Virus record (IMG/VR): IMGVR_UViG_3300034107_000364
Origin: a virus
Taxonomy: Duplodnaviria; Heunggongvirae; Uroviricota; Caudoviricetes
DNA: 64,000 bases
Reading direction: 5' to 3' (one strand)
The notes under the pieces were generated by a model. It worked only from the letters and a program-made list of their open reading frames with translations, was not told the DNA's origin and made no database searches. Shown here in pieces: positions 1 to 64,000 of this stretch (position 1 is the first letter of the stretch; the number at the start of each line of letters is the position of its first letter). Made by a program: the position numbers and the translations under genes.

Positions 1-78
1 ATTAATGTTTCTACTGATTTATGGGGAAACACACCACAAGAACTAGAAAAACTATTAGGTATATTTTCGGATTTCTAA

Positions 79-161
79 TTGTTCGTAACTTTTTTAAAAA
101 TACTTGACATAATGCTTTTTTATGTCAAGTTTTTCACGTATATTTACATTATAATTAAAAC
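79..161 (+). promoter_or_regulatory. intergenic terminator/promoter cassette, copy 1 (TTGTTCGTAACTTTT ... TTATGTCAA ... GTATATTTACATTATAATTAAAA)
   Basis: ~80-nt conserved module found 14x in window, each ending 8-15 nt upstream of a + strand start codon; contains TAnnTT(A/T)G -7-like and TATAATTAAAA elements. Confidence 0.6.
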
Positions 162-170
162 AGTTAAACT

Positions 171-527
171 ATGCAGATCAAAATTAATAAAGACCAAGAA
201 CAAGTTTTAAAGGACGCTATTGAACTTTACATCTTAAACCTAGTGGGTAAAGGTAAAAAGTATAACAATGCAGTTGAAATCTTAAATACGATTAATTCAA
301 CCGGATTAGTTACTGAAGAAACTAGAATTCCTAAGGTATTTATAGAAAAGCAATATATGTTCACATTTACTGAAGGTGGTTGGAATACAGTTTGGGCTAA
401 AACTAAACGTGGAGCCATCCGAGCTGCCATGTCAGAGTATAAGGATTCAACTCTTAATCCTATTCCCACATCATTCCATGTAGCCACAAAAGCAGGTTTG
501 AAGTCAGCATTGAGCTTATTTTACTAA
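171..527 (+). CDS. hypothetical protein (118 aa)
   Basis: ORF immediately downstream of cassette copy 1, ATG start; no recognisable motifs. Confidence 0.55.
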   Translation: MQIKINKDQEQVLKDAIELYILNLVGKGKKYNNAVEILNTINSTGLVTEETRIPKVFIEKQYMFTFTEGGWNTVWAKTKRGAIRAAMSEYKDSTLNPIPTSFHVATKAGLKSALSLFY

Positions 528-600
528 TTGTTCGTAACTTTTAGAAAATAAATTTTTTATTGTCAATTATTATTAGTATATTAGCTTTATAATTAAAAAC
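528..600 (+). promoter_or_regulatory. terminator/promoter cassette, copy 2
   Basis: TTGTTCGTAACTTTTAGAAAATAAATTTTTTATTGTCAA...GTATATTAGCTTTATAATTAAAAAC; begins at stop codon of previous CDS. Confidence 0.6.
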
Positions 601-607
601 AAATAAG

Positions 608-787
608 ATGTCAACAACAGAAATTAGAGCAGAACTTGTAGAATTAATCAATAGTGGTATGTTAAACGTTCCTAAACTTGTTAAATTCTTTAAGACAAAT
701 CGACCAACAGCTAACATAGTTACAGTCACAGAAGAAGCAAAGGAATTGGTCGCTGAAGTAAAAATGGTAATAAAAAGAGGTTATTAA
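608..787 (+). CDS. hypothetical small protein (59 aa, below ORF-track cutoff)
   Basis: ATG 8 nt after cassette copy 2; MSTTEIRAELVELINSGMLNVPKLVKFF...; same spacing as other cassette-driven genes. Confidence 0.45.
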   Translation: MSTTEIRAELVELINSGMLNVPKLVKFFKTNRPTANIVTVTEEAKELVAEVKMVIKRGY

Positions 788-789
788 AA

Positions 790-862
790 TTGTTAATAAC
801 TTTTAGAAAATAAATTTTTTATTGTCAAATATTTGTCGTATATTAGCCTTATAATTAAAAAC
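790..862 (+). promoter_or_regulatory. terminator/promoter cassette, copy 3 (variant TTGTTAATAACTTTT)
   Basis: ...TTTTTTATTGTCAAATATTTGTCGTATATTAGCCTTATAATTAAAAAC upstream of sigma factor gene. Confidence 0.6.
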
Positions 863-879
863 TTAAAAAAAACAATCAT

Positions 880-1494
880 ATGTCAAAACAACCAAAACAA
901 CTTAGTTACAGAGAATTATCAGAAAACTTTATTCGTACTAAATCAGAAAAGGACTACAATGCTCTTTATGCACGAGTAAAACCAGGACTTAAAAACTATA
1001 TTGCAAATGTAGTTAAGGATTCTGAAGCTACTGATGATATTCTTACTAATACTCTAACAAAAATGTGGACTAAGATTGATCAATATGATCCATCATACCA
1101 AATCACAACTTGGTTATATCGCATCGCATTTAATGAGTGTCTTGGATGGATTCGTCAACGTAACTCTAAATATAGTATTGATACTATGAAAGAGTATGGC
1201 ATTGAAATCTCTGAACAGTTTGCTCATACTTCTGCTAAAGACTTATTGATCGAGTCAGAATTCAAGACTGAAGCAGATTGGTTATTAGAAGATCAAGATC
1301 TTACTAATCGCTATGAATTAGCTTTGAATAACATCAATGATTTGAAACCAATGTATAAAGAGATCATCGAAGATCGATTACTTAATGACATGAAATATGA
1401 AGATATTGCTGAAAAGTACAATCTTCCATTACAGACTATTAAGAACCGAATTCGTCGAGGTAAGTCTATCATTGCAGAAAATATGGGATATTAA
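880..1494 (+). CDS. phage-encoded sigma-70 family (ECF-like) RNA polymerase sigma factor
   Basis: region-2-like TWLYRIAFNECLGWIRQR and C-terminal region-4 HTH YEDIAEKYNLPLQTIKNRIRRGK; 204 aa typical ECF size. Confidence 0.65.
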   Translation: MSKQPKQLSYRELSENFIRTKSEKDYNALYARVKPGLKNYIANVVKDSEATDDILTNTLTKMWTKIDQYDPSYQITTWLYRIAFNECLGWIRQRNSKYSIDTMKEYGIEISEQFAHTSAKDLLIESEFKTEADWLLEDQDLTNRYELALNNINDLKPMYKEIIEDRLLNDMKYEDIAEKYNLPLQTIKNRIRRGKSIIAENMGY

Positions 1495-1648
1495 TTCTAT
1501 ATTTTTATCAAAAAACAGATGAAACAAAAAATAAAGGGGATATATAAATCTCATGATGACAACATTTACATATAATTTAGACACTGACAGATTACCAGAA
1601 GGTAATTCAAAGGCTCTCTTTATGTAAAGTTAACACAACGCTATCATG

Positions 1649-1681
1649 AAAAAGAGTCTCCGAAAGAGACTCTTTTTTTTG
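1649..1681 (+). terminator. rho-independent terminator
   Basis: AAGAGTCTC-cgaa-GAGACTCTT hairpin followed by T9. Confidence 0.7.
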
Positions 1682-1759
1682 AAACAAACTCAACGCTATC
1701 GGTATAAAGATAGCAAATAACAAAACGAGTTCATTGACATATTGGTAAGAAAGAAAGTT

Positions 1760-1844
1760 GCTCGGGTGGTGGAATTGGTAGACACGCCAGACTTAAAATC
1801 TTGTGGACCTTGTGTCCGTGCGGGTTCGATTCCCGCCCCGAGTA
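1760..1844 (+). tRNA. tRNA-Leu(TAA)
   Basis: acceptor GCTCGGG/CCCGAGT, D-arm GTGGAATTGGTAGACAC, anticodon loop CTTAAAA, long variable arm, T-loop TTCGATT. Confidence 0.8.
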
Positions 1845-1856
1845 CAACAAAAAAAT

Positions 1857-1930
1857 GATTCGATAGCTCAACTGGATAGAGCAACGCCCTTCTAAGGCGT
1901 AGGTTGAAGGTTCGACTCCTTCTCGAATCA
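1857..1930 (+). tRNA. tRNA-Arg(TCT)
   Basis: acceptor GATTCGA/TCGAATC, anticodon stem ACGCC/GGCGT with loop CTTCTAA, T-loop TTCGACT. Confidence 0.85.
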
Positions 1931-1973
1931 CAATCTAAACATGGTGTTTAGAGGTTAAAACAAAAACAAAAAG

Positions 1974-2147
1974 ATGAAAAAAGTATTTTTCGCAGCAGTT
2001 TTCGCAGTGTTGGCTTTGGCCTCATGCAAGAACACATCAACTTCAGAAGAAGCAACTACAACTGATTCAACAACCGTAGTAGTAGACTCTGCAGCAGTAA
2101 CAGTAGATAGTACATTAGTAGATTCTACTGCAGCTCAAGTAAAGTAA
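1974..2147 (+). CDS. small lipoprotein (57 aa) embedded in tRNA array
   Basis: MKKVFFAAVFAVLALASC lipobox-type signal peptide, Ser/Thr-rich tail; sits between tRNA-Arg and tRNA-Thr. Confidence 0.45.
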   Translation: MKKVFFAAVFAVLALASCKNTSTSEEATTTDSTTVVVDSAAVTVDSTLVDSTAAQVK

Positions 2148-2255
2148 GAAGCTTTAAAAAGCTGATCCTAAACCCTATCGAAAGATAGGTAAAATAGAGA
2201 GAACCAGTAATCTGCGGGTAAACCATAAGATTAGAATACGTCATACTCTATTTAT

Positions 2256-2328
2256 GCCTCCATAGCTCAGTTGGTAGAGCAGCTGATTTGTAATCAGCAG
2301 GTCGTTGGTTCGAGTCCGACTGGAGGCT
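2256..2328 (+). tRNA. tRNA-Thr(TGT)
   Basis: acceptor GCCTCCA/TGGAGGC, D-arm TAGCTCAGTTGGTAGAGC, anticodon loop TTTGTAA. Confidence 0.85.
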
Positions 2329-2343
2329 CATTTAATAAAAATA

Positions 2344-3288
2344 ATGAATAAATTTATGAATGGTTATCACACTTATTATAAATTTGAAAATGAATTTAGA
2401 AAGAGCTATCATGAATATGAAGCAATTGATGTTTTAGCTCAATTAACTTCTATTCTATTTTGGAAAAAGAATTACGGTTCAATCAAACTATATTCTAATA
2501 CTGATCATTTAGATCTTATTAAAAAATATGGAATTGATAAAGAATATGATTTTATAGACACTAATTTACTGGATTCAATGCCATATAAAGATAAAGCATC
2601 AAGATATTGGAGTTTCTCTAAGATTCACGCTGCTAAGGAAATATCTAAATATGATAAAGAATTTTGTATAATTGATACAGATCTATGGATTAAAGAACCT
2701 AATCTACTTAATACAGATTCTGATTTTAGTTTATATCATGAAGAGCATTTCGATATAAATATAGGTTTCAATAATTATCATGATCCTATAAATTGGATGA
2801 ATGATATTAAAGAATTTGATTGGACATGTTGGCCCATGAACTGTGCTATTATGTATTTTAATAATAGAACTAAAGAGTTGATAGATTCTTGGTATAATGA
2901 AGTTACTAAAGTAATTGAATTAGACAAGAACCCTGATAATTTAAAAAATAAACGTAATAGTGCTATTTTTATAGAACAGAGACTATTACCTACTATTGCT
3001 AGAAAACTTGCAATAACTTGTAGTTCAATTAAACCAAATGCATTTTTGGTTAGAACTTTTAAAGAGAATATTGAATGGAATGAAAAATGGAAACCTTTTT
3101 TAAATTCATCAGATGAGAGTCTTAAAATTGAACATTCGATTATTCACATTTGGGGTAAAAGAATGAGATATAATGAAGATTGGACTAGAAAAAATGTATT
3201 GAAACAGATTCTAAGAGATTTACAACAATTTCCTAGAATAGAACAAAAATACGAAAAGTTATTTAATGAATGTTATAAATTAATTTAA
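2344..3288 (+). CDS. hypothetical protein (314 aa), possible GT-A-like nucleotide-sugar transferase
   Basis: ORF track start (TTG at 2305) overlaps tRNA-Thr, so first ATG at 2344 used; CIIDTDLW could be a DxD motif; weak. Confidence 0.5.
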   Translation: MNKFMNGYHTYYKFENEFRKSYHEYEAIDVLAQLTSILFWKKNYGSIKLYSNTDHLDLIKKYGIDKEYDFIDTNLLDSMPYKDKASRYWSFSKIHAAKEISKYDKEFCIIDTDLWIKEPNLLNTDSDFSLYHEEHFDINIGFNNYHDPINWMNDIKEFDWTCWPMNCAIMYFNNRTKELIDSWYNEVTKVIELDKNPDNLKNKRNSAIFIEQRLLPTIARKLAITCSSIKPNAFLVRTFKENIEWNEKWKPFLNSSDESLKIEHSIIHIWGKRMRYNEDWTRKNVLKQILRDLQQFPRIEQKYEKLFNECYKLI

Positions 3289-3471
3289 AAAGTGTAGCTC
3301 AGTGACATTAATGAGAGCAATCTTCAGTACTTCGCAATTTGCAAGGAACATAGACGTGACGGTAGGTTGGATTCCTCCCACTTTTTTTATTTAGATGGTG
3401 TCTCGGTACGCTCTGAAGAAATTCAACGACGAGGTCTCGGTAGGCAAAAGGCCTTTGATCCTACCCATATT

Positions 3472-3543
3472 GGTCCTGTAGTTAAACGGCTATAATGCAG
3501 CCCTGTCACGGCTGAGTTCGGAGTTCGATTCTCCGTGGGACCG
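3472..3543 (+). tRNA. tRNA-Asp(GTC)
   Basis: acceptor GGTCCTG/TGGGACC (two G-U), anticodon stem CAGCC/GGCTG with loop CTGTCAC, T-arm CGGAG-TTCGATT-CTCCG. Confidence 0.7.
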
Positions 3544-3912
3544 CAAGTTGATAATGAAAAAGTATTTTACGAGTATGCTAAATGGGACACTGCCAAAACC
3601 CAATAACCCATAGTTTAGCGAAAGTAAGAGAAAGACAATGGCGCATCAGGAACCTTAGAGGCCGCAATCTCAATTGGTATTTAGAAGACGAAGTGATAGC
3701 TTCATTTATCCTGCTCTGGTAAGAAATTTGGTCAATTTATCAATGATTACGCTTAAAACCAGTTCGCGTTAAGGTAACAAGTGGCGGCGTGCGGCGACTA
3801 TGAAACAGTAGTTGAGTCTTTTTAGAACAAGACATAAAAGAATTCGAAACCTTGGAATTATCAAATATTCCTAAAGCCACCACAGAAGGTGCAGTTGGTG
3901 ACCTTCTATTTT

Positions 3913-3984
3913 GGCCCCATCGTCTATCGGTTAGGACGCCAGGTTTTCATCCTGGAAAGTCGGGTTCGACTCCCGGTGGGGCTA
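3913..3984 (+). tRNA. tRNA-Glu(TTC)
   Basis: acceptor GGCCCCA/TGGGGCT, anticodon stem CCAGG/CCTGG with loop TTTTCAT, T-loop TTCGACT. Confidence 0.75.
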
Positions 3985-4235
3985 CTATTATCTTTTCTTA
4001 CTAATATGTCAATAGAACTATTTTTAAATAATTTATAAAAAAACACATAAATCATGAAACTTTTAAAAAGTTAATGATATATACTATAATAATACAAAAA
4101 ACAACAACGATGAAACGCAACAACTTACATATAAAATATTGTCTACAGATGATCAGCTGGATATTTAATCCGGGGGTTAATCATGGGCGTGTCTTATCTA
4201 TAAGTTGATAGTATAATTATTTCAACATTTAGTTA

Positions 4236-4270
4236 AACCAAGCCCATTAAAAAGCTTGGTTTTTTTTTGT
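4236..4270 (+). terminator. rho-independent terminator
   Basis: ACCAAGC-ccattaaaa-GCTTGGT hairpin + T9. Confidence 0.6.
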
Positions 4271-4285
4271 TTAAAATTTTAAAAC

Positions 4286-4356
4286 GTTTGGTTGGCCGAT
4301 CGGTTAGGCGCAGGATTGCAAACTCTGTAAGGTTGGTTCGATTCCAACACTAAACT
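4286..4356 (+). tRNA. tRNA-Cys(GCA)
   Basis: acceptor GTTTGGT/ACTAAAC, anticodon loop TTGCAAA, T-arm GTTGG-TTCGATT-CCAAC. Confidence 0.65.
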
Positions 4357-4394
4357 CAGAACAAAGAGTTCTTTGACATCTTGGTGAAAACGAT

Positions 4395-4467
4395 GGAGCA
4401 GTGGCAGATGAGGTCATTGCGCTGGACTGAAAATCCAGAGGAGTTGGATCGATACCAACCTGCTCCA
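4395..4467 (+). tRNA. tRNA-Phe(GAA)
   Basis: acceptor GGAGCAG/CTGCTCC, anticodon stem CTGGA/TCCAG with loop CTGAAAA. Confidence 0.8.
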
Positions 4468-4473
4468 CAATAT

Positions 4474-4544
4474 TGTCCTTTGGTCTAATGGCAGGACACG
4501 TGGTTTTGATCCACGCGGTGGAGGTTCGAATCCTTCAGGGACAA
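4474..4544 (+). tRNA. tRNA-Gln(TTG)
   Basis: U1-A72 acceptor TGTCCTT/AGGGACA (as in bacterial tRNA-Gln), anticodon stem CGTGG/CCACG with loop TTTTGAT, T-loop TTCGAAT. Confidence 0.75.
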
Positions 4545-4549
4545 CAATA

Positions 4550-4621
4550 CGGGATATAGTCTTGGGGTGAGACGCTTGCTTTGGGAGCAAGAGGCGGCAG
4601 GTTCGACACCTGCTATCCCGA
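4550..4621 (+). tRNA. tRNA-Pro(TGG)
   Basis: C1-G72 acceptor CGGGATA/TATCCCG, anticodon stem CTTGC/GCAAG with loop TTTGGGA. Confidence 0.8.
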
Positions 4622-4627
4622 CAAAAA

Positions 4628-4708
4628 TGTTCGTAACTTTTGAAAAATAATTACGAAAACGTTTTTTAGATTCAAAAACTTTGTGTATATTTACATATAA
4701 TTAATAAC
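4628..4708 (+). promoter_or_regulatory. terminator/promoter cassette, copy 4, inside tRNA array
   Basis: ATGTTCGTAACTTTTGAAAAATAATTACGAAAACGTTTTTTAGATTCAAAAACTTTGTGTATATTTACATATAATTAATAAC; ~35 nt upstream of tRNA-Gly, implying it drives tRNA transcription. Confidence 0.55.
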
Positions 4709-4742
4709 GAAAGTTCTTTGACATGTTGGAAATAACAAATAA

Positions 4743-4814
4743 GCAGATGTCGTATAATGGTCATTACTCCAGACTTCCAATCTGGAGATGAGAGTTCGAT
4801 TCTCTCCATCTGCT
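4743..4814 (+). tRNA. tRNA-Gly(TCC)
   Basis: acceptor GCAGATG/CATCTGC, anticodon stem CCAGA/TCTGG with loop CTTCCAA, T-arm GAGAG-TTCGATT-CTCTC. Confidence 0.85.
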
Positions 4815-5290
4815 CGAGAGAGACTGTTATTAATTCATAGGGCGTATAGAGTCGCTACATAGAATTAGACCTTAATTTTGAGACGTTTATGATTAGGTTC
4901 GCTACCTAATCAAAGATGCGATCCGAAACCTTAGTAATAAGGCAGCTCAAATTAAAAAGTGTTGGCTTCAGACTCCCAGTAGGGAAGTACACTTAAATAA
5001 AACAACAACGGGGAAAGTGTCGACTCGAGAAACGGCAAGTACCAACGACGGGAAGCGGTATCAATCAAACACCTCTACGTGGTGATACTAGAAATTGGTT
5101 ATGAACCTTGCGCAAGGAAAGCAACCAAAACCAAGTTTGAAAATGCATAGGTAACCGAAAGAATGTGGTTCGAGTCCACACCCGTAATAGCCAAAGGGTT
5201 GAAGCATTGAGGATGATGCATAGGTTATAACAGAGCTGCAGCTCTAGGATAGGTCTGGTTAAAGTAGGCAGTGCCAATACAAAAGGTTCG
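4815..5290 (+). other. tRNA-debris region: orphan T-arm/acceptor-like hairpins without cognate 5' halves
   Basis: GATTAGG-TTCGCTA-CCTAATC; TGTGG-TTCGAGT-CCACA followed by CCCGTAA with no pairing 5' acceptor; 59-nt mini tRNA-like GGATAGG...AAAGG-TTCGAAT-CCTTT-CTATCC. Confidence 0.4.
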
Positions 5291-5400
5291 AATCCTTTCT
5301 ATCCACAATTTAATAATTACCCCAGTATGATTGGTAAGCGTCAGAAAGTAACATCTGAGTGGCAGTGTAATTATTAAGAGGTAAGGAAAAGACTAAAAAT

Positions 5401-5497
5401 GATTATGAGGCCATTGGTTGGCGGCACCTCACAAAGGTTGAGTTGAAATACACTCTTTATTGTAAAGCTGAAATTGGTTCGAATCCAATCATAATTA
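5401..5497 (+). tRNA. atypical tRNA-like (type II, 97 nt), anticodon unresolved
   Basis: acceptor GATTATG/CATAATT, clean T-arm ATTGG-TTCGAAT-CCAAT, but ~29-nt variable region and poor anticodon stem; possible pseudo-tRNA. Confidence 0.3.
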
Positions 5498-5625
5498 CAA
5501 ATTCTAAGAGTAATTAACTTAGAACTGTCAGGTTCGAAACTGACGATTGATATTGGTGTAATGGAGCACGGAGGCCGTAATTGGAGCTCAGGTTTAAGGT
5601 TCGAATCCTTTTATATCAGCAATAT

Positions 5626-5699
5626 TCCTCGGTAGCTCAGTTGGTTAGAGCACCTGACTGTTAATCAGGGGGTCGTAAGTTCGAGTCTTACCCGGGGAG
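5626..5699 (+). tRNA. tRNA-Asn(GTT)
   Basis: acceptor TCCTCGG/CCGGGGA, D-arm TAGCTCAGTTGGTTAGAGC, anticodon stem CCTGA/TCAGG with loop CTGTTAA. Confidence 0.8.
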
Positions 5700-5850
5700 C
5701 AAACAAGGAAACAACCCCTGAGTTGATGTGGCCACATCCGGACTCAAGAGAAGTAAAGTTACCAGATGGGTGCGTAACGCCTTGGGTTATTATGACTTAA
5801 CAATGATACGAGCCTCCCAAAGTTCGCAAAATAACATAATAACCAAATTT

Positions 5851-5931
5851 GGGAGTGTTGAGCAACGGTTGCTTAGCGGACTGTAAATCCGTGGCCTTAC
5901 GGCGTTGGGGGTTCGAATCCCTCCACTCCCA
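5851..5931 (+). tRNA. tRNA-Tyr(GTA)
   Basis: acceptor GGGAGTG/CACTCCC, anticodon stem GCGGA/TCCGT with loop CTGTAAA, long variable arm, T-arm GGGGG-TTCGAAT-CCCTC. Confidence 0.8.
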
Positions 5932-5940
5932 CTATAATAT

Positions 5941-6011
5941 ACATATATGGTGCAATGGTAGCATGACGGTCTCCAAAACCGTTGATGGGAGTTCGAATCT
6001 CTCTATGTGTG
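5941..6011 (+). tRNA. tRNA-Trp(CCA)
   Basis: acceptor ACATATA/TATGTGT, anticodon stem ACGGT/ACCGT with loop CTCCAAA, T-arm GGGAG-TTCGAAT-CTCTC. Confidence 0.75.
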
Positions 6012-6205
6012 CAAATAATAAGTTGATATGCTGTGAACATTAATGTAGGCATACATTGATTAGGTGGGTTCGAATCCTGTTCAATAATTCCTATGTGGTG
6101 GAGCCAAGTAACAGATAACATATCATAGCCGGTATGGGTTGTGCACCTCGTCCGAGAAACCCTAATAGTTCCTAATAGTTCGGTATGGAACAACTTATTA
6201 TTAAT

Positions 6206-6279
6206 GGACTTGTAGCTCAGTTGGTTAGAGCACCGCACTCATAATGCGTAGGTCGTTGGTTCGAACCCATCCTGGTCCA
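6206..6279 (+). tRNA. tRNA with CAT anticodon (Met or Ile2), CCA encoded downstream (6280-6282)
   Basis: D-arm TAGCTCAGTTGGTTAGAGC, anticodon stem CCGCA/TGCGT with loop CTCATAA, T-loop TTCGAAC, 3' CTGGTCCACCA. Confidence 0.7.
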
Positions 6280-6283
6280 CCAT

Positions 6284-6355
6284 AGTCGATTAGTTTAACG
6301 GATAGAACACCCGACTACGGATCGGGAGATAAGGGTTCGAATCCTTTATTGACTA
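6284..6355 (+). tRNA. tRNA-Arg(ACG)
   Basis: acceptor AGTCGAT/ATTGACT, anticodon stem CCCGA/TCGGG with loop CTACGGA, T-arm AAGGG-TTCGAAT-CCTTT. Confidence 0.8.
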
Positions 6356-6365
6356 CAAATATATT

Positions 6366-6438
6366 GCGGGTTAAAGTTCTGGTGAACTTATCGGTCTCAT
6401 AAGCCGAATGAAGGGTAGTTCGATTCTGCCACCCGCTA
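6366..6438 (+). tRNA. tRNA with CAT anticodon (second copy; Met/fMet/Ile2 not distinguishable)
   Basis: anticodon stem TCGGT/GCCGA with loop CTCATAA, T-arm GGTAG-TTCGATT-CTGCC; acceptor has G-U at 1-72 and one mismatch. Confidence 0.55.
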
Positions 6439-6443
6439 CTAAA

Positions 6444-6517
6444 TTGCGAAATGGTAGAGTTGGTTTCTTACGGTGCTCTCATAAGGCATAGACACAGGTT
6501 CGAGTCCTGTTTTCGCA
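6444..6517 (+). tRNA. tRNA with CAT anticodon (third copy, weaker)
   Basis: acceptor TGCGAAA/TTTCGCA, anticodon loop CTCATAA flanked by stem with 2 G-U pairs, T-arm ACAGG-TTCGAGT-CCTGT. Confidence 0.5.
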
Positions 6518-6570
6518 ACAAAAGTTTTTAGGGTGGTTCTGGTTCTTCAAAAACGCTATCACCTCCACCA

Positions 6571-6644
6571 GACTTCGTAGCTCAGTTGGTTAGAGCATCG
6601 CACTTTTAATGCGAGGGTCGATGGTTCGAGTCCATCCGGGGTCA
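6571..6644 (+). tRNA. tRNA-Lys(TTT)
   Basis: acceptor GACTTCG/CGGGGTC, anticodon stem TCGCA/TGCGA with loop CTTTTAA. Confidence 0.85.
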
Positions 6645-6744
6645 CTTGCTTCACTCATAATACTGCGATCTCTCAGTTAAAAGCTGTCGTAGAGTAAAGT
6701 TATAGTCCAATATGGCTATAGGTTATGACAAAGTGAAGCTCCAT

Positions 6745-6819
6745 GCTTTCTTAGCTCAGTTGGTTCAGAGCGCCTCGTTTACACCGAGGAGGTCACAGGT
6801 TCGAACCCTGTAGAAAGCA
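6745..6819 (+). tRNA. tRNA-Val(TAC)
   Basis: acceptor GCTTTCT/AGAAAGC, anticodon stem CCTCG/CGAGG with loop TTTACAC, T-arm ACAGG-TTCGAAC-CCTGT. Confidence 0.85.
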
Positions 6820-6888
6820 CAGTCGGCGCCCAAAGGACGCAGGACCTGGCCAGAGATTTATTCTTGCAAACTCGATGCCGAAAGTCGA

Positions 6889-6915
6889 GCTGCCGATCTA
6901 CGGGATCGGCTTTAT
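6889..6915 (+). terminator. GC-rich hairpin + T-run (terminator-like) inside tRNA array
   Basis: GCCGATC-tacgg-GATCGGC followed by TTTAT; lies in an unusual GC-rich 90-nt island. Confidence 0.4.
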
Positions 6916-6997
6916 GCCCGAGTGGTGGAATTGGTAGACACACTAGATTTAGGATCTAGCGCCGAGAGGTTTGAGGGTTCGAGTCCCTCCTTGGGTA
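6916..6997 (+). tRNA. tRNA-Leu(TAG)
   Basis: acceptor GCCCGAG/CTTGGGT, D-arm GTGGAATTGGTAGACAC, anticodon stem CTAGA/TCTAG with loop TTTAGGA, long variable arm. Confidence 0.8.
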
Positions 6998-7000
6998 CTA

Positions 7001-7058
7001 TGTTCATTATAAATGAATGTTCATTGCCAATGAACACATGAAAATAATGAACACACAT
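7001..7058. repeat. cluster of 4 alternating TGTTCAT / ATGAACA heptamers (inverted repeats)
   Basis: tgttcattataaatgaatgttcattgccaatgaacacatgaaaataatgaacaca directly upstream of tRNA-His. Confidence 0.5.
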
Positions 7059-7132
7059 GGTGGTTATAGTGTTAGCGGTTAGCACGTCAGTTTGTGGTAC
7101 TGATAGCATGGGTTCGAATCCCATTAATCACC
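7059..7132 (+). tRNA. tRNA-His(GTG) with encoded G-1
   Basis: G-1 then GTGGTTA/TAATCAC, discriminator C, anticodon stem TCAGT/ACTGA with loop TTGTGGT. Confidence 0.85.
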
Positions 7133-7139
7133 CAAAATT

Positions 7140-7224
7140 GGAAGATTGTCAGAGCGGTCTATAGTGCAACTTTGCTAAAGTTGTGGATGTCACAGTCCCG
7201 AAGGTTCGAATCCTTCATCTTCCG
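7140..7224 (+). tRNA. tRNA-Ser(GCT)
   Basis: acceptor GGAAGAT/ATCTTCC, anticodon stem CAACT/AGTTG with loop TTGCTAA, long variable arm, T-arm GAAGG-TTCGAAT-CCTTC. Confidence 0.85.
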
Positions 7225-7329
7225 CAAAAAATGAAACTTTTTTAATTGATCAAGTATAATTATCAAATTAACAAAGTTCTTTAAAATATTAAAGGTTTCT
7301 TACAGCAATTAAAAAGCAATCAGAACCGG

Positions 7330-7420
7330 TACATTGTAGGTTCGAGTCCTACCTCTCCAACAACACAACTATGAAAACTTGGAGAGTGGTGAAATTGGTA
7401 AACACACTGGTAAGCAAAAA
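7330..7420 (+). other. tRNA halves in permuted order: 3'-half-like (T-arm + acceptor CTCTCCA) ~25 nt upstream of complementary 5'-half-like (TGGAGAG + Leu-type D-arm)
   Basis: GTAGG-TTCGAGT-CCTAC-CTCTCCA at 7336-7359 has no 5' partner upstream; TGGAGAG-TG-GTGAAATTGGTAAACAC at 7380-7406 has no 3' partner downstream; the two pair perfectly with each other; flanked by repeated ACAGCAA(A)T motifs. Confidence 0.35.
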
Positions 7421-7629
7421 CAGAAACCTGTAAATTCTTGGGATACCTACAGCAAATACACATCTTCAATCTATAAACTGAAAACCAACGTGTATCCCGT
7501 ATTTTTAAAATATAAAGGATGCTTCCAGCAAATTTAAAAACTTTTATTGGAAAAAGCAAATCAGCATCCTGTTATTTTATTCATTTAACCAGCCGGCTTT
7601 ATTAGATACATATATAAATATTACAATAA

Positions 7630-8322
7630 ATGAAAACACATATAATTTATCTAAGAGGCAATGAATTCTCAGAGACTATGGTAAAAGATACCATAAAGTC
7701 TTTAAATAAATTCGGTATCGAGTTTGAATTATTTGATGGAGTTGTAGGCAGAAAAGGCATTGAAGTTTTAAAATCTTATAATGCAAAACCTTCAGCGTAT
7801 GTTAATATGGTAGATTGGACCGATGGTACTATAGGTTGTTTAGCAAGTCATTATTTATTATGGGACGAGTGTTCTAAACAAGATCAGCCTTTTTTAATTC
7901 TTGAACAAGATGCAGTTTTAGTTAGAGATCCTAGAGAAATATTACACTTAATAGAAAATGCATGTCATTTAGATGCATATTTACCATTTAATAATTCAGG
8001 TTTTATTACAGAACATGAACACTTTGAAGCGTATAATGATGCTATTAAACTTTATACTAGCGGAGTTAAAAAACACCCTATTAGTAGATTTTATGGAGAT
8101 AAATCTATAACTGGAAGTACTTTTAGAGGTGCATATGGATATATAATAACTCCTAAAGGTGCCCAAGAAATCTTAGATTTTATAAATAAAAAAGGTATAT
8201 TTCCAGCAGATGCATGTTTATGTGAAAATGCCACAGATATTCAAAGAGCAAATAGTACATATGTTAGATTAAATCCATTTTTCGAAACATTGGACTTACA
8301 AAGAAAATTTTCATCAAGATAA
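7630..8322 (+). CDS. glycosyltransferase family 25 (LOS/LPS glycosyltransferase, Lic2B/LgtB-like)
   Basis: HIIYLRGNEFSE...GTIGCLASHYLLW...PFLILEQDAVL matches the GT25 signature. Confidence 0.6.
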   Translation: MKTHIIYLRGNEFSETMVKDTIKSLNKFGIEFELFDGVVGRKGIEVLKSYNAKPSAYVNMVDWTDGTIGCLASHYLLWDECSKQDQPFLILEQDAVLVRDPREILHLIENACHLDAYLPFNNSGFITEHEHFEAYNDAIKLYTSGVKKHPISRFYGDKSITGSTFRGAYGYIITPKGAQEILDFINKKGIFPADACLCENATDIQRANSTYVRLNPFFETLDLQRKFSSR

Positions 8323-8326
8323 CCAC

Positions 8327-8400
8327 AGTCATTTAGCTCAGTTGGTTAGAGCGCCTCGCTGATACCGAGGAGGTCGTAAGTTCGAGTCTTACATTGACTA
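8327..8400 (+). tRNA. tRNA-Ile(GAT)
   Basis: D-arm TAGCTCAGTTGGTTAGAGC, anticodon stem CCTCG/CGAGG with loop CTGATAC, T-arm GTAAG-TTCGAGT-CTTAC; starts 5 nt after GT25 stop. Confidence 0.8.
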
Positions 8401-8403
8401 CAT

Positions 8404-8430
8404 AAAAAAAGCCGCAATTGCGGCTTTTTT
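8404..8430 (+). terminator. rho-independent terminator
   Basis: AAGCCGCAATTGCGGCTT hairpin + T6. Confidence 0.7.
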
Positions 8431-8483
8431 AGTTTTATATATTTAAAAGAATATATAGATTATACTCAAAAATTAAAAACAAT

Positions 8484-9515
8484 ATGAAGATTAAAAGTTA
8501 CGAAGGATTTGTTGCTAATAAAAGATTAGTAGAATCTAGAAGACAAGTAATAATTAATGTGCTTGAACAATTCGAAGAAATTAAACCAATTATGAATGAA
8601 GCTCTACTTATAGTTGAGTTTGGTATATTTGATGAGGGTTTTGATAATCTTAACGAAGAAAACCTAATTAGCAAAATGAAGGCTAAATTTGATGCTGCTG
8701 TAGAAGTTGCAAAAGAAAAGGGTAAACAAGCATTGACAAAATCACAAGAAGTTATCATTAAATTAGGTGGTAAAATTGCTTCTATTATTAAACTTATTGT
8801 TGAGAAATTAAAAGAATGGGTTGACGCTGCATGGACAGCTGCAAAATCAGCATATGCATCAGGAGCACAAGCTAAGGTTAAAGAAATTACAGCTGCAATC
8901 GAAAAGAAATCAGAAGAAAGTAAAAATCTTTTATTAAAAGAAGTTAAACAAGGTAAACAAGTTGTATCTGCAACAGTTGGATGGATTACTAGTGGATTTG
9001 TTAAAGATACTGCAACCGCAGCTCAACAAGCCGCAAGTGAAGATGTTAAAGAAGCCTTTGAAATTGCAATATTAGATTCTATTAATGAAGCAGTTATCAA
9101 TGGAGATATTGATTTTACTGATCTATTAAAAGAAAGTGATGCAAATGGACCAAGTATTCCATTCGTATCAGCAATTGCACATAAAATGCACCATATTCCA
9201 CCATTTAATTTATTAGATAAAGTTAAACAAGCTGCTGAAAAAGTTGCTAAAGGAACTCTAGGTAAATTATCATATTATGCTACTGAATTAGCAGGAGCAC
9301 CAGGACCATTTGAATTTATTGCACTTGCAGGTATTATTGGAATTATTGCTGAAGTTCAAGTTAAAGGAGTTGCAAAGCACGCTCTATTACATGCAGTACC
9401 AGGTTTAGGTACGGTAGCATCTATTATATCAAACGTTGCAATGTTATTAGCTGTAATTGGTATCATTGAGGCTGTTATGGGTAAAGAAAAGGATGATGAG
9501 GAAACTGCACACTAA
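8484..9515 (+). CDS. hypothetical protein (343 aa) with CTS-like N-terminus and hydrophobic C-terminal segments
   Basis: MKIKSYEGFVANKRLVE resembles the MKHxKLFEEFxNE leader family; C-terminus GIIGIIAEV...AMLLAVIGIIEAV predicted membrane-active. Confidence 0.55.
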   Translation: MKIKSYEGFVANKRLVESRRQVIINVLEQFEEIKPIMNEALLIVEFGIFDEGFDNLNEENLISKMKAKFDAAVEVAKEKGKQALTKSQEVIIKLGGKIASIIKLIVEKLKEWVDAAWTAAKSAYASGAQAKVKEITAAIEKKSEESKNLLLKEVKQGKQVVSATVGWITSGFVKDTATAAQQAASEDVKEAFEIAILDSINEAVINGDIDFTDLLKESDANGPSIPFVSAIAHKMHHIPPFNLLDKVKQAAEKVAKGTLGKLSYYATELAGAPGPFEFIALAGIIGIIAEVQVKGVAKHALLHAVPGLGTVASIISNVAMLLAVIGIIEAVMGKEKDDEETAH

Positions 9516-9537
9516 TTAAAATAAATTTAAGGTACAT

Positions 9538-9610
9538 AGCGGGTTGGTAGAAGTGGTATCTCGCGAGCCTCATAAGCTCGAGGTCGGGGGTTCGAGTCCC
9601 TCACCCGCAA
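9538..9610 (+). tRNA. tRNA-Met(CAT), atypical D-arm
   Basis: anticodon stem CGAGC/GCTCG with loop CTCATAA, T-arm GGGGG-TTCGAGT-CCCTC, acceptor GCGGGT/ACCCGC with unpaired A1xA72. Confidence 0.6.
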
Positions 9611-9694
9611 CTAATTTCATAACTTCTTAAAATGAATCACATTCATGATATATAATAAAGTACTTATGTACTGATAAAAATATTATAACATGTA

Positions 9695-10006
9695 ATGAAA
9701 AATCCTTCTCCAAAAATTTTAACGTGGTTGCATAATTTAGCATCTGACGAAAACGGATCTCCATCTTCAAAAAGAGTAGTCGGAATACTGGCTGGTTTAT
9801 CCTTAATTTTCGTTTTAGTTTACAGCAGTTTACAAAAGAATGATATAGTTTTAAATGATACGATTATCAATGCGGTAGCATTACTTGCATTTGGTTGTCT
9901 TGGATTATCTTCTGTTGATAAATTTACAGCACTTAAAAAACAAGTTAAAGAGGGAACTTCTAATACAACAACTGAAACTCTAGTTGAAAATACAGAAACC
10001 AACTAA
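9695..10006 (+). CDS. holin-like small membrane protein (2 TM)
   Basis: 103 aa, two hydrophobic helices (VVGILAGLSLIFVLVY; AVALLAFGCLGLSSV), charged C-tail, immediately upstream of endolysin. Confidence 0.5.
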   Translation: MKNPSPKILTWLHNLASDENGSPSSKRVVGILAGLSLIFVLVYSSLQKNDIVLNDTIINAVALLAFGCLGLSSVDKFTALKKQVKEGTSNTTTETLVENTETN

Positions 10007-10008
10007 TT

Positions 10009-10467
10009 ATGGCAAAAATTACTAAAATAGGCCAAAAAGGTCTAGACTTAATCAAATCATCTGAGGGACTTTATTTAAAACCTTATTTATGCCCAGCAAA
10101 CGTACCGACAATCGGATACGGTAATACGTTTTATGAGAATAAAGCAAAAGTAACTTTAAAAGATCCTATTATTACAGAAAAACGTGCAGTAGAATTATTA
10201 TCATGGTCTCTTTCTAGCTTTGAACAGTATGTTGATGCATATTGTATAGATACTCTTAATCAAAATCAGTTTGATGCACTTGTAAGTTTTTGTTACAATC
10301 TAGGACCTGCTAATTTAAAATCAAGTACTTTACTTAAAAAGGTTAATGCTAATCCAAGTGATCCTACTATTAGAGCTGAGTTTTTAAAATGGAACAAGGC
10401 TGGTGGTAAAGCACTTGCTGGTTTAACTAAGCGTAGAACCGCTGAAGCAAATTTATATTTTTCATAA
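10009..10467 (+). CDS. endolysin, GH24 (T4/lambda-type lysozyme)
   Basis: SEGLYLKPYLCPANVPTIGYGNT ... FDALVSFCYNLG ... AGLTKRRTAEANLY typical phage lysozyme motifs. Confidence 0.8.
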   Translation: MAKITKIGQKGLDLIKSSEGLYLKPYLCPANVPTIGYGNTFYENKAKVTLKDPIITEKRAVELLSWSLSSFEQYVDAYCIDTLNQNQFDALVSFCYNLGPANLKSSTLLKKVNANPSDPTIRAEFLKWNKAGGKALAGLTKRRTAEANLYFS

Positions 10468-10754
10468 TGGCAGAGAATCAAACACCAACTCAAGGATTTA
10501 TAGACGTATTCGTTAGTAAATTAAAAGAACAATCATTTACTATTGTAATTATGCTAGCCGTAATTTGGTATCAAGGTGTGATGATGGAAGAGCGCGTAGC
10601 ATATTGGCAAAAGCTATATGAAGAACAAAAAACATATATTCAGCAAACTGACAAAGAAGATAAACAAATCTTATTGGATCGAATTAAATATCTTCAGGAT
10701 CAACAGGATAAATATACTCAAGATGCAATAGATGAATTAAAATCAAAAAAATAA
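10467..10754 (+). CDS. lysis-associated membrane protein (spanin/antiholin candidate)
   Basis: 95 aa, one TM (FTIVIMLAVIWYQGVMM) then coiled-coil; start overlaps endolysin stop (TAATGG). Confidence 0.45.
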   Translation: MAENQTPTQGFIDVFVSKLKEQSFTIVIMLAVIWYQGVMMEERVAYWQKLYEEQKTYIQQTDKEDKQILLDRIKYLQDQQDKYTQDAIDELKSKK

Positions 10755-10760
10755 TTAATT

Positions 10761-11366
10761 ATGAATTGTTACACTAAAGAGCAGATTGAAAAAGCTGTAA
10801 AATTAAAAAAATACGTTTGGTTTGAAGGTGCAAAAGACTTTGATGTTAATATCGTTGGCGTTAGAAATAATGCGGCAACAATTGCTGATAAAGTAACTAA
10901 TGTATTTGATGATTGTATGACCCTATCTTTTAAAGAAGGTGGTGTATGGAAATTTTATTGTTGGATGATTACAACCGATCCTGGAACAAAGGCAGTTAAA
11001 GAATTTTCAAATCCAAATGGAGTTGCAAGAGTAGTTCCTGGACAATATAGAGGAATGTGGGCTGTTGGTCTACATCAAGGTAAATACGAGGCAATGCGTC
11101 AAGTTAAACCCGTTAAAGTTTATCGTGATAAAAATAAGGATATGTCCTTTAATGAAACTGTCATACAAGAAGGTATTTTTGGAATTAATGGACATAGATC
11201 TAGTCCAACTAGTGAATCCATGTATGTGGAAAACTGGTCAGAGGGATGTCAAGTATTTAAGAAAATAAAGGATTTTAATGAATTTATGGTACTTATTAAT
11301 AAGGCCAAAGCAATTCACGGAAACGCATTTACATATACTTTACTAGAATCAACTGATATAGCATAA
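10761..11366 (+). CDS. hypothetical protein (201 aa)
   Basis: ORF following lysis cassette; no confident motif. Confidence 0.5.
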   Translation: MNCYTKEQIEKAVKLKKYVWFEGAKDFDVNIVGVRNNAATIADKVTNVFDDCMTLSFKEGGVWKFYCWMITTDPGTKAVKEFSNPNGVARVVPGQYRGMWAVGLHQGKYEAMRQVKPVKVYRDKNKDMSFNETVIQEGIFGINGHRSSPTSESMYVENWSEGCQVFKKIKDFNEFMVLINKAKAIHGNAFTYTLLESTDIA

Positions 11367-11415
11367 GATGAAACTAAATTGTAATTTTTAATACAATACC
11401 TAAACTATAGTATAA

Positions 11416-11619
11416 ATGGCTTTACCCTGCCCAAATTGTCAAACACCACTAGGAATAACATTAGATTTTATTGTTAAAAATCCTATGTCAGTTTGTCCAA
11501 GTTGTCAAACTGTATTTAATTTTGCAGTAAGTGAAGAAATCATAGAATCATTTAAAGAAGCTCTACAAGAAATTGAAGACATCAAAAAACAATATAACGG
11601 TTTAGTAAAATTCGGATAA
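11416..11619 (+). CDS. zinc-ribbon protein
   Basis: two CxxC pairs: CPNCQ ... CPSCQ. Confidence 0.5.
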   Translation: MALPCPNCQTPLGITLDFIVKNPMSVCPSCQTVFNFAVSEEIIESFKEALQEIEDIKKQYNGLVKFG

Positions 11620-11671
11620 GCTCTAGGATATATACTATAATAATATAAAACAAAATAAAAAACACTAAATT

Positions 11672-12277
11672 ATGGCAGCAGATATTTCAGCTCAATTCAC
11701 GGGTCTACCAATTGAAGACCTTATCGTTTCACCAATCGTCGGTATGGCGAAAGGTCAAGCAAAATTAAACGATGTAACATGGAAATACATCAACGAAGTA
11801 GCATTCGTAACAGACAAAGATGGTAATACTACCGCTAGATCTTTAGACGTACAAATGCAAAGAGTTATGACAGATCCTACTGATGGATCTCAGTCAGTTA
11901 AAACTCTTTATTCTAAAGTACCTATGTTACCTTTAGTTCCACTTCCAGCATTAGCAATCACATCTGCTGATATTGCTTTCACAATGGAAGTTAAAACATC
12001 AGAAGTTAACAAAGATTCTTCAGATTCTTCTGCAAGTTTTAGCGCTAGCGCATCTGGTGGATTTTGGGGTATGAAATACTCAGCTACTATGTCAGGAAGC
12101 GTTGCAGCTCACCACGAGAATACAAGAAGCACTGATAATTCAGCTAAGTATGATGTAAAAGTACATGCTGAGCAATTACCACCAACTGAAGGTATGTTAA
12201 AGCTTTCTGATTACCTAACTCAAATGTTAGAGCCATCATTGATCGAGCCTTCTAAGAACGCTAACGGTCCAGCATAA
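11672..12277 (+). CDS. hypothetical protein (201 aa), Ser-rich low-complexity centre
   Basis: followed by strong terminator; possibly paired-DUF (DUF2589/2590-like) with next gene - unverified. Confidence 0.55.
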   Translation: MAADISAQFTGLPIEDLIVSPIVGMAKGQAKLNDVTWKYINEVAFVTDKDGNTTARSLDVQMQRVMTDPTDGSQSVKTLYSKVPMLPLVPLPALAITSADIAFTMEVKTSEVNKDSSDSSASFSASASGGFWGMKYSATMSGSVAAHHENTRSTDNSAKYDVKVHAEQLPPTEGMLKLSDYLTQMLEPSLIEPSKNANGPA

Positions 12278-12303
12278 TATTAAAACAAATATTTTTTAAA
12301 TTT

Positions 12304-12333
12304 AAACCCGATTGGAAACAATCGGGTTTTTTT
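12304..12333 (+). terminator. rho-independent terminator
   Basis: AAACCCGATTG-gaaa-CAATCGGGTTT + T7. Confidence 0.75.
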
Positions 12334-12361
12334 GTGTATAATATTAAATAATAAATGTAAA

Positions 12362-12844
12362 ATGTCTAAATTAAATATTGAAGAGCTTCTCGGTGGTCTT
12401 TTAGAAGCAGCAATGGTTGCACAAGGAATTAGTGAAAAACAACACATAAATTCTTTGGCCAATTATTTTGATAATGGTGTTCCAAAAACAATAGATTTTA
12501 AAGTAGGAGAAAAGACTGTTACTGTTCCTCTTTATATTTTAGCAGATCATTCATCGATTGGACTTAGTGAATTAGATATAGAATTTGAAACAAGATTAGT
12601 TTTTGGAAACACTGATGATCCAGTTTCTAAAGTTAAACAATCAATACTAGGTCTTTTTAGAAAGAAAGGTTATAAACATAATCTTGGTGGAATTGAAGTA
12701 GATTCAGGTGCTACAAACACCAATAATTCTGGTATGGCAAAAATCAAAGTTAAATTTACATCAGACGATAAACCAGAAGCGGTTAGTAGACTAGTGGATC
12801 AATATATTCAAAGAATGATTACAAGTGATAATAAAACGGTCTAA
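12362..12844 (+). CDS. hypothetical protein (160 aa)
   Basis: first ATG (MSKLNIEELL) used rather than track start 12332. Confidence 0.5.
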   Translation: MSKLNIEELLGGLLEAAMVAQGISEKQHINSLANYFDNGVPKTIDFKVGEKTVTVPLYILADHSSIGLSELDIEFETRLVFGNTDDPVSKVKQSILGLFRKKGYKHNLGGIEVDSGATNTNNSGMAKIKVKFTSDDKPEAVSRLVDQYIQRMITSDNKTV

Positions 12845-12927
12845 TTGTTCGTAACTTTTTTAAAAATAATTAGCCAAACATTTTTTTGTTTGGCTTTTTT
12901 TGTGTATATTTACTCTATAATTAAAAA
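12845..12927 (+). promoter_or_regulatory. terminator/promoter cassette, copy 5 (hairpin variant)
   Basis: TTGTTCGTAACTTTTTTAAAAATAATT-AGCCAAACAtttttttGTTTGGCT-TTTTTTGTGTATATTTACTCTATAATTAAAAAC. Confidence 0.6.
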
Positions 12928-12937
12928 CAAACAAAAT

Positions 12938-13117
12938 ATGAGCACTAAAAAAGATTATTCAGACAAAATTAGTTACTATCGTTACAAAGTTAATCAAGCA
13001 ATTGAAAACTTAGATATCGAAGATTTGAATTACTATACTGCCAAGTTAAGTTATTTCATGGAACGCGAAAAAGCGGCTAGACGTGAAACTCTTATTTTTG
13101 GTCTTTATCCAGCTTAA
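12938..13117 (+). CDS. hypothetical small protein (59 aa)
   Basis: ATG 10 nt after cassette copy 5; track ORF 12845 start lies inside cassette so trimmed. Confidence 0.45.
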   Translation: MSTKKDYSDKISYYRYKVNQAIENLDIEDLNYYTAKLSYFMEREKAARRETLIFGLYPA

Positions 13118-13137
13118 TTAAATAATTCACATATAAT

Positions 13138-13293
13138 ATGAAAGTAATTTACATGGAGCCTACAATTCAGATGTTGGCATTTTTAAACAAAGAAAATCCT
13201 AATTATGTTAAAACACTTATTGAAAGTGGTACAGTTAAAGAATTAGAAGGTGGTCAAAAATATTTAGTAATCGAAGATAAAACAGAAGAATAA
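13138..13293 (+). CDS. hypothetical small protein (51 aa)
   Basis: MKVIYMEPTIQMLAF...; stop overlaps ligase start (TAATG). Confidence 0.35.
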   Translation: MKVIYMEPTIQMLAFLNKENPNYVKTLIESGTVKELEGGQKYLVIEDKTEE

Positions 13294-14585
13294 TGCAAGA
13301 TTTAAAACAAATACAAGAGTTCGTAGATGCTCAAAATTCTACAAATAGTAATACTGACAAATTGAACGTATTAAAGGCATATGCTGACAATCTGGCAATT
13401 CGCAAAGTATTGGAGTATACATATAATACTTTTAAACAATATTATGTTACTTCAGAAACTTGTAAAAAACGCAGCGACTTGGTTGCTCCAGAAAACATGT
13501 ATAGCAATCTTTTTAGTTTGCTCGACGACCTTAATGATCGTAATATTACTGGCCACTCCGCTATTCAAGCAGTCAATGCGTTTGTTGGCGCATATCCTGA
13601 ATCCGAGGAGCTAATCTTTAATGTCATTGATCGTAATCTTAAAACGAGAGCTACAGCATCCATGATCAATACTGCAATCCCAGGTCTTATTCCTACATTT
13701 GACGTTGCATTAGCAAAAGCTTATGACGAAAAAACTCAAAAGAAAGTTAAATGGTCAGATGGTTGGTTTGTTAGTCGTAAATTAGATGGATGTCGATGTG
13801 TATGCATTATAGATGGTCAAGGTGAACCTAGATTTTATTCTCGTGTAGGAAATGAATTCTTAACACTTGATAATCTTAAGCCTTCTATTAGACAACTTGG
13901 TCTTATTAATACTGTATTAGATGGTGAGATTTGTATTGTAGATGCAAATGGAAACGAAGATTTCACAAGTATTATGAAAGAGATCAAACGTAAAGATTAC
14001 ACAATCAAACAACCACATTATTATATTTTTGACCACTTAACAATCAAAGAGTTTGAATCTAAAGTTTCAACTACTAAATTTGGTCAACGTATCGCAAACA
14101 TTGAAAGCATTGTTCCAGAAGGTTTAACAGGTGTTTCAGTCTTAGATCAATTCATGTGTGCAGACGATATGTTTGCTAGTTTATTAGAGCATTCTAAAAA
14201 CGAAGGTTGGGAAGGACTTATGTTACGTAAGAATACAACTTACAAAGGTAAAAGATCTGACGAAGTACTTAAAGTAAAATCATTCCATGATGCAGAGTAT
14301 ATTGTGGTAGATGTTGAGCATGATATACAGCGAGTTATTGTTGATGGTTCAGAAGTTTCTGAATTGATGTTAAAAAATATTATCATTGAACATAAAGGAT
14401 ACCGAGTTCAAGTTGGTAGTGGTTTTAATCACGAACAACGACGTCATTATTTTAACAATCCTAGCGATATTATTGGTAAACAAGTTACGGTTCAATATTT
14501 TGAAGAAACACATAATCAAAATGGTGGAACTAGTTTAAGATTTCCAACTATAAAAGCTATTTATGAAACTGAAAGAGATTTTTAA
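13293..14585 (+). CDS. ATP-dependent DNA ligase (nucleotidyltransferase superfamily)
   Basis: motif I KLDGCR (KxDGxR), motif IV-like EGLMLRK, motif V LKVK; N-terminal helical domain. Confidence 0.7.
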   Translation: MQDLKQIQEFVDAQNSTNSNTDKLNVLKAYADNLAIRKVLEYTYNTFKQYYVTSETCKKRSDLVAPENMYSNLFSLLDDLNDRNITGHSAIQAVNAFVGAYPESEELIFNVIDRNLKTRATASMINTAIPGLIPTFDVALAKAYDEKTQKKVKWSDGWFVSRKLDGCRCVCIIDGQGEPRFYSRVGNEFLTLDNLKPSIRQLGLINTVLDGEICIVDANGNEDFTSIMKEIKRKDYTIKQPHYYIFDHLTIKEFESKVSTTKFGQRIANIESIVPEGLTGVSVLDQFMCADDMFASLLEHSKNEGWEGLMLRKNTTYKGKRSDEVLKVKSFHDAEYIVVDVEHDIQRVIVDGSEVSELMLKNIIIEHKGYRVQVGSGFNHEQRRHYFNNPSDIIGKQVTVQYFEETHNQNGGTSLRFPTIKAIYETERDF

Positions 14586-14596
14586 ATATAACTAAT

Positions 14597-14833
14597 ATGG
14601 AAGAGCAAGGACTAATTTTAGAAGAGGCAACTTTTAGATTCTCACAAGATTCACATTGTCTAGATGGTAATAATGATTATGAATTCTTAGAAGTTAAAGC
14701 ACAATCAAGTCTTGGTATTGACCGAGATAGTGGATGCTTCTTTACACTAAGTACTGAACAATGGTCATTTGATTCTGAAGAAGATTTAAAGAAAATATTT
14801 GACAGAATTAGACAAGTTATCATAAAAAAATAA
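14597..14833 (+). CDS. hypothetical acidic protein (78 aa)
   Basis: ORF in operon-like string. Confidence 0.45.
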   Translation: MEEQGLILEEATFRFSQDSHCLDGNNDYEFLEVKAQSSLGIDRDSGCFFTLSTEQWSFDSEEDLKKIFDRIRQVIIKK

Positions 14834-14838
14834 AAGGT

Positions 14839-15426
14839 TTGAAAGTATTCGTTGCACCGCCGAAAGGTGAAATAGAAGGAAGAGCATATATTGATTGGAT
14901 TATATCAAAGGGTTTTGAACCTATTATGATAGATCTTAGGTATAAAAAGATAGATGCTCCATTAATGTTATGTGGAGGTGCAGATATTGGTAAAAATCCT
15001 GAAAGAGATCGACGTGAACTTGGTTGGATAAAAATGGCATTAGATGCACAACAACCAATTATAGGAGTTTGTCGTGGCATGCAAATATTGAATCACTATT
15101 TTGGTGGTAAGGTTGAAGATCTAAAAGACAGAATAGCAGAATATCATCAAAGTGATGAATTCTCAGATGATGAGGATCATAGTGAAAGAGAATCACAATT
15201 TCATTACATCAAAAATCTAGACGATGTAATGTTTGAAGTTAATTCTAGGCATCATCAATGGTGCTCAATTATTGCAGATAATTTTAACGTGACTCATATG
15301 TCTTTTGATGGTGGTTGGATTCCAGAAGCCATAGAAGATGAAGAACTTAAAATCATTGCAGTTCAATGGCACCCAGAAAGATTTGAGTGCCCAGAGGTAT
15401 TAAATCTATTTAAATATATAAAATAA
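14839..15426 (+). CDS. class I glutamine amidotransferase-like / peptidase C26 (gamma-glutamyl hydrolase-like)
   Basis: LCGGADI, GVCRGMQ (nucleophile Cys), QWHPE (His); TTG start per track. Confidence 0.6.
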   Translation: MKVFVAPPKGEIEGRAYIDWIISKGFEPIMIDLRYKKIDAPLMLCGGADIGKNPERDRRELGWIKMALDAQQPIIGVCRGMQILNHYFGGKVEDLKDRIAEYHQSDEFSDDEDHSERESQFHYIKNLDDVMFEVNSRHHQWCSIIADNFNVTHMSFDGGWIPEAIEDEELKIIAVQWHPERFECPEVLNLFKYIK

Positions 15427-15428
15427 TT

Positions 15429-15644
15429 ATGAGCGGATATTACGTAAGTGACGAGTTTAGAACAAACAATTTAAGTCTAACTCCAGGCGGTTCAACAGTA
15501 GTTGTAGAATTGTCTAATGGTGAAACCAAGGCATATGATAAGGTTAAAAATCCAACAGCATATATTAATGCAATTCTAAACAAGAATCCTAATGTCATAA
15601 ATGTACATGTGGATGCAAAATTAGTTTGGTCTAAAAATAAATAA
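15429..15644 (+). CDS. hypothetical protein (71 aa)
   Basis: ORF. Confidence 0.45.
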   Translation: MSGYYVSDEFRTNNLSLTPGGSTVVVELSNGETKAYDKVKNPTAYINAILNKNPNVINVHVDAKLVWSKNK

Positions 15645-15649
15645 ATTCT

Positions 15650-16294
15650 ATGGCAGGAAATAAAATACCAAAGAAACTGCATCAAGTTTGGATTGGCTAT
15701 AAAGAAGTACCGGACTGGTGTAAAAGATTTGGTGAAGAGATGCAAGCAATGCATCCAGATTGGGAATATAAGCTGTGGAGTCATGATGATATTTTCAATG
15801 ATCTTTACAAAGATGATCCATTTTTACAAAATTATGTAAAGGAACCAGAAGTTTATAAATGGGCATTTATTGCTGACAGAGTTAGACTTCTTTTACTTAG
15901 AGATTTTGGTGGTGTTTATTGTGATATTGATGCAAAACCTATTAGACCATTTGATATAATATTGGAACAACTTTCAGAGGAACATACATTTTTTGCTGGA
16001 ATGAAACCCACTCAAGAACACAATACTCTTATTGATTGTACTGTATATGGATCTACGCCTCAAAGTAGAATTATCAATGAATGTCTTGGTGTCTATGATA
16101 GAATAACATGGGCACATGGTTGTAAAACATTTAACAATAAGATTATTGAAAAAATGGATTTGGATGTTGCACTATTTAATTATGAATATTTTTATAATGA
16201 TAAGGTAACTGATAAGACTATTATCTTACATGATGTTGAAGAGACTCGTTTATTCTCATGGGTTGATGATGTGAATTACAAGAAAAATTGGTAA
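15650..16294 (+). CDS. glycosyltransferase, GT32-like (DXD sugar-binding motif family)
   Basis: IPKKLHQVWIG ... LLLLRDFGGVYCDIDA (DxD) matches Gly_transf_sug/Och1-type signature. Confidence 0.6.
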   Translation: MAGNKIPKKLHQVWIGYKEVPDWCKRFGEEMQAMHPDWEYKLWSHDDIFNDLYKDDPFLQNYVKEPEVYKWAFIADRVRLLLLRDFGGVYCDIDAKPIRPFDIILEQLSEEHTFFAGMKPTQEHNTLIDCTVYGSTPQSRIINECLGVYDRITWAHGCKTFNNKIIEKMDLDVALFNYEYFYNDKVTDKTIILHDVEETRLFSWVDDVNYKKNW

Positions 16295-16297
16295 AGC

Positions 16298-16558
16298 ATG
16301 AGAAACCGAGGTAAAGCTATTGAAAACAGTTATGAAATCATAAGTGGCAATGTAACACTTATGCAAATATTAACATGTATATGTTTTATTACTGTACATC
16401 AAGGCGGTGATTTTCCAGAAGATTTAATTCCTGAATTTTTTGTAGAAACTGATCAAGAACCAACAGAACATCAAATAGATGAAATGATCAAATACTTTGA
16501 AAAGCAAGAAGAGTACGAAAAATGTCAATATTTAAAGGAATTTAAACTTAGAATGTAA
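16298..16558 (+). CDS. hypothetical protein (86 aa)
   Basis: ORF ends at cassette copy 6. Confidence 0.45.
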   Translation: MRNRGKAIENSYEIISGNVTLMQILTCICFITVHQGGDFPEDLIPEFFVETDQEPTEHQIDEMIKYFEKQEEYEKCQYLKEFKLRM

Positions 16559-16559
16559 A

Positions 16560-16641
16560 TTGTTCGTAACTTTTTTAAAAATAGTTGAGCCCAAATTTTT
16601 TAGTTTGGGCTTTTTTTTGTATATTAGCTTAGTAATTAAAA
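16560..16641 (+). promoter_or_regulatory. terminator/promoter cassette, copy 6 (hairpin variant)
   Basis: TTGTTCGTAACTTTTTTAAAAATAGTT-GAGCCCAAAttttttagTTTGGGCTT-TTTTTTGTATATTAGCTTAGTAATTAAAAG. Confidence 0.6.
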
Positions 16642-16651
16642 GATAAACAAA

Positions 16652-16876
16652 ATGATCAGAGAAAAACAAGAGAAAAACGGACCAATTATTATTGATTTAA
16701 CAGGACCTGATGGTAATGCATTTGCTCTTATGGCTTATGCTAAACGATTTGCAACTCAATTGGGTTGGAAGGACAGAGGTGCTTCACTTATTACCGATAT
16801 GATGTCAAGTGACTATGAACATCTTTTAGAGGTTTTTGATAATGCATTTGGTGAATTTGTAATCCTAGAACGATAA
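16652..16876 (+). CDS. hypothetical protein (74 aa)
   Basis: ORF after cassette 6. Confidence 0.5.
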   Translation: MIREKQEKNGPIIIDLTGPDGNAFALMAYAKRFATQLGWKDRGASLITDMMSSDYEHLLEVFDNAFGEFVILER

Positions 16877-16878
16877 TC

Positions 16879-17223
16879 ATGAAAATTTATACATTTCCTC
16901 GCAGTACTTTTTATGGTGATGTTTTTGCCATAGTTAAGACTCTATCAGGTACATATGTATGTCCAGGCTGGCATCCTGTGCCAGATGGTACTACTAGAGA
17001 GCAAATTAAGTTTGAGGCAGCAGTTAATGTACCTAAAAAAGAAACTCGACCAGAGTCACCTAAAAAAGAATGGCAGGTAAATGGTTCTAAAGCTGGTGTA
17101 ACTTATACAGTTTCAGATACTAATGGATCTTGGAATTGTACATGTCCATCAAAAAGCTTCCACCGAGGTGATTGTAAACACATTAAAGCAAAAAAAGATG
17201 AATTGTTAATAACTTTATCTTAA
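16879..17223 (+). CDS. SWIM-type zinc-finger protein
   Basis: WNCTCPSKSFHRGDCKHI fits CxCxnCxH SWIM pattern. Confidence 0.45.
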   Translation: MKIYTFPRSTFYGDVFAIVKTLSGTYVCPGWHPVPDGTTREQIKFEAAVNVPKKETRPESPKKEWQVNGSKAGVTYTVSDTNGSWNCTCPSKSFHRGDCKHIKAKKDELLITLS

Positions 17224-17225
17224 TA

Positions 17226-17275
17226 TATTTTTTTATATCAAATATTAGTTGTATATTAGCCTTATAATTAAAAAC
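17226..17275 (+). promoter_or_regulatory. promoter element (cassette 3' half only), copy 7
   Basis: GTATATTAGCCTTATAATTAAAAAC 8 nt upstream of ATG 17283. Confidence 0.5.
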
Positions 17276-17282
17276 AAACAAC

Positions 17283-17510
17283 ATGACAGAAGAACTTTAT
17301 TTAACAGAACAAGAGTACAAACAGTATCAAGAGATCATGAATACCAAAGAGTATTTGACTCAAGAAGAGTATGATTTTTGTTTCAATTGGGACCACGAAG
17401 AAACTCGTACCTCAACTAGTAAACTTTCAGAAGGACGATACTTGAATCTTAATGTATATTCTGAGGCTGAAAAAGAAGATTACGATTTTAGAAGAGAAAC
17501 TGGACTTTAA
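17283..17510 (+). CDS. hypothetical protein (75 aa)
   Basis: ORF. Confidence 0.5.
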   Translation: MTEELYLTEQEYKQYQEIMNTKEYLTQEEYDFCFNWDHEETRTSTSKLSEGRYLNLNVYSEAEKEDYDFRRETGL

Positions 17511-17531
17511 TATAAATTTAAAAATAAAAAA

Positions 17532-17888
17532 ATGAGCAAGAAATTAGAAATACTTAGATGTGTTGAAGTAACAAGTCAACGTCAAGCCGATAATGGTACA
17601 GTATGTTATCATGATCCGATTACAAATTGTGATTATATTAGTTATGAAAGTGGTTATGTCCGTCGTAAATATTCTGTTAGGAATTGGAGAGGTCACAAAA
17701 TCACGACCATTTATCAATTAAATAAAACTCAAATGGTGCCAATCGAGTACACCGATTATTATGGTAATGAATACACATCTGAAGCTAAACATAGAATTTT
17801 AGAAATGGATCCAAATAAACGTCTAGAGCTTCTTGCCCGTGCCGTAGTAAATTACAGAAACACTGTAAAATCTTATCAACTTTCTTAA
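17532..17888 (+). CDS. hypothetical protein (118 aa)
   Basis: ORF. Confidence 0.5.
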   Translation: MSKKLEILRCVEVTSQRQADNGTVCYHDPITNCDYISYESGYVRRKYSVRNWRGHKITTIYQLNKTQMVPIEYTDYYGNEYTSEAKHRILEMDPNKRLELLARAVVNYRNTVKSYQLS

Positions 17889-17898
17889 ACCAACAATC

Positions 17899-18141
17899 AT
17901 GTCAAACAACGAAAAAAATCTAACACCGAACGAACGCGAACTTCTAAAAAGTTTAAACGTTAAAGCTAATCTTATTCTTGAATTTGAAACTTTAATGCAA
18001 GGACTTAAATTACCATACGATAAGAATTATATCTATAGTCTTGACGAACAAGTTTTGAGAGATTTTATAATTTCATGGACTCCTGAAAATCAAGAAGAGA
18101 TGAAGAAAAAATTCTATGTTGAAACTAAAAAGCAAAAGTAG
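17899..18141 (+). CDS. hypothetical protein (80 aa)
   Basis: ORF. Confidence 0.45.
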   Translation: MSNNEKNLTPNERELLKSLNVKANLILEFETLMQGLKLPYDKNYIYSLDEQVLRDFIISWTPENQEEMKKKFYVETKKQK

Positions 18142-18177
18142 CATATAAAAAATGTCTCAAACCAAAGGTAAGATAAG

Positions 18178-18453
18178 ATGAAAAAGCCAATAACAGTTTA
18201 CTATTTACATTACTATGATGAGGATCACAAAAATCCTGCATTTAGCAAATATAAAGACTTCGTTACATGTGTAATGGCTGAAGATACCCAAGAGGCAATT
18301 GAAAAAACAAAGATTATCGCCGGAAATCAAAATATCAAAATCATGGGTATTGCTTCTGGTAGAGAAGAAGACGTTAATGAAAAACATCCGTTAGGAACTC
18401 ACGAAGAAATAATGCCACTTGGTGGTTGGAAAAACAAAAACAAAACAATATGA
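18178..18453 (+). CDS. hypothetical protein (91 aa)
   Basis: ORF. Confidence 0.45.
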   Translation: MKKPITVYYLHYYDEDHKNPAFSKYKDFVTCVMAEDTQEAIEKTKIIAGNQNIKIMGIASGREEDVNEKHPLGTHEEIMPLGGWKNKNKTI

Positions 18454-18692
18454 CAGAATTAGAAACATGGCAACTAGTTAATCAAGCCGAAACACAGGAA
18501 CAACTTGCAGTTATTATTAATAAACTTGCAGATGTAGAAGGAATGATCCAAGGTCGCGTAAAGAAACACAATGCTAGCCAAATGATTATTGGTTTAAATC
18601 TTTTTATGAAAGATCAAATAGCGTCTAATATTCTTACAAGAGAATTTGGTATCAGACAGCAAGCGATTTATCTAAAACACTTTATTAACTAA
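18449..18692 (+). CDS. hypothetical protein (81 aa)
   Basis: first ATG (MTELETWQ) rather than TTG 18426. Confidence 0.45.
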
Positions 18693-18696
18693 GATT

Positions 18697-19089
18697 ATGC
18701 AAAAACATTATTTTGAACTAGACAAAGTAGACTCAATTACTTTAACACCCGAAAAGGAAAGCACCAGTTACAAATGGTGGTCTTCTATTCCACCAAGTCC
18801 TAAAACATTCTTAGGAATTAAGTATGGTATGAAACTTGGAATTATTGCAGGTTGGTCAGATTATGATAGCGGCCAGAATCGGAAACCAACTTCATATTTT
18901 GATGATTACACATGGTATAGGGTAGATGATGTAAATAAAAAAGTTTATAGTAGAGCACATGTTGAAATCCGTTTAGGATATAAACAATCTTTCGGTGTTA
19001 ACTTTGAATCTACTGAAGCAGCTCAAGCTTACGTTGATGATTTAATCTTAGGATCAGACAAAAAATTCACAGTAATCATTAACAAATAG
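18697..19089 (+). CDS. hypothetical protein (130 aa)
   Basis: ORF. Confidence 0.5.
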   Translation: MQKHYFELDKVDSITLTPEKESTSYKWWSSIPPSPKTFLGIKYGMKLGIIAGWSDYDSGQNRKPTSYFDDYTWYRVDDVNKKVYSRAHVEIRLGYKQSFGVNFESTEAAQAYVDDLILGSDKKFTVIINK

Positions 19090-19093
19090 GGTC

Positions 19094-19528
19094 ATGGAAA
19101 CTAAAAGTCTAGTAGAAAGATTAAAGGAACATATGGAAAGTCCAGAAGGCCAAAAGGCAATGGAAGAATATTTCCGTAAATTATATGAAAAGGAGAAGAT
19201 TCAATTAGAAAGAGCAAATAAACTATTGCAACGATATGGTGTTTGTGATGATTCGACATTTGATTATTTAATGTTAGATATTCTAGAGAAACAAGAAAAG
19301 TATGATGAGAGACATTACTCAACATACACTGATCGATCTCTTCATATTATGAATTTAATGTGGGAATTGGCATCTATTCATGGAACAGAAATCGAGCCAT
19401 TGGATGGTTTAACAGAGAATTTCTCATCAATGATCTATGATTATTATGGTTATCAATTTGCAATTACACACGGACAAGGATCTGTGTTAAGTGTTTATCG
19501 TCAAAATGAATTAAGATACAGAAGCTAA
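19094..19528 (+). CDS. hypothetical protein (144 aa)
   Basis: ORF. Confidence 0.5.
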   Translation: METKSLVERLKEHMESPEGQKAMEEYFRKLYEKEKIQLERANKLLQRYGVCDDSTFDYLMLDILEKQEKYDERHYSTYTDRSLHIMNLMWELASIHGTEIEPLDGLTENFSSMIYDYYGYQFAITHGQGSVLSVYRQNELRYRS

Positions 19529-19932
19529 TGAAAAGATTTAACGAATGGTGCGATCGAATGGATCAGAACCTAAAGAATTTTGATTGGAAAGAAATATTAT
19601 ATTTTCTTTGGCCAATTTCAATGTTCTTTAAAAGAGAGCGTAAAAATGAAACTGGAAAGGCATTTGTTTACGATACTAAAATAGGAAATCCTATACAAAT
19701 TAGAAGCACTAGAAACATGTCTAATATGGAAATGATGTATGGTACTGATTTTTCTACCAGTGGATCCGGTAATGCATCTACCAGTGGAAATTTTGCAATG
19801 GACATGTATAAGGCTGGAATTGCTAGAGAAATATGTGAACAAATTATGAAAGGTGATCTTATAGATTGGGCCACGGAAGACACTCAAAATGGCACCCAGA
19901 TTACCGGACGTATAATTGTTAACAAGTTTTGA
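19528..19932 (+). CDS. hypothetical protein (134 aa)
   Basis: ORF; start overlaps previous stop. Confidence 0.5.
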   Translation: MKRFNEWCDRMDQNLKNFDWKEILYFLWPISMFFKRERKNETGKAFVYDTKIGNPIQIRSTRNMSNMEMMYGTDFSTSGSGNASTSGNFAMDMYKAGIAREICEQIMKGDLIDWATEDTQNGTQITGRIIVNKF

Positions 19933-19951
19933 TAAAATAGTTGCTCAAATA

Positions 19952-19996
19952 TTGTTTTATGTCAAAACTTTTGTGTATATTTACATATAATTAAAA
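19952..19996 (+). promoter_or_regulatory. promoter cassette (TTATGTCAA variant), copy 8
   Basis: TTTTATGTCAAAACTTTTGTGTATATTTACATATAATTAAAAAG upstream of PRPP-synthetase-like gene. Confidence 0.55.
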
Positions 19997-20007
19997 AGAA
20001 ACAAATC

Positions 20008-20883
20008 ATGGTACAGAAATTAAACTTAGTAGACCTAGAAAATTCAGACATTAAATACAAAATCTCTCGATTTCCTGATGGTCAGCAATCAATCACATTA
20101 GATATGGTTGATGCAGATTTACCAAACAAAATCACAGTAAGTATTACAAGTCGATTTAATTCATTTAAGGATTTAGAAATCATTATTGCTGCTAATCAAG
20201 CACTTCGTGAATTTTCATATGTCGAGAATGTTAAGTTAAATGTACCTTATTTTTTAGGAGCTCGTTCAGATCGTAAATTCGAGGCTGGTACCAGTAACTA
20301 CCTTAAAACAGTTATTTGTCCAATCATCAATGCACAAAACTTCTCAAGAGTGACAGTATTAGATCCTCACTCAGATGTTTTAGAAGCTTGTTTGAATAAC
20401 TATCACAAACACAATAACCATCGTTTGGTTAAAGATGCATTAACAAAGATTGATAATAAAGATGGTGCACAAAGCAGAATCTGTTTAGTAAGTCCAGATG
20501 CTGGCGCTTATAAAAAGATCTTTGATGTTGCAAAAGAATTTAACATTGATAATATTGTTACAGCATCTAAAGTGCGAGATATTAAAACTGGAAAGATTCT
20601 TAGAACTGAGATTCCCACTTTAGATCAACATGCAGATTTAAAGTACGTTATCATTGATGACATTTGTGATGGTGGTAGAACTTTCATTGAATTGGCTAAA
20701 GCTATTAAAGGAAGCCGACCAAGTGCTAAAGTTTATTTAGTAGTAACACATGGTATTTTTAGTGCTGGATTTAAAGAATTATCACAATATTTTGAAGGCA
20801 TCTATACAACAAATAGCTACCGAGAAGTTGCAGATAATGAGTATGGTGAGAACACTAAAACAATTGCATTTAACATATTCTAA
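20008..20883 (+). CDS. ribose-phosphate pyrophosphokinase homolog (PRPP synthetase-like; candidate ADP-ribose pyrophosphate synthetase of NAD+ reconstitution pathway)
   Basis: RFPDGQ..., VPYFLGARSDRK (Prs catalytic flexible loop region), VSPDAGAYKK and IIDDICDGGRTF PRTase type I motif. Confidence 0.7.
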   Translation: MVQKLNLVDLENSDIKYKISRFPDGQQSITLDMVDADLPNKITVSITSRFNSFKDLEIIIAANQALREFSYVENVKLNVPYFLGARSDRKFEAGTSNYLKTVICPIINAQNFSRVTVLDPHSDVLEACLNNYHKHNNHRLVKDALTKIDNKDGAQSRICLVSPDAGAYKKIFDVAKEFNIDNIVTASKVRDIKTGKILRTEIPTLDQHADLKYVIIDDICDGGRTFIELAKAIKGSRPSAKVYLVVTHGIFSAGFKELSQYFEGIYTTNSYREVADNEYGENTKTIAFNIF

Positions 20884-21098
20884 TGTATACAGTTGATTCA
20901 TTATTCACACAACACGGATACGTTATAGAAATAGAAGTGGACCGTACAAGTGCTCCAAAGTTTGCATTCGACATATACAAATATGAACACTTTGGTAACT
21001 ATGAAAAAATTGAAGTAAGAGATTGGTATTTATACCGAACATGGCAAGAAGCATTTGATGCAGCCATTGAAGAACTAACACAATTAAATTTAATATGA
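20883..21098 (+). CDS. hypothetical protein (71 aa)
   Basis: ORF. Confidence 0.45.
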   Translation: MYTVDSLFTQHGYVIEIEVDRTSAPKFAFDIYKYEHFGNYEKIEVRDWYLYRTWQEAFDAAIEELTQLNLI

Positions 21099-21228
21099 GA
21101 AAAAAAGAAGTAGAAGTAGCAAAAGAAGTACAAGAAGTTATTGTACTGGTTCATGATCCAATCTTGGGTTCAAGATATGAATTAAGAGAAGTTGAAGTAG
21201 AAGAATCTGAAAACGAGGAAGCAGAGTA

Positions 21229-21726
21229 ATGGAATCTATTTACAATAGAGAATATCGAATGTATGGATTGGTGCCTTATAATTTAAGCCCAATCCAACAA
21301 GGTATCCAATTTGGACATGCTGTTGTAGAATATGGGCTTGATTTCTTTAATACTCCAGAATACCAAGAATGGGCGAAAATAGACAAAACATTTATTATTT
21401 TAAATGGTGGAACTACTAATGACAGTAGCATGAGATTAGGAACTCTTCAGCAAAACTATTTTGAATTAACAGATCGAGGTATTAAAGTTGGAGAATTTCA
21501 TGAGCCAGATTTGGGAGATCAAATGACTGCTGTGGTTTTCTTAGTTGATGACAGAGTTTTTGACAAAACCCACTGGCCTGATTATGTTGGTCCATATTAT
21601 ATAGATGGTACAACACCAATCGAAATGGATTATTATGAATGGAAGATGAAATTTGCTGAAAGTGAAAAGGAAGCAGATCAGATCATTTTCTTAAGAGAAT
21701 TTTTAAAACGATTTAGACTAGCATAA
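21229..21726 (+). CDS. possible PTH2-family peptidyl-tRNA hydrolase-like protein
   Basis: IQQGIQFGHAVVEYG and EPDLGDQMTAVVFLVD align loosely with PTH2 GKIAAQCSHAA and DAGRTQIAPGSQTVLGIGP; low confidence. Confidence 0.35.
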   Translation: MESIYNREYRMYGLVPYNLSPIQQGIQFGHAVVEYGLDFFNTPEYQEWAKIDKTFIILNGGTTNDSSMRLGTLQQNYFELTDRGIKVGEFHEPDLGDQMTAVVFLVDDRVFDKTHWPDYVGPYYIDGTTPIEMDYYEWKMKFAESEKEADQIIFLREFLKRFRLA

Positions 21727-22247
21727 TGGGACAATTAAATGATTTTATAAAATCAGAGATAGAGGTTGATACAAATTATCAAGAAATTAATGGTGATCTA
21801 ATCAAATTAGCCAACGAAGGTACATTTGATGTTATTACACATGGTTGTAATTGCATGAGCACAATGGGTGCTGGAATAGCACCTCAAATGGCAAAAGCAT
21901 TTGGAGTTGATCAATATCCTCTTGAATCTTTTACTCGTAAAGGTGATATTAACAAATTAGGACAAATTGAATGGCTAGTTGAAAGAGATGGTGCAATACC
22001 ATATGTTGTTAATTCATATACTCAATATAATTATGGTGCAAATCATAAAGATGGAACTGCTAAACCAATTGATTACGAAGCACTAACAATGTGTATGCGC
22101 AAGATAAATCACACGTTCAAAGGCAAACATATTGGATTGCCAAAGATTGGTGCAGGATTAGCAGGCGGAGACTGGAACAGAATTAAAACCATTATCCAAA
22201 CAGAACTAAAAGATATGAAAGTGTCAGTGGTAATTTACAAACTATAA
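21726..22247 (+). CDS. macro domain protein, OARD1/TARG1-Poa1p subfamily
   Basis: FDVITHGCNCMSTMGAGIAPQMAKAFG matches LAHCISxDCRMGAGIA signature; GLPKIGAGLAGGDW second Gly-rich loop. Confidence 0.55.
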   Translation: MGQLNDFIKSEIEVDTNYQEINGDLIKLANEGTFDVITHGCNCMSTMGAGIAPQMAKAFGVDQYPLESFTRKGDINKLGQIEWLVERDGAIPYVVNSYTQYNYGANHKDGTAKPIDYEALTMCMRKINHTFKGKHIGLPKIGAGLAGGDWNRIKTIIQTELKDMKVSVVIYKL

Positions 22248-22248
22248 A

Positions 22249-22320
22249 TGTTCGTAACTTTTTAATAATAAATTTTACCAGATCAATTATTATTAGTATA
22301 TTTACTTTATAATTAAAAAC
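22249..22320 (+). promoter_or_regulatory. terminator/promoter cassette, copy 9
   Basis: ATGTTCGTAACTTTTTAATAATAAATTTTACCAGATCAATTATTATTAGTATATTTACTTTATAATTAAAAAC. Confidence 0.6.
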
Positions 22321-22329
22321 AATCAATAT

Positions 22330-23814
22330 ATGAACCCATTATTTTTAACAGACGGTTACAAAACAGGACATCACCAACAATATCCAAAAGGAACTACGTT
22401 GGTTTATTCTAACTTTACTCCTCGTAGTAACAAGTACGCACCACAAGGTTGCGATCAATTAGTATCATTTGGACAACAAATGGTAGTTAAACAAATTCAC
22501 GAAGCTTTTGAAAAAGATTTCTTTAGTCGTCCTAAAGATGAAGTTTGTGGAGAAATGAAAAGAGAATTGTCAATGTACTTAAATACTGACTATGATGTTA
22601 GTCACTTTGAAGCTTTACATGATTTAGGTTATTTGCCTATTATTGTTAAAACAATCGAAGAAGGTAGTTTAGTACCAATGAGAGTTCCAGTATTGACAAT
22701 CTACAATACACATCCAGATTTTTATTGGATTACAAACTACCTAGAAACAATTATTTCTAACTTGTTATGGAAACCAATGACTTCTGCAACTATTGCACAT
22801 GCATATCGTAAAGTGTTGACTGGATGGCAAGAAAAAACCGATGCTGAAAGATCTTGGTTTATTGATTGGCAAGGACATGATTTCTCAATGAGAGGTCTAG
22901 ATTCTATTGATGCTACTATTAGTTCAGGTCTTGGTCACTTAACAAGTTTCTCAGGTTCAGACAGTTTACCAGCAATCTTCGGAGCTCGTAAGTTTTATGG
23001 AGAAACTGGATTTGTTGCTGGATCTGTGAATGCAACTGAGCACTCAGTTATGTGTGCTGGTAGTAAAGAAGATGAGGTTGGAACATTTAGAAACCTAATG
23101 GAAACATATCCAACAGGAATTCTTTCAATCGTATCAGATACTTGGGACTTATGGAAAGTTTGTACTGAACATATCGTTACATTGAAAGAAGAGATTTTAG
23201 CTCGTGATGGTAAGGTAGTTATTAGACCTGACTCTGGTGATCCAGTTGAAATTATTTGTGGTAAAAAATGGGATGACGAACAAAATCCATATGATGAAAA
23301 TGTAGATGCTATTGAGAAAGGTGTTGTTGAATTATTATGGGATGTATTCGGTGGAGAAATCAATGAACAAGGTTACAAAGTTCTTGACTCTCACATTGGA
23401 GCAATCTACGGAGATTCAATCACAATCGAAAGAGCAAATGAAATCTGTAAGCGTTTAGAGGCAAAAGGATTTGCAAGTACAAATATCGTTTTAGGTGTAG
23501 GTTCATTCACATATCAATTTAATACAAGAGATACATTTGGTTTTGCAATGAAAGCCACTTATGTTGAAGTAAATGGTGAAGGTCGTGAAATCTTTAAAGA
23601 TCCAATCACTGACGATGGTATTAAGAAATCTGCAAAAGGTTTATTGCATGTTGCTAAAATTTTTAATAAAAGTATTAACGATGGTTATATGCTAGTCGAT
23701 CAATGCTCATGGGAAGATGAGAGTAAAGGAATGTTAAAAACTATCTATAAAGATGGAGAGTTTTTAAACCAAACTACCCTTACTGAAATCAGAGAACGTT
23801 TAAGAAATTCATAA
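22330..23814 (+). CDS. nicotinamide phosphoribosyltransferase family (NAMPT/NadV-like; candidate Namat)
   Basis: N-terminal NPLFLTDGYKTGHHQQYP, full-length (494 aa) NAPRTase-fold similarity to NAMPT. Confidence 0.75.
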   Translation: MNPLFLTDGYKTGHHQQYPKGTTLVYSNFTPRSNKYAPQGCDQLVSFGQQMVVKQIHEAFEKDFFSRPKDEVCGEMKRELSMYLNTDYDVSHFEALHDLGYLPIIVKTIEEGSLVPMRVPVLTIYNTHPDFYWITNYLETIISNLLWKPMTSATIAHAYRKVLTGWQEKTDAERSWFIDWQGHDFSMRGLDSIDATISSGLGHLTSFSGSDSLPAIFGARKFYGETGFVAGSVNATEHSVMCAGSKEDEVGTFRNLMETYPTGILSIVSDTWDLWKVCTEHIVTLKEEILARDGKVVIRPDSGDPVEIICGKKWDDEQNPYDENVDAIEKGVVELLWDVFGGEINEQGYKVLDSHIGAIYGDSITIERANEICKRLEAKGFASTNIVLGVGSFTYQFNTRDTFGFAMKATYVEVNGEGREIFKDPITDDGIKKSAKGLLHVAKIFNKSINDGYMLVDQCSWEDESKGMLKTIYKDGEFLNQTTLTEIRERLRNS

Positions 23815-24086
23815 TGAATAGAAAAAACGCAACATTATTAATATTAATCTTTGCAGCGCTTGTAGCCTTTGTGGTTACAGGCTGCGAAGGTAATGTACAT
23901 GTTTCAACTAAATCAAATCCACATAAAATGGAACTTGATAGTAATTCACAATACTCTGATCAAAATTATAGAGTCTACACTCTTGAAGGTTGTGAATATA
24001 TTGTAGTCGGAATGGGTAATAACCAATGGGGATCCCATAAAGGAAATTGTAAAAATCCAATACACAAACAAAATGAAAGTAATTAA
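23814..24086 (+). CDS. small lipoprotein
   Basis: signal peptide LLILIFAALVAFVVTGC lipobox. Confidence 0.5.
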   Translation: MNRKNATLLILIFAALVAFVVTGCEGNVHVSTKSNPHKMELDSNSQYSDQNYRVYTLEGCEYIVVGMGNNQWGSHKGNCKNPIHKQNESN

Positions 24087-24543
24087 ACCACCACAAAAAG
24101 AATCATGGAAACATGATAATGCTATATTCTTAGCAGGTTCTATAGAAATGGGCAAAGCCGAAGATTGGCAAGCTACAATTCCAGCAATATTTAAAGATCG
24201 TAAAGATTTAATATTCTTAAATCCTAGACGTAATGATTGGGATTCTAGTTGGGAACAAACAGAATCTAGTCCACAATTTAGCGAACAAGTTAATTGGGAA
24301 TTAGATATGCTAGATAAATGTAACCTTATTTTCATGTACTTTTCACCAGAAACAAAGAGTCCAATTAGTTTATTAGAACTTGGATTGTATGCTACTTCAT
24401 GTAAAATGATAGTTTGTTGTCCAGATGGATTTTATCGTAAAGGTAATGTAGATATAGTTTGCAGCAGATATAATATCCCGCTTTACAACACAATGGAAGC
24501 TGCGATTGGTAGATTAAGAACAGAATTAAAAGACGTAGAATAA
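24073..24543 (+). CDS. nucleoside 2-deoxyribosyltransferase-like protein
   Basis: IFLAGSIEMG... and ELGLYATSCKMIV match Nuc_deoxyrib_tr fold motifs. Confidence 0.5.
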   Translation: MKVIKPPQKESWKHDNAIFLAGSIEMGKAEDWQATIPAIFKDRKDLIFLNPRRNDWDSSWEQTESSPQFSEQVNWELDMLDKCNLIFMYFSPETKSPISLLELGLYATSCKMIVCCPDGFYRKGNVDIVCSRYNIPLYNTMEAAIGRLRTELKDVE

Positions 24544-24544
24544 T

Positions 24545-24823
24545 ATGAAAAATTCAATAGGACTTATAAATTACGAAGGAGATTGTCTTAAATTAGTTAA
24601 AGACAATGATGCACTTCATGTTAAAGATCAATATGGTCAAACTGTAATGCAGAATATTACAGTAGAAAGGGTATATGAATTCATATCGGGTACTATAAGT
24701 ATCACTGATAGTGAAGGTAAAGGTTGGTGGTTTACATTAGAACACGAGAACGCAAAACCATCACTTTTTAAAATACATGAATTCCTTAAAGATATTAACA
24801 TCAAAATCTGCAAATGTTCGTAA
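24545..24823 (+). CDS. hypothetical protein (92 aa)
   Basis: ORF; stop codon lies inside TTGTTCGTAA of cassette 10. Confidence 0.45.
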   Translation: MKNSIGLINYEGDCLKLVKDNDALHVKDQYGQTVMQNITVERVYEFISGTISITDSEGKGWWFTLEHENAKPSLFKIHEFLKDINIKICKCS

Positions 24824-24895
24824 CTTTTTAAAAAATAATCAGCCAAACATTTTTTTGTTTGGCTTTTTTTTAGTATATTAGCCTTATAATTAAAA
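24815..24895 (+). promoter_or_regulatory. terminator/promoter cassette, copy 10 (hairpin variant)
   Basis: TGTTCGTAACTTTTTAAAAAATAATC-AGCCAAACAtttttttGTTTGGCT-TTTTTTTAGTATATTAGCCTTATAATTAAAAC. Confidence 0.6.
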
Positions 24896-24906
24896 CACTA
24901 ATCAAT

Positions 24907-25230
24907 ATGACAAATTTTAAAAAACTTTCAAGATCAGAAGCTGATGCTTCAGGAACATCATTAAGTGGTTATTTAGACAATGTAACTTACGGTAATTTAT
25001 GTGAAGCCTTCGGAGAGCCTACATGTACACCTGAAGATTCTGGTGACGGTAAAGTTAATTTTGAATGGATCTTTGAATTTAATGGAGAAATCTATACGGT
25101 TTATGATTGGAAAACATATGACCAAGAATATACCATGAATCAATTAACTAGATGGAACGTTGGTAGTAAGTCTCGTGCTACAGAATTCATATCACATGTT
25201 GAATCTACATTAAAATCTAAAGTATCATAA
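24907..25230 (+). CDS. hypothetical protein (107 aa)
   Basis: ORF after cassette 10. Confidence 0.5.
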   Translation: MTNFKKLSRSEADASGTSLSGYLDNVTYGNLCEAFGEPTCTPEDSGDGKVNFEWIFEFNGEIYTVYDWKTYDQEYTMNQLTRWNVGSKSRATEFISHVESTLKSKVS

Positions 25231-25399
25231 TATGAACTACAAGAACTATCTTATCGAAGAAAACGAAAACTATTGGCCATCACACCCTGAATCTAAGTAT
25301 GTGTTTAATAATACTGAAGATTGCGATGAAACAATGGGATGTGGTAGTAGTATAGAGGATTGTATAGAACAAATCAAAGAAAGATTAGAACAATAACAT

Positions 25400-26107
25400 A
25401 TGAGAATAACATTAATTTCAGATACTCACACAAAGCATGATGAGTTATCTTACGATCCTAAAGATCTCCCAGGTGGAGACTTATTAATCCACGCAGGAGA
25501 CATTATGAATTCTGGTAGAAATCCAGTGGATATTAACCAATTTTGTAAATGGTTTGAAGGATTAGAGCAATATAGCAATAAAGTTTTTATTGCAGGAAAC
25601 CACGATAGAATCTTTGAAACTGACCCAGAAATGGCAAGTGAGATTTATACTTCTTATAAGAACATTGATTATCTTCAAGATAATCGATTAGATCTATGGG
25701 ATGAAAATGACCAACAAATTGTTATTTATGGTACGCCTTGGCAACCTGAATTTTATAGTTGGGCATTTAATTTACCAAGATGCGGTCCAGGTTTGATGTC
25801 AAAATGGGAAGCAATTCCAAAAGACACAGATATTCTTATCACACATGGACCACCACAAGATCATTTAGATATGAGTGGACCTCCATATAATGAGCCTCAT
25901 TTAGGATGTGAATTGCTTAGAGAAAAAGTAGACGAGCAACCACCTAAGATTCATGTATTTGGACACATTCATGGTGGATATGGTTACAAATTCCATAATG
26001 GTACTCACTTCTTTAACGCATCAATCTTAAACGAAAGATATGAATATGTAAACAAGCCAGTAACGTTTGATTGGGATCCTGAAACTAATGAAATAACTTT
26101 TATATAA
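25400..26107 (+). CDS. calcineurin-like metallophosphoesterase
   Basis: ISDTHT, GDLLIHAGDI, IAGNHD, ILITHGPP, VFGHIHGG motifs. Confidence 0.7.
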   Translation: MRITLISDTHTKHDELSYDPKDLPGGDLLIHAGDIMNSGRNPVDINQFCKWFEGLEQYSNKVFIAGNHDRIFETDPEMASEIYTSYKNIDYLQDNRLDLWDENDQQIVIYGTPWQPEFYSWAFNLPRCGPGLMSKWEAIPKDTDILITHGPPQDHLDMSGPPYNEPHLGCELLREKVDEQPPKIHVFGHIHGGYGYKFHNGTHFFNASILNERYEYVNKPVTFDWDPETNEITFI

Positions 26108-26112
26108 TTAAC

Positions 26113-26745
26113 ATGAAACAGAAAAGCAAATTTGAATTTAAAGACAATAGACCATTTAGCAAAAAAGCAAAAGACTTTGCTACAATGTTATTGTATTGCG
26201 TGATATTTTGGAAAGGTCGTTCTAAAGGAATGATTGGCACAATGAACATTAGATTCAAAGATGTTTGGGCTGTTTTCTTTCCAAAGAATTTCGGTGAGAA
26301 ATATCGATACTTAGGAACTAGTGTTTGGCGAGAAGATAGTGTATATTATAAAGCATTATTTCCATTAGTACTTGCATTAGATTATGAAGCCAAACCAAAA
26401 TGGTGTCCAAGATGGTTCTTAAGATTCTTGCACTTATTTGGTAGTGATAATTCAATTGTTAGAGTTAGAAATCGCAGACTACACAATCTATCAAAGAAAC
26501 TTACAGGTGGTATTATGTTTGTTGATTGGAAAACCAAATGGTCTAATTATGATTTAAGAATTAGTATTTGGGCACCAGATCATTTACAAGAATTGGCATC
26601 TGCAATCGAAGAAAGATTTTATAGTCGAGGTAGACAAACTGAATTGAGAGATCAAATCATAGCAATAGATCCAACTGCAAATCCAATTTGGGGTAGCATT
26701 TCAAGATTAGAGAAAGAATTAGAGAAATTACAAGATAAACAATAA
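26113..26745 (+). CDS. hypothetical protein (210 aa)
   Basis: ORF. Confidence 0.5.
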   Translation: MKQKSKFEFKDNRPFSKKAKDFATMLLYCVIFWKGRSKGMIGTMNIRFKDVWAVFFPKNFGEKYRYLGTSVWREDSVYYKALFPLVLALDYEAKPKWCPRWFLRFLHLFGSDNSIVRVRNRRLHNLSKKLTGGIMFVDWKTKWSNYDLRISIWAPDHLQELASAIEERFYSRGRQTELRDQIIAIDPTANPIWGSISRLEKELEKLQDKQ

Positions 26746-26774
26746 TTAATTTAACAGTATAACTAAAAAATAAG

Positions 26775-27035
26775 ATGGCTAAACAAGCAAAAATTACAAC
26801 AAGGGCATACATCGAGATGATTTCAAAGGATTATCAATTCGATAAGAACCATGAAAATTATTTAGGATTTATTAATATAGATCCACAAGATGCAATTGAA
26901 CTTGGTACTGATCATTCAGATGCTGCTATTCAAATAGCAATGAATCCTAGTCAGTTTGAAGCCATCTTTAATGAATATGGTTTAAGTATACAAAGTGCTC
27001 ACGAAAGTGAACTTATTATTGAGGAACTAAACTAA
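26775..27035 (+). CDS. hypothetical protein (86 aa)
   Basis: ORF. Confidence 0.45.
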   Translation: MAKQAKITTRAYIEMISKDYQFDKNHENYLGFINIDPQDAIELGTDHSDAAIQIAMNPSQFEAIFNEYGLSIQSAHESELIIEELN

Positions 27036-27041
27036 GAAAAA

Positions 27042-27470
27042 ATGAAACGTATACTCCATTATTTCAAAAGAGCTTTTGTAAAAGCAAAAATCAAAGTTAA
27101 GAAAACTTTTGATCCTGTTGCATATTCTAGTAGAAAATTAGATCCTACTCAACAAAAGGCAAGAACAATTTGTATGAGACTCTTAAATGATCCGGATTCA
27201 GAATTATTATATTCAGGTCCATATTTAGACAGAAGATATGTTAAAAACGGTGATTACTTTATAATTATAGACGAATCAAGTCTTAAAATTGTAAATCATG
27301 TTTATAGTTACGATATATCATTTTATGGCTCACACAATATTAAATTAAAAAACTTTTTCGATTTAAAATTAAATGGAATAAGGTTAGAAATGGAAGATGA
27401 GATCATGGAAAACGTTACACATTCACTAGATAATATTATTGCAAACATTAATTTAAAAACAAAAAAATGA
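27042..27470 (+). CDS. hypothetical protein (142 aa)
   Basis: ORF. Confidence 0.45.
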   Translation: MKRILHYFKRAFVKAKIKVKKTFDPVAYSSRKLDPTQQKARTICMRLLNDPDSELLYSGPYLDRRYVKNGDYFIIIDESSLKIVNHVYSYDISFYGSHNIKLKNFFDLKLNGIRLEMEDEIMENVTHSLDNIIANINLKTKK

Positions 27471-27667
27471 CAAATTTAATAGAATTCGCAAATTTGGTTA
27501 TGACCAAATATCCTCAACTTAAAGAAGAGGTAAAATCATTAGTTCAGTTATGTATTGATGAAATCGAAGAAGGCAGTCCAGAATCACATGAAATTCAATT
27601 ATGTTGGAGTGATATTGAGGAACTAGTAAAAGAGGAAGAGGTTAGTATTTTGTCTAGAAATATATAA
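27467..27667 (+). CDS. hypothetical protein (66 aa)
   Basis: ORF. Confidence 0.4.
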   Translation: MTNLIEFANLVMTKYPQLKEEVKSLVQLCIDEIEEGSPESHEIQLCWSDIEELVKEEEVSILSRNI

Positions 27668-27670
27668 TTA

Positions 27671-27886
27671 ATGAGTACCAAACCTAAATTAGATAAGTTT
27701 CATTATCACGAAATGTTAGACAGATTACATGTTATAATGTGTATGGCTGACGATCATTTACAGCAACATCCAGTCGCAAAAATAGAATCTGAGATTGGCA
27801 AACATATAGATGATGCAGTATCTAGTTTATGGCAAGCATATCAATTAACTGGTAAAATTGACCATGAAAAATTTGACAACAAATGA
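27671..27886 (+). CDS. hypothetical protein (71 aa)
   Basis: ORF. Confidence 0.4.
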   Translation: MSTKPKLDKFHYHEMLDRLHVIMCMADDHLQQHPVAKIESEIGKHIDDAVSSLWQAYQLTGKIDHEKFDNK

Positions 27887-28257
27887 CATACGAAAGATTT
27901 TTAAAAGTAATTCTAAGCCTTCAAAAAGAAGACAGAACCATTAACGCATTATATACGAATGGTGTAGATCTAATTAATTTTGTTGATCCATATCATGAGA
28001 TTATTTCAGAATTGATCAAAGAAATATATGGCGAAGAGGGTTACGATTGGTTTAGTTGGTTTTGTCATGACAGTGAATATGGTCAAAAAGATTGGTCAAC
28101 ATCTGATTCATATAAAATAAACGAAGAGGGTAACATGGAACTTGAACACAAAAGCGGTGAAGTTAGATTCGGAGCACACGACAAAGAAGGTAATCCAATA
28201 TGTTATTCATTTGAATCATTATATGAATATTTAGAAGAAAATCATAAAACAAAATAA
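27883..28257 (+). CDS. hypothetical protein (124 aa)
   Basis: ORF. Confidence 0.45.
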   Translation: MTYERFLKVILSLQKEDRTINALYTNGVDLINFVDPYHEIISELIKEIYGEEGYDWFSWFCHDSEYGQKDWSTSDSYKINEEGNMELEHKSGEVRFGAHDKEGNPICYSFESLYEYLEENHKTK

Positions 28258-28262
28258 TCAAT

Positions 28263-28994
28263 ATGAAACTGGTAGTTATAGGAGATTCAACATCTGGTGC
28301 CAGACTAAAAGATTGCAGTGATGATACGATAGGTTGGGCAGAATATGTCAATGAATATCTAGATACCACTAAATGTATTAGTGAAAATAAATGTATGATT
28401 GGTTGGGGTATTCGTGATTTCTTTAATCGCAAGGCTAAGATCTTAGATTTGATAGTATCTAATCTTAAAGAAAACGATATATTGTTAGCATCTTTTGGTA
28501 CATTAGAAAGATCACCATTATCAAGAACAGATTTTGGTGGATTTGGTGCAAGAGGATCATTACCCGGAAAAGATGATAGATTTGAAATAGTCTATGATGA
28601 ACATTATAAAGTTGAGTATACGGTATATACATTTGGCGAATATCTAAGAAGACTAGCTCAAATGGTAAAAGACAAAGGCGCAAAACTATATTTTTTAAGT
28701 CAAATACCAAGAAATACATGGGAAGATGGTCACCATAAAAGAACTTATTCAATAGAATATGCTAGAATTATGGAAGACATTGCAAATGAAACTAAAGTTG
28801 GTTTTCTAGATACAAATGAAATACTGTCAGTGTTTTTAGAAGAGATTGGACAAGATAAAGCAAAAGACTTTTATTCACCAACTGATAAGTCACATACTAC
28901 ACCAGAAGGTGCTAAAATATATACTCAGATAATCTTGAATGAACTTAAAAAGAAATATTCAAAAGACTTTGATTTTATCATAAACATTAATTAA
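28263..28994 (+). CDS. SGNH/GDSL-type hydrolase
   Basis: block I VVIGDSTS (GDS), C-terminal DKSHTTPEGA (DxxH). Confidence 0.55.
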   Translation: MKLVVIGDSTSGARLKDCSDDTIGWAEYVNEYLDTTKCISENKCMIGWGIRDFFNRKAKILDLIVSNLKENDILLASFGTLERSPLSRTDFGGFGARGSLPGKDDRFEIVYDEHYKVEYTVYTFGEYLRRLAQMVKDKGAKLYFLSQIPRNTWEDGHHKRTYSIEYARIMEDIANETKVGFLDTNEILSVFLEEIGQDKAKDFYSPTDKSHTTPEGAKIYTQIILNELKKKYSKDFDFIININ

Positions 28995-29012
28995 AATTTA
29001 AATATAAATAAG

Positions 29013-29648
29013 ATGGAACCAGAATTAGACGTATTCGACCAATGGGAAGAAGAGAGATCCAAAAAACCATGGATAGTGAGAAAGCTTAGGTTTATACCAC
29101 TTTGGTGGGATCATGAAGGTAAGTATTACCCTAAGATGTTCAAAACCGGAGTTAAGAATATAATTTATTGGTTTCCTATCATTTGGAAAGATCGTAATTG
29201 GGATTCTCACTATATCTTTGAAATCATGATGCACAAAATCAAAGCTCAATCAAAATATATTGGAGCCCGCGATATTCACACAAGAGCTCAAAGAGATGCT
29301 GAAATTATGATGACATGCGTTCGATTAATGAAACTAATTGATGATGATTTTTACAGCTCAGAATACTCTGATTATCATAAAACAAAACATTGGTTTGAAG
29401 ACGTGCCAGGAAAAGAAGGTTATAGCTCATGGGAATCTCGTTTATTAGAAGAGAATTTTGATGATTTCTTTAAGAAATATCCATTGATCTATAAAAGAGT
29501 TTTAGCAGGTGAAGGTCCATTTGGTCGTGATGGTCGTGAAGATGACAAACAAGTTATTGCAATGAATATTGGGCACATCAACCATAATAGAGCAAGCAAA
29601 TTGTTATTTAAGTTAATGGAAGAAAATATTCAAAGATGGTGGGATTAA
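29013..29648 (+). CDS. hypothetical protein (211 aa)
   Basis: ORF. Confidence 0.5.
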   Translation: MEPELDVFDQWEEERSKKPWIVRKLRFIPLWWDHEGKYYPKMFKTGVKNIIYWFPIIWKDRNWDSHYIFEIMMHKIKAQSKYIGARDIHTRAQRDAEIMMTCVRLMKLIDDDFYSSEYSDYHKTKHWFEDVPGKEGYSSWESRLLEENFDDFFKKYPLIYKRVLAGEGPFGRDGREDDKQVIAMNIGHINHNRASKLLFKLMEENIQRWWD

Positions 29649-29771
29649 TACAAAACAATACAGTAGAAGTAATCATTGGTTACTTATTGATAACAGGATG
29701 CTTTATTGCATATCATATGTATAAGGCACCAGAAGTGGACGAAAACGGTAACATAATAAAAAAAGATAAAA

Positions 29772-29933
29772 TTGAGAAGAAGTAAAACAAACAGTTACCT
29801 TGGAGGTGTCTGCGGTGGTATTGCTAAAGCGACCGGAACATCAGCTATAGCATGGCGATTAATATTCCTACTTATACCATATACCTTCTGGATATATGTT
29901 GCATTGTGGATAGGACTATTAGAAGAAGATTAA
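29772..29933 (+). CDS. PspC-domain small membrane protein (53 aa, TTG start assumed)
   Basis: YLGGVCGGIAKATGTSAIAWRLIFLLIPYTFWIYVALWI matches PspC domain; below track cutoff. Confidence 0.5.
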   Translation: MRRSKTNSYLGGVCGGIAKATGTSAIAWRLIFLLIPYTFWIYVALWIGLLEED

Positions 29934-30003
29934 TTCATACACTATTGAAACAAACCAGAACAGCCCAGTATAACATATATAATAAATAAAACAAATATAA
30001 AAC

Positions 30004-30177
30004 ATGGAAACATTAGCACAAATTCAAGAAGTATTAAACGCAGTTCAAGCTGACGCAACAAAATTCTTTGAAAACGGAAACAAAGCAGCTGGAACAAGAG
30101 TTCGTAAAGCTATGCAAGAGATCAAAAACTTAGCGCAAGTTGTTAGAACAGAAGTATCTGAGAAAAACAACGCCTAA
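30004..30177 (+). CDS. Bacteroidetes-type histone H1-like small DNA-binding protein (57 aa)
   Basis: METLAQIQEVLNAVQADATKFFENGNKAAGTRVRKAMQEIKNLAQVVR; KAAGTRxRK core typical of the family. Confidence 0.5.
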   Translation: METLAQIQEVLNAVQADATKFFENGNKAAGTRVRKAMQEIKNLAQVVRTEVSEKNNA

Positions 30178-30400
30178 TTAAACCTTAAAAAACTGTTCGA
30201 GTAGGCATTAAGACTTATTCACTCTGATGCTAAAGTGGTGGACACCATATATACGATAAAGGTTACTAATCAACACATACCAGAATGGTTCTGATACTGA
30301 ACTTGAGATTAGAGCGGTTAGATCCCGAAGTGATATGAGTTTTAAATGGAATAGGCTAGTTTCTCACATCGCTAAAATTAATACGATATATAAGTATCGC

Positions 30401-30474
30401 GGGGGTGTAGCTCAGTTGGCTAGAGCATCTGCCTTGCACGCAGAGGGTCGCAGGTTCGATTCCTGTCACCTCCA
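30401..30474 (+). tRNA. tRNA-Ala(TGC)
   Basis: acceptor GGGGGTG/CACCTCC with G3-U70 identity pair, D-arm TAGCTCAGTTGGCTAGAGC, anticodon stem TCTGC/GCAGA with loop CTTGCAC. Confidence 0.85.
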
Positions 30475-30481
30475 CTAAAGA

Positions 30482-30510
30482 AGACTCATCATTCGATGGG
30501 TCTTTTTGGT
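30482..30510 (+). terminator. rho-independent terminator after tRNA-Ala
   Basis: AGACTCAT-cattcg-ATGGGTCT hairpin + T5. Confidence 0.55.
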
Positions 30511-30521
30511 TTAATATGCAA

Positions 30522-30604
30522 TTGTTCGTAACTTTTTTAAAAATAGTTAAGCCCAGATTTTTTAGTTTGGGCTTTTTTTAGTATATTAGCCTTATAATTA
30601 AAAC
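30522..30604 (+). promoter_or_regulatory. terminator/promoter cassette, copy 11 (hairpin variant)
   Basis: TTGTTCGTAACTTTTTTAAAAATAGTT-AAGCCCAgattttttagTTTGGGCTT-TTTTTAGTATATTAGCCTTATAATTAAAAC. Confidence 0.6.
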
Positions 30605-30612
30605 AGTAGATC

Positions 30613-30756
30613 ATGAAAGAGACTAAAAAAATCAAATTAGAAAAAATTAACATAACATTACAGGAATGGTTTGATGCTCTTAAAGTGCCTGCGCCTTATC
30701 GTAATAAAAAGAAGTATTTTCGTAAAGACAAACATAAAAAGAAAGATTGTTCGTAA
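30613..30756 (+). CDS. hypothetical small basic protein (47 aa)
   Basis: ATG 9 nt after cassette 11; ends in the TTGTTCGTAA of cassette 12. Confidence 0.4.
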   Translation: MKETKKIKLEKINITLQEWFDALKVPAPYRNKKKYFRKDKHKKKDCS

Positions 30757-30822
30757 CTTTATTAAAATATATTTTTTTATGTCGAAAATTATATGTATAT
30801 TTACCCTATAACAATTAAAAAC
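30747..30822 (+). promoter_or_regulatory. terminator/promoter cassette, copy 12
   Basis: TTGTTCGTAACTTTATTAAAATATATTTTTTTATGTCGAAAATTATATGTATATTTACCCTATAACAATTAAAAAC. Confidence 0.55.
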
Positions 30823-30830
30823 AATTAAAA

Positions 30831-31091
30831 ATGAAAAAATTATTCATTATAGCTATCGCAGCTATTTCACTAGCATCTTGTACAGAAAATCAAAGAGCTA
30901 GATCATTTGGTGGAACTGAGGTTATTAACCTAGAAGCTGGAACACGAGTAGTAAATGTTACCTGGAAAGGTAAAGATGCAAGTCTTTGGATCTTGACTAA
31001 AAAAGATACCACTGAAGCATCTACTTATTACTTTACTGAGAAATCTGGTTTTGGAGTAATGGAAGGACAAGTAATCATTAACGAAAAATAA
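30831..31091 (+). CDS. lipoprotein
   Basis: MKKLFIIAIAAISLASC lipobox. Confidence 0.55.
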   Translation: MKKLFIIAIAAISLASCTENQRARSFGGTEVINLEAGTRVVNVTWKGKDASLWILTKKDTTEASTYYFTEKSGFGVMEGQVIINEK

Positions 31092-31297
31092 TGAGATACT
31101 TACTTATACTTTTAATGACGATCCTCTCGTTTTCATGTAAACCCGCAGAGGAAAGAATCAAAGCGTATAGTTATACCAAAGAATGGTATTTTAAAGATGG
31201 TCAAAGGTATCAATTGTATAAAACTAAATATGACAAAAAGTACATTTTAGTTATAAACAAGAAGGAAACCAAAATCATTAGAAAATACGTTAAATAA
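31091..31297 (+). CDS. lipoprotein
   Basis: MRYLLILLMTILSFSC lipobox. Confidence 0.5.
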   Translation: MRYLLILLMTILSFSCKPAEERIKAYSYTKEWYFKDGQRYQLYKTKYDKKYILVINKKETKIIRKYVK

Positions 31298-31326
31298 ACT
31301 TTTTACAATTAACAAGTACAATACAC

Positions 31327-31599
31327 ATGAACTACAAAAATCTATTTAGGGACATTTTAATTATCTTGACAATCACTATTGCGTTATTGCCAGTGGGAGA
31401 TCAGATTTTTAATCTTATGAGTGCAAAATCAGATTTTGCATATTTAGGTCCAATCTTATTATTCAGCGTAGGATTTGCTGCTGGATTATTAATCTATGAG
31501 AGATGCAAATCAATTATTCACAATTATAAACAATCTGAAGAATGTCAGAAAAAAGCTACTGGGAAATCCAGCAAGAACAAAGAGAACAAGAAAAATTAA
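31327..31599 (+). CDS. small membrane protein (2 TM)
   Basis: ILIILTITIALLPV and GPILLFSVGFAAGLLIY helices. Confidence 0.45.
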   Translation: MNYKNLFRDILIILTITIALLPVGDQIFNLMSAKSDFAYLGPILLFSVGFAAGLLIYERCKSIIHNYKQSEECQKKATGKSSKNKENKKN

Positions 31600-31622
31600 A
31601 CAAACAATTAAAAATTAAAAAA

Positions 31623-32465
31623 ATGGTAAAGAAAATTTTAATCGGAGTAGTAGCGTTTATCGCTTTAGTAGTAGTATTTCAATCATGTGAGCGTATTGAC
31701 GCAGGACACGTAGGAGTAAAAGTTAATTTATATGGAAGTGGTAAAGGTGTAGATGATGTAACAGAATGTACAGGTATGGTATTCTATAATCCTATTACTA
31801 CAAAGATTTATGAATTCCCTACTTATATCCAACACAAAGAGTACAAGAAAACCGAAGATATTGATAATTCGTTTATTGTAAACTCTAAAGATGGTTCAGA
31901 GTTTCAAGTTTCACCAATCATGAACTATTCAGTTCAACGTGAAAAAGTACCAGCTATCTTTGCAAAGTATCGTAGATCATTACCAGAAATCGAAGAAGGT
32001 TTCTTAAAGACCGCGGTTTATGATGCATTCCGATTGGCAACTAATAAATATACAGCAGACGAGTTAATTTCAAATCGTGCAGTTTTTGAAGTAGAAGTAC
32101 GAAGACTATTAGAAGGACAATTATTACAAGAAGGATTTATTATTAATCAATTCACATCTAACTTAATCTATCCTGAAACATTTAAGAGATCAATTGAAGC
32201 TAAGAATAATGCAGTACAATCAGCGTTAAGAGCAGAAAATGAAGTTAAAACAGCAGAAGCACAAGCTAAAATTAAAGTTGCAACTGCAAATGGTAATGCC
32301 TCTGCAATGTTAGCATCTGCAAAAGCTGAAGCTGAAGCAAATAGATTAAAACAACAAACTATTACACCAATGTTACTTCAATTAGAATGGATTAACAAAT
32401 GGAATGGTAAATTACCAGAAACTATGCTAGGTGACAAAACCAATGCTATGATCGGTATTAAATAA
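31623..32465 (+). CDS. SPFH/Band-7 domain protein (prohibitin/HflC-like) with N-terminal TM anchor
   Basis: MVKKILIGVVAFIALVVVF anchor; central SPFH core and C-terminal Ala/Glu-rich coiled coil (AEAQAKIKVATANG...AEAEANRLKQ). Confidence 0.55.
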   Translation: MVKKILIGVVAFIALVVVFQSCERIDAGHVGVKVNLYGSGKGVDDVTECTGMVFYNPITTKIYEFPTYIQHKEYKKTEDIDNSFIVNSKDGSEFQVSPIMNYSVQREKVPAIFAKYRRSLPEIEEGFLKTAVYDAFRLATNKYTADELISNRAVFEVEVRRLLEGQLLQEGFIINQFTSNLIYPETFKRSIEAKNNAVQSALRAENEVKTAEAQAKIKVATANGNASAMLASAKAEAEANRLKQQTITPMLLQLEWINKWNGKLPETMLGDKTNAMIGIK

Positions 32466-32484
32466 ACCAAACAAACAATAAACT

Positions 32485-32512
32485 TAAGGGCACTAATTTA
32501 GTGCCCTTTTTT
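32485..32512 (+). terminator. rho-independent terminator
   Basis: AAGGGCACTAatttAGTGCCCTT + T6. Confidence 0.75.
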
Positions 32513-32543
32513 AGTTAGATAAATATTTAAAATAATCTTAAAC

Positions 32544-33245
32544 ATGGCATTCGATCTAACTTCACAATCTGGTCAAAAGTTTTTTTATCAAGTAGGTTCT
32601 GTTACTACAACAATTCCATGGAGTAGACCATCTTTTGAAAAGATAGCAAGATTTTTTCAAGATGAATCAATTTCTCATTTACTTGAAAAATATAATGTAC
32701 ACCTTACTGGAGGATGTTTATGGGATTTTAATACATGGGATATTGATTTAATCTTAATTCATAACTGGAATGAATTTACAAATTGGAATACAATTGAACA
32801 AGATTTGAATACTTTACATGATGCTGCTTTAAACAAACACCACATATTAGTAGATCTTACTATGTTTGATAAAATTGATCATTCATTTCAATTTCCATCT
32901 AAAAGTGAACTAAGAGAATATAATAAAGGAAAAGATGAATCAGAATATGAATGTCAAAGAGGTCCAATAGAAAGTTCAGTATTTGTAAAAATAGGTTACA
33001 TTAAAAAACAAGTCGGTGAAATATCACAAGAAACTGATTTAACATATAATGAAAGAAAACAACCTCTTACAGAAAATTATCTTTATAGAATTAATGTCAA
33101 AGACACTCCTCATAATAATAAAATAGCACAAAAGATATTGAAGTTTGATGAATCAAGTAAATTTATTCATCATTTACACTATAAAGAATTTTTATCTATG
33201 GATGATGACACTTTTTACAAAATACAGAATAAACGAATATTTTGA
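32544..33245 (+). CDS. hypothetical protein (233 aa)
   Basis: ORF. Confidence 0.5.
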   Translation: MAFDLTSQSGQKFFYQVGSVTTTIPWSRPSFEKIARFFQDESISHLLEKYNVHLTGGCLWDFNTWDIDLILIHNWNEFTNWNTIEQDLNTLHDAALNKHHILVDLTMFDKIDHSFQFPSKSELREYNKGKDESEYECQRGPIESSVFVKIGYIKKQVGEISQETDLTYNERKQPLTENYLYRINVKDTPHNNKIAQKILKFDESSKFIHHLHYKEFLSMDDDTFYKIQNKRIF

Positions 33246-33285
33246 AACATTTCAATATTACCTCATATAAAACTAAACATTAGTT

Positions 33286-33504
33286 ATGAATATACAAATT
33301 TGGATACAAGAAGAAGCTATTGAGAACCTTATTAAAATTAGCTCTGAAAAATATCAAGGTGATGCTGAGCAAGCTTTTGAAGATTCAGTAGAATATACTA
33401 AGGTATTAACAATGGAAGGTCAGGTTGCTATTAATATGTCATTGGACACGTTTATTAGATTAACAGACAATGAATTATTAACAGAATGGACATTACAATA
33501 TTAG
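33286..33504 (+). CDS. hypothetical protein (72 aa)
   Basis: ORF. Confidence 0.45.
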   Translation: MNIQIWIQEEAIENLIKISSEKYQGDAEQAFEDSVEYTKVLTMEGQVAINMSLDTFIRLTDNELLTEWTLQY

Positions 33505-33507
33505 AAC

Positions 33508-33792
33508 ATGGAAATTAAAGAACAAATTAAAACAGGAAGAGTACTTGTAGATTTTTACGCAGATTGGTGTGGACCATGCAGAGTCTTAGGTAAAACTCTA
33601 GAGAAATATGAAACTGAAATTACTGATGTAAAAGTAGTTAAAGTAAACGTTGATGAACACCAAGATTTATCAGCAGAATATGGTGTTAGATCAATACCAG
33701 CATTATTGTACATGGAAGATGGTCAATTAATTGACAGAACTACAGGTACAAAAAGCATGGACCAATTAAAAGAATTTACTAAAATTAATTAA
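33508..33792 (+). CDS. thioredoxin
   Basis: FYADWCGPCR active-site WCGPC motif, 94 aa. Confidence 0.8.
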   Translation: MEIKEQIKTGRVLVDFYADWCGPCRVLGKTLEKYETEITDVKVVKVNVDEHQDLSAEYGVRSIPALLYMEDGQLIDRTTGTKSMDQLKEFTKIN

Positions 33793-33793
33793 T

Positions 33794-34282
33794 ATGTGGA
33801 AATCATTTTTAAGTACATTTAGTTTTTGGCGAGAACTCTCCAAAGATGTCAGAATATGGTGGATCTTTCGTAGAACTGCAAATCAATATAAAGATCAATT
33901 GAATAAAGATTTTCAATTGAGAGTTGACTGGTTAGGAAGAATTTATGGTGTAGTTAATTTACCAGAAGAAGTACAAACAGCTTCAGGTGAAATTCAACAA
34001 GCGTATGTTCTTAATAAGATCTCAACTTATGGTAACTATATGTTACAAATTGGTTTAGCAGATATGGTATATCCACAAATTCAAAAGCTACCACAATCAG
34101 CATCATACTTGGTTATATTATGGCCAGTTTTTGACGAACTTGCAATATTGCCTATTCTTGGTAATATTTTAAAATCAGCAATTGTTGGAACTTTATTATT
34201 CTTCATTTATAAATTTATCTTTGTTAATCTAGATCTTTGGGTTGCATTATGGGATAAATTTACACACGTAATCTTAAACTAA
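33794..34282 (+). CDS. membrane protein (162 aa)
   Basis: C-terminal TM helices. Confidence 0.45.
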   Translation: MWKSFLSTFSFWRELSKDVRIWWIFRRTANQYKDQLNKDFQLRVDWLGRIYGVVNLPEEVQTASGEIQQAYVLNKISTYGNYMLQIGLADMVYPQIQKLPQSASYLVILWPVFDELAILPILGNILKSAIVGTLLFFIYKFIFVNLDLWVALWDKFTHVILN

Positions 34283-35044
34283 TTGGATCAGTATAAAATA
34301 GTACGAGTTCATGAAGATGGTCTTAGATTTTATCAAGTTACCGAAGGCGATACAGTAATAGCTAAATTACCATCTGTTACCACAGTTTTAGGTCAAACTA
34401 AAGATCAATCTGGATTGGACAAATGGCGTCAAAAAGTCGGTGAAGCAGAAGCTGATCGAATTTCAACGCTATCTATGAATAGAGGTACTATTATGCACAG
34501 ACTTATAGAACTATATAAGGGCACTTCTGGCGAAGCTAACGAAAGGCTTATTATTCTTAAAGATTTGGCAAAAGAAGATGATGAGTGCAACCAATTCAGT
34601 GATGATGAGAACGGAGCTTTGTACTTAGCAGAAGCTTGGAAATTCTTTTACAAATTCTACTTTAATAGTTCAGATTATTTTGACAGAATTAAAAAAGTAT
34701 TAGAAGCTGAAACATTCTTATGGACTACAAAAGCTGGAGGTTGGGCAGGTACAGTAGATAACATATCTGAAATGACAGATAATTTGATTAAGATCATTGA
34801 CTACAAAAATTCACGTAAACCAAAACAAGAACATTGGATTCAAGATTATTTCATTCAAACAGGTGCTTATTTTATAGCATATTGGGATAGAACTGGTATT
34901 AAGGCAGATGGAGCAGAAATTTGGATCGCAAACGAAGAAGATAATTTACCACAATGTTTCTCATTAACACAACAAGATTTAGAATTCTATTCAAAAGAAT
35001 TCATGAGAAGAAGAAAAATGTTTAAAGAAAAATTTAATATATAA
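34283..35044 (+). CDS. PD-(D/E)xK superfamily nuclease (phage exonuclease/Cas4-like fold)
   Basis: GTVDNISE...IIDYKNS (D...(D/E)xK) arrangement; TTG start. Confidence 0.45.
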   Translation: MDQYKIVRVHEDGLRFYQVTEGDTVIAKLPSVTTVLGQTKDQSGLDKWRQKVGEAEADRISTLSMNRGTIMHRLIELYKGTSGEANERLIILKDLAKEDDECNQFSDDENGALYLAEAWKFFYKFYFNSSDYFDRIKKVLEAETFLWTTKAGGWAGTVDNISEMTDNLIKIIDYKNSRKPKQEHWIQDYFIQTGAYFIAYWDRTGIKADGAEIWIANEEDNLPQCFSLTQQDLEFYSKEFMRRRKMFKEKFNI

Positions 35045-35059
35045 ATAAAACACAAAGTC

Positions 35060-35344
35060 ATGAACAAATTTAATCAATTCCTGGAAAATCACGGTACAAA
35101 GATTGTATTAGTATTACTATTGTTAACTTACATGAAATCATGTAGCATTGATTCTGAAGTCAGCAAATTAAAAAAAGAAGCTAAGGCAAATCAAGAAATT
35201 ATCAATACTTTACCAACCTCGAAGCAATTACAAATCGAAGGTTTAAAGGTTGAAAAAAGAATGATTCAAGCAACTGATCGTAAAATGTTAGATGTTCAAC
35301 GTCAAAATGTAATCGAAAAAGAAATAGAAAAACTTAGCAAATAA
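35060..35344 (+). CDS. hypothetical protein with N-terminal TM (94 aa)
   Basis: ORF. Confidence 0.45.
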   Translation: MNKFNQFLENHGTKIVLVLLLLTYMKSCSIDSEVSKLKKEAKANQEIINTLPTSKQLQIEGLKVEKRMIQATDRKMLDVQRQNVIEKEIEKLSK

Positions 35345-35349
35345 TAATC

Positions 35350-35712
35350 ATGGCATCCGAAGATAAAACACAGAATTTTAACGAAGATCTTAATAAGATA
35401 AACAATACTCCACCACCATCTAGTATTGAGACACCACAAGAGGAAACATCTCAAATTAGTCAAATCCTTTCTGGATGGGGCAATAGGTTTAAAGATGTGT
35501 TTGGTTTACTAGATGCAGAGACTAAAGAGATTAGTCGCTTGCGTTTAATACACTGTAATTCATGTTATATGAGAACTGGTAATTCATGTGATCCAAGGAA
35601 GCAAATGAAAAATAATGTAACTGGCGAAATAGTAAAAGGATGCGGATGTAATATATCTGCAAAATCTATGTCACCACATTCTATATGTCCATTAGGTAAA
35701 TGGGATAAATAA
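35350..35712 (+). CDS. Cys-rich protein (putative metal-binding)
   Basis: CNSCYMRTGNSCD ... GCGCNISAKSMSPHSICP. Confidence 0.45.
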   Translation: MASEDKTQNFNEDLNKINNTPPPSSIETPQEETSQISQILSGWGNRFKDVFGLLDAETKEISRLRLIHCNSCYMRTGNSCDPRKQMKNNVTGEIVKGCGCNISAKSMSPHSICPLGKWDK

Positions 35713-35723
35713 AAACAAAAATT

Positions 35724-36773
35724 ATGAAAGATAAATTAGTAAGAAATTTTGTAGTAGGAACCTTTGTATCTTTATACTTATTGGTTTCTGTGATTTCAAC
35801 AATTCACGTTATTGACTTCTTTGAATTGTCAAATCCATATTGGTTAGCAGTGACTTTAGCAGTCGGATTTGAGGTGGGTGCAGCAGCATCATTAGCATCA
35901 TTAGTTATATTAAAGAAAATGAATAAAACTCTAGTGTGGGCATTATTCATTACAATTACTTTAATGCAGATGCAAGGTAACATGTATTATGCGTTTGTTA
36001 ATTTAAAAGATTACACAAATTGGTCACAATTATTTAATTTAATAGAAGAAGATCCACTTTACCAAAAAAGAATTTTAGCATTTGTTTCTGGAGCTATTTT
36101 ACCATTAATTGCATTAGGATTTATTAAATCACTAGTCGATTATATTAAACCAGAAGAAGATGAACAAGAAGCATTAACAGATGGTATATTAGGTGAAAAT
36201 ATGGAAATGCCCCATGGATTTGATAAAGCACCATCAGAAGAATATTTTGAAGATATTGAGCAATTTGTAAAAGAACCTACTAAAGAAGAAAGAGCAGAAA
36301 TTCTTGCTGAGATGATGAAAAATGATCAAGAGCTTGGATTATATGATGAAATATGGGATCAGACTTTAATGGATGGATTAGAAGATGAAGATTACGATGA
36401 AAAATTAATTGAAGATCTTATTAATGAAACTGTACCAGAACCATTTGCAACTCCAGAAGAATTACAAGAAAAACCATGGTGGGAAGGACCAATAGGTATT
36501 AAAGGTACAGAAGGCCCAGATGATTCAACATTAGAAGAAGTTGAAGTACGTGAAAACGATATGTTAGACATACTTGAATTGGAAATTGATGATGAGAATA
36601 CAAATGTAAATCCAACATCAGTGGGTTCAATAGTACAAAAAATATCTACACCGCATTTACCAACAAATGAAGATCAACCTAAAAGCGAAGACCAACTTTG
36701 GAATGAAGCCATGGCTAAAAAAGCCAAAGAAGAAATGGAAGCTTTTATAAACAATAAAAATGCTAACAAATAG
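35724..36773 (+). CDS. membrane protein with acidic C-terminal region (349 aa)
   Basis: 4 predicted TM helices in N-terminal 140 aa; Glu/Asp-rich tail. Confidence 0.5.
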   Translation: MKDKLVRNFVVGTFVSLYLLVSVISTIHVIDFFELSNPYWLAVTLAVGFEVGAAASLASLVILKKMNKTLVWALFITITLMQMQGNMYYAFVNLKDYTNWSQLFNLIEEDPLYQKRILAFVSGAILPLIALGFIKSLVDYIKPEEDEQEALTDGILGENMEMPHGFDKAPSEEYFEDIEQFVKEPTKEERAEILAEMMKNDQELGLYDEIWDQTLMDGLEDEDYDEKLIEDLINETVPEPFATPEELQEKPWWEGPIGIKGTEGPDDSTLEEVEVRENDMLDILELEIDDENTNVNPTSVGSIVQKISTPHLPTNEDQPKSEDQLWNEAMAKKAKEEMEAFINNKNANK

Positions 36774-37194
36774 ACTTAAGATCAATATTGAAGATCTTTA
36801 TATTTCAAAGCCATTAGAAAAAGAAACTTTCCTCAAAGTTATTAATGAGCATCCTAACACAATTCATTCGTTATATTTAATAACGAATGAATTGAAGGCT
36901 ATGCACTATTTCATTTCATTAGAAGATCATCCGCTATATGACGTAAGTGCATATATTAGTGTCCAACATGGATATTGCGGTAAAGCAAAACAACAAATAG
37001 GTGTTGTTAAATCAATGATCGATAAGTACAAACAAAGACCACTATTTTCAATTTCTTATAAGATAATATTAAAAGAGAATGTCAGGGAAGTCTTTTCTTT
37101 TAGACATGTGTGTTCAAGTAAAAAGGAAATATATATGTTAATAGATAAATTTCACAAAAAAACAGAACAATTATGCAAAGCAAATACATTTTAA
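36760..37194 (+). CDS. hypothetical protein (144 aa)
   Basis: ORF. Confidence 0.45.
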   Translation: MLTNRLKINIEDLYISKPLEKETFLKVINEHPNTIHSLYLITNELKAMHYFISLEDHPLYDVSAYISVQHGYCGKAKQQIGVVKSMIDKYKQRPLFSISYKIILKENVREVFSFRHVCSSKKEIYMLIDKFHKKTEQLCKANTF

Positions 37195-38138
37195 AATTAG
37201 GCCAAACTGGTGATCTAGTAAGAGTTCTTCAAGAACTATTAGATCTTAAAGTAGATGGAGAATTTGGTAACGATACGCATGCTGCTGTAATTAAATTTCA
37301 AAAAGCTAATGGTTTAAAAGCAGATGGTACAGTAGGACCATTAACTTGGAAAACTCTTAAATATAATCCACTTGAATTAGATGCTGATACTGATGTTGCC
37401 ACTGGTGCAACATGGATTCAACAACATCTTTTACCAGAAGGTGAATACCTTAAAGAGACAACTCACAAAGAATGGATATTTTTACATCATACCGCAGGTA
37501 GACATAATCCAAAAGATACAATTGACCAATGGGCTAAGGATCAACGTGGTAGAATAGGAACACATTATGTTATTGGTGGAATTCCATCAACTGTAGATAT
37601 GAATAAACTAACAGAAAAAGAATCTGAATGGGATGGTAAAATTTTACAAGCCATTAAAGATGAATATTGGGGTTATCATTTAGGTGCTGTCAAATCTTCA
37701 AAAATGCATAAGGGTTCTATTAGTATAGAAATCTGTTCTGCAGGATGTTTAACAGAAAAAGATGGTAAATATTACACATGGTATGGTGCTCAAGTTCATG
37801 AATCACAAGTCGCAAGATTAGATTCTGAATATAGAGGTTTTAAATATTATCATAAATATTCACCAGAACAAATTAAAGCTACTAAAGCATTATTGTTATT
37901 AATAGCAGATAAACATGGTATTAATTTAAAATCAGGTATAGTTGAAAAATTAACTAGTTCAACAAAACCAGGTATTTCTCAATATTATCCAATTCCTGGT
38001 AATGCTAATGCTTTTGACTATAGCGAAGATGCAAATCTAGGAAAGATCAAAGGTGTATTAACACATGGTCAAGTTAGAAAAGATAAATCAGATGTATTTC
38101 CACAACAAGAATTAATTACAATGCTATTGGGTTTATAA
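37173..38138 (+). CDS. peptidoglycan-binding domain + N-acetylmuramoyl-L-alanine amidase (Amidase_2/PGRP-like)
   Basis: N-terminal PG_binding_1-like LGQTGDLVRVLQELL...GNDTHAAVIKFQKANGL; catalytic region WIFLHHTAG...THYVIGG. Confidence 0.6.
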   Translation: MQSKYILKLGQTGDLVRVLQELLDLKVDGEFGNDTHAAVIKFQKANGLKADGTVGPLTWKTLKYNPLELDADTDVATGATWIQQHLLPEGEYLKETTHKEWIFLHHTAGRHNPKDTIDQWAKDQRGRIGTHYVIGGIPSTVDMNKLTEKESEWDGKILQAIKDEYWGYHLGAVKSSKMHKGSISIEICSAGCLTEKDGKYYTWYGAQVHESQVARLDSEYRGFKYYHKYSPEQIKATKALLLLIADKHGINLKSGIVEKLTSSTKPGISQYYPIPGNANAFDYSEDANLGKIKGVLTHGQVRKDKSDVFPQQELITMLLGL

Positions 38139-38196
38139 TTAATCCCCAATATAAACTATTAGTATAAATTTGGTATAAGTATTAAACTATTTAAAA

Positions 38197-38403
38197 ATGT
38201 CAGAACAAACAACACAAGAAAAACCACAGGTTTCACCTTTCGAAGAAGTGAAAACTATGACCGATGTACAAGCTCTTAATATTTTAATTCAAGCAGCTAA
38301 TGCAGCTCAAGGAGCAGGAGTATTAAGTGTACGAGATTCAGTATTTGTTGCAGCTGCAGCAGAATTGTTAACAAAACCTTTCACAGATAAAAAAGCTAAA
38401 TAA
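38197..38403 (+). CDS. hypothetical protein (68 aa)
   Basis: ORF. Confidence 0.45.
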   Translation: MSEQTTQEKPQVSPFEEVKTMTDVQALNILIQAANAAQGAGVLSVRDSVFVAAAAELLTKPFTDKKAK

Positions 38404-38792
38404 TGAAAATCGAGGTATCAAACGGAGAGATTATTGATAAATTTACTATTTTAGAAATCAAACTTAAAGAGATTTCTGATCCTGAAAAATTAGCAAACAT
38501 TCAAAAAGAGTATGATTCACTTAAATCTGTCGTAGATCACATCTACAATGAAGCTGATGACTATCGCGAATTAGATGTATTACATAAAGATTTATTTAAT
38601 GTAAATAAAACCCTTTGGAATATTGAAGATATGATTCGTGAATGCGAACGTCGAGAATCATTTGGTGAAGACTTCGTTGAATTGGCAAGATCAGTGTATT
38701 ACACAAATGATGACAGATCTGATGTCAAGAAAAAAATCAATTTGTTAACGGGATCTTTATTTGTAGAAGAGAAATCCTATGAATCATACTAA
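38403..38792 (+). CDS. hypothetical protein (129 aa)
   Basis: ORF. Confidence 0.45.
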   Translation: MKIEVSNGEIIDKFTILEIKLKEISDPEKLANIQKEYDSLKSVVDHIYNEADDYRELDVLHKDLFNVNKTLWNIEDMIRECERRESFGEDFVELARSVYYTNDDRSDVKKKINLLTGSLFVEEKSYESY

Positions 38793-38795
38793 TAC

Positions 38796-41700
38796 ATGTC
38801 AAAACAAGTTGCGATATGTATAGATACACCTGCATTAGGTGACACGATAGCAGCAATTCCTACACTTAGGAAGTTAGCTAAAGCGTGTGAGTCACAACTT
38901 ATAGTATTTTCTAGTAAACCTTTCTTATTTGAGGGTCATCCACTTGTGTCAAAAGCATTAAAGTTGGATGACCCTCTTAGATATGACTCCGACATAAAGG
39001 TTTATCGTACATTTATGCCAATCGTTGGCAAAGCATATGATCTAAGAGGTGAACAAGTAGAATTCAGATCTTCTAATATGGATATTAGACAATTTCATGC
39101 AGTTTCATTAGGGTTTAGTTTAACTCAAGATGAAATGGAAATGGATTTGTATATTGAACGTGAAAGAAATCTTGGATTTGAAAACTATGTTATAATACAC
39201 CCAACTTATACCTGGGCAACTAGAACATGGGATCAAGATAAATGGCAAGAACTTGTTGATAAATTAAATGATAGAGGTATTCCAGTGGTTGCGGTTGGCC
39301 GAGATTCTCATGAATTCGGTACATTCTCAATAGACAAACCCGTAATGGATTTGAATATAAAGCTTGGAGTTAACTTACTTAATGATGCAACAAATGATCC
39401 AGCTGAATTAAGATGGATGATGAATCATAAAGCTAGAGCTATAGTAACTATGGATTCTGGTTTATTGCACATTGCAGGAACTACTGACGTAAATATTATT
39501 CAATTAGGTAGTTCAATAGATCCAAAATTAAGAGCACCTTATAGAAAGGGTTCACAAGATTATAAATACAAATATATTGGTGGAAGTTGCGATATTTTCT
39601 GTTCCAGTAATATGAAATACAATATTATTGAACATGGAACTATTCAAGCTGTTCCGCCACAATTATATTGTTTAGAATATAAACCAACATTCGAGTGTCA
39701 TCCTACAGTAGATAAAACATTCGATGCAGTTATAGATTTGTATAATGACTTATTAGTAGACAATGTCTATATGAAACCTAATACCAAAGAAATGACAAAC
39801 AAAACTAAATTACTATTCTTAGCACCACATTTAAGTACAGGAGGCATGCCTCAATTTGTCTTAAAGAGAGTCGAAGCTATGTTAGATGTAAAAGAATATG
39901 AAATTCACTTAGTAGAGTATACACAATATAGTGATATTTACAATGTGCAACGAGATCAACTTATAGAAAAATTAGGTGCTAGATTTCATTCATTAGGATT
40001 CTTAAATTCAATAGACATTACCGAACGAGGTGAAAGATTAAAGGCAAAGATTTTAGAAATAAACCCAGATATTATTCATATTGATGAATGTCCAGAATCA
40101 TTTGATGGATTTAATAAAATTGATCAAAGTGCAATGGAATGGCTTTACAATAAGCAATGGAAAATTGTAGAAACATCTCACAATATTTGGTTTGATCCAA
40201 ACGATAAGATTAATGATCCAGATATGTACATGATGTGTACTCCATATCATTTAGAAACTTTCGGAAATAGAGATGGTTTAAAACCAGTTGTAGAATATCC
40301 TATATTAAATCAAAAACCTTCAGCGTTTGATAAAGCAAAATCAAGAGCTAAATTAGGTTTAGCCATTGATAAGACACATATATTAAATGTAGGTCTTTGG
40401 ACACAAGGTAAGAATCAAGCAGAAGGTGTTGATATTGCCAGAATAGTTGAAGCTAGATTTCCTGGAAAGTATCAATTTCATTTCGTAGGTAATCAAGCAG
40501 AAAACTTCGAACAATATTGGGGACCAATTATGAAGAAGTTGCCAAGTAATGTTACTGTATGGGGTGAGAGAAACGATGTTGACGTCTTTATGAGTGCATG
40601 TGACGCATTTATGTTTAACTCAACATGGGAGTGTAGTCCACTCGCACTACGTGAAGCAATCGGTCATGGTCTAATCACATTCTCTAGGGACTTAGAGCAA
40701 TATAAAGACATGTTTACACCTTACATTGTCCCATTCACAAACGATCTCCATGAAAATGTTGACCAATTAATCAAAACACTCAAATCATCCGAGGCACAAG
40801 GAAAAAATATCCCAGCTGATGATCTAAAACGTTTCACTGATCAGCATATCCAATGGTACCAACAATGTTTAACTACCCCACGAGGCCCTCAAAAAGCTCC
40901 GATATACAAACAACCTGAATGGACATTAGAATATCAAGATGGTCCGAAATTAACGATCAAGGAAACTGGAGGCACTCAATTACGGGCCGAGTTCTACGAT
41001 CATGAAGATCTAGTATGGAACGCAACAGACTTACAGGCAGGAAACTGGTACAAGCCCGCAAGAAATTGGTGGACTCAGTGGACTGTTAAGGTTTACAGTA
41101 ATGACCAACTAGTTCATTCAGAACGTCTGAGCCTTGAAGGCCAGGAACTTACAGTGGAAATGGCAAGTTCATCACTTGGAGACACATTGAGCTTCATGGG
41201 ACAGCTGCACACAGTGATAGACACACATAAGCTATCACGATTATATGTGAAGACACACAAACCCTGGCTGTTTGACAAAGCATGGTATAGCTCAAAGGGC
41301 ATAGACATCATTGACTGGTCAGTGCCTAACAAGGGTGCGCTAATCACTATCGGAGTCTTTTACACCATGGAAGAACCATGGAAACGTTCAGAACATAAAT
41401 ACGACTGGAGGACTATACCTCTGGGGAAAATCGCCTCAGATCGCTTAGGTACTGAGTACGTAGAACAAAGACCTCAACTAGCGCGCGAATTCTTGATCAA
41501 GTCTACTGCAAAAAAACGCTCTATTGTAATCGCTACCCAAAGTACAGCGCAAGCTAAGTACTGGAATAATCCTACTGGATGGCAAGAAACAATTGACTGG
41601 TGTAATAGTAAAGAGATTAGTGTGTACCATGCTAGTAAAGAAGGTAGTCAATTAAAAGGAGTTAAACAATTGCCAGAAGAGTTGGCATTAGTAGCAGGAG

Positions 41701-42002
41701 CTATTAATGAAGCCGAACTGTTTATTGGAATTTCCTCTGGCTTATCTTGGTTCGCATGGGCACTTGGAGCCAAAGTAATTGTTATTAGTGGCTTTACAGA
41801 TCCTTATGTGGAATTTGAATCAGCTATCTATATTAACAATCATAAAGTATGTCATGGTTGTTGGGGTTGGGATACATTTGACAAAGGTGACTGGAATTGG
41901 TGCCCTTTATGGAAAGGAACACATCGTCAATTTGAGTGTACTAAAACCATTGGATCAGACAGAGTTATTGCTGTCATAAATAAAGAATTATATGGAGAAT
42001 AG
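38796..42002 (+). CDS. giant multidomain glycosyltransferase: GT9(heptosyltransferase-like)-GT4-GT9
   Basis: N-term ICIDTPALGDTIAAIPTLRKL (GT9), middle LFLAPHLSTGGMPQFV ... FMFNSTWECSPLALREAIGHGL (GT4 E-x7-E region), C-term MASSSLGDTLSFMGQL ... GISSGLSWFAWALGAKVIV (second GT9). Confidence 0.6.
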   Translation: MSKQVAICIDTPALGDTIAAIPTLRKLAKACESQLIVFSSKPFLFEGHPLVSKALKLDDPLRYDSDIKVYRTFMPIVGKAYDLRGEQVEFRSSNMDIRQFHAVSLGFSLTQDEMEMDLYIERERNLGFENYVIIHPTYTWATRTWDQDKWQELVDKLNDRGIPVVAVGRDSHEFGTFSIDKPVMDLNIKLGVNLLNDATNDPAELRWMMNHKARAIVTMDSGLLHIAGTTDVNIIQLGSSIDPKLRAPYRKGSQDYKYKYIGGSCDIFCSSNMKYNIIEHGTIQAVPPQLYCLEYKPTFECHPTVDKTFDAVIDLYNDLLVDNVYMKPNTKEMTNKTKLLFLAPHLSTGGMPQFVLKRVEAMLDVKEYEIHLVEYTQYSDIYNVQRDQLIEKLGARFHSLGFLNSIDITERGERLKAKILEINPDIIHIDECPESFDGFNKIDQSAMEWLYNKQWKIVETSHNIWFDPNDKINDPDMYMMCTPYHLETFGNRDGLKPVVEYPILNQKPSAFDKAKSRAKLGLAIDKTHILNVGLWTQGKNQAEGVDIARIVEARFPGKYQFHFVGNQAENFEQYWGPIMKKLPSNVTVWGERNDVDVFMSACDAFMFNSTWECSPLALREAIGHGLITFSRDLEQYKDMFTPYIVPFTNDLHENVDQLIKTLKSSEAQGKNIPADDLKRFTDQHIQWYQQCLTTPRGPQKAPIYKQPEWTLEYQDGPKLTIKETGGTQLRAEFYDHEDLVWNATDLQAGNWYKPARNWWTQWTVKVYSNDQLVHSERLSLEGQELTVEMASSSLGDTLSFMGQLHTVIDTHKLSRLYVKTHKPWLFDKAWYSSKGIDIIDWSVPNKGALITIGVFYTMEEPWKRSEHKYDWRTIPLGKIASDRLGTEYVEQRPQLAREFLIKSTAKKRSIVIATQSTAQAKYWNNPTGWQETIDWCNSKEISVYHASKEGSQLKGVKQLPEELALVAGAINEAELFIGISSGLSWFAWALGAKVIVISGFTDPYVEFESAIYINNHKVCHGCWGWDTFDKGDWNWCPLWKGTHRQFECTKTIGSDRVIAVINKELYGE

Positions 42003-42879
42003 AAAAGCTGTAGTTACAGGTGGAGCTGGTTTTATTGGTTCATATCTGGTTAAAGAATTACTAAACAATGGATGGTCAGTAATTGTACTTGATAATTTTA
42101 GTACTGGTGACATGGACAATTTAGAACCACATCCAAATTTAATTATTGAAGCTACTGATATTATTAGTAGTAAATTGCCAACTTATAAATTTGATACTCT
42201 ATTTCATTTAGCTGCACCGATTAGTGTACCTGAAAGCATAGAACAACCAATGAAATATTGGAATGGCATATGTGTTGCAAGTAGAAGAGTTATGAGTTGG
42301 GCTTATGAAATGGGAGCTACTTCAATGGTAGCTGCATCCACTGCTGCGGTCTATGGTGATTCAGAACAAGTGCCATTAAAAGAGAGTGATACACCTAATC
42401 CGATGAGTCCTTATGCCGAATTTAAATTGGAAATGGAACACATGATGATGAGTTATAATAAACCTCAGTTTAAGTGTACAGCTCTAAGATTTTTTAATGT
42501 CTTTGGTGAAGGTCAAAGGGCTACTGGTGGATACCGAAGTGCAGTGCCCATATTCTTACAACAATATGAATCTTATCAACCTATTACCGTAACTGGTGAT
42601 GGCACACAAACTAGAGATTGGATTTATGTTAAAGATGTGGTAAATGCTATTATAATGAGTAGTCAGGCCGAATTTAAGACCACTATGCCAATTTATAATG
42701 TTGGATCTGGTACAGAAACTCAAGTTATTGAAGTGGCTGAGGCATTTGGTGGTGAAATCAAACATGTAGAAAAAAGAGAGGAACCTATGCGTTCCGCTGC
42801 AGATATTACAAAAATCACTAGGCAATTAGGTTGGAAACCAGAAACAAACCTATTATCCTGGATAAAATCAATTAAATGA
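41992..42879 (+). CDS. NAD-dependent sugar epimerase/dehydratase (SDR family, UDP-sugar 4-epimerase-like)
   Basis: VTGGAGFIGS Rossmann motif, YAEFK (YxxxK). Confidence 0.7.
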   Translation: MENRKAVVTGGAGFIGSYLVKELLNNGWSVIVLDNFSTGDMDNLEPHPNLIIEATDIISSKLPTYKFDTLFHLAAPISVPESIEQPMKYWNGICVASRRVMSWAYEMGATSMVAASTAAVYGDSEQVPLKESDTPNPMSPYAEFKLEMEHMMMSYNKPQFKCTALRFFNVFGEGQRATGGYRSAVPIFLQQYESYQPITVTGDGTQTRDWIYVKDVVNAIIMSSQAEFKTTMPIYNVGSGTETQVIEVAEAFGGEIKHVEKREEPMRSAADITKITRQLGWKPETNLLSWIKSIK

Positions 42880-43481
42880 AACAAATAAAAAACATAATTG
42901 CAATAACGTTCCTAACATTATTGTTAATTACAAGTGCAAATGCACAAACAGGTCTTGCAAATGTTAAAATCAAAACGAGTATATTTGAAATTGAATATTC
43001 TCAAAGATTTCAACAACCTTTGGTTATTAAATATAAAGTTCAATGCCCAACTGGTGATGAAGAAAGAGATGGTATGTCATTTAAGAAATGGACAGGTGTT
43101 GTAACAAGTGACGATGATGACTATGTTGATAATATATGGGACAAAGGTCATATGGCACCTGCTGGTGCATTTACATGTAATATAACTAATTTACGAAATA
43201 CATTCTCTTATTTAAATTGTGCATTACAACATGAATCATTAAATAGAGGACCATGGAAAGAACTAGAACATTTTGAAAAGGATTTATCAAAAGTATTTTC
43301 AAATGTAACTATAGAAATTAGAGTACATTTTCTAGATAAACCTCAAAATTGGTTAAGTACTGGAGCATTAGTACCAATAGGATTTACAAAAATAATTAGA
43401 GTTAATAATAATAAATTTGAATTTTATTTTCCAAACATTAACTCAACTGGACATGACTGGATTGAATATAAAATCAATTAG
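42876..43481 (+). CDS. secreted DNA/RNA non-specific endonuclease (Serratia/EndoG family)
   Basis: signal peptide IIAITFLTLLLITSANA; DKGHMAPAG (DRGH motif) and NCALQHESLNRGPW (Mg-binding Asn region). Confidence 0.6.
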   Translation: MKQIKNIIAITFLTLLLITSANAQTGLANVKIKTSIFEIEYSQRFQQPLVIKYKVQCPTGDEERDGMSFKKWTGVVTSDDDDYVDNIWDKGHMAPAGAFTCNITNLRNTFSYLNCALQHESLNRGPWKELEHFEKDLSKVFSNVTIEIRVHFLDKPQNWLSTGALVPIGFTKIIRVNNNKFEFYFPNINSTGHDWIEYKIN

Positions 43482-43554
43482 TGATAGAGTTAAAGAAAAA
43501 TATAAACTCGATATATAAGTTATAAGTGTTTAAATTAAAAACATAAAAAACATC

Positions 43555-43845
43555 ATGAGCACTACAGAAAAATTTCTAATGCTATTTTCAGACTTCGAGA
43601 TGATCGTTGTTGAAAAAACGAATGAGGTAAAAATAGACAAGAGTAATACTCAACATTCGATTGGCGCTAATCAAACAAAGAGTGAACTAAAGAAAGTACT
43701 TAAGCGATTGACTGAAGAATACAGCAGAGCTAAAAAGTCATTTAAACAAAATAAATTAAGTCGTCAAGAATTATTTGATTTCGAATGGAGATTATTTGAA
43801 ATACAAGAAGAGATTAAAAGATTAGATGACGAAACTGCGGCATAA
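43555..43845 (+). CDS. hypothetical coiled-coil protein (96 aa)
   Basis: ORF. Confidence 0.45.
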   Translation: MSTTEKFLMLFSDFEMIVVEKTNEVKIDKSNTQHSIGANQTKSELKKVLKRLTEEYSRAKKSFKQNKLSRQELFDFEWRLFEIQEEIKRLDDETAA

Positions 43846-44333
43846 TGAAACACCTAAAAAAATATGATCAATTTATCAACGAGAAATATCTAGACACTAG
43901 ATATTCAGCTGGTCTTGCGATTGTGTTTGATGGTAAAATTTTGTTAGGTCAATCTAGAGGTAGAAAAGAAGGAACTGGTTATGGTATATCTAAAGGTGGC
44001 ATCGAAGAAGGTGAATCACATTTAGATGCTGCTATCAGAGAAACTTATGAAGAGTTCGGTATTAAAGTTCCTAAATCTTTAATAAGTAAAATTGAACGTA
44101 CATTTGTTTTAACTTCTAGAAAGTATAAGTATAATAAAGTTATTTATTATTTTATAGTTGAAATAGATGACCTGTCTAAAATAGGACTTAAAGATCTAGT
44201 GGTACCTAAAGGGCAATTACAGCGTGAAGAAATTGATAATGCCAAATTTATGGACAAAATAGAAGCTTCACAAGTTATAATGTTAAGTCAACAAGTGGTT
44301 CTACAAAATTTAAGTGCAATGGGACTAATATGA
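43845..44333 (+). CDS. Nudix hydrolase with CTS-like N-terminal leader
   Basis: Nudix box GGIEEGESHLDAAIRETYEEFGI; N-terminus MKHLKKYDQFINE. Confidence 0.65.
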   Translation: MKHLKKYDQFINEKYLDTRYSAGLAIVFDGKILLGQSRGRKEGTGYGISKGGIEEGESHLDAAIRETYEEFGIKVPKSLISKIERTFVLTSRKYKYNKVIYYFIVEIDDLSKIGLKDLVVPKGQLQREEIDNAKFMDKIEASQVIMLSQQVVLQNLSAMGLI

Positions 44334-44653
44334 AAGAGTTAATAGGACAATACATATCAGAATGGGGTTGGGTGACAGCAGTAGCTATAATTTCATTTAC
44401 ATTCAAAGACATGATTGCTAATCTTGTTATTGGTATGCAGTTTTTATGGGGCAATGATTTTAATGTAGATGATATAGTTTATATTAAAGGCGCAAAGAAA
44501 GCTAGAATAGTTAGACAAAATATATACAAAACAACTTTTTATGTTTTTGGACATGAAAGAAAATTCGTAGTACCTAATAATAGACTATGGACTCTAGAAA
44601 TAGAAAAAGAAATACCAAAAGATGAAACACCTGAAAACTTTCCAATTATTTGA
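44330..44653 (+). CDS. hypothetical protein (107 aa)
   Basis: ORF; 3' end overlaps next gene by 30 nt in another frame. Confidence 0.4.
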   Translation: MKELIGQYISEWGWVTAVAIISFTFKDMIANLVIGMQFLWGNDFNVDDIVYIKGAKKARIVRQNIYKTTFYVFGHERKFVVPNNRLWTLEIEKEIPKDETPENFPII

Positions 44654-44885
44654 GGATGCTCAAAAAGTAGCTGACCTAAATCTTAAAGTTAGAGAATTAG
44701 ATTCTAAAAGAAACGAGATTAAAACTAAAGCTGCTGAAACTGCAAAAGCAATGAGAAACGAAGAGGATCCATTAAAATCTGAAATGTTAGCATTAACTGC
44801 ACAGAAACTTTCCATGCAAGCAGAAATATCAAAAATTGATATAAAACTTACTGCATTGAAAATAAAAATAGAATCTAATAAATAA
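44622..44885 (+). CDS. hypothetical coiled-coil protein with CTS-like leader
   Basis: MKHLKTFQLFEDAQK. Confidence 0.45.
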   Translation: MKHLKTFQLFEDAQKVADLNLKVRELDSKRNEIKTKAAETAKAMRNEEDPLKSEMLALTAQKLSMQAEISKIDIKLTALKIKIESNK

Positions 44886-44915
44886 ACATTATTAGATTTT
44901 TAAGTATAAGCTAAG

Positions 44916-45515
44916 ATGAAACACGTTAAAAATTACACAGAATACCTAAATGAGGTAAACAGAGCTGGAAAACCATATCATGGTTCCAAGATTCTTGTGT
45001 TTGATCTTGACGATACTTTAGTAATTTCATCAGCAAAAATAAAGGTTTGCAATAAGAAAACAGGAGAATGTTATTCACTGACTCCAGAAGAATTTAATAG
45101 TTATGAAAAACATGCAGATCATGAATTAAACTTTGATGAATTTAAATCATTAGAGATTATGAAAGCTGGTCAAATGATTGAACATTACTTAGACATATTT
45201 AAAGAAGCTTATAAATCACGCATCGCAGTTGGAATTGTTACAGCAAGAGATGATAGAGAAATGATTTATAGATGGTTAAGAGAACATGTTGGATTTAGAA
45301 TCGACAAAGATCTTATTTTTGCAGTGAATGATTCAGTACATAAATTCAAAGGTAGTATATCGGATCGTAAAAAACAAGCGTTTAGAGAATTGATCGATAT
45401 GGGTTACAGTGACCTACAATTTTACGATGATGATGAGGCTAATTTAGTATTAGTAAAATCATTAGAACAAGAACATGAAGGAATACAAATATCAACAATT
45501 AGAGCATACAAATAA
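44916..45515 (+). CDS. HAD-superfamily phosphatase with CTS-like leader
   Basis: leader MKHVKNYTEYLNE; HAD motif I FDLDDTL, motif II VTAR, motif IV YDDDEAN. Confidence 0.6.
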   Translation: MKHVKNYTEYLNEVNRAGKPYHGSKILVFDLDDTLVISSAKIKVCNKKTGECYSLTPEEFNSYEKHADHELNFDEFKSLEIMKAGQMIEHYLDIFKEAYKSRIAVGIVTARDDREMIYRWLREHVGFRIDKDLIFAVNDSVHKFKGSISDRKKQAFRELIDMGYSDLQFYDDDEANLVLVKSLEQEHEGIQISTIRAYK

Positions 45516-45517
45516 AT

Positions 45518-47059
45518 ATGAGTACATTTAAAGACATTAGAAATAATTTTCAAATAGCAATGGATAAAGCTATTCATGAATCAAAACAACCAACTAAAAA
45601 AGCAATTGAAGAGTTTTGGCTAGAAGGTTTTAAAAAGTTTATGAATTCTAAAGATTTTGCTGGTGTTTCCAGTAGAATAAGTGGAACAGGTGAAGTGTTA
45701 AGAGCAAATTTCGGCGCAAATGACGGAACGGCAGAAACTAAAATTATAGAATTTCTTAAAGAAGTAGGTGGTATTGATCCATCGTCTTATAGTATAGAAT
45801 TTAAACAACAAGGAATTGTTTCTAGTGATTTCGCAGGATATACAATAATTTTCAATACTAAAGTATCAGATGCTTTAGGTAAAGATTATAAAAAAGGAGA
45901 CTTTATAACAATTACCAATAGATTTAAAGTTAATAAAAAAGGAGAGCAGGGTGTTGTTGGTAGAAAAGATCTTACACCTGATAATCTAGGTATAACAAAA
46001 AACATATATCAATCAGCTGAAAGTTTATTTGCAGTTGTCTCTCCGGCTATATCTAATAGCAGTTTACCAGAAAACTATAAAAAATGTTTTATTACAGTAA
46101 CTGAATCTATTATGAATAATTCATCAAATAAAAATAAATTTAAAGATTTTGATGCTTATTTAGCAGCTGGAGTACATGACATATCTTATAGTGTTGACAA
46201 TAATATATTTGAGGGTATTGATCCTATTTCAATCCAACATTTCCAAAATGATTACGGAGAAATATTAGGAGGCTTTATGTTTTTTAATATACTTCAATCA
46301 TATGGTGTGGGATTATCTTATCCAAAATCATCTAATGAAAAATTAGTAGATTTTTATTTTAGCGGATATTCTATTTCTTCAAAAGGCGGAAAAGGAGGAA
46401 CACCGAGTGGAGATACTATAATTCAAAAAATATACCAAGCCAAACAAGATTCTTTAATACAAGCAGAAACTGCACTAGAATCAGATTTCCTTACTAATGT
46501 TGTAGAGCAGTGGGTTAATCCTCCTAAATTAGCTAGAAGTGGTACTTATGACAATATAATGAATTTGTGTAATGTTAATATAAAAGATCATTCAAATTCA
46601 GGATATTGGCTTCTTTGTTCAGAATCTAAATTAGATCCCTCGATGCTAACTCAAGATGCTGTTGTTAGTTTTCTAGATATATTATACGATTCTAATGTAG
46701 ATGAATTTAGCAATTTCATATCTAAATTATGGGATTTGAGTAAAATGCAATGGAATAAAGCTAAATTAAATGAGATGATAAAGTCATATCCTACAATGGG
46801 TAAAAACAAAATTGGAATAGTATTTTATGCTTTAATGGTTGAAATAGCTACATTATTAACTAATACGTATTCTAATGAATTATCTAAATTTGGAAGAATG
46901 GTAACAGATGTAAAACAATTATATTTAGATGTTTCTGTAAACAAAGGAACTCTTATATTTAAAACAATACCATTTAAATCAGCTAACTTTCAATTTGAAC
47001 AAAAAGGAAGTATGCCTAACCCATTTAATGCTAATATGGGAATAAAAGTAATTAAGTAA
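45518..47059 (+). CDS. hypothetical protein (513 aa)
   Basis: ORF. Confidence 0.5.
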   Translation: MSTFKDIRNNFQIAMDKAIHESKQPTKKAIEEFWLEGFKKFMNSKDFAGVSSRISGTGEVLRANFGANDGTAETKIIEFLKEVGGIDPSSYSIEFKQQGIVSSDFAGYTIIFNTKVSDALGKDYKKGDFITITNRFKVNKKGEQGVVGRKDLTPDNLGITKNIYQSAESLFAVVSPAISNSSLPENYKKCFITVTESIMNNSSNKNKFKDFDAYLAAGVHDISYSVDNNIFEGIDPISIQHFQNDYGEILGGFMFFNILQSYGVGLSYPKSSNEKLVDFYFSGYSISSKGGKGGTPSGDTIIQKIYQAKQDSLIQAETALESDFLTNVVEQWVNPPKLARSGTYDNIMNLCNVNIKDHSNSGYWLLCSESKLDPSMLTQDAVVSFLDILYDSNVDEFSNFISKLWDLSKMQWNKAKLNEMIKSYPTMGKNKIGIVFYALMVEIATLLTNTYSNELSKFGRMVTDVKQLYLDVSVNKGTLIFKTIPFKSANFQFEQKGSMPNPFNANMGIKVIK

Positions 47060-47261
47060 TTGATGAATCCTCAAGAGTGGCAACATTATGTAGACAAAGG
47101 TGAGGTTCCAATGCATTTTTTCAAATCAATGGTAGAATCTCTTAAGAAAGGTGAAAGGCTAAATGGTCAACATTTAGCGGTTTACCAATCTCATGGACCA
47201 ATCATTGAAATGATGTTACGCAAAAAATAAACTATTTCTACCATTTTCATATAAATTATAA

Positions 47262-48008
47262 ATGGAAAATTACACATATATTTTAGGTCCTTGTAGCATT
47301 GAAAGCGAGGACAACTTCACAGAAGTAGCAAATGCACTATATCCTATAATGCAAGGAAAAGATTGGTATCTTAAAGGTAGCTTTGATAAAGCCAATCGAA
47401 CTTCAATTCATTCTAATCGAGGTCCGGGTTTAGACGAAGGTATCGAGATTATGCGAAATGTCAAAGCTAAATTTCCAGGTCTTAAAATCGTTACAGATAT
47501 TCACACAGCAGATCAAGCATTACCATTATCAGATGTAGTAGATGTGATTCAAATTCCAGCATTCTTATGTAGACAAACAGATCTTCTTATAGAATGTGCA
47601 AAACACTTTAATATTATCAACGTTAAGAAGGGTCAGTGGTTATCTGCTGATGCAATGAAACATGCTGTTACCAAGATTAAAGAAGTAAATCCAACATGTC
47701 AAGTATGGATTACTGAACGTGGTACTCAATTTGGTTTTGATAGGTTAATTGTAGATTTCAGAGGAGTTGATGTAATGAAACAATTTGCAGATAAAGTTAT
47801 CTTTGATTGTACGCACTCAACTCAAATGTCAGGTGATGGTATTACAGGTGGAAGTAGAAAACTTGCAAAGCAATATTCTTTAGCTGCACGTATTTTTGAG
47901 TATGATGGAGTATTTATTGAAACACATCCAGATCCTGATAATGCCATCTCAGATGCAGCTAGTCAAGTAGAATTGGATTGGATGGTAGAAAATCTAAAAA
48001 ACATTTAA
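47262..48008 (+). CDS. kdsA: 3-deoxy-D-manno-octulosonate 8-phosphate synthase-like (KdsA/DAHP synthase family)
   Basis: LGPCSIESE, KGSFDKANRTS, IQIPAFLCRQTDLL, NVKKGQ, FDCTHSTQ conserved blocks. Confidence 0.7.
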   Translation: MENYTYILGPCSIESEDNFTEVANALYPIMQGKDWYLKGSFDKANRTSIHSNRGPGLDEGIEIMRNVKAKFPGLKIVTDIHTADQALPLSDVVDVIQIPAFLCRQTDLLIECAKHFNIINVKKGQWLSADAMKHAVTKIKEVNPTCQVWITERGTQFGFDRLIVDFRGVDVMKQFADKVIFDCTHSTQMSGDGITGGSRKLAKQYSLAARIFEYDGVFIETHPDPDNAISDAASQVELDWMVENLKNI

Positions 48009-48078
48009 ACTATTTTTTAAAAAAGGTGTTTTTTTAAAAAACTAAATGAATTGCCCAGATATATAATCAGAGCGCAAT

Positions 48079-48282
48079 ATGCCTTACCCTTTAAAAATAT
48101 CTAGTTTTACAATGGCAGAATTTATCCCAGAAGTTGTTCCTGCTTCTGAGCATGATTCAAAGACCGTAGAAGTTACAAGTGTTAAAAACGATTACATGTT
48201 CCAAATCACATTGGACGATCTTTATGACATAGCAGATGATTACGCTAATTGGGTCTATTTCGGAGTCGGTGGTCCAGCTTAA
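48079..48282 (+). CDS. hypothetical protein (67 aa)
   Basis: ORF followed by terminator. Confidence 0.45.
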   Translation: MPYPLKISSFTMAEFIPEVVPASEHDSKTVEVTSVKNDYMFQITLDDLYDIADDYANWVYFGVGGPA

Positions 48283-48291
48283 ACAGAACAA

Positions 48292-48320
48292 AGAGCAGCT
48301 TTTTTAGCTGCTTTTTTCTT
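48292..48320 (+). terminator. rho-independent terminator
   Basis: AGAGCAGCTtttttAGCTGCTTT + T-run. Confidence 0.65.
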
Positions 48321-48383
48321 TTATGAAACAAAATGAAGATAAATAATATAAATATATAATCTAAAATAATAAAAAACAAAATT

Positions 48384-48815
48384 ATGAGTACAACAATCAT
48401 CGCAGTAGCATTAGTCTCTTTAGTAGTTATTATAACTATTTTTAAAGCAATTGCAAAAAAAGAGAAAGAAGATTCTAAAAGAGGTTCAGTACTTGATCCT
48501 ATTGTAGAACCTACAGTAAAAAAACCTACTAAAATTAAAGCTGCTAAACCAGCAAAAGAAGTAGCACCAATTGCTAAAGAAGCAAAAGCTAAAAAACTTA
48601 CACCTAAAAAACCAAAAACAGGTAAAAATGCTACCAGTGGTTCAGGCTCTGGATCAGGATCAGGCTCTGGAAGTGGATCAAATGTAGGTGGAACAGGATA
48701 TGCTTATGGTACAGGTTCTGGCCGTTCAAGTGGTAAAGGTTCAGGTTCTGGAAGTGGAAGTGGTTCAGGTTCTGGAAGCGGAAGCGGTAAAGGTTCCGGT
48801 GCTGGTAAAAAATAA
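48384..48815 (+). CDS. membrane-anchored Lys-rich protein with (GS)n low-complexity tail
   Basis: N-terminal TM IIAVALVSLVVIITIF, Lys/Pro-rich linker, two (SG)6-9 runs. Confidence 0.5.
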   Translation: MSTTIIAVALVSLVVIITIFKAIAKKEKEDSKRGSVLDPIVEPTVKKPTKIKAAKPAKEVAPIAKEAKAKKLTPKKPKTGKNATSGSGSGSGSGSGSGSNVGGTGYAYGTGSGRSSGKGSGSGSGSGSGSGSGSGKGSGAGKK

Positions 48816-48847
48816 GAATATATAAAGTAAAATATACAAACAAACAT

Positions 48848-51800
48848 ATGTCATCATTTATTAATTTCAATAATAAAGAAGTTACGACTGGAGCAAGCTA
48901 TACTGCTGAAGCGGTTAAAATAGCTTTATTAAAGTCAGAGACTAAAAGCTCTATAAAAGCTGAAACGCTTACAAAAAATATCAAAGAACCTTTGTCTTTA
49001 AATGAGGCTTTAGTATTTTTTACTGATAAATTATCAGCCATGAAATCATTATCTCTTGCAAATGCAGAGATCAATGAAGGAAAGATCAAGCAATTCGAAA
49101 CGGATTACAAGGATATGGAAACCAGTATCAAGAGAGGTATTGGTTGGATTGATCCAGAATATGTAGCAGATACTTGGGAAAATTCATCAGACTCTATTGA
49201 TTTTGAATTAGTTAAAACCGAGCTTTATAAGAGATTAATTGCTGCAGGTTTATTAGCATTTTCAAATCCAGAAGATGGTGAAACAAAAGGTGTACCTGTT
49301 AGAAGTTTAAAAGACTTAAGTATTAAAGAGTCTTTAGAAGCAAATAAGGTTAACGAAACTTTATTCTTTGCATTCTTTAATAACAAGAAAATCGAAGTAG
49401 AAGGTAAAGATCTTTGGGATGCTAAACAAAAAGCAATCATCGAATTAAAGGTACCTAAATCTAAAGTTGGTTTATTAGCTGTAGTAAGTGCTGAATCACA
49501 AAAGAATCAAGATTTTAAATTTGAATCTTTTGTAGGTGAAAGTGAAGTCATCACTGTTGAGGTTGATATGGCATGGGATGATTTAGACAAAGAAGAAGAC
49601 AAAGCAGCTAAAGCAGCTTTCAAGAAATATAAGATCAAAGTTGAACCAATGAGTCTGGGTCGCGGTAGTCAGGACATTCGTCAAGAAGGAACTTTCGAAG
49701 TAACTGGTAAGAAAAAAGACATTCTTGCATATCTTAAAAGTGATTTCTATGAAATGGATCAAGAAACTATTGAAGAATACTATCCTGAACTTTTAGAATC
49801 TTCTAAAAAACCAGCAGGTCTTACATTAGACGATACAAAAAAGGTTGCAGAATTATATGCTAGCGCTCTTTCTAAAGCAGATGGTGTTAAAGCTACTGTT
49901 AATAAAAAATCACTAGAAGAAGATTCATTTGATTTAGATGTAGATGGCGAAGAATATGCAGGTGGATCTTACAATATTTATCATAACGGAGAAGTAGTTA
50001 ATCATGCAGTTCCAGGATCACCGGTATATGGTTATTTTGATGATAAGCTTGATACTATTGTAAAAAACATAAAAAATCCAAAATTACACGAGAGTGCAAT
50101 GTCAGATATTGATATTATGGCTCAAGAAGCAAAAGATTTTAAATCATTTGTAAAAGAGTTTAAAAAAGAACATCATGACTTATCTAGTGCTGGTGAACCA
50201 GGTCAATTTGAAGCATGGTTACAAACAATTTACGATACTGCTAAAGAAAACATGGACGAGTCAGTAGTTAACGAAGGTCAATTCTCATGGATGGCTCAAG
50301 ATACTGGAAATCAAATTGGTTCTGAAAAACAAAATACCATTACTATTACAATGTTTGATGACAAAGGTAATAAATGGGAAGAAAAGAAATATGACGGTTA
50401 CGGTGAATTCGGTGGTAAAGATTACTACGAATTATTAGCTCAAATGAATGGAATTGAAAATCCTAATAGACAAGATGGTATTGATATTGCATTTGATAAA
50501 AAGAAAGTTAGTGGAAAAGTTCTTTTCCCAGCTTTAGTTGAAGATCCAAAACGTTTCAACTTCAAAAAGCACGATTTTACACAAGAAGCAGAACATGATC
50601 CAAATCAATCATGGTACCAAGAAGAAGAGTACGATGATGATTATGAAGAGTATGATGAATCTAAAGTTACTGAAGCAGCAAGAGTACCTTCTAATGTTTT
50701 AGATTTTGCTAAAAGAAAAGGAAGTTATGCAACTTCATTGGTTAAGAAAGCTGCTACATGGGCTGAAAAAGCTGGTAAGTATATTAGCGGTGGTACTGCA
50801 ATTGGTAAAGATTATATGACTATAATTTTAGACATGAAACATCAAGGTTCTGAAATTTATATTAATCTAAATGACGAAACAATTGAATTATTTGGCGAAG
50901 AAGTTACTGATGCTAAATCATTCCAAAAAGTATTAGATGCAAATATGTCAGAATCTAAAGTTAATGAATCTGCGGCTGATCTAATAAAATATGTTGAAAC
51001 CGCATCTGAAAAAACTTTCAAAGGTGGTGGTAATGGTCAAAATCTATTAGATAATGCAATGGAACTTGCTTCACACATTGGAGACTATGAAATGGGCAGA
51101 CCTACTAGAGGATATGAAGAAGATGGTTTTTATGGTCCAGCTACAATAACTTTATTTAAAAGATTAGTTGATCAAATGTCAGCAGATGATATTAAAAATA
51201 ATCAAGCTGATAAATATGAATCTAAAGTTACTGAATCACATTTTAAAGTTGGCGACAAAGTAAAAATGTCACATGGTGGAACTGGTGTAATTGTTTCTTT
51301 AGATAAAGAAGATGGCGCAGAGGATGAAAAATACTATAATGTAGAATTACCAAACGGAGAAATGCACAAGCACGCACCTAATGAATTGACTAAAGAATCA
51401 GTAGTTATTGAAGGTATATCTGTTACAGACGAGAGAGTTTATGGTAAAAAAGGTATTATCATTATGATTGATGATAATGGTAAACAAGTATCTGCGATAT
51501 TCAAAGATAAAAAGAATGCTGACAAATACAATAGAAATAAGGCAGAAGATATTAAAGCTCTTTTAGATTTAGCTAAAGATACTAAATATCCAAATGCTAT
51601 TGATGAATCTGTTGTTAATGAAGGTAGATCAATCAATAAAATCCAAAAAGAATGGAGTGAAACTACTACTAAAATGCAACAAAAAGCAGGTGAGTGGAAA
51701 GTAGCTGAAGGCGATAGAAAATCTGAATTGTTGGATGAAATGAAAGCATTGACAGCTAAGAAAAGAGAATTAGAAGCAGAATTAGACGCAGCTGTTGCTG

Positions 51801-52426
51801 GTAAAGATAAAGATCTTGAATTAGTAGTATCTGAAGGAAATGCATTCGGTGCCGCAAGAGCTAAAGCAATTGCAGATGGTGCTAAAGAATTTGAATTTGA
51901 AGGTGAAACTTATAAAGTTGAAGATGTTGGAGCAGACGATAAAGAAAATGCAAAAGAATTCGTAGAAGAAGGAAATGCATTCTTGGCTGCAAGAGCTAAA
52001 GCAATCGAAGAAGATGCTGAAGAATTTGAATTTAATGGTAAAACCTTTCCAGTTATTGAAGAAGGAAATGCATTCGGTGCAGCAAGAGCAAAAGCTATTG
52101 CAGATGGTGCAAAAGAATTTGAATTTGAAGGCGAAACTTATAAAGTAGAAGACGCTGGACCAGACGATAAAAAAAATGCTAAGGAATTCGTAGAAGAATC
52201 TAAATTAACGTTAGATGCTTTAGTAGAAATGTTTGAGGTAAAGGTTAACGAAGATTTAAGATCTGATGTTAAGAAATTTATCAAAGACAATGCAAATGAA
52301 TTAAACACTTTAGCTGATAAAGACGAATGGGACTTAATGTATACAAAACTATACAATGAGTTCAATGTTGAAGCAAATTCAACAAAAGGAAAAGACTTAT
52401 TAAAGACATTCCAGTTCGTATTCTAA
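48848..52426 (+). CDS. large acidic protein (1192 aa) with 3x ~33-aa internal repeats and recurrent ES(V/K)V(N/T)E motifs
   Basis: repeats EGNAFGAARAKAIADGAKEFEFEGETYKVED x3 near C-terminus; motifs DESVVNEG (x2), ESKVTE (x2), ESKVNE. Confidence 0.55.
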   Translation: MSSFINFNNKEVTTGASYTAEAVKIALLKSETKSSIKAETLTKNIKEPLSLNEALVFFTDKLSAMKSLSLANAEINEGKIKQFETDYKDMETSIKRGIGWIDPEYVADTWENSSDSIDFELVKTELYKRLIAAGLLAFSNPEDGETKGVPVRSLKDLSIKESLEANKVNETLFFAFFNNKKIEVEGKDLWDAKQKAIIELKVPKSKVGLLAVVSAESQKNQDFKFESFVGESEVITVEVDMAWDDLDKEEDKAAKAAFKKYKIKVEPMSLGRGSQDIRQEGTFEVTGKKKDILAYLKSDFYEMDQETIEEYYPELLESSKKPAGLTLDDTKKVAELYASALSKADGVKATVNKKSLEEDSFDLDVDGEEYAGGSYNIYHNGEVVNHAVPGSPVYGYFDDKLDTIVKNIKNPKLHESAMSDIDIMAQEAKDFKSFVKEFKKEHHDLSSAGEPGQFEAWLQTIYDTAKENMDESVVNEGQFSWMAQDTGNQIGSEKQNTITITMFDDKGNKWEEKKYDGYGEFGGKDYYELLAQMNGIENPNRQDGIDIAFDKKKVSGKVLFPALVEDPKRFNFKKHDFTQEAEHDPNQSWYQEEEYDDDYEEYDESKVTEAARVPSNVLDFAKRKGSYATSLVKKAATWAEKAGKYISGGTAIGKDYMTIILDMKHQGSEIYINLNDETIELFGEEVTDAKSFQKVLDANMSESKVNESAADLIKYVETASEKTFKGGGNGQNLLDNAMELASHIGDYEMGRPTRGYEEDGFYGPATITLFKRLVDQMSADDIKNNQADKYESKVTESHFKVGDKVKMSHGGTGVIVSLDKEDGAEDEKYYNVELPNGEMHKHAPNELTKESVVIEGISVTDERVYGKKGIIIMIDDNGKQVSAIFKDKKNADKYNRNKAEDIKALLDLAKDTKYPNAIDESVVNEGRSINKIQKEWSETTTKMQQKAGEWKVAEGDRKSELLDEMKALTAKKRELEAELDAAVAGKDKDLELVVSEGNAFGAARAKAIADGAKEFEFEGETYKVEDVGADDKENAKEFVEEGNAFLAARAKAIEEDAEEFEFNGKTFPVIEEGNAFGAARAKAIADGAKEFEFEGETYKVEDAGPDDKKNAKEFVEESKLTLDALVEMFEVKVNEDLRSDVKKFIKDNANELNTLADKDEWDLMYTKLYNEFNVEANSTKGKDLLKTFQFVF
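51820..52200 (+). repeat. in-frame tandem coding repeat (3 copies, ~100 nt unit)
   Basis: gaaggaaatgcattcggtgc(c/a)gcaagagc(t/a)aaagc... repeated. Confidence 0.6.
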
Positions 52427-52427
52427 A

Positions 52428-52510
52428 TTGTTCGCAACTTTTATGAAAATAATTAAGCCCAAATTTTTTAGTTTGGGCTTTTTTTTGTATATTAGCTCTA
52501 TAATTAAAAC
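52428..52510 (+). promoter_or_regulatory. terminator/promoter cassette, copy 13 (hairpin variant, TTGTTCGCAAC)
   Basis: TTGTTCGCAACTTTTATGAAAATAATT-AAGCCCAAAttttttagTTTGGGCTT-TTTTTTGTATATTAGCTCTATAATTAAAAC. Confidence 0.6.
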
Positions 52511-52568
52511 AAAATTAGAAGCTTTCATATAAATAGTATGAATAAATTGAAAATAAACGATAAATAGT

Positions 52569-52622
52569 TTTTTATGTCGTTTTTTTCGTGTACATTAACA
52601 ATATTAACCAATTAAATTTAAA
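52569..52622 (+). promoter_or_regulatory. promoter cassette variant, copy 14
   Basis: TTTTTATGTCGTTTTTTTCGTGTACATTAACAATATTAACCAATTAAATTTAAAAC upstream of ATG 52626. Confidence 0.45.
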
Positions 52623-52625
52623 ACT

Positions 52626-53213
52626 ATGTTATACACTTATTGTAAAGACTCGTTAACTTTTAAACGAATTAATCCCCGAAAAATGCTTAAAGCCATAGGA
52701 GCATCTTTGCTCTTCTTAGGCATTACTTATTATACCACATACAATGTGGCCACACAGAAAGCTTCCGCTAAATCCATGACTAACATGTCATATGAACAAA
52801 AAGTCTTAATAGTTAATGAAATATCCAAGAATGAGTTTTCAAAAGAAGCTGTGGTAGAAGAACTTAAGCGACTTAATGTAAAATACCCACATATTGTATT
52901 AGCTCAAGCTCTTATAGAAAGCGGCCATTTTCAAAGTAATATCTTTAGATCTAATAATAATTTGTTTGGTATGAAAGAAGCTAAACAAAGAACTACTACT
53001 GCACGTGGAACTAATTTAGGTCATGCTTATTACGATAATTGGAAAGAATCAATCTTAGATTATGCAATATTTCAATCAGCTTATCTTAGAGACCTTAATA
53101 CAGAAGAACAATATTTAAGTTATTTGGGTGCAAATTATGCAGAGGCTAGTAATTATGAATTAGCTGTAACAAATATGATAAAAAACGAAAAACTAAAAGA
53201 GCTTTTTAATTAA
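52626..53213 (+). CDS. membrane-anchored mannosyl-glycoprotein endo-beta-N-acetylglucosaminidase-domain protein (FlgJ/LytD-like glucosaminidase)
   Basis: TM LKAIGASLLFLGITYY; LAQALIESGHFQSNIFRSNNNLFGMK matches Glucosaminidase domain core. Confidence 0.6.
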   Translation: MLYTYCKDSLTFKRINPRKMLKAIGASLLFLGITYYTTYNVATQKASAKSMTNMSYEQKVLIVNEISKNEFSKEAVVEELKRLNVKYPHIVLAQALIESGHFQSNIFRSNNNLFGMKEAKQRTTTARGTNLGHAYYDNWKESILDYAIFQSAYLRDLNTEEQYLSYLGANYAEASNYELAVTNMIKNEKLKELFN

Positions 53214-53246
53214 GATATATAATATAATTAAAAAAATATTTATAGT

Positions 53247-53516
53247 ATGAAATACGCAAAACCTTTCGAAGCTTTCGCAAATAAAATTGAATTACCTAAG
53301 ACGATTACTGAAAAGAAATCTGATGGTACTATTTCAGATGACGAAGAAGCAAGAGAAGAAGATTTAATGGCTAACGTTGAAGTTGCTATCGATGACTTAA
53401 TCACTTTAATTAAAAAAGAAGCTAACGAAATAGGTGGTTCTTTTAGATCTCCTGGAATTGAATCTAGAGTTGGTAAACTTTTAAAAGCAAAATTAGCAAA
53501 AGCAAAATTAATTTAA
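53247..53516 (+). CDS. hypothetical protein with weak CTS-like N-terminus (89 aa)
   Basis: MKYAKPFEAFANKIE. Confidence 0.45.
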   Translation: MKYAKPFEAFANKIELPKTITEKKSDGTISDDEEAREEDLMANVEVAIDDLITLIKKEANEIGGSFRSPGIESRVGKLLKAKLAKAKLI

Positions 53517-53521
53517 TAATT

Positions 53522-53851
53522 ATGAAACACATTAAACTATTTGAACAATTTATCAACGAAGGTAAATTCATTGACTTTAAATTTAATTCTAACAAGGATC
53601 ATAATCCTTGTTGTGATATTTTAGAAGGTCACTTAGACGGTGATACATTTATCACATATGGTATTTATGTTAAAGCTGATGGTGATAAAAAAGTTGGAGA
53701 TGAATTCATGGAACAATACACTGGTTCAAACTATAAAGTAGGATCAAGCAAAAGATCAAATTCAAGAATTTATGAACCTTCTAAAATTCCTGCTAAATAC
53801 AAAGCAGCTTGGGAAGAATTAAAAGCTAAATACGAAAAAGAATATAAATAA
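53522..53851 (+). CDS. hypothetical protein with CTS-like leader (109 aa)
   Basis: MKHIKLFEQFINE|GK. Confidence 0.55.
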   Translation: MKHIKLFEQFINEGKFIDFKFNSNKDHNPCCDILEGHLDGDTFITYGIYVKADGDKKVGDEFMEQYTGSNYKVGSSKRSNSRIYEPSKIPAKYKAAWEELKAKYEKEYK

Positions 53852-53857
53852 GATATT

Positions 53858-54196
53858 ATGAAACACACTAAATTATTCGAAGAATTCTTAAATGAAGCTA
53901 AATCACCTAAACCAGAGATTTTAGTAAAATTATTTAAAGAACTTGCTAAAGCCAAAAATGTAGAAAAACTTATTTGGGGACATGACGATCAAGAAGAATT
54001 TCCACATATTGTACACTTTGCAAATGGATTAGAATCTGAAGCTCCAAGACACGAAGGTGACATGGAAGAATTTTCATTCTATTTAAATGACGATGGTCAA
54101 ACTATCTTAGGTATTTATGACTTAAGTGGATATGATGAAGAGTTAAAAACTCCAAAAGATGCAGTAGTTTGGTGCAGAGCTAACGAAAAACAATAA
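53858..54196 (+). CDS. hypothetical protein with CTS-like leader (112 aa)
   Basis: MKHTKLFEEFLNE|AK. Confidence 0.55.
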   Translation: MKHTKLFEEFLNEAKSPKPEILVKLFKELAKAKNVEKLIWGHDDQEEFPHIVHFANGLESEAPRHEGDMEEFSFYLNDDGQTILGIYDLSGYDEELKTPKDAVVWCRANEKQ

Positions 54197-54209
54197 AACA
54201 ATACACACG

Positions 54210-54401
54210 GTGGCACTCTTTAAATTGGTTAAATTTTTTGAATCCGAACTAGAAAACTTAGAAGCAAATAAATCTAAATGTTTTATAGTTAGAAAATGGC
54301 ATAATTATAGAATTATGATTATCAAAGATAGGATCAAAGAATTAAGAGACGAAATTAATTTAAGAAAGAGACAACCTCGTGAAAAACAAGATTACAAATG
54401 A
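54210..54401 (+). CDS. hypothetical small protein (63 aa, GTG start)
   Basis: ORF with non-ATG start; weak. Confidence 0.3.
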   Translation: MALFKLVKFFESELENLEANKSKCFIVRKWHNYRIMIIKDRIKELRDEINLRKRQPREKQDYK

Positions 54402-54736
54402 AACACACTAAATTATTTGAAGAATTCGTAAACGAAGGTAATGAAATGCCAATCGGTTTAGAAGCTTTTACTAAAGACGAAAAATCAGAAGGTAAACCTG
54501 CAGAAATTTATTTAGCAACCTTTAGTGGTAAAACTTTCAAAGCACAATCTACTGATAAAACATGGGACGACGGAGTTCCTGTAACAAAGAACTTTACAAG
54601 AGGTGGTTACAAAGACGTAACTATTAAAGGACAACACTATATCATTGACACACCAACATTCTGGTATTTCAGAGTAGGTCGAGTTTGGTATGCTGTTAAA
54701 CGTGCTGATTATGGTACACCACCATTTGAATATTAA
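54398..54736 (+). CDS. hypothetical protein with CTS-like leader (112 aa)
   Basis: MKHTKLFEEFVNE|GN. Confidence 0.55.
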   Translation: MKHTKLFEEFVNEGNEMPIGLEAFTKDEKSEGKPAEIYLATFSGKTFKAQSTDKTWDDGVPVTKNFTRGGYKDVTIKGQHYIIDTPTFWYFRVGRVWYAVKRADYGTPPFEY

Positions 54737-54750
54737 ATAAAATACAAATC

Positions 54751-55716
54751 ATGAAAATAGTTAAATTATTCGACGATTATCTAAATATTGCTGCTTCTCA
54801 GCAGAATATGTCAAGAGAACAGTATGCTGCATTTTATATGTCAGAAAAATCAATTACTGAAGAAGGTGATACTCTTACTGAATTAAATAATATGACTTTA
54901 GGTCAATTAGAAAGAATTGAAGATTATGCTGAAATGATCGGAGATCGCATGAAAGGCGGTCAAAAATTAGAATCTTGGATGTTTTCTCAAATCACTGGAG
55001 CGGTGGACAATCTAAACGCAGTTCATGATGCAATGGATGGTGTTGATGGTATTAAAGAAAAGAAAATCACAGTTGATTGGGAAGATGATGAAAATGCATT
55101 TATATTCTCAGATGATGGTATGGTTAAAGTTGATTATGATGGAGATTTTCAATACAGAGGTAAATGGTTTTCAACAGCAGAACACACTGGACCAGAAGAT
55201 TTACTTAAAGATTTAAATAAAGCATTCAAAGGCGATAAATTCGTTTATATTAGTGAATCTAAAAATTCTGATGCATTAGCAAAAGGAATTGATTCAGCAA
55301 TTATTAAAATTGATGACTCTTTGTCATACACTGATTTTGCATTAGCAGTTGCTAAGGTATTGATCGATGAATACGGTACACATAATTTTGGACCATTCAT
55401 GTCAGTATTACACAAAGAATTAGGTTTAAAAGAAAGCGTAGTTAATGAGAAGAAAGATGACTATCCAGTTTATCACAATCTCTATTCCTCAGCTATTAAT
55501 GCAGTTGAAATATATGCTAATTCTCAAGGATATACATTAGATCCTAAAGAATACGGTGATGCTTATATAGATGCATTCTTTAAACCAAATGATGGTAAAA
55601 CCAAAAAAGATACCTTAACACTTTTTAAAAACGATAAGGAACAAAAGAAATCTTTACATGTTCAAATTTATAATAGAGGAAACGATAAATTTGAATTGAA
55701 TATGTATATTAACTAA
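54751..55716 (+). CDS. hypothetical protein with CTS-like leader (321 aa)
   Basis: MKIVKLFDDYLNIA; internal ESVVNE motif. Confidence 0.55.
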   Translation: MKIVKLFDDYLNIAASQQNMSREQYAAFYMSEKSITEEGDTLTELNNMTLGQLERIEDYAEMIGDRMKGGQKLESWMFSQITGAVDNLNAVHDAMDGVDGIKEKKITVDWEDDENAFIFSDDGMVKVDYDGDFQYRGKWFSTAEHTGPEDLLKDLNKAFKGDKFVYISESKNSDALAKGIDSAIIKIDDSLSYTDFALAVAKVLIDEYGTHNFGPFMSVLHKELGLKESVVNEKKDDYPVYHNLYSSAINAVEIYANSQGYTLDPKEYGDAYIDAFFKPNDGKTKKDTLTLFKNDKEQKKSLHVQIYNRGNDKFELNMYIN

Positions 55717-55733
55717 TATGGAAGCAGACAGTC

Positions 55734-55973
55734 GTGAGTATAACGAAAAAACTAAAAAGCCGTCTATCAACATGGAGCATGATGGTAGCCCTATTTTTCA
55801 ATCCGCTTGGGTTCGACGTAATTCAGTACTGGTTGATCCAGACGACTGGAAGTCTTTGGCGCGCCAATTTCGTTATGTATTTTATTGCGGCGTCGTTCTT
55901 TGGGCTATCCATATTATTTCGCTGGCAATTAAAGCGTAAAGAGAATGAAACACATGATAGTTTAGATGTATAA
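55734..55973 (+). CDS. small membrane protein (2 TM) in GC-rich island
   Basis: MMVALFFNPLGFDVIQYWLI and FVMYFIAASFFGLSILF helices; preferred over overlapping 55718-55939 ORF, but frame choice uncertain. Confidence 0.35.
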   Translation: MSITKKLKSRLSTWSMMVALFFNPLGFDVIQYWLIQTTGSLWRANFVMYFIAASFFGLSILFRWQLKRKENETHDSLDV

Positions 55974-55986
55974 CTAATAAACGTTT

Positions 55987-56790
55987 ATGTTATTAATATC
56001 GAACAAAGGTAATATTACAGGACCTAACGTATTATTAGAAAATACACCAGATTATATAGATTTCGCAATTCAACAAGGATACAATGTCAAAATAGATTTT
56101 TGGTATCAAGACAATAAATTCTTTTTAGGTGCAAATGGACCAAAAACCCAAATAGATTGGGATTGGCTTACAAATATAAAACGTTTAGAATATCTATGGA
56201 TTAATTGCATGGATACTCAAACGTTTTCTTTTTTATTAGAGAATGCTCCATCTCTTAATTTCTTCTATAACAAAAGTGATAATATTACAATAACTTCTAA
56301 GGGTATTCCTTGGTCTAATATCACAAATCAATACACTTCTAATACTATTTCATGTAATGACACGAACATCGATAAGGTTGTGGGTGTGTGTTCTGATTGG
56401 GTTTCTAAATGGTCTAAACAGATAGCCATTTGTTTTTATGGAAACGCTGGTCTGCCTAGTAAGCGTATCATTAAGAATCATAAGTTAAATTTAATTAAGC
56501 CTTTAGAAGAGCTGGGATTTCATTTGGAGTACTATGGTTCCAAGATAATGAATTACAAAGAGACTGATCTTAAATACAACGAGATATATAACTTCAGAGG
56601 ATTAATATCCCATTTAAAAGATTCTGATAAAGATCAAGAAGAATTTGAATTAATACAACTCAAATCAATGTATGACATGATGGGAGATAATGTATATGAA
56701 ACCATATTCTTTATAAAATGGGATCAAGAATTAAAAGAAGAAGAAATAAAGAATCATATAAAAACATTTAAAACAAATGAAGAAAGTTAA
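55987..56790 (+). CDS. hypothetical protein (267 aa)
   Basis: ORF. Confidence 0.5.
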   Translation: MLLISNKGNITGPNVLLENTPDYIDFAIQQGYNVKIDFWYQDNKFFLGANGPKTQIDWDWLTNIKRLEYLWINCMDTQTFSFLLENAPSLNFFYNKSDNITITSKGIPWSNITNQYTSNTISCNDTNIDKVVGVCSDWVSKWSKQIAICFYGNAGLPSKRIIKNHKLNLIKPLEELGFHLEYYGSKIMNYKETDLKYNEIYNFRGLISHLKDSDKDQEEFELIQLKSMYDMMGDNVYETIFFIKWDQELKEEEIKNHIKTFKTNEES

Positions 56791-59212
56791 ATTATTTGAA
56801 GAATTCATAAGCGAAGTTTCAAAGCAAATGATTTCTGGAACAAGCGGTAGAACTATCACCACTTTAGATAATCGTAAATACGAATTAAAGAAGGATGTCA
56901 AAGATGCTAAGATTGGTAATTATATTAATGTAGTTTTACCAAAGGGTACTATTATCACTAATTTACCAGGTGGTGTTTTTGCAAATCATAAAGATCTTAA
57001 AGACAAATATTGTACAGGATATAAATCTGAAAGATGGGATGAAAAATTCGGAGTGGGAATTAGAACAATGCCAGATACATTAGAAGCTATTGAAGATAAT
57101 TCTAAAGTATTGGAATCAATTAGCCTTGAAGAAACTTTAAATGAATTACATTTAAGTTCTGCTGGTGTTAAAGATTTTTTAAGAGCTATTTATAATAGCA
57201 ATACTAATATAATACAGAAGTTAAACTTTAAAAATTTTAGAGGTTTAACAGATTATATCAAAGGAAGTGATATAGAAGAATTTGATGAATTACGAGATGA
57301 AGCAAAGGCAGCTGGATTAATATTGTTAGAATCAACCCTTAATGAAGCTAAAAAACAAAAATTTGTTTTATATACAAATCCTGGAAATTCAACCAGTGCG
57401 GGTTATATTGCAATTGGAGCAGCAGATGTAAGAGAAGTTCTAAGTGACGCAAAAAACTATTCTGATAGTTGTAAAATATTATATCAAGGAACGGGTACAC
57501 AAGATGATCTTGTAAAAGCTAAAAACATGTTTAGTGGTTATAGATTCGGTGATGAATCAATCGATGAAGCAGTTGAGTTAGTACATGTTTATGATACTAA
57601 AGGTGAATTACAAGGAACTGGTGAGTTAGTAAAAACTAGAGCTAATAAATCTCTAATTAGATGGGATGGTTCTAGTGAAGAATGGATCGATTCGAAATTG
57701 GTGAAATTAGTTGAAGGAATGATTAGTCCTAAAATGGCAAATGGTTTTAAAATTGGAAACAAAATTAAAACTCAAAAAGGAACTTACACAATAACTGGAT
57801 TTGGTTCAAAAACTGGAGCAACTAGAGATTTTGAAGCTGAAAATGAAAATGGAGATAAATTCAATTTAAGAGTTTCATTAAGAGGTGCTACGGGTATTCA
57901 AGTTGCAGCTGGTAAAAGTTTAAACTTTCCAGAGCAAGAAGAAATGTTAGAATCTACAATTAATGAAGATGCTGCAACCACATTTTTAATACTAATGCAA
58001 TCTGCCATGGTTATGGGACAATTAGCATTATTAGGTAATAAAATAAGTGCAGGTGGTGGTACTACTCCAATTGAAGATTTAAAAAATTGGTGGCAAAAAA
58101 GAAAATCTGATAAAGCTGTAAAATCAATCATTGATAAAATTAAAGATGACAAAGATATTGTTGAATTTATGAAGCTTACGCCTTCTCAACAACGTGGTAA
58201 ATTTAGATCATTAGTTGCAACTAAATTAAATGACGAAGAATTAAATTATTTGAATAAGATTAATAGAAATCATTTTCAAACTGAATCTTTAGATGAAAAC
58301 TTTCCAGGTCCTGGCGAAACAGTAGATGCTAAAGATCTTGATTACGATATGTTAGATTATTTTAGCAGAACTAATAAAGTATTATCAATCGATACAAAGT
58401 CCAAAAAAGGAATTAAAGGTTCTGTTGGTAAAATGTATAATGATTTAGTTTTTAACGGAGATAGTATTGCCAAAAAAGACATCGTACGTGTAAAGATCTT
58501 AGAAGGTACTTATAATAACGATAGAGAAATTGCAATCTACGACGGTGAAGATGGATTAACTTACATTGAAAAACGTGGTAAAGGATACTATGGTTACAAT
58601 GATGAGTTTGATTTTGAAGCAGAAGATAAAGCTGAATTAGAAAAGAAACTAAAATCATGGAAATATAAATTAATGTCAGGTTCTATTGACGAGGCATTTG
58701 TAGGACCATTTTTCTTTAGTAATTCAACATCTGATGAAGATCTAAAGAAAATGTATGATGACGCATTAAGTGGATATGCTAATTGGTTAAAAGGATTTGA
58801 ATATCCAAAAGCAGATTATAAGAAAGCATATCAAGAAATTGAAAAACTTCTTAAGAAAAGAGGAATTAAGGTTGATGAGTCTATTGTTAACGAGCATTCT
58901 TTACAGGAATCTAAGTACTTGAATGAAGCTAAGATTTTATCAAGAGTAGAAATGAAAAACGTAATGGTTACTAAATATGGTCTTAGTTTCGTAAAAAATT
59001 CGGAAGAGTTTGACGGTGAAGAAGGTGGTATTTGGTTAGGTGGTAACGACGGTTTATTAATGCCAAATGCGAAAGATGAAATGTTTAACTATTACCATGG
59101 AGGATCTAAATTTCCACAAGGTATTCACAAAGATCTTGCTAAATTTTTAGATAAGTGTGGATGGTATGGTCAATTTGCAGATCCAGGAACAGTAATGCTT
59201 TGGCCAAGATAA
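56777..59212 (+). CDS. large protein (811 aa) with CTS-like leader and internal (L/I/V)xE motifs
   Basis: MKKVKLFEEFISE|VS; internal DESIVNEH and SKYLNE|AK. Confidence 0.55.
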   Translation: MKKVKLFEEFISEVSKQMISGTSGRTITTLDNRKYELKKDVKDAKIGNYINVVLPKGTIITNLPGGVFANHKDLKDKYCTGYKSERWDEKFGVGIRTMPDTLEAIEDNSKVLESISLEETLNELHLSSAGVKDFLRAIYNSNTNIIQKLNFKNFRGLTDYIKGSDIEEFDELRDEAKAAGLILLESTLNEAKKQKFVLYTNPGNSTSAGYIAIGAADVREVLSDAKNYSDSCKILYQGTGTQDDLVKAKNMFSGYRFGDESIDEAVELVHVYDTKGELQGTGELVKTRANKSLIRWDGSSEEWIDSKLVKLVEGMISPKMANGFKIGNKIKTQKGTYTITGFGSKTGATRDFEAENENGDKFNLRVSLRGATGIQVAAGKSLNFPEQEEMLESTINEDAATTFLILMQSAMVMGQLALLGNKISAGGGTTPIEDLKNWWQKRKSDKAVKSIIDKIKDDKDIVEFMKLTPSQQRGKFRSLVATKLNDEELNYLNKINRNHFQTESLDENFPGPGETVDAKDLDYDMLDYFSRTNKVLSIDTKSKKGIKGSVGKMYNDLVFNGDSIAKKDIVRVKILEGTYNNDREIAIYDGEDGLTYIEKRGKGYYGYNDEFDFEAEDKAELEKKLKSWKYKLMSGSIDEAFVGPFFFSNSTSDEDLKKMYDDALSGYANWLKGFEYPKADYKKAYQEIEKLLKKRGIKVDESIVNEHSLQESKYLNEAKILSRVEMKNVMVTKYGLSFVKNSEEFDGEEGGIWLGGNDGLLMPNAKDEMFNYYHGGSKFPQGIHKDLAKFLDKCGWYGQFADPGTVMLWPR

Positions 59213-59232
59213 TAACAAAAGTACATTAGATT

Positions 59233-59610
59233 ATGAGACACGTTAAAACATATGAAGACTACAACAATTTAAATGAATATAATGATTTAAAGGGATCAGA
59301 AGTATGGAGACATATTAAAGATATTACACCTGAAAAAGAAAATATTCCAAATGGATTTAAAAAAGATATTGTTGGTAGAACATTTGCAAACGTAGATGAT
59401 TTTGATATGAAGTCTTTATTAAAAACCGATCCTGATTTTAAAGAATATTATGATTCAGGAGAAGAACGTTACACTGATGACGATGTAAGTCCAAGAGATC
59501 TTTCATTAGAAATAGTTGTCGTTGATGGTGTTTTATTAGATGGATATTCTAGAGTTGCTAATCTTTTAAGAAATGGTGAAAAAACAACTTCGGCTTTTAT
59601 AGCAAAATAG
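59233..59610 (+). CDS. hypothetical protein with CTS-like leader (125 aa)
   Basis: MRHVKTYEDYNNLNE|YN. Confidence 0.5.
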   Translation: MRHVKTYEDYNNLNEYNDLKGSEVWRHIKDITPEKENIPNGFKKDIVGRTFANVDDFDMKSLLKTDPDFKEYYDSGEERYTDDDVSPRDLSLEIVVVDGVLLDGYSRVANLLRNGEKTTSAFIAK

Positions 59611-59634
59611 TTAGATATATTAAATAATATTTCA

Positions 59635-59668
59635 AAGGAGGTACTTTTAAAGTTACCTCCTTTTTTAT
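59635..59668 (+). terminator. rho-independent terminator
   Basis: AAGGAGGTACttttaaaGTTACCTCCTT + T6. Confidence 0.7.
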
Positions 59669-59701
59669 TTTGATATATAGTATATAAATAAATTTATAAT
59701 C

Positions 59702-60430
59702 ATGAAATATATCAAATTATTTGAAGAATTTGTAAGCGAGGGCGTATATGATCCAGGAATCCTTAAGGCATTCTTTATGGCAGGTGGACCAGGAAGTGGT
59801 AAATCTTATGTTGCAACAGAACTTTTTGATTTTCCAAAAGGAAAAGTAGGTTCAGTGTCTTATGCAACTGGACTTAAATTAGTTAATAACGATAATGCAT
59901 TCGAAAAAGGCTTAAAAGATGCTGGATATAATGCAGGAGATCTTGCAGATTTAGCAAAAGATCCTGAAAAATGGGCTGAAGTTATGGTTATTAGAGATAA
60001 AGCTAAAAACTTGACCAGAGGACTTCAAAATAACTATTTAAATTCTAGATTAGGTCAAGTAATTGATGGAACTGGTAAAGATTTTGATAAGATTAGTAAA
60101 ACTAGAGATATTTATCAAAACTTAGGTTATGATACATATATGGTTTTCGTTAATACATCATTAGAAGTTGCATTAGAGCGAAATCAAATGAGAGAAAGAA
60201 AGTTAGAAGATAAAATGGTTGAAAAAATGTGGAAAGAAGTTCAAAATAACTTAGGTCACTTTCAAAAACTATTTGGATCTGATAAAATGTTAATTGTTGA
60301 TAATTCAGCATATGGTGAAGATCTATTAGATCAAGCCGAAAAGCAAATTAACAGAAACTTGGGTACACCAGTTCAAAATCCATTAGGTAAACGTTGGATT
60401 CAAGAACAACTAGCAGCAAAAAAACAATAA
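59702..60430 (+). CDS. P-loop NTPase (kinase-like) with CTS-like leader
   Basis: MKYIKLFEEFVSE|GV then Walker A GGPGSGKS; adenylate/polynucleotide-kinase-like size (242 aa). Confidence 0.55.
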   Translation: MKYIKLFEEFVSEGVYDPGILKAFFMAGGPGSGKSYVATELFDFPKGKVGSVSYATGLKLVNNDNAFEKGLKDAGYNAGDLADLAKDPEKWAEVMVIRDKAKNLTRGLQNNYLNSRLGQVIDGTGKDFDKISKTRDIYQNLGYDTYMVFVNTSLEVALERNQMRERKLEDKMVEKMWKEVQNNLGHFQKLFGSDKMLIVDNSAYGEDLLDQAEKQINRNLGTPVQNPLGKRWIQEQLAAKKQ

Positions 60431-60437
60431 TATAGCA

Positions 60438-60824
60438 ATGTCAGACAACAGATCAAATAGCGAATTAGTTAGAGAATTACTCGAAGCATTCTCTGCACTT
60501 AAACATAAAATGGAAGATCCAAATTATGTTCAATTAGAAGGATCCATTAAACAACTTATCGATAATCAAAATAGCATGAAAGATGATATTGGTGATCTTA
60601 AACAAAGATTACTAAATCCTTATGATGGTGTTATTGTTGAGATCAGAAAGAATACTGAGTTTAGACATGAATGGGAAAGAAAACAAAAAGAACTAGAAAA
60701 ACTTCAAGAAGAGCATAGAGATCTTTTGAAGTGGAAAACTGGCTTTGTTAAAATCTTTTGGACAATATTTACAACAACTGTAGGTGTAATAGCTTATATG
60801 ATAACTAATACATTTAAAAAATGA
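60438..60824 (+). CDS. coiled-coil protein with C-terminal TM (128 aa)
   Basis: IFWTIFTTTVGVIAYMITN helix. Confidence 0.45.
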   Translation: MSDNRSNSELVRELLEAFSALKHKMEDPNYVQLEGSIKQLIDNQNSMKDDIGDLKQRLLNPYDGVIVEIRKNTEFRHEWERKQKELEKLQEEHRDLLKWKTGFVKIFWTIFTTTVGVIAYMITNTFKK

Positions 60825-61375
60825 TATTTGATAGAATCTCTTTAGTATCTGCTTACAAAGCTCTTAAATATGTAAATGACAATGACGGTAGAGTCACTGA
60901 AATTTTATTTAATAGACAAGCTTTCTATGGTACAAAAACCAGTTTAAGATTTAAAGACATAGCTGAGTTAAAAGCATATATCACAAATGAATTTCCTTAT
61001 CAATATTTCGATCCTGATTGTGATTGCGGTACTGGAGTAGAAAGTATACAACGTTTACTATCATTTAATGTGTATTTAAAAGATTTAAAAACTCAAAAAG
61101 AATCCAAACATGCAATTTTTGTTAATAATCTAAGAAGAGATTTTGAATCAATTAAAGAATTACAATTAAATAATTTAAGTGTTAAAAAGGTACAAGAGGT
61201 TTTTGAAGGTAACTTAAGATTAGATTTTCTTAAAGAGAATTATATCTGTGAAAGTTATATTCAACGACAAGGTAACTATGTAAATCCATGTGACTATATA
61301 GAGATAGTTTCCAATGATTTTTATAAAGAACTAATAGCTAATCATTATTATCTAACACAAAACTATGATATTTGA
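60821..61375 (+). CDS. hypothetical protein (184 aa)
   Basis: ORF. Confidence 0.5.
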   Translation: MIFDRISLVSAYKALKYVNDNDGRVTEILFNRQAFYGTKTSLRFKDIAELKAYITNEFPYQYFDPDCDCGTGVESIQRLLSFNVYLKDLKTQKESKHAIFVNNLRRDFESIKELQLNNLSVKKVQEVFEGNLRLDFLKENYICESYIQRQGNYVNPCDYIEIVSNDFYKELIANHYYLTQNYDI

Positions 61376-61421
61376 TACTAAGTAATAAAAATTGAATATA
61401 TAAAAAAAAGAAAAGTATCAA

Positions 61422-63101
61422 ATGGATATCGGTAACATCGAAAATTATAGTTTTATACACGGACTTCATAGAAACATGGTTAATGGAAAATGGTTTCCAT
61501 TACATCCGCATACTTTAGGAAGACCACTAACCCATTCTGAAATGGACTATAATTTGTTGTATTCTCAACAAACTATGGCAGGTTGGAGAATATTTGGTCA
61601 GAATACTAATTTAACTCTTTCTGATAATGAATTAGAAAAATCATTAATATTTTGGAAAATTAGTGCATTAGATACTGATTACGACAGATATGTAGCCGCT
61701 GGTTATACTTCAGGTCAATATATTTGGATTACGCCTCAATATGATTGTAATGATTTTTATGTTAATTTTGCATCTAAAACAGATGCAATCGATAATTGTG
61801 GAGGATTTATTATTACGTTAGCATCAACTACAAATGCAACGCAAATTCCAGATCCAACACCAATACCAACTACTGTATATAGCAGTGGAAGTGGAAGTGG
61901 TGGAGGTTCAGGTATAACACCGACTGCAACACCAATTCCACCAACTGCAACACCAATTCCACCAACTGCAACTGCAATTAGTTCAGGTGGAGGTTCAGGT
62001 GATGGAGGTGCTGGTATAACACCAACATCTACACCAGATAGTGGTAGTGGAGGAGGAAGTGGAGGAAGTGGTTTACCAGATCCTACTGCAACATTAGATG
62101 AATCTATTAGACCTACACCGACTGCAACATTAGATGAATCTATTAGACCTACACCAACACCAACAGATGTTGAAGTTTTACCAGATCCAACTGCAACTGA
62201 AGTGATCCCAACTGCAACGCCAGTTCCAGATCCTACTGCAACAGAAGCAATAAGACCTACCGCAACACCAATTATAGATGGTCGATTAAATTATGAATTT
62301 ATAGTTTGCTTTAATCCTGAAGGAAAAGCACAACCTAATTATATATGTACAGCTGAAACATTAACTGAAGCTGGATTTACTATTATACCACCAACTCTTG
62401 ACGATACAATTACAATAGAAGGTGAATTAAATACAGGTGCTGTTTACATTTTTAGAAGTGTAACACCGAGTACTGATTTAAGTCTTGAGAGAATATTAAC
62501 ACATAATATATTTGGATGCGAAGGTGTTAGAACACCAGATCCAGATCCAATTGAGGGAAGACCAACTGCAACACCAGTTCCTGCACCGACTGCAACGCCA
62601 GTTCCTGCACCGACTGCAACAGCTATTCCTGCACCGACTGCAACACCAGTTATTCCAACTGCAACACCAGTTCCTGCACCAACTGCAACGCTAATTCCTG
62701 CACCAATTGCAACTGAGATACCAATAGAACCAACATCTACACCAGATAGTGGTAGTGGAGGAGAAGCTATAAGACCTACTCCAACACCTGAAGATTTAGG
62801 TAAAACAGGTTTTTGTCATTTCATATTCGTACCAGAAACTGAACAAACAGAAGGTTTCGGTTTAAATTATAATCTTAATGGAATACAAAATACACTATTC
62901 AGTGAACTTATGTCTGCACCAGCTGAAATAAATGGAACACGAGGTATTGTATATAATATATGTAGCACATTGCAACCTAATTATTGGGATAGCATAAATA
63001 ACTTTATAATGGCATATCCAGAAGGCGTATATGCATTACCGATGGGCGGAGAATGTGCATCAAACTTTGAATGTCGATATGAAGGCGAACCTTTTAGATA
63101 A
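61422..63101 (+). CDS. Pro/Thr-rich repeat protein (559 aa), putative fibre/adhesin
   Basis: PTATP(I/V)P(A/P/D) octapeptide tandem repeats and GSG runs between globular segments. Confidence 0.55.
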   Translation: MDIGNIENYSFIHGLHRNMVNGKWFPLHPHTLGRPLTHSEMDYNLLYSQQTMAGWRIFGQNTNLTLSDNELEKSLIFWKISALDTDYDRYVAAGYTSGQYIWITPQYDCNDFYVNFASKTDAIDNCGGFIITLASTTNATQIPDPTPIPTTVYSSGSGSGGGSGITPTATPIPPTATPIPPTATAISSGGGSGDGGAGITPTSTPDSGSGGGSGGSGLPDPTATLDESIRPTPTATLDESIRPTPTPTDVEVLPDPTATEVIPTATPVPDPTATEAIRPTATPIIDGRLNYEFIVCFNPEGKAQPNYICTAETLTEAGFTIIPPTLDDTITIEGELNTGAVYIFRSVTPSTDLSLERILTHNIFGCEGVRTPDPDPIEGRPTATPVPAPTATPVPAPTATAIPAPTATPVIPTATPVPAPTATLIPAPIATEIPIEPTSTPDSGSGGEAIRPTPTPEDLGKTGFCHFIFVPETEQTEGFGLNYNLNGIQNTLFSELMSAPAEINGTRGIVYNICSTLQPNYWDSINNFIMAYPEGVYALPMGGECASNFECRYEGEPFR

Positions 63102-63126
63102 AAAATTAAAATAAAAATATAAACAA

Positions 63127-64000
63127 ATGGCAAACATTAATAATGGAACAGTTACAGTACAAGTAGTTGGAGGAGTCGGACCTTACCAATATACTTTACT
63201 GAACGCAGGTACAAATCAACCGATACCTAACAATGCATATCCGACATTTCAAAATCCTGTCAATAACATTGTATCCAATACGTTTACATTTGGTAATGCA
63301 ACCGATAATACGGGTAATAGTGGTTTAGCACCGGGTCAATATAAAGTTAAAATAATTGACTCTAATTTATGTGAAACCGTTTCAAATACTTTATTTGTTA
63401 CTGATATTACACCTATACCACCTACTGCAACACCAGTTCCTGTTCCTACGGCAACAATTTTGCCAACTGCGACTGCGATTATTCCGACTGCAACACCAGT
63501 TCCAGATCCTACAGCAACTGAAGTGATCCCGACTGCAACGCCAGTTCCTGCACCTACAGCAACAGCTATACCAGATCCAACTGCAACGCCAGTTCCAGAT
63601 CCTACAGCAACTGAAGTGATCCCGACTGCAACGCCAGTTCCAGATCCTACAGCGACTGAAGTTCCTGTACCTACAGCAACTGAAGTGATCCCGACTGCAA
63701 CGCCAGTTCCAGATCCTACAGCGACTGAAGTGATCCCAACTGCAACGCCAGTTCCAGATCCTACAGCGACTGAAGTTCCTGCGCCTACAGCGACAGCAAT
63801 TCCAGATCCGACTGCAACGCCAGTTCCTGCACCTACAGCGACAGCTATTCCTGCACCGACTGCAACGCCAGTTCCTGCACCGACTGCAACTTCAATTCCA
63901 GAACCGACTGCAACGCCAGTTCCTGCACCGACTGCAACTTCAATTCCAGAACCGACTGCAACGCCAGTTCCTGCACCGACTGCAACTTCAATTCCAGAAC
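63127..64000 (+). CDS. SprB-repeat-like domain + long PTATPVP(A/D) tandem-repeat protein (3' partial, runs off window)
   Basis: NGTVTVQVVGGVGPYQYTLL resembles SprB/gliding-adhesin repeat (G.GPYxY); then >20 copies of PTATxxPx; no stop before window end. Confidence 0.5.
   Translation, partial: MANINNGTVTVQVVGGVGPYQYTLLNAGTNQPIPNNAYPTFQNPVNNIVSNTFTFGNATDNTGNSGLAPGQYKVKIIDSNLCETVSNTLFVTDITPIPPTATPVPVPTATILPTATAIIPTATPVPDPTATEVIPTATPVPAPTATAIPDPTATPVPDPTATEVIPTATPVPDPTATEVPVPTATEVIPTATPVPDPTATEVIPTATPVPDPTATEVPAPTATAIPDPTATPVPAPTATAIPAPTATPVPAPTATSIPEPTATPVPAPTATSIPEPTATPVPAPTATSIPE
63410..64000 (+). repeat. 24-nt periodic in-frame tandem repeat (actgcaacgccagttcctgcaccg variants)
   Basis: direct reading of sequence; encodes PTATPVPA/PTATEVIP units. 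Confidence 0.8.

What the first reader, a model, noticed from the sequence alone, without database searches (positions are those of the whole stretch)
38796..42002. Triple-domain glycosyltransferase with a GC-rich mosaic segment
One 1068-aa ORF fuses GT9-like, GT4-like and a second GT9-like domain. Fusions of this kind are rare. The segment around 40860-41560, at the start of the C-terminal GT9 domain, is visibly more GC-rich than the flanking AT-rich coding sequence (many ctg/ggc/ccc/cag codons). This suggests recent acquisition of that module from a higher-GC donor.
Basis: seen in the sequence. Interest (0 to 1): 0.55.

Follow-up and report, generated by a model that had tools for sequence, protein, structure and literature searches.

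The report
Phage triple glycosyltransferase with GC island
A large uncultured marine phage encodes one protein made of three sugar-transferring enzymes, the last resembling a bacterial enzyme that attaches heptose to proteins, and its GC-rich stretch is real but is an old, stably maintained feature of the gene family and not a recent import.

Summary
ORF 38796-42002 (1068 aa) is GT9 + GT4 + a second GT9-type domain, and it contains the strongest codon-third-position GC anomaly in the window (codons 570-923, nt 40503-41564; synonymous GC3 0.36 vs 0.16; core aa ~680-900).

The explanation offered (recent acquisition of a module from a higher-GC donor) is not supported:
- The whole protein has collinear full-length relatives from 96% to ~48% identity.
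- The tract and its flanks give congruent trees.
- No donor was found in viral, metagenomic or cellular collections.
- The tract sits at the same codons in more than 30 distinct relatives whose synonymous sites are saturated (dS ≥ 1).
- In deep lineages the G/C sites are independently placed, yet the regional excess persists.
- Recent GC→AT and AT→GC changes in the tract are balanced.

So this is a maintained compositional equilibrium. Its cause is unresolved. Codon optimisation, an overlapping ORF and a structured RNA were tested and rejected.

The C-terminal domain is a TibC/Aah-type protein O-heptosyltransferase homolog. The β-barrel, catalytic Asp and iron-finger cysteines are conserved. 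The oligomerisation thumb and the adenine-contacting Arg are missing. The fusion is common in marine viromes but has no full-length match in cultured phages.

The parts
38796..42002 (+). Complete ORF, 1068 aa: three-domain glycosyltransferase (GT9 - GT4 - TibC/Aah-type GT9).
   Evidence: dN/dS is 0.04-0.19 in all segments against close relatives.
38796..39746 (+). Domain A (aa 1-317): GT9 heptosyltransferase-like GT-B domain without a β-barrel. The LGDT motif (aa 14-17) is invariant. A second conserved Cys4 cluster is present (C265, C269, C292, C301).
   Evidence: Pfam PF01075 at 43.8 bits. Weak match to WaaC structures, E 0.013. 21% identity to the domain-3 core with the LGDT motifs aligned. 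Residue conservation: LGDT 41/41; the four Cys in 42 of the 42-45 sequences with a residue there.
39747..39797 (+). Linker between A and B (aa 318-334). This is the modular junction of the family. Relatives insert 220-550 aa here (some carry FkbM methyltransferase, GT8 or GT34 domains), or split the gene here, or lack domain A.
   Evidence: pLDDT below 50. Segment mapping of 120 homologs. Split or absent domain A. Pfam domains of the long variants.
39798..40874 (+). Domain B (aa 335-693): GT4-type, presumably retaining, GT-B glycosyltransferase. The E-x7-E motif is E612/E620.
   Evidence: Pfam PF00534 and PF13692. Foldseek hits to BshA, MshA, HepE and WaaG. E612 conserved 63/63 and E620 62/63.
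40896..41135 (+). Domain 3, N-terminal β-barrel (aa ~701-780), homologous to TibC residues ~15-97.
   Evidence: phmmer alignment to 4RAP. Predicted β-strands at 708-777. TM-score 0.77-0.82 to TibC.
41136..41831 (+). Domain 3 catalytic GT-B core (aa ~781-1012). D796 corresponds to the TibC catalytic base D110. T917, K921 and W985 correspond to TibC T226, K230 and W305. S980 sits at the stereoselectivity position (TibC P300, AAH S294). The β-hairpin thumb is deleted.
   Evidence: Residue roles come from PMC4358343.
41850..41939 (+). Iron-finger-like motif (aa 1019-1048): C1019, C1022, C1036, C1048 correspond to TibC Cys339, 342, 358 and 370.
   Evidence: Alignment. Invariant in alignment A2. Present in every sequence that covers the position, 57-58 of 63. 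Roles from PMC4358343. The model has low pLDDT here.
40503..41564 (+). GC3-rich tract (codons 570-923): synonymous GC3 0.36 vs 0.16, and GC at codon positions 1+2 0.44 vs 0.38 in segment B. It spans the C-lobe of GT4, the inter-domain linker, the β-barrel and the N-lobe of domain 3.
40833..41495 (+). Core of the tract (aa ~680-900), shared with deep lineages (GC3s 0.42-0.59 in L129, L133, L137 and L167).
38403..38792 (+). DUF6165 gene immediately upstream, a conserved partner of the cassette.
   Evidence: Pfam PF19662 at 58 bits. Conserved position in relatives.
41992..42879 (+). NAD-dependent sugar epimerase/dehydratase (SDR). Its start overlaps the glycosyltransferase stop by 11 nt. It is a conserved partner of the cassette.
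   Evidence: Pfam PF01370 at 173 bits. Best NCBIfam match is GalE, below its cutoff. Synteny.

Best explanation
The ORF is a conserved trifunctional glycosyltransferase of an uncultured marine large-phage lineage (related contigs reach ~240 kb). It sits in a small sugar cassette: DUF6165, the glycosyltransferase, sometimes an FkbM methyltransferase, and an SDR epimerase.

Shown:
- Domain A is a GT9 heptosyltransferase-like unit with its own Cys4 cluster.
- Domain B is a GT4 enzyme with an intact E-x7-E motif.
- Domain 3 is a full-length homolog of the bacterial autotransporter heptosyltransferase TibC/Aah. It keeps the β-barrel, the catalytic Asp, three of the four sugar-binding residues and the four iron-finger cysteines.
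- Domain 3 lacks the β-hairpin thumb that builds the TibC dodecamer ring, and it lacks the adenine-contacting Arg.

Inferred mechanism: domain 3 O-glycosylates a protein acceptor with a heptose-like sugar, and domains B and A extend or diversify the glycan. The partner enzymes supply or modify the sugars. The acceptor is unknown. Virion or secreted repeat proteins are candidates.

The GC-rich tract is not a recently imported module. It is a long-lived regional compositional feature of this gene lineage. It raises G/C at synonymous sites and also at codon positions 1 and 2. It is at equilibrium and has been kept through complete synonymous turnover. It is present wherever the gene sits in the window-type neighbourhood and absent from the one clade where the gene lies next to the tail sheath. 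What maintains it is not established. A regional difference in fixation bias fits best. That could be GC-biased repair at a recombination-prone stretch, or weak selection on base composition.
For: Architecture and residues: TIGR04414 208 bits, cutoff 200; TibC E 2.8e-31 over aa 701-1063; TM-score 0.77-0.82 to TibC. Residue roles from PMC4358343.

Conserved unit and cassette.

Tract is real.

Tract is shared:
- Every sequence at least 65% identical in the tract (more than 30 distinct sequences) has GC3s 0.30-0.40, against 0.09-0.22 in the other segments and 0.13-0.19 in flanking genes.
- Lineages only 46-57% identical in the tract also carry it: L129, L133, L137, L136, L166, L167, L142/L144.

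Same history as the flanks: congruent trees, and segment C is never disproportionately similar in any of 120 homologs.

Not a decaying relic:
- dS is 1.0-1.4 among carriers.
- In deep pairs the S/W state at synonymous sites is independent (OR 0.8-1.8, not significant). My estimate for a half-decayed relic is OR ~5, and shallow pairs give 4.7.
- Polarised recent changes are balanced: 47 S>W vs 53 W>S, and 13 vs 17 with strict outgroups. The implied equilibrium GC3 is 0.35-0.36.

Amino-acid composition is shifted as well: GC12 0.42-0.47 vs 0.34-0.38.

Context association.
Against: - No biochemical evidence exists for any of the three activities, the donor sugar or the acceptor.
- TIGR04414 is passed only narrowly.
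- Loss of the thumb and of the Arg286 equivalent means that oligomeric state and nucleotide specificity may differ from TibC.
- No autotransporter-like substrate gene lies nearby.
- The equilibrium inference rests on metagenome-assembled sequences and parsimony polarisation. The apparent lower G/C loss rate in the tract did not survive strict polarisation (p 0.27).
- The tract-negative clade differs in both genomic position and phage lineage, so dependence on locus and dependence on lineage cannot be separated.
- A donor that was a close, unsampled, GC-richer sister lineage would not show up in the trees.
Confidence: 0.62

Rival explanations
1. One reading: the segment was recently acquired as a module from a higher-GC donor and has not yet been ameliorated.
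For: There is a real, sharp GC3 step at codon ~570. Codon usage in the tract is unlike the rest of the genome, including CTG, CGC and ATC. Amino-acid composition is also GC-shifted.
Against: - All segments share the same nearest relatives as one unit.
- The tract is present at the same codons in more than 30 distinct relatives, including lineages 46-57% identical.
- Trees are congruent.
- dS is at least 1 among carriers.
- No donor appears in protein, viral, metagenome or genome searches.
- There is no GC>AT excess.
- The tract boundaries do not match domain boundaries.
Confidence: 0.03
2. An ancient gene-conversion patch from an unsampled GC-richer sister lineage entered the common ancestor of the tract-bearing lineages and is still slowly decaying.
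For: Distribution is clade-limited: the tract is absent from the L004 group and from the distant two-domain relatives. The 5' boundary in the window clade is sharp. A sister-lineage donor would leave the trees congruent.
Against: - Deep carriers have independent G/C site patterns (OR ~1), whereas a relic predicts OR ~5.
- Recent substitutions are balanced, with equilibrium GC3 0.35-0.36, close to the observed value.
- The excess scales with the background: 0.50 on 0.33 in L167 and 0.36 on 0.14 in the window.
Confidence: 0.1
3. GC-biased gene conversion, or another GC-ward repair bias, at a recombination-prone stretch tied to this genomic neighbourhood keeps G/C elevated at all codon positions.
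For: - The shift is general, not codon-class specific: NNC, NNG, four-fold sites, CTN and CGN all rise.
- GC at positions 1+2 rises too.
- The tract has the highest dN/dS of the gene in most pairwise comparisons.
- The tract is at equilibrium.
- It is absent where the gene has moved next to the sheath gene.
- Recombination inside the gene is evident from discordant A versus B-D identities among close relatives and from uneven dS between segments.
Against: There is no direct evidence that recombination is more frequent in the tract than elsewhere in the gene. dS patterns among the closest genomes show no enrichment in segment C. Locus and lineage effects are confounded. To my knowledge GC-biased conversion has not been established for phages.
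Confidence: 0.25
4. Selection on the mRNA or on translation maintains the tract, through optimal codons, slow-translation pausing for folding of the β-barrel and N-lobe, or mRNA stability.
For: The tract persists at equilibrium across lineages. The strongest shifts are in NNC two-fold codons, which match phage-encoded GNN tRNAs. The core coincides with the β-barrel plus N-lobe.
Against: - Highly expressed structural genes in a related phage show NNC up but four-fold G/C down (0.05-0.06). The tract has four-fold G/C up (0.26-0.31) and G-ending codons up.
- The L004-group proteins keep the same architecture and catalytic residues but have no tract.
- G/C excess is just as high at residues conserved between deep lineages.
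- There is no excess RNA structure: mean z is -0.14.
Confidence: 0.12
5. An overlapping coding or non-coding element (alternate-frame gene, antisense gene, structured RNA, repeat) constrains the sequence.
For: An antisense stop-free run of ~70-109 codons recurs in one frame in the window's clade.
Against: No frame is open across the tract; the longest runs are 51-116 of 354 codons, in different frames in different lineages. There is no Rfam match. Folding z-scores are near zero. There is no site-specific conservation of third positions in deep pairs.
Confidence: 0.03
6. Functional rival: the enzyme modifies host lipopolysaccharide or another cell-surface glycan (superinfection exclusion or receptor masking), not a protein.
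For: GT9 is mainly an LPS-core heptosyltransferase family, and domain A's nearest structures are WaaC and WaaF. WaaG is among the GT4 fold hits. Relatives add GlmS-like, UDP-glucose dehydrogenase and PAP2 genes. The adenine-contacting Arg and the thumb of TibC are missing.
Against: Domain 3 matches the protein-glycosylating subfamily specifically. It passes TIGR04414 at 208 bits, against 49.8 bits for LPS heptosyltransferase I. It also keeps the BAHT-specific β-barrel and iron finger.
Confidence: 0.3

Closest known systems
TibC / Aah bacterial autotransporter heptosyltransferases (BAHT family; PDB 4RAP, 4RB4; NCBIfam TIGR04414)
   Same: Window aa 701-1063 align with TibC residues 15-385 (E 2.8e-31; ~26-28% identity in the Foldseek alignments; TM-score 0.77-0.82). 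Shared features: the N-terminal β-barrel, the catalytic Asp (D796 = D110), T917/K921/W985 (= T226/K230/W305), the ATQST-QAKYWNN motif, and all four iron-finger cysteines.
   Different: - Here the domain is the C-terminal third of a three-enzyme fusion encoded by a phage.
- The β-hairpin thumb needed for the dodecamer ring is deleted.
- The Arg286 equivalent (adenine contact) is missing.
- Ser sits at the stereoselectivity position, as in Aah and unlike TibC.
- No autotransporter substrate gene is adjacent.
- The best cellular homologs are only 27-47% identical.
LPS-core heptosyltransferases WaaC / WaaF (GT9; PDB 2GT1, 6DFE, 1PSW)
   Same: Domain A passes Pfam GT9 and aligns weakly with the C-lobe of WaaC. 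It has the N-terminal G-D motif typical of the family.
   Different: Similarity is very low (E 0.013). Domain A carries a conserved Cys4 cluster (C-x3-C-x22-C-x8-C) after the C-lobe that I did not find aligned to WaaC. It is fused to two further glycosyltransferases.
Retaining GT4 glycosyltransferases (BshA, MshA, HepE, WaaG)
   Same: Domain B has the GT-B fold, matches Pfam Glycos_transf_1, and has an invariant E-x7-E motif.
   Different: Sequence identity is 12-16%. Donor and acceptor are unknown. The domain is embedded between two GT9-type domains.
Multi-enzyme capsule polymerases (e.g. PDB 8QOY, Actinobacillus pleuropneumoniae serotype 3)
   Same: One polypeptide combines several glycosyltransferase domains. 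8QOY is a Foldseek hit over 853 aligned columns.
   Different: TM-score is only 0.25-0.26 and identity 12%. The domain types and order differ, and there is no evidence here for polymerase activity.
Intragenic GC mosaics from host-phage recombination (described for cyanophage psbA; cited from my own knowledge, not checked here)
   Same: It is a compositionally distinct patch inside a phage auxiliary gene.
   Different: Here there is no cellular or viral donor, no phylogenetic incongruence, and no decay signal. The patch is stable across lineages with saturated synonymous sites.
Microcystis phage Mel-JY01 CDS WWT39291.1, annotated 'methyltransferase FkbM'
   Same: It is the only cultured-phage protein with a TibC-like C-terminal domain (33.6% identity over window aa 711-1052). 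It is also a long multi-domain protein (1226 aa) and lies near a structural-protein gene.
   Different: The N-terminal modules differ. The TibC-like part is not reflected in its annotation. Similarity is distant.

Membership tests
BAHT (TibC/Aah protein O-heptosyltransferases) | Scores above the curated cutoff of the family model TIGR04414. | tested here: met
   208 bits vs cutoff 200 over aa 730-1063. The margin is narrow. LPS heptosyltransferase models score at most 50 bits.
BAHT (TibC/Aah protein O-heptosyltransferases) | N-terminal flattened β-barrel preceding the GT-B core (TibC residues 1-97; required for activity). | tested here: met
   Aligned to TibC residues 15-97. Predicted β-strands at 708-777 with pLDDT mostly above 84. 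TM-score 0.77-0.82 to whole TibC chains.
BAHT (TibC/Aah protein O-heptosyltransferases) | Catalytic base Asp110. | tested here: met
   D796 aligns with D110, which is Ala in the 4RB4 chain. D796 is invariant in 60/60 sequences covering it.
BAHT (TibC/Aah protein O-heptosyltransferases) | Sugar-binding residues Thr226, Lys230 and Trp305. | tested here: met
   T917, K921 and W985 align with them and are invariant. Roles from PMC4358343.
BAHT (TibC/Aah protein O-heptosyltransferases) | Arg286 contacting adenine N1 (basis of specificity for the ADP-activated donor). | tested here: not met
   In the phmmer alignment Arg286 falls in a 2-residue gap of the window sequence, and no Arg is conserved nearby. 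The alignment in this helix-loop could be shifted.
BAHT (TibC/Aah protein O-heptosyltransferases) | Iron finger: four cysteines (Cys339, 342, 358, 370). | tested here: met
   C1019, C1022, C1036 and C1048 align with them and are invariant. Iron binding itself cannot be tested here.
   There is a 9-residue deletion exactly at the thumb. The region is a short loop in all seven representative lineages inspected. No hairpin appears in the model between strands 942-945 and 956-958.
BAHT (TibC/Aah protein O-heptosyltransferases) | Dodecameric ring assembly. | not testable with these tools
   The monomer model has pTM 0.42. Absence of the thumb argues against a TibC-like ring.
BAHT (TibC/Aah protein O-heptosyltransferases) | Genetic linkage to an autotransporter substrate (tibA, aidA). 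| tested here: not met
   The immediate neighbours are DUF6165, an SDR epimerase, an endonuclease and an endolysin. No autotransporter domain was found in the scanned ORFs. Not every ORF in the window was scanned.
BAHT (TibC/Aah protein O-heptosyltransferases) | Transfers heptose from ADP-heptose to Ser of a protein. | not testable with these tools
   This needs an enzyme assay or glycoproteomics.
GT9 (Pfam PF01075), domain A | Profile match above the gathering score, and the N-terminal G-D catalytic motif. | tested here: met
   43.8 bits vs cutoff 22. LGDT (aa 14-17) aligns with the LGDT of domain 3 and is invariant 41/41.
GT4 (Pfam PF00534 / PF13692), domain B | Profile match above the gathering score, E-x7-E motif, and GT-B fold. 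| tested here: met
   35.2 and 31.6 bits vs cutoffs 26.4 and 27. E612 conserved 63/63 and E620 62/63. Foldseek hits to BshA, MshA, HepE and WaaG at E ~1e-11 to 1e-12.
Recently acquired compositional mosaic (horizontal import of a gene segment) | Composition departs from the host genome. | tested here: met
Recently acquired compositional mosaic (horizontal import of a gene segment) | The segment has a different phylogenetic history from its flanks, or is absent from close relatives. | tested here: not met
   Trees are congruent. The tract is present in all relatives at least 65% identical and in several deep lineages. Segment identities are proportional in 120 homologs.
Recently acquired compositional mosaic (horizontal import of a gene segment) | An identifiable donor with higher similarity in the segment. 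| tested here: not met
   None was found in the tract-only protein search, cultured phages, viral or metagenome contigs, or 185,579 species genomes. The protein search is limited by its word index.
Recently acquired compositional mosaic (horizontal import of a gene segment) | Ongoing amelioration (net GC>AT flux; shared ancestral G/C sites). | tested here: not met
   Changes are balanced: 47 vs 53 and 13 vs 17. G/C sites are independent in deep pairs.

The most novel reading that the evidence does not exclude
A ~1-kb stretch inside a phage gene is held at roughly twice the background synonymous G/C content, with shifted amino-acid composition, by a locus-bound GC-ward fixation bias such as GC-biased gene conversion at a recombination hot spot. 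It persists through complete synonymous turnover and disappears when the gene relocates. That would be a natural, replicated example of biased conversion shaping phage genes. It lies in the acceptor-side half of a phage TibC-like protein glycosyltransferase.
Probability: 0.2. Interest if true: 0.75.

Novelty: new variant of a known kind. Interest (0 to 1): 0.45.

Why it matters
First, TibC/Aah-type enzymes are known as virulence-associated protein O-heptosyltransferases of Gram-negative bacteria. I found no paper in the searchable library linking them to phages. Here a complete homolog is fused to two other glycosyltransferases, and the fusion is widespread in marine viromes. This points to phage-directed protein or surface glycosylation in the ocean and offers a thumb-less natural variant of the fold.

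Second, the GC-rich tract is a caution for genome scans. A sharp intragenic GC step was read as recent horizontal transfer, but comparative data show a stable equilibrium. If its cause is a regional fixation bias, more than 30 independently sampled lineages, plus a clade without it, make the question directly testable with population data.

Tried and rejected
- **Trp/Met artefact.** Excluding these codons leaves GC3s at 0.36 vs 0.16.
- **Overlapping ORF.** None spans the tract.
- **Known RNA family or structured RNA.** No Rfam hit, and folding z-scores are near zero.
- **Donor search.** Tract-only protein search, cultured phages by DNA and protein, viral and metagenome scans, and a genome scan with a domain-3 profile. 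Only the same family or distant cellular homologs (27-47%) turned up.
- **Import from the GC-richer L005/L007 lineage.** Tract identity to them is lower than flank identity, and the trees are congruent.
- **Translational selection.** The codon-class pattern differs from that of capsid and sheath genes.
- **First polarisation attempt.** Three taxa with saturated outgroups gave unreliable results. It was replaced by singleton tests in tight clusters.
- **Lower G/C loss rate in the tract.** Significant but not under strict outgroup polarisation, so I dropped the claim.
- **Placing the phage among cultured phages.** DNA search of 19 kb, plus ligase and NAMPT protein searches, found no close relative.
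- **Annotating the large downstream ORFs as candidate acceptors.** Pfam and PHROGs gave nothing.
- **Literature on virion glycosylation.** The search returned nothing relevant.

Full report
**1. The observation**

The ORF is as described: 38796..42002 on the + strand, 1068 aa. Pfam finds three domains:
- Glyco_transf_9 at aa 127-251 (43.8 bits when the segment is scanned alone).
- Glycos_transf_1 and Glyco_trans_1_4 at aa 513-671.
- Glyco_transf_9 again at aa ~903-1004 (23.1 bits, just above the cutoff of 22).

Total GC climbs from ~0.30 to 0.44-0.45 around 40800-41600. The rise is mainly at third codon positions. It survives removal of Met and Trp codons: GC3s is 0.356 in the tract and 0.158 in the rest of the gene. 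A two-change-point likelihood fit places the tract at codons 570-923 (nt 40503-41564), with LLR 23.3 against a maximum of 13.9 in 200 permutations.

Of 405 100-codon windows over all + strand ORFs of at least 100 aa, the top eight by GC3 are all in this gene. The other ORFs have mean 0.173, sd 0.058 and max 0.36. The other GC-rich parts of the window have different causes. A 25-gene tRNA array accounts for ~1.8-9.6 kb. Pro/Thr-repeat proteins account for 62-64 kb, where GC at positions 1+2 is high and GC3 is low.

**2. The genome**

All genes in the window are on one strand, and GC is ~31%. The window also carries 25 tRNAs, an ATP-dependent DNA ligase, NAMPT, a NUDIX gene and an amidase endolysin.

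No cultured phage matches at the DNA level. The ligase is ~31% identical and NAMPT ~53% identical to their best phage hits. Syntenic relatives lie on marine metagenome contigs of up to ~240 kb.

This is an uncultured marine large-phage lineage. Only one related clade (the L004 group) is demonstrably T4-like, with Gp23, gp13 and sheath genes.

**3. The protein**

*Domain 3 (aa 701-1063).*
- NCBIfam places aa 730-1063 in TIGR04414, the Aah/TibC autotransporter O-heptosyltransferase model (208 bits, cutoff 200). LPS heptosyltransferase models score at most 50 bits.
- phmmer against PDB sequences aligns aa 701-1063 with TibC residues 15-385 of 406 (E 2.8e-31).
- An AlphaFold2 model built on 33 homologs has mean pLDDT 80 and pTM 0.42. 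It shows three folded units separated by low-confidence linkers at 318-334 and ~694-707, with predicted β-strands at 708-777.
- Foldseek returns TibC chains first (TM-score 0.77-0.82 normalised to TibC, E ~1e-24), followed by GT4 enzymes (BshA, MshA, HepE, WaaG).

Mapping the residue roles from the TibC structural paper (PMC4358343) onto the alignment gives:

| TibC feature | Window residue | Status |
|---|---|---|
| Catalytic base D110 | D796 | conserved |
| T226, K230, W305 (sugar binding) | T917, K921, W985 | conserved |
| Cys339, 342, 358, 370 (iron finger) | C1019, C1022, C1036, C1048 | conserved |
| P300 (stereoselectivity) | S980 | Ser, as in Aah |
| β-hairpin thumb (F265/V266) | 9-residue deletion | missing |
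| R286 (adenine contact) | falls in a gap | missing |

The conserved residues are invariant across the family. The thumb region is a short loop in the seven representative lineages inspected.

*Domain B.* The GT4 E-x7-E motif is kept (E612 63/63, E620 62/63).

*Domain A.* It is a distant GT9 (WaaC E 0.013) and 21% identical to the domain-3 core. Its LGDT motif is invariant. It has its own conserved Cys4 cluster at C265, C269, C292 and C301.

All segments are under purifying selection, with dN/dS 0.04-0.19.

**4. The family**

The protein search returned 1295 hits. Full-length collinear relatives run from 96% (P0001) through 75-83% to 48-57% identity.

Mapping four segments (A 1-330, B 331-569, C 570-923, D 924-1068) onto 120 homologs shows that B, C and D are always collinear. 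The variable point is the A|B junction:
- Longer proteins (1270-1630 aa) carry 220-550 extra residues there. Some include FkbM methyltransferase, GT8 or GT34 domains.
- Several ~739-aa forms have domain A as a separate upstream ORF.
- L006 lacks domain A.

Segment C is the least conserved segment in almost every lineage beyond the closest relatives, and it is never disproportionately similar.

The cassette DUF6165 - glycosyltransferase - (FkbM) - SDR epimerase is conserved. Some relatives add a single GT9, a GlmS-like enzyme, UDP-glucose dehydrogenase and PAP2.

In cultured phages only partial hits exist. One is a 1226-aa Microcystis phage Mel-JY01 protein annotated as FkbM methyltransferase, whose C-terminus is TibC-like. 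In 185,579 species genomes the best matches to domain 3 are 27-47% identical. So the fusion is rare among cultured organisms and common in marine viromes.

**5. Is the tract a recent import?**

No, for five reasons.

(a) *It is shared.* Among 63 distinct genes at least 45% identical, every sequence at least 65% identical in the tract (more than 30) has tract GC3s 0.30-0.40. Their other segments are at 0.09-0.22 and their flanking genes at 0.13-0.19. Several lineages only 46-57% identical in the tract also carry it:

| Lineage | Tract GC3s | Flank GC3s |
|---|---|---|
| L129 | 0.36 | 0.15 |
| L133 | 0.36 | 0.15 |
| L137 | 0.37 | 0.16 |
| L136 | 0.35 | 0.20 |
| L166 | 0.31 | 0.21 |
| L167 | 0.50 | 0.33 |
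| L142/L144 | 0.39 | 0.25 |

The shared core is aa ~680-900, and the 570-680 shoulder is more lineage-specific.

(b) *It has the same history as its flanks.* Neighbour-joining trees from tract columns and from B+D columns give the same relationships among the major lineages.

(c) *No donor was found*.

(d) *Synonymous sites are saturated among carriers.* dS is 1.0-1.4. For deep pairs the G/C-versus-A/T state at third positions of identically encoded residues is independent (OR 0.8-1.8, n = 70-160). My estimate for a half-decayed relic is OR ~5, and shallow pairs give 4.7.

(e) *Recent changes are balanced.* Polarised as singletons in seven tight sub-clusters, they give 47 S>W vs 53 W>S, implying an equilibrium GC3 of 0.36 against 0.33 observed at the sites used. 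With strict outgroup confirmation the counts are 13 vs 17.

An apparent two-fold lower G/C loss rate in the tract was not significant under the stricter test, so I do not claim it.

**6. What maintains the tract?**

This is unresolved. Four candidates were tested and found wanting:
- **Codon optimisation.** The capsid and sheath genes of a related phage raise NNC but lower four-fold G/C to 0.05-0.06. The tract raises NNC, NNG, four-fold G/C, CTN and CGN together.
- **Overlapping gene**.
- **Known or structured RNA**.
- **Host-phage exchange**.

The remaining facts are these:
- GC at codon positions 1+2 is also raised: 0.42-0.47, against 0.34-0.38 in the tract-negative clade and in most distant relatives.
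- The tract has the highest dN/dS in most comparisons.
- The excess scales with the background.
- It tracks context. All tract-bearing lineages have the orf349 - amidase - DUF6165 - GT - epimerase neighbourhood. The tract-negative clade has the gene next to the tail sheath.

These fit a regional fixation bias tied to locus or lineage, for example GC-biased conversion at a recombination-prone stretch. They fit a constraint intrinsic to the protein less well. I have no direct evidence for a recombination hot spot, and locus and lineage are confounded.

**7. Mechanism of the enzyme (inferred)**

By homology, domain 3 should transfer a heptose-like sugar to hydroxyl groups of a protein acceptor. 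Domains B and A would add further sugars. The SDR epimerase, and in relatives the FkbM methyltransferase, would tailor the donors or the glycan.

Loss of the thumb predicts a different quaternary structure from the TibC dodecamer. Loss of the Arg286 equivalent leaves the nucleotide part of the donor uncertain.

The acceptor is unknown. Two ORFs ~20 kb downstream carry long Pro/Thr-rich repeats and are candidates, but this is speculation. Modification of host LPS or another surface glycan remains a serious rival.

**8. Verdict**

The domain reading is correct.

Two things remain:
- A widespread, undescribed phage variant of a known enzyme kind: a TibC-type domain in a three-enzyme fusion.
- An unexplained but well-documented stable intragenic GC island.

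Interest is moderate.

Noticed in passing
window 61422-63101 and 63127-64000 (the second ORF runs off the window end): Two ORFs carry long Pro/Thr-rich tandem repeats (PTATPVPDPTATEVI, PTATPVPAPTATAIP, GSGGGSG). They explain the GC-rich end of the window (GC at positions 1+2 is 0.51, GC3 0.11, negative GC skew). The second ORF starts with a near-threshold SprB repeat (27.7 bits, cutoff 28). Mucin-like linkers of this kind are candidate O-glycosylation acceptors.
   Followed up: partly
window 1760-9611 and 30401-30475: There are 25 tRNA genes, 24 of them in a loose array. This array causes the GC-rich island at ~5-7 kb.
   Followed up: partly
window 38700-39100: Predicted RNA folding is strongly non-random at the 5' end of the glycosyltransferase gene (z = -4.6 for 38800-38999, -3.4 and -2.9 for the adjacent windows). 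This is unrelated to the GC tract.
   Followed up: no
window 39747-39797 (aa 318-334); L133, L136, L166, L007 (insertions); L013, L129, L137 (split); L006 (absent): The A|B linker is the modular hot spot of the family. Relatives insert 220-550 aa there (some with FkbM methyltransferase, GT8 or GT34 domains), encode domain A as a separate upstream ORF, or lack it. Close relatives also show discordant identities between segment A and segments B-D (for example P0012 vs P0002), which indicates recombination near this junction.
   Followed up: partly
L206 3397-7077 (Microcystis phage Mel-JY01, PP395634.1 4750-8430): A 1226-aa CDS annotated 'methyltransferase FkbM' contains a C-terminal TibC-like domain (33.6% identity to window aa 711-1052) that its annotation does not mention. 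It lies near a 'structural protein' gene. It is the only cultured-phage handle on this domain.
   Followed up: partly
window 38796-39746 (domain A, C265/C269/C292/C301): A second conserved Cys4 cluster (C-x3-C-x22-C-x8-C) follows the C-lobe of domain A, in 42 of the 42-45 sequences with a residue at each position. It may be a second metal finger analogous to the TibC iron finger. The model has low pLDDT there.
   Followed up: partly
window 41992-42002: The epimerase start codon overlaps the end of the glycosyltransferase ORF by 11 nt. This suggests translational coupling within the cassette.
   Followed up: no
glycosyltransferase gene outside codons 570-923, in the window's clade (alignment of L001-L141): Among recent singleton synonymous changes, AT>GC outnumber GC>AT by 193 to 81, even though GC3 there is only ~0.12-0.16. 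This hints at an AT-ward fixation bias (or purging of G/C-ending variants) in the bulk of the gene. It could also be a polarisation or assembly artefact.
   Followed up: partly
L001 338-670; L005 82-1674: Flanking genes in relatives carry the CHU_C domain, which I know as a Bacteroidota type IX secretion sorting domain (not checked here). Together with the SprB-like repeat in the window, this weakly suggests a Bacteroidota host.
   Followed up: no
window 22330-23814 and 43845-44333; L001 16776-17174: NAD-salvage-type genes are present: NAMPT/NAPRTase and NUDIX in the window, and a cytidylyltransferase-like gene in a relative.
   Followed up: no
window 41114-41347 (minus strand): An antisense stop-free run of ~70-109 codons recurs in the same frame in the window's clade. 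It is probably a by-product of higher GC. It covers less than a quarter of the tract and is shorter in deep lineages.
   Followed up: partly

Follow-up and report, generated by a model that had tools for sequence, protein, structure and literature searches.

A putative T4-type capsid-targeting leader on eleven unrelated proteins of an uncultured tailed phage

Eleven proteins of a large uncultured member of Caudoviricetes begin with nearly the same peptide of about 13 residues, M-K-H-[IV]-K-L-F-E-[EQ]-F-[ILV]-N-E, which is quite likely a T4-type propeptide for capsid targeting. The window, that is, the whole stretch of DNA analysed, is 64 kb long (64,000 nucleotides). Scanning it for N-termini of the form M-[KR]-x-x-K-x-[FY]-x-x-[FY] recovered 11 ORFs, all on the + strand between positions 43845 and 60430 (Table 1), against about 0.009 expected by chance from composition among 102 ORFs. 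No further ORF of the window matched on either strand; a looser pattern gained only the ORF at 8484 and one in-frame internal site of a 1192-aa protein. The count of at least 11 given by the first-pass annotation is thus borne out, as is its view that most of the bodies behind the leader are dissimilar: no two of those in the window resemble each other. Residues 7 and 10 are F or Y in all eleven. The first-pass claim that every leader ends in L/I/V-x-E at residues 11-13 was overstated, since just seven of the eleven carry [ILV]-[NS]-E there (43845, 44916, 53522, 53858, 54398, 56777 and 59702). Among the other four, the site is L-F-E at residues 9-11 in 44622, K-I-E at 13-15 in 53247 and L-N-E at 13-15 in 59233, while 54751 has no [ILV]-x-E-type site nearby.

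Table 1 Leader-tagged and associated ORFs of the window. Slashes mark candidate cleavage points.
Coordinates	Strand	Product and leader	Matches and remarks
8484..9515	+	Possible outlier, 343 aa, MKIKSYEGFVANK, leader one residue short, without Glu site	Weak; no family match
43845..44333	+	NUDIX hydrolase, leader MKHLKKYDQFINE/K	Pfam NUDIX, 1e-12
44622..44885	+	87-aa coiled-coil-like protein, degenerate leader MKHLKTFQLFE, without site at 11-13	No family match (Pfam, PHROG)
44916..45515	+	HAD / polynucleotide-kinase-phosphatase-like protein, leader MKHVKNYTEYLNE/V	PHROG 415, 1.6e-12
48848..52426	+	1192-aa protein, no N-terminal leader, many internal leader-like or linker sites	Candidate packaged polyprotein
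53247..53516	+	89-aa protein, weak tag MKYAKPFEAFANK	Body homologues in L019 and L080
53522..53851	+	109-aa protein, leader MKHIKLFEQFINE/G	No family match
53858..54196	+	112-aa acidic protein, leader MKHTKLFEEFLNE/A	No family match
54398..54736	+	112-aa protein, leader MKHTKLFEEFVNE/G	No family match
54751..55716	+	321-aa leader-tagged protein, three modules	C-terminal module also in Melnitz gene 20
56777..59212	+	811-aa leader-tagged multi-module protein	Six internal [EG]S[ILVT]..[ND]E linkers
59233..59610	+	125-aa protein, weak tag MRHVKTYEDYNNLNE/Y	Tagged homologues in L056 and L083
59702..60430	+	P-loop kinase, leader MKYIKLFEEFVSE/GVYDP	Pfam Zeta_toxin/AAA_33

The tagged proteins range from 87 to 811 aa, with mature pI values of 4.6-9.5 and several acidic members. 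Three enzyme assignments made at first pass hold by Pfam or PHROG: NUDIX (43845), HAD/PNK-phosphatase-like (44916) and P-loop kinase (59702). For the second of these the Pfam HAD matches are weak and under the Pfam cut-off; a tagged homologue, 61% identical, occurs in the related contig L061, and an untagged one in LR756500.1. Neither the kinase nor the HAD protein had a match in sequence searches of the PDB.

What is conserved in the leader is the peptide and not the DNA, since third codon positions differ (TTT/TTC, AAC/AAT, GAA/GAG) and no conserved DNA was found upstream of the tagged ORFs. These codon data contradict the counter-reading raised by the first-pass annotation itself, a generic translation-initiation region. 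In its wider form, a translation-initiation or mRNA-stability element or a duplicated DNA cassette whose peptide has no function, this explanation is hardly credible. It draws on the fact that every leader is encoded at an AT-rich 5' end of a + strand gene, and on the presence of TATAAATA directly upstream of 53858 and 59702. Against it, codons change at synonymous third positions without altering the peptide, the DNA upstream is unconserved, the same peptide recurs across contigs of 25% to 44% G+C, and in-frame internal copies are retained in fusion proteins at places where no translation starts. The sequence TATAAATA, a T4 late promoter, was itself dropped as evidence, being unenriched in the window (14 found, 13 expected).

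The layout of the leader follows that of the T4 capsid-targeting sequence. In the reference sequences, T4 ipII and ipIII start with MKTYQEFIAE/A, and IPI has a cleavage-type ITE at residue 19. In the T4 leader, targeting depends on residues 4 and 7 and processing on residues 8 and 10, and the protease gp21 cuts after L/I-x-E (PMC9026906). The window core F-E-E-F-[ILV]-N-E can be laid over T4 Y-Q-E-F-I-A-E: two aromatics stand three apart, where T4 targeting needs them, and [ILV]-x-E falls at the position cut by the T4 prohead protease. Both systems place a short N-terminal M-K-x leader on unrelated bodies. The protease is of the gp21 family in T4 and, here, in relatives of the window phage, and in both cases the genes for core proteins lie between those for portal and protease. 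Among the differences, our leader has three residues more (MKH-IKL-FEEFINE against MKT-YQEFIAE), it is carried by 11 genes instead of 3-4, and its cargo includes enzymes and an 811-aa multi-module protein, whereas that of T4 consists of small basic proteins. In the clade of the window phage, protease and scaffold form one fusion protein, and internal cleavage-type linkers chain cargo domains together. The window cargo therefore does not fit the narrow class of IPI, IPII and IPIII (8-20 kDa, basic, DNA-associated), and it shows no sequence similarity to the T4 internal proteins beyond the leader.

Varied cargo sharing one capsid-targeting sequence is already established for T-even phages. Their polymorphic internal-protein loci are described as holding varied, rapidly exchanged proteins with only that sequence in common (Repoila et al. 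1994, via PMC3012670 and PMC9026906), and are thought to counter host defences (PMC3012670, PMC9026906). Those loci belong to close T4 relatives with enterobacterial hosts, whereas ours belong to a distant, uncultured, AT-rich clade in which the consensus differs and a partial sample holds no fewer than 94 body families. Phages phiKZ, 201phi2-1 and SPN3US eject a large protein mass, and many proteins inside their heads (inner-body and ejection proteins) have propeptides that a gp21-related protease of the Peptidase_S80 type removes after Glu, in some cases with several cuts (PMC9026906). They differ in their S/A/G-x-E motif, in having no single short N-terminal consensus tag reported, and in their separate capsid and portal lineage.

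The same leader is widespread in uncultured AT-rich viral contigs with a T4-type portal, a Peptidase_S77 protease-scaffold fusion and Gp23. The distinct tagged proteins compared number 174. That they have F/Y at positions 7 and 10 follows from the search expression; within that constraint, position 7 is F in 157 and position 10 in 168 of the 174. They fall into 94 body families. An [ILVMF]-x-E stands at residues 11-13 in 116 of them, the others having none or, like T4 IPI, a later site. As about one third of the tagged proteins, and four of the eleven window leaders, lack Glu at position 13, cleavage there would not be universal. Leader-bearing contigs carry T4 core genes, with Portal_T4, Peptidase_S77 and Gp23 above curated Pfam cut-offs (Peptidase_S77 in L011, L030, LR756500.1, L203 and L205); portal (gp20), capsid (gp23), protease (gp21), sheath (gp18) and terminase (gp17) are all present among them. 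At 62 of 67 loci picked by the portal gene alone, a leader ORF lies between portal and protease, the position of gp67/gp68 in T4, and the most conserved leader-bearing protein is a small acidic ORF at this place. The capsid protein at the portal-chosen loci starts with MANLINE[SA]E, and thus shares the LINE site.

This genomic setting bears on whether the leader might be a docking peptide for the baseplate, tail fibres or a phage chaperone, with no role in head targeting. Phages commonly have variable receptor-binding proteins with a conserved anchor at the N-terminus, and tagged leucine-rich-repeat proteins of contig L030 sit among baseplate-like genes. We nevertheless consider it very improbable: a tagged ORF lies inside the portal-protease-capsid module at nearly all loci, the layout matches the T4 targeting sequence residue for residue, the LINE site recurs in the capsid protein, and enzymes are implausible as tail parts.

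The window phage is tied to its leader-bearing relatives by shared genes and gene order only, the latter also in common with the complete genome LR756500.1, which has a T4-type head module. Portal, protease and capsid genes were found neither in the window nor in the flanks of about 10 kb at both ends; two candidate portals (P0033 and P0020) belong to other phages. For the prohead protease and scaffold genes the first-pass annotation had pointed outside the window; a Peptidase_S77-scaffold protein is encoded by leader-bearing relatives, and none was found in the 10-kb flanks. A portal search returned 1991 protein clusters at E <= 1e-100, so the group is common. No close relative in culture came to light: the best GenBank capsid match, 50.6% identical, is metagenomic. 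The clade may be a distant aquatic branch of the T4 superfamily, possibly 'Far-T4-like', and its host probably belongs to Bacteroidota. Two papers on the Far-T4 group make no mention of such a leader, and a full-text literature search with the motif strings found no paper. At DNA level, GenBank phages matched in tRNAs and, with 66-68% identity, in part of the kinase gene, and nowhere else. Ten tagged proteins, concatenated, had almost no matches in cultured phages. Tenacibaculum phage PTm1 has the order portal, ORF, protease-scaffold, capsid of the leader-bearing relatives, and MKHxKLFEEF is absent from the 25 kb of it examined.

Leader-like sites also occur inside proteins. Counted with explicit patterns of the ES-[ILV]-x-[ND]-E type, nine internal linkers are found in the tagged proteins and the 1192-aa protein and none in 14,887 other residues; shuffled sequences give a mean of 0.13. 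A score matrix built on EEFINE was dropped for this search: because it required Phe, it missed the internal linkers. In three independent cases, N-terminal leaders of stand-alone proteins align with internal linkers of their fused relatives. In L037, a stand-alone tagged ORF has a leader that aligns with the internal KESVVNE/KKDDY of the 321-aa protein (aa 228-234). The 811-aa protein matches L140 over aa 1-119, L137 over aa 259-319 and L134 over aa 713-810, and its KYLNE/AKIL aligns with the L134 leader QFVNE/AKTL; its modules are found in ORFs that follow the portal gene in relatives. The 1192-aa protein holds FKFESFVGE/S, AKDFKSFVKE/F, DESVVNE/G (twice), LVVSE/G and VIEE/G, and its modules reappear beside tagged ORFs in L002, L055 and L088, suggesting that it, too, may be a member of the leader system. 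As their ES-[ILV]-x-[ND]-E linkers align with leaders of stand-alone relatives, the 811-, 321- and 1192-aa proteins look like cleavable polyproteins.

Virion data come from a homologue of the tagged kinase. In all eight kinase homologues examined, an [LIV]-x-E stands just before a conserved Gly, despite differing leaders. One of them is gp53 of Atu_ph07, a Rak2-like, T4-related jumbo phage; the published virion proteome includes products of the gp53-gp65 cluster, with gp53 represented by 31 peptides (45.5% coverage). Its signal peaks in gel band 9, with proteins of about 21-22 kDa, against a predicted 87 kDa; the kinase piece between its VTE/G and LTE/L measures 206 aa. Gp53 has the same kinase domain as window 59702, with [LIV]-x-E at both bounds. 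By our own reading, gp53-gp57 share a short N-terminal leader ending in L-x-E, M[KR]WEQL[TN]E, of which no description was found in the Atu_ph07 virion paper. This leader is of another sequence, and most cluster members are paralogues of about 30 kDa, not unrelated bodies. An Alt-like ADP-ribosyltransferase domain considered for gp53 (YRG...STS residues) was rejected for want of Pfam support. The virion analysis of RsoM2USA, confined to the ten strongest gel bands, does not mention ORF254.

The persistence of the gp53 kinase homologue in mature virions weighs against a further alternative, in which the leader sends proteins to the prohead as assembly or core components, to be degraded and expelled like T4 gp67, gp68 and gp22. 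This has more to commend it than the docking peptide, and is still unlikely. The most conserved leader protein is indeed the small acidic ORF at the gp67/gp68 position, several of the window cargoes differ from the DNA-binding internal proteins of T4 in being acidic, and the core proteins of T4, too, undergo cleavage at many sites (PMC9026906). However, it is not obvious what Nudix, HAD or kinase folds would do in assembly, and 94 unrelated body families are found, whereas scaffolds are conserved.

The capsid-targeting reading put forward at first pass is supported at the level of sequence comparison by the layout of the leader, its many bodies, its link to the head module, the gp21-family protease of the clade and the matching sites, together with the kinase homologue in virions. 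We infer a scheme of five steps, in which the window proteins would be packaged, cleaved and injected, and may act against host defences. First, tagged proteins would be made during prohead assembly. Second, the amphipathic leader would bind, via its two aromatics three apart, the scaffolding core, which in this clade would be the protease-scaffold fusion built on the portal. Third, the gp21-family serine protease (Peptidase_S77) would cut [ILV]-x-E behind its Glu, not only where the leader ends but also in the internal ES-[ILV]-x-[ND]-E linkers, leaving single cargo domains inside the shell. Fourth, scaffold fragments would leave and DNA enter. Fifth, the cargo, in which many unknown domains accompany the Nudix hydrolase, the HAD phosphatase-like protein and the P-loop kinase, would be ejected with the DNA and act before any phage gene is expressed. 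A broader proposal, to which we give even weight for and against, is that leader and linkers form a plug-and-play grammar of the clade: any domain could be packaged as a tagged ORF of its own, as one bead of a cleavable polyprotein, or by insertion behind the leader and ahead of the conserved core domain in the protein encoded between portal and protease. The injected proteome would then be large, fast-turning and readable from metagenomes.

Because eleven unrelated proteins share a peptide matching the T4 head-loading tag, the cargo probably injected with the DNA can be predicted from sequence alone. If the reading is true, a simple rule, either MKHxKLFEEF[ILV]NE as leader at the N-terminus or ES[ILV]x[ND]E as linker inside the protein, would predict the head-carried, injected proteins of a large, abundant, uncultured group of aquatic phages. 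It would list candidate effectors that act early, with 94 or more families, mostly of unknown function, in a small sample, and the leader could serve as a tool for packaging foreign proteins in Bacteroidota phages. Compared with what is known from T-even phages, the T4 targeting system would be much more ancient and adaptable, with enzymes and multi-domain polyproteins among its possible cargo.

Exactly 11 ORFs of the window start with M[KR]xxKx[FY]xx[FY] when all possible start codons on both strands are scanned, against 0.009 expected per 102 ORFs from amino-acid composition. The shared leader reported by the first-pass annotation is thus real; a looser pattern adds only the ORF at 8484 and one internal site of a 1192-aa protein. 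The window is AT-rich (G+C ~30-33%), with nearly every gene on the + strand. At positions 11-13, [ILV]-[NS]-E is found in seven of these leaders; the earlier statement that every leader ends in L/I/V-x-E there fails for the other four. Pairwise comparison of the bodies detected no mutual relatedness. Pfam and PHROGs agree with the Nudix, HAD-phosphatase and P-loop-kinase cargo named in that annotation, and gave no match for the remaining tagged window proteins.

Coordinates of the features discussed; all leader-bearing ORFs lie within 43845-60430 of the window, and single numbers are ORF starts.
Feature	Sequence	Position	Strand	Basis
Leader-bearing NUDIX hydrolase	window	43845	+	pattern scan; Pfam/PHROGs
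Leader-bearing HAD/PNK-phosphatase-like protein	window	44916	+	pattern scan; Pfam/PHROGs
Leader-bearing P-loop kinase	window	59702	+	pattern scan; Pfam/PHROGs
Leader-bearing 321-aa protein	window	54751	+	pattern scan
Leader-bearing 811-aa protein	window	56777	+	pattern scan
Other leader-bearing ORFs	window	44622, 53247, 53522, 53858, 54398, 59233	+	pattern scan
1192-aa protein	window	48848-52426		
Late-promoter octamers near tagged genes	window	53843-53850, 59683-59690		
201-aa nuclease	window	42876-43481		PHROG 14168
143-aa repeat protein	window	48384-48815		
Two large repeat proteins	window	61422-64000		
Sigma-70-family factor	window	880-1494		Pfam Sigma70_r2/r4
tRNA genes (25)	window	1760-9611, 30401-30475		
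Ribose-phosphate pyrophosphokinase	window	20008-20883		PHROG, E = 5.6e-69
Nicotinamide phosphoribosyltransferase	window	22330-23814		PHROG, E = 3.3e-192
Leucine-rich-repeat proteins	L030	2217-8978		
CTS-like starts	Melnitz (L116)	794-4399		
CTS-like starts	HTVC008M (L101)	6648-9974		
gp53-gp57	Atu_ph07 (L212)	39484-45663		

The leader codons vary at synonymous third positions without changing the residues, and conservation is absent from the 40 bases 5' of the tagged ORFs; the signal therefore lies in the peptide and not in a DNA repeat or promoter. A DNA- or translation-level element, including the generic translation-initiation region that the first-pass annotation had named as its refuting alternative, is contradicted by these codon data and by in-frame copies of the leader inside proteins. 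The T4 late-promoter octamer TATAAATA occurs 8-19 bases 5' of two tagged genes; over the whole window it is not enriched (14 copies, 13 expected). A nuclease with a signal-peptide-like N-terminus lies directly 5' of the first tagged block.

In T4, ipII and ipIII start MKTYQEFIAE/A and ipI starts MKTFKEF...ITE/A (a slash marks the predicted cut). The first ten residues of IPIII are enough for packaging; targeting is mainly governed by residues 4 and 7, processing by residues 8 and 10, and gp21 cleaves after the Glu of L/I-x-E (PMC9026906). With Y4-Q-E-F7-I8-A-E10 of T4 aligned to F7-E-E-F10-I11-N-E13 of the new leader, the two conserved aromatics of the latter fall on the targeting positions and its [ILV]11 and E13 on the processing positions. 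The layout is the same, except that the new leader is three residues longer near its N-terminus.

Scanning IMG/VR with back-translated MKHxKLFEEF returned 99 DNA stretches, many with 2-10 clustered tagged ORFs. Pooled with the window they give 174 distinct tagged proteins with the consensus M-K-H-[IV]-K-L-F-E-[EQ]-F-[IVL]-N-E; [ILVMF]-x-E occupies positions 11-13 in 116 of the 174, and their bodies form 94 families when the first 15 residues are removed before grouping. A full-text literature search found no paper containing the leader motif strings.

Head and tail proteins of T4 and Melnitz, used as tblastn queries, matched portal gp20, protease gp21, capsid gp23, sheath gp18, terminase, gp4, gp44, gp46/47 and UvsW in leader-bearing loci. 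Portal_T4, Peptidase_S77 (the T4 gp21 family) and Gp23 score above the curated Pfam cut-offs in these relatives, whose protease continues into a long, repetitive, scaffold-like region as a fusion protein. One locus, L011, has the order portal, 114-aa acidic ORF starting MKHVKLFEEFLSE, protease-scaffold fusion and capsid protein, the last starting MANLINE/AEV. The association with the head module holds in a leader-independent sample of 80 IMG/VR loci chosen by portal similarity as the sole criterion: portal and protease genes were both found in 67, and in 62 of these the intervening ORF opens with a member of the same leader family (41 distinct sequences). Capsid proteins of this sample start MANLINE[SA]E or, in a large minority, MANLINSAE. 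The protease gene of the window phage itself was not found in the window, its ~10-kb flanks or look-ups of candidate portals.

In T4 the equivalent interval holds the genes for gp67 and gp68 of the prohead core. The components of that core are gp21, gp22, gp67 and gp68 together with Alt and the internal proteins (PMC9026906). Some members, the conserved acidic post-portal ORF above all, may act in the scaffold only, with no delivery to the host. A single context points to a docking peptide for tails or another assembly: on the 246-kb IMG/VR contig L030, baseplate-like genes and the protease-scaffold gene flank five leucine-rich-repeat paralogues that carry the leader or its variants MQPIKLFEQF and MEKYVKLFEDF. 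The position of tagged ORFs in the head module and their enzyme cargo conflict with such a role.

Cleavage-site-like motifs also occur inside the proteins. ES[ILV][ILV]NE has four copies (two in the 1192-aa protein, one each in the 321-aa and 811-aa proteins), and the looser [EG]S[ILVT]..[ND]E has nine in the tagged proteins plus the 1192-aa protein; shuffles average 0.003 and 0.13, and neither pattern occurs in the window's other 14,887 residues. These linkers fall on homology-block boundaries. In three pairwise alignments, leader and internal linker occupy equivalent positions: internal KESVVNE/KKDDYPVYH of the 321-aa protein against the leader KLFEQFITE/KKSSYQVYH of a stand-alone ORF of L037; the 811-aa leader VKLFEEFISE/VSKQ against internal VKYFEQYLNE/VTQH of L037; and internal KYLNE/AKILSR of the 811-aa protein against the leader QFVNE/AKTLDR of L134. 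The 1192-aa protein, which has internal leader-like segments and no N-terminal leader, ends in three near-identical modules (EGNAFGAARAKAIADGAKEFEFEGETYKVED), each preceded by V-x-E/G.

Modules of the 811-aa protein recur in the post-portal ORFs of L134, L137 and L140, a link between proteins of the window itself and the head module of relatives. In these ORFs the modules separate the leader from the conserved acidic core domain, enlarging the core protein from ~114 aa to 213-348 aa, and every junction reads [ILV]-[SN]-E. This arrangement suggests that the multi-module proteins of the window may be polyproteins cut by the protease into single domains.

In all eight homologues of the window kinase examined, [LIV]-x-E directly precedes the conserved domain start G-[VLI]-x-D, while the leaders differ. 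The junctions are FVSE/G in the window, FVNE/G, FIEE/G and FINE/G in L061, L075 and L037, MKTFAELQE/G in Melnitz, MIPFILKE/G in HTVC008M, MTTFKEYLLE/G in RsoM2USA and an internal ...EVTE/G in Atu_ph07. The Atu_ph07 homologue is gp53 (numbering checked against Tables S1 and S5 of PMC6102473). According to that source, purified virions yielded 31 unique gp53 peptides (45.5% coverage), and gp53 abundance peaks in gel band 9, as for 20.8-22 kDa proteins, against a predicted mass of 87 kDa; gp204 matches T4 gp21 in its Table S3. The piece from VTE/G to LTE/L measures 206 residues. A homologue of one window cargo family is thus present in virions and appears to be processed, which is experimental, though indirect, evidence. 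The Agrobacterium phage proteins gp53-gp57 share a leader of their own, M[KR]W[EN][QD]L[NT]E, which looks like a lineage-specific capsid-targeting leader; gp53-gp65 are listed in the virion proteome, and the available part of PMC6102473 makes no mention of this leader.

CTS-like starts also stand on enzyme-like proteins of Melnitz and HTVC008M, among them MKKFSEIIE/A on a cytidylyltransferase-like protein and MTRYNKTMSEALSE/V. The hosts of these T4-like phages are marine OM43 and SAR11 bacteria, and the starts hint that enzyme packaging may be common among aquatic T4-like phages.

We consider it likely that the leader is a T4-type capsid-targeting tag whose cargo is cleaved, retained and ejected. 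The data show the sequence grammar, its association with the head module and the equivalence of leaders and linkers. From T4 and the Atu_ph07 proteome we infer binding, cleavage, retention, ejection and host function: the leader would bind the scaffolding core, the protease would cut behind the Glu that closes the leader and behind that of each linker, and the cargo domains would remain inside the head and leave it together with the DNA.

The closest relatives of the window phage are uncultured IMG/VR contigs. L061 has its gene order in common with window 37-61 kb; L007 combines a 55% identical sigma factor with a T4-type sheath; on contig 3300032462_000022, both of the 1192-aa protein's modules (L088) occur together with the portal module (L188). 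The 462-kb metagenomic genome LR756500.1 also has gene order in common with the window, and it carries portal, protease-scaffold and capsid genes, the capsid protein starting MIKLINE/AE. The L011 capsid is nearest to those of LR756500.1 (50.6%), Prevotella Lak megaphages (~41%) and Tenacibaculum phage PTm1 (33%). These relatives and capsid neighbours, with a weak SprB domain match just downstream of the window, point to probable Bacteroidota hosts. The clade may be that of the 'Far-T4' phages, which occur in lakes and oceans; the papers compared mention no such leader. The sample names KAVA23-1 and MEHR18-2 we take to denote freshwater studies.

ENA contigs of the window phage reach 260,917 bp, and public assemblies end inside the tRNA cluster (24 of the 25 genes; G+C ~0.40). 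Its sigma factor, 55-60% identical in L085, L007 and L008 and 32% in LR756500.1, is of another type than the T4 late sigma factor gp55. An NAD-salvage pair is also encoded. The 143-aa protein has a transmembrane segment at its N-terminus, is rich in Lys, Pro and Ala in the middle and carries long (GS)n repeats, confirmed as tandem DNA repeats. Two large proteins at the window's end carry Pro/Thr-rich tandem repeats (PTATPVPA units; DNA periods 24-114 bases), with G+C up to 0.42 and reversed GC skew; the downstream SprB match suggests that they may be cell-surface or host-adhesion proteins.

That diverse proteins of T-even phages have only a capsid-targeting sequence in common is established (PMC3012670, PMC9026906), and cleaved head-internal proteins are known from phiKZ-like phages (PMC9026906). 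What appears new is a different, longer consensus, its presence in a distant clade that is uncultured and very abundant, a broad cargo with enzymes among its at least 94 body families, and the same leader on a conserved core protein. Protease-type linkers also appear to chain cargo domains into polyproteins, which would let domains switch between stand-alone and fused forms.

What the first reader, a model, noticed from the sequence alone, without database searches (positions are those of the whole stretch)
48848..59212. Recurrent internal ES(V/K/I)V(N/T)E motifs in the large proteins look like protease processing sites
DESVVNEG occurs twice, and ESKVTE twice plus ESKVNE once, in the 1192-aa protein. 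ESVVNEK occurs in the 54751 protein. ESIVNEH and YLNEAK (nearly identical to the leader's FLNEAK) occur in the 811-aa protein. All fit the (L/I/V)-x-E pattern proposed for leader removal. Their reuse inside large proteins suggests a T4-like prohead protease cuts these into several fragments. The 1192-aa protein also has three 33-aa tandem repeats, which is scaffold-like.
Basis: seen in the sequence. Interest (0 to 1): 0.55.

Follow-up and report, generated by a model that had tools for sequence, protein, structure and literature searches.

The report
Cleavage-site junctions in phage cargo polyproteins
Three large proteins of an uncultured ~261 kb phage are strings of unrelated small domains joined by one conserved 8-residue motif that matches the cut site of a T4-type capsid protease, which suggests the phage loads "polyproteins" into its head and cuts them into separate cargo proteins.

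Summary
ES.[VIL][NT]E occurs 9 times in the window, always in the three named proteins, against 0.03 expected. In 100 non-redundant contexts from metagenomic homologues the motif reads [VLIM]-x-E-S-x-[VIL]-[NT]-E|[AG], with unrelated sequence on both sides. It marks module boundaries: BLAST alignment endpoints pile up on it and module order is permuted between homologues. The same modules exist elsewhere as stand-alone genes that start with the leader MKHIKLFE[EQ]F[IVL]NE|. That leader resembles the T4 capsid targeting sequence MKTYQEFIAE. The internal motif keeps the leader's processing half (P6 Glu, P3 hydrophobic, P1 Glu) and loses its two aromatic residues. Relatives, one syntenic with this window, carry a T4-type portal, an S77 prohead protease and a Gp23 capsid protein. 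Those proteins have matching sites: LINE|AEI on the capsid protein, LLIVE| and RVNE|S on the protease, and the full leader on a gp67-like core protein. Best reading (about 0.6): the prohead protease cuts polyprotein-style internal or ejection cargo. Cleavage is inferred, and this genome's own protease was not reached. The "scaffold-like" idea for the 1192-aa protein is not supported. I rate it a new variant of a known kind.

The parts
48848..52426 (+). p1192, a 1192-aa multi-module protein with no significant Pfam domain
   Evidence: ORF. Pfam gave no hit at E<=0.01; scanned in pieces at E<=1, every hit stayed below its curated cut-off. Its modules are permuted in homologues P0039-P0089.
50258..50275 (+). 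ESVVNE|G junction, aa 471-476
   Evidence: BLAST alignment ends fall at 472-480 and starts at 476.
50657..50674 (+). ESKVTE|A junction, aa 604-609
50951..50968 (+). ESKVNE|S junction, aa 702-707
51218..51235 (+). ESKVTE|S junction, aa 791-796
   Evidence: BLAST alignment boundaries fall at 791-798.
51605..51622 (+). ESVVNE|G junction, aa 920-925
   Evidence: BLAST alignment starts fall at 916-923.
49070..49078 (+). Weaker site INE|G, aa 75-77
   Evidence: BLAST alignment ends fall at 74 and starts at 75.
49790..49798 (+). Weaker site LLE|S, aa 315-317. In homologues the following module sits directly behind a short N-terminal leader, MNFNEFLNE|GSTS.
51833..52198 (+). Three copies of the EGNAF..AARAKAI..EFEF.G.T unit. 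Each copy is preceded by V-x-E|G (VSE|G, VEE|G, IEE|G).
54751..55716 (+). p321, three modules fused. Its leader is degenerate (MKIVKLFDDYLNI, no Glu at P1).
   Evidence: The three modules are three separate leader-bearing genes in the syntenic locus L025.
55249..55257 (+). ISE|S junction, aa 167-169
   Evidence: Aligns with the end of the leader MKHMTNFNSFVNE|SAK of the stand-alone L025 gene.
55432..55449 (+). ESVVNE|K junction, aa 228-233
   Evidence: Aligns with the leader of the stand-alone gene L025:8711-9013.
56777..59212 (+). p811, an 811-aa multi-module protein
   Evidence: The word-indexed search found 130 homologues with 9-100% query coverage. The exhaustive HMMER search found 707 clusters at 50% identity.
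56777..56815 (+). CTS-like leader MKKVKLFEEFISE|V
57128..57145 (+). EETLNE|L junction, aa 118-123
   Evidence: BLAST alignment ends fall at 116-123.
57329..57346 (+). ESTLNE|A junction, aa 185-190
57554..57568 (+). ESIDE|A junction, aa 260-264
57707..57715 (+). LVE|G junction, aa 311-313, with no ES prefix
   Evidence: BLAST alignment starts fall at 311-313. pLDDT falls below 50 at 312-318.
57950..57967 (+). ESTINE|D junction, aa 392-397
   Evidence: The following module sits directly behind the leader in P0035 and P0037.
58283..58297 (+). ESLDE|N junction, aa 503-507
58496..58504 (+). ILE|G junction, aa 574-576
   Evidence: BLAST alignment starts fall at 574-576.
58679..58693 (+). GSIDE|A junction, aa 635-639
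58877..58894 (+). ESIVNE|H junction, aa 701-706
58919..58927 (+).
   Evidence: Best-stretch starts fall at 713 in many representatives.
43845..44333 (+). Leader-bearing Nudix hydrolase (MKHLKKYDQFINE|K)
44622..44885 (+). Leader-bearing 87-aa protein with a degenerate leader (MKHLKTFQLFED)
44916..45515 (+). Leader-bearing HAD-like protein (MKHVKNYTEYLNE|V)
   Evidence: The Pfam HAD hits are below their curated cut-offs.
53247..54736 (+). Run of four small leader-bearing genes (89, 109, 112 and 112 aa). They share only the first 14-24 residues.
   Evidence: The bodies of p89 and p109 are internal or C-terminal modules of larger proteins elsewhere.
59233..59610 (+). Leader-like 125-aa protein (MRHVKTYEDYNNLNE|Y)
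59702..60430 (+). Leader-bearing P-loop kinase-like protein (MKYIKLFEEFVSE|G)

Best explanation
p1192, p321 and p811 are polyprotein-style capsid cargo of a T4-related jumbo phage. A short N-terminal leader, MKHIKLFE[EQ]F[IVL]NE, works like the T4 capsid targeting sequence and brings the whole chain into the prohead core. A gp21-type (Peptidase_S77) prohead protease, which cuts after Glu with a hydrophobic residue at P3, then removes the leader. It also cuts at each internal junction, [VLIM]-x-E|S-x-[VIL]-[NT]-E|[AG], which reads as two overlapping hydrophobic-x-Glu sites five residues apart. This releases small independent domains of about 50-130 aa (a few segments between motifs are longer) that stay in the head and are presumably ejected with the DNA.

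Shown:
- the motif, its enrichment and its conservation;
- its position at module boundaries;
- its equivalence to the leader;
- a T4-type head module with matching sites in relatives.

Inferred:
- that cleavage happens;
- that this genome has the same protease;
- that the fragments are packaged and ejected.
For: 1. Enrichment: 9 observed against 0.03 expected, and none elsewhere in the window.
2. Conservation: 100 non-redundant contexts share the motif while their flanks are unrelated. P1' is Ala or Gly in 62%.
3. Leave-one-out test: with the other positions fixed, P1 is Glu in 152 of 212 contexts and Asp in at most 2. P6 is Glu in 71%, P5 is Ser in 61%, and P3 is V/I/L in 77%.
4. Module boundaries: 47% of distinct BLAST alignment endpoints on p811 lie within 8 residues of a motif, against 15% expected (p=1e-12). 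For p1192 the figures are 25% against 7% (p=3e-6). Module order is permuted between p1192 homologues.
5. Interchangeability with the leader: the same module follows the leader in some proteins and an internal motif in others. The three modules of p321 are three separate leader genes in the syntenic locus L025. The window's stand-alone p109 and p89 are modules of larger proteins elsewhere, preceded by QLDE|A and ESVV[ST]E|.
6. Leader logo from 89 unrelated proteins: conservation stops exactly at E13|A14. The T4 CTS is MKTYQEFIAE (PMC8442874). In T4, residues 4 and 7 serve targeting, residues 8 and 10 serve processing, and Asp at position 10 blocks cleavage (PMC9026906). The internal motif keeps the equivalents of residues 8 and 10 and loses the two aromatic residues.
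7. Relatives carry Portal_T4 (237 bits), Peptidase_S77 (50.5 bits, cut-off 27) and Gp23 (148 bits). Their own sites are MA[NT]LINE|[AS]EI at the capsid protein N-terminus in 119 of 120 homologues (T4 gp23 has FLTE|AEIGG), LLIVE|MSS at the protease N-terminus (T4 has LLIE-9), and RVNE|SYG behind the protease domain. A gp67-like acidic protein between portal and protease starts MKHIKLFEEFVSE, and a protein with three ESVV[NT]E copies lies close downstream of the capsid gene (one short ORF between them).
8. Link to this window: contig IMGVR_UViG_3300013212_000061 holds that capsid and protease module (L280), leader genes, and a block syntenic with the window and its upstream flank. The 234-236 kb contigs that carry gp32/UvsW next to p1192-like proteins have the same head module.
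9. AlphaFold2 model of p811: all 11 junctions fall in segments with pLDDT below 50, between the confident islands 31-113, 267-311 and 320-390.
Against: - There is no proteomic or biochemical evidence; the phage is uncultured.
- The head genes of this genome were not reached. The capsid-protein search did not return a protein from the 260,917-bp contig, and the 10 kb on either side of the window hold no head genes.
- In T4 the internal proteins are cut only once (PMC8442874). In SPN3US all identified cleavages other than the protease's own remove N-terminal propeptides (PMC10052503). Release of several folded domains from one chain therefore has no experimental precedent in these systems.
- The AlphaFold2 model is poor overall (mean pLDDT 50, 56% of residues below 50), so the linker argument is weak (chance about 0.002 if the junctions are treated as independent).
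- Conserved Glu at P6 and Ser at P5 go beyond the few determinants known for gp21.
Confidence: 0.6

Rival explanations
1. The junction is a leader-derived linker that is kept but not cut. It could be a fusion scar from joining leader-bearing genes, or it could be retained as extra scaffold-binding (targeting) elements. On this reading the proteins act as intact multi-domain chains.
For: Internal motifs align with whole leaders of stand-alone genes, so they do derive from leaders. In T4, targeting and processing can be separated (PMC9026906). Polyvalent proteins are often delivered uncut (PMC5512222).
Against: A neutral scar would decay. Instead P6, P5, P3, P2 and P1 are held in 100 unrelated contexts, and P1 is almost never Asp. 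The residues lost are the aromatic ones that correspond to the T4 targeting positions. The residues kept correspond to the processing positions. P1' is small, as expected for a new N-terminus.
Confidence: 0.2
2. p1192 is a scaffold or core protein. It would be chopped into small peptides and expelled during head maturation rather than delivering functional domains.
For: T4 gp22, gp67 and gp68 are cut at many sites (PMC5694885). p1192 has a probable coiled-coil stretch around aa 930-990 (judged by eye from the sequence, not computed) and internal repeats.
Against: In relatives the coiled-coil scaffold is the C-terminal half of the protease gene, inside the head module. p1192 homologues lie beside UvsW/gp32. 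Its modules are 89-133 aa, conserved at 50-80% identity, and shuffled as units, unlike low-complexity scaffold. Some modules look like SH3/Tudor-like barrels, but only at sub-threshold scores.
Confidence: 0.08
3. The sites are cut by another protease, or at another time. For example, a host or phage protease could act after injection, or before packaging, independently of the prohead protease.
For: Nothing in the sequence fixes when or by what enzyme the cut is made. Phage P1 DdrB is processed before packaging (PMC5512222).
Against: No peptidase domain was found in these proteins or their neighbours. The same site occurs on the capsid protein, the protease and the core protein of relatives, at positions where T4 gp21 acts.
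Confidence: 0.07
4. The repeat is a DNA-level feature, such as a recombination joint or regulatory site, or a compositional accident.
For: Two copies are identical over 18 nt (GAATCTAAAGTTACTGAA). Modules are clearly shuffled at these points, so the joint may also help recombination as a side effect.
Against: Synonymous codons vary freely between copies. Enrichment over shuffles is about 300-fold. Conservation follows amino-acid classes across hundreds of diverged proteins.
Confidence: 0.03

Closest known systems
T4 capsid targeting sequence (CTS) and internal proteins IPI, IPII, IPIII and Alt
   Same: Both use a short conserved N-terminal leader on otherwise unrelated proteins encoded in hypervariable clusters. 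The leader ends in hydrophobic-x-Glu. It has two aromatic or hydrophobic positions upstream (T4 Y4 and F7; here F7 and F10). The cargo includes enzymes and, in relatives, anti-defence homologues, as T4 has IPI* and Alt.
   Different: The leader here is 13 residues (MKHIKLFEEFVNE) against 10 (MKTYQEFIAE). Homology between the two is not demonstrated. T4 internal proteins are cut once (PMC8442874). Here one chain carries up to about 10 junction sites and many unrelated modules. There are 11-15 leader genes per locus against three in T4.
T4 gp21 prohead protease (Peptidase_S77) acting on gp23, gp24, gp22, gp67, gp68 and itself
   Same: Relatives encode an S77 protease. Their capsid protein (LINE|AEI), protease N-terminus (LLIVE|) and gp67-like core protein carry sites at the positions cut in T4 (FLTE|AEIGG, LLIE-9).
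   Different: In relatives the protease is fused to the scaffold. The preferred site is more extended (E-S-x-V-N/T-E). The substrates proposed here are strings of folded modules rather than scaffold.
Multi-site processing of head and ejection proteins in giant phages phiKZ, 201phi2-1 and SPN3US
   Same: These are large phages in which many head proteins are cut after Glu at a short motif. Several sites per protein give redundancy (PMC9026906, PMC10052503).
   Different: Their motif is (S/A/G)-x-E. Their cleavages remove and fragment long N-terminal propeptides and leave one mature C-terminal product. No conserved short leader and no shuffled bead-on-string modules have been described for them.
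Polyvalent proteins of phages and conjugative elements (Iyer et al. 2017, PMC5512222)
   Same: Both are large mosaic proteins with many unrelated domains and extensive shuffling. Both are predicted to travel with the DNA into the host, and release of domains by proteolysis has been proposed.
   Different: None of their hallmark domains (zincin-like metallopeptidase, ART, ParB and others) and no embedded peptidase was detected here. The modules here are much smaller. Release would be in trans, by the prohead protease, at a conserved linear motif.

Membership tests
T4-type CTS / internal-protein system | A conserved N-terminal leader of about 10-19 residues on proteins that are otherwise unrelated | tested here: met
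   Window proteins share only residues 1-14/24. In 89 non-redundant leader-bearing ORFs, conservation ends at position 13/14.
T4-type CTS / internal-protein system | The leader ends in a hydrophobic-x-Glu processing site | tested here: met
   Position 11 is I/V/L in 76 of 89, position 12 is Asn in 53 of 89, and position 13 is Glu in 67 of 89.
T4-type CTS / internal-protein system | The genes lie in variable clusters | tested here: met
   The window has 11 leader genes between 43.8 and 60.4 kb. The syntenic locus L025 has a dense cluster of about 13 (a few non-leader genes interspersed) with different content.
T4-type CTS / internal-protein system | The phage encodes a T4-type prohead protease, portal and Gp23 capsid protein | tested here: inconclusive
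   Met in relatives: PF03420, PF07230 and PF07068 are all above their cut-offs, including a contig syntenic with this window.
T4-type CTS / internal-protein system | The leader is homologous to the T4 CTS | tested here: inconclusive
   There is only a resemblance (FEEFVNE against YQEFIAE). The peptide is too short for a statistical test.
T4-type CTS / internal-protein system | The proteins are packaged in the head and the leader is removed | not testable with these tools
   This needs virion proteomics.
Prohead-protease substrates with several sites (T4 gp22/gp68; phiKZ and SPN3US propeptides) | Sites lie C-terminal to Glu with a conserved P3 residue | tested here: met
   With the other positions fixed, P1 is Glu in 72% of contexts and Asp in at most 2 of 212. 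P3 is V/I/L in 77%.
Prohead-protease substrates with several sites (T4 gp22/gp68; phiKZ and SPN3US propeptides) | The cut regions are disposable scaffold or propeptide | tested here: not met
   The segments between sites are conserved modules that also exist as stand-alone genes. Some are predicted with pLDDT of 70-89.
Polyvalent proteins | Several unrelated domains in one polypeptide, with mosaic architectures | tested here: met
Polyvalent proteins | Hallmark conflict domains or an embedded peptidase (zincin-like metallopeptidase, assemblin-like, ART, ParB and others) | tested here: not met
   No Pfam or PHROG hit above threshold in p1192, p321 or p811.
Head scaffolding protein | Encoded in the head module next to the protease and capsid genes, and largely coiled-coil | tested here: not met
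   In relatives the scaffold-like coiled coil is fused to the protease. p1192 homologues lie next to UvsW/gp32.

The most novel reading that the evidence does not exclude
A large clade of uncultured T4-related jumbo phages may use a simple loading grammar. One capsid-targeting leader is followed by any number of unrelated modules separated by a double Glu-site junction. With it the phage would pre-package protease-released arsenals of small effectors. These would include anti-defence proteins (Tad3-like and Acb1-like homologues carry the leader in a syntenic relative) and enzymes (Nudix, kinase and HAD-like in this window). Genes would interconvert freely between stand-alone and fused forms at the junction.
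Probability: 0.4. Interest if true: 0.75.

Novelty: new variant of a known kind. Interest (0 to 1): 0.62.

Why it matters
If the junctions are cut, this would be a polyprotein strategy for phage capsid cargo; the literature search here found no description of one. One targeting peptide would deliver many independent small proteins into the host together with the DNA.

The rule is readable from sequence: the leader marks a protein as packaged, and the junction marks a cut. That would allow cargo, and therefore candidate first-minute anti-defence effectors, to be predicted directly from metagenomes. At least 707 protein clusters at 50% identity share a module with p811.

It would also extend the known substrate logic of S77 proteases. 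The 8-residue junction could serve as a compact, portable linker for engineering multi-protein payloads in T4-type capsids.

Tried and rejected
- Megablast and tblastn of the region and of p811 against 50,697 phage records found no match. There is no cultured relative that shares these modules.
- Pfam and PHROGs on the three proteins and on their separate modules gave only sub-threshold hits, to YccV-like and CarD RID domains.
- An exact DNA search for the start of p811 in IMG/VR found nothing.
- Foldseek of the p811 model against the PDB gave no match at E<=0.001, only weak Tudor/SH3-like similarities. The model itself is poor (mean pLDDT 50).
- I tried to reach this genome's own capsid gene by searching with the capsid protein of the nearest relative and looking for a hit on a 260,917-bp contig. 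None appeared among the best 120 hits, all of which were at least 71% identical to the query.
- Fetching 10 kb upstream of the window gave no head genes but confirmed synteny with the relative.
- No head genes were recognised in window positions 1-44 kb.
- A full-text search for KLFEEF, KLFEQF, ESVVNE and ESVVTE found no paper.
- The DNA-level and chance explanations were rejected.
- A self-comparison of the window proteins showed that the modules are not repeats of one domain.

Full report
**What the window is**

The sequence is low in GC (about 32%) and almost entirely coded on the plus strand. It carries phage genes: an endolysin, an ATP-dependent DNA ligase, a sigma factor and an exonuclease. 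It also has 25 tRNA genes.

The proteins of the finding are encoded identically on a 260,917-bp ENA metagenome contig. The two ends of that contig meet inside the tRNA array. The source is therefore probably a complete jumbo-phage genome of about 261 kb. No cultured phage shares the region.

**The observation**

All quoted strings are present.

Strict ES.[VIL][NT]E occurs 9 times in the 18,214 residues of the window's ORF products. All 9 are in p1192, p321 and p811. Residue shuffles give 0.03 for these three proteins, with a maximum of 2 in 2000 shuffles. Codons differ between copies, so selection acts on the peptide.

The three repeats near the C-terminus of p1192 are real but unevenly spaced. 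Tandem Repeats Finder did not call them.

**Anatomy of the motif**

A search with p811 returned 130 metagenomic proteins that cover 9-100% of it. Nearly all of them carry several copies of the motif. An exhaustive HMMER search found 707 clusters at 50% identity.

- **Consensus.** In 100 contexts whose flanks are less than 50% identical, the consensus is P8 V/L/I/M, P6 E, P5 S, P4 V/I/K/T, P3 V/I/L, P2 N/T, P1 E and P1' A/G (62%). There is no conservation beyond that.
- **Leave-one-out scans.** Each position is constrained on its own. P1 is Glu in 152 of 212 contexts and Asp in at most 2.
- **Double site.** The motif reads as two overlapping hydrophobic-x-Glu sites, [VLIM]-x-E|S and [VIL]-[NT]-E|[AG]. 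This is my inference. It would explain the conserved P8, P6 and P5 positions, and it echoes the site redundancy described for giant-phage propeptides (PMC9026906).

**The motif marks module boundaries**

BLAST alignment endpoints of homologues on p811 pile up at residues 116-123, 190, 264, 311-313, 397, 507, 574-576, 639 and 706.

- For p811, 47% of distinct endpoints lie within 8 residues of a motif, against 15% expected (p=1e-12).
- For p1192, the figures are 25% against 7% (p=3e-6).

The modules of p1192 occur in a different order in its homologues. The modules are not related to one another. They have no Pfam family.

An AlphaFold2 model of p811 is weak, with mean pLDDT 50. Its confident islands (31-113, 267-311, 320-390) end at junctions, and all 11 junctions lie in low-confidence segments. 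Foldseek found only faint Tudor/SH3-like similarity.

**The motif is the tail of an N-terminal leader**

Eleven genes between 43.8 and 60.4 kb start with MKHxKxFExF[IVL]NE and share nothing else.

In 89 unrelated leader-bearing ORFs from the window and its relatives, the logo is M-K-H-I-K-L-F-E-[EQ]-F-[IVL]-N-E|[ASG]. Conservation stops at position 13/14.

The same module follows the leader in some proteins and an internal motif in others. One example is MKKVKLFEEFVSE|VSKQMISGTSGRT against ...NESVNE|LRSDMISGTSGRR.

The syntenic IMG/VR locus L025 gives the clearest case.
- The three modules of p321 are three separate leader genes there.
- Conversely, the window's stand-alone p109 and p89 are modules of larger proteins elsewhere, preceded by QLDE|A or ESVV[ST]E|.

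**Comparison with T4**

The T4 capsid targeting sequence is MKTYQEFIAE, and the internal proteins are cut once next to it (PMC8442874). In T4, residues 4 and 7 serve targeting, residues 8 and 10 serve processing, and Asp at position 10 blocks cleavage (PMC9026906).

Aligned on the final Glu, the leader here has aromatic residues at the two targeting positions (F7 and F10) and V/I/L at the processing position. The internal motif keeps the processing positions and loses the aromatic ones. That is what one would expect if the N-terminal leader alone targets the chain and the internal copies are only cut.

**Head genes of relatives**

The leader's DNA pattern hit 34 IMG/VR stretches. One of them lies in a T4-type head module. 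In order, that module holds:
- Portal_T4 (237 bits);
- a 113-aa acidic protein in the position of gp67 that starts MKHIKLFEEFVSE;
- a Peptidase_S77 protease (50.5 bits, cut-off 27) fused to a coiled-coil scaffold-like tail;
- a leader protein;
- a Gp23 capsid protein;
- one short ORF, and then a 582-aa protein with three ESVV[NT]E junctions.

Across 43 such loci and 120 capsid homologues, three sites recur.
- The capsid protein starts MA[NT]LINE|[AS]EI. T4 gp23 is cut at FLTE|AEIGG.
- The protease starts ..LLIVE|MSS. T4 gp21 has LLIE-9.
- RVNE|SYG follows the protease domain.

The same capsid N-terminus occurs on the 234-236 kb contigs that carry gp32 and UvsW next to p1192-like proteins and leader clusters. 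It also occurs on contig IMGVR_UViG_3300013212_000061. The other parts of that contig are syntenic with the window's start and its upstream flank.

**Conclusion and limits**

The best explanation is polyprotein-style capsid cargo released by an S77 prohead protease. I put this at about 0.6.

Three things are not shown: cleavage itself, packaging, and the presence of the protease in this exact genome. The attempts to reach its head module failed.

The main rival, at 0.2, is an uncut leader-derived linker or extra scaffold-binding element. The pattern of which residues are kept argues against it.

The scaffold idea for p1192 is not supported.

Known systems differ. T4 internal proteins are cut once. 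Giant-phage cleavages remove propeptides (PMC10052503). Polyvalent proteins (PMC5512222) use embedded peptidases and different domains.

No paper in the library contains these motifs. I rate the finding a new variant of a known kind.

**Cargo**

Pfam scans of 45 unrelated leader proteins gave the following hits:
- Nudix and a Zeta/AAA_33 kinase, both in the window;
- GNAT, ATP-grasp and DUF5824;
- a Tad3 homologue (78 bits, cut-off 27; L025:2861-3610);
- a 2H phosphoesterase with a weak Acb1 match.

This fits the T4 precedent of packaged host-takeover and anti-restriction proteins. It suggests pre-packaged anti-defence cargo, but that is speculation.

Noticed in passing
window 1760-9611 and 30401-30475: There are 25 tRNA genes, 24 of them in one array. 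The two ends of the 260,917-bp source contig map to window positions of about 3246 and 3983, inside this array. The assembly therefore probably closes into a circle there.
   Followed up: partly
window 43845-44333, 44916-45515, 59702-60430: The CTS-like leader is also attached to enzymes: a Nudix hydrolase, a HAD-like protein (weak Pfam hit) and a P-loop kinase (Zeta_toxin/AAA_33). This implies that enzymes, and not only small basic proteins, may be packaged.
   Followed up: partly
L025:2861-3610 and L025:3924-4463 (IMGVR_UViG_3300047483_000490, syntenic with window 38-53 kb): The first leader-bearing gene is a Tad3 (type I Thoeris inhibitor) homologue at 78 bits against a cut-off of 27. A second leader gene is a 2H phosphoesterase with a weak Acb1 (anti-CBASS) match, E 4e-5, measured on a close paralogue from another locus. 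These could be capsid-delivered anti-defence cargo.
   Followed up: partly
window 54751-54789: p321's own leader reads MKIVKLFDDYLNI, with Ile where the P1 Glu should be. The first usable site may be SITE|E at aa 34-37, where the stand-alone L025 homologue's leader ends.
   Followed up: partly
window 48384-48815: A 143-aa protein just upstream of p1192 has an N-terminal hydrophobic helix, a Lys/Pro/Ala-rich stretch and long (GS)n low-complexity runs.
   Followed up: no
window 61422-64000 and L001:14646-22436: GC rises to 0.42 here. The region encodes a 559-aa protein full of PT-rich repeats (PTATPIPPTAT...), followed by SprB-like, 1294-aa and 906-aa proteins. These are probably fibres or adhesins. 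None of them carries the junction motif.
   Followed up: partly
window 38796-42879 and 47262-48008: A sugar-related gene set flanks the leader cluster. It comprises a 1068-aa glycosyltransferase-like protein, an ORF I read by eye as an NAD-dependent epimerase (not scanned), and a DAHP_synth_1/KdsA-like protein. The first two genes are conserved at the same position in L025.
   Followed up: no
L045:12005-13852 and 42 related loci: In this clade the S77 prohead protease is fused to a scaffold-like tail of about 400-500 aa containing imperfect repeats (...LDQSIQYTEHVAEK...). In T4 the protease gp21 and scaffold gp22 are separate genes.
   Followed up: partly
window 44330-44653: A 107-aa protein between two leader genes matches the beta-domain of mechanosensitive channels (PF00924, 26 bits against a cut-off of 20).
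   Followed up: no
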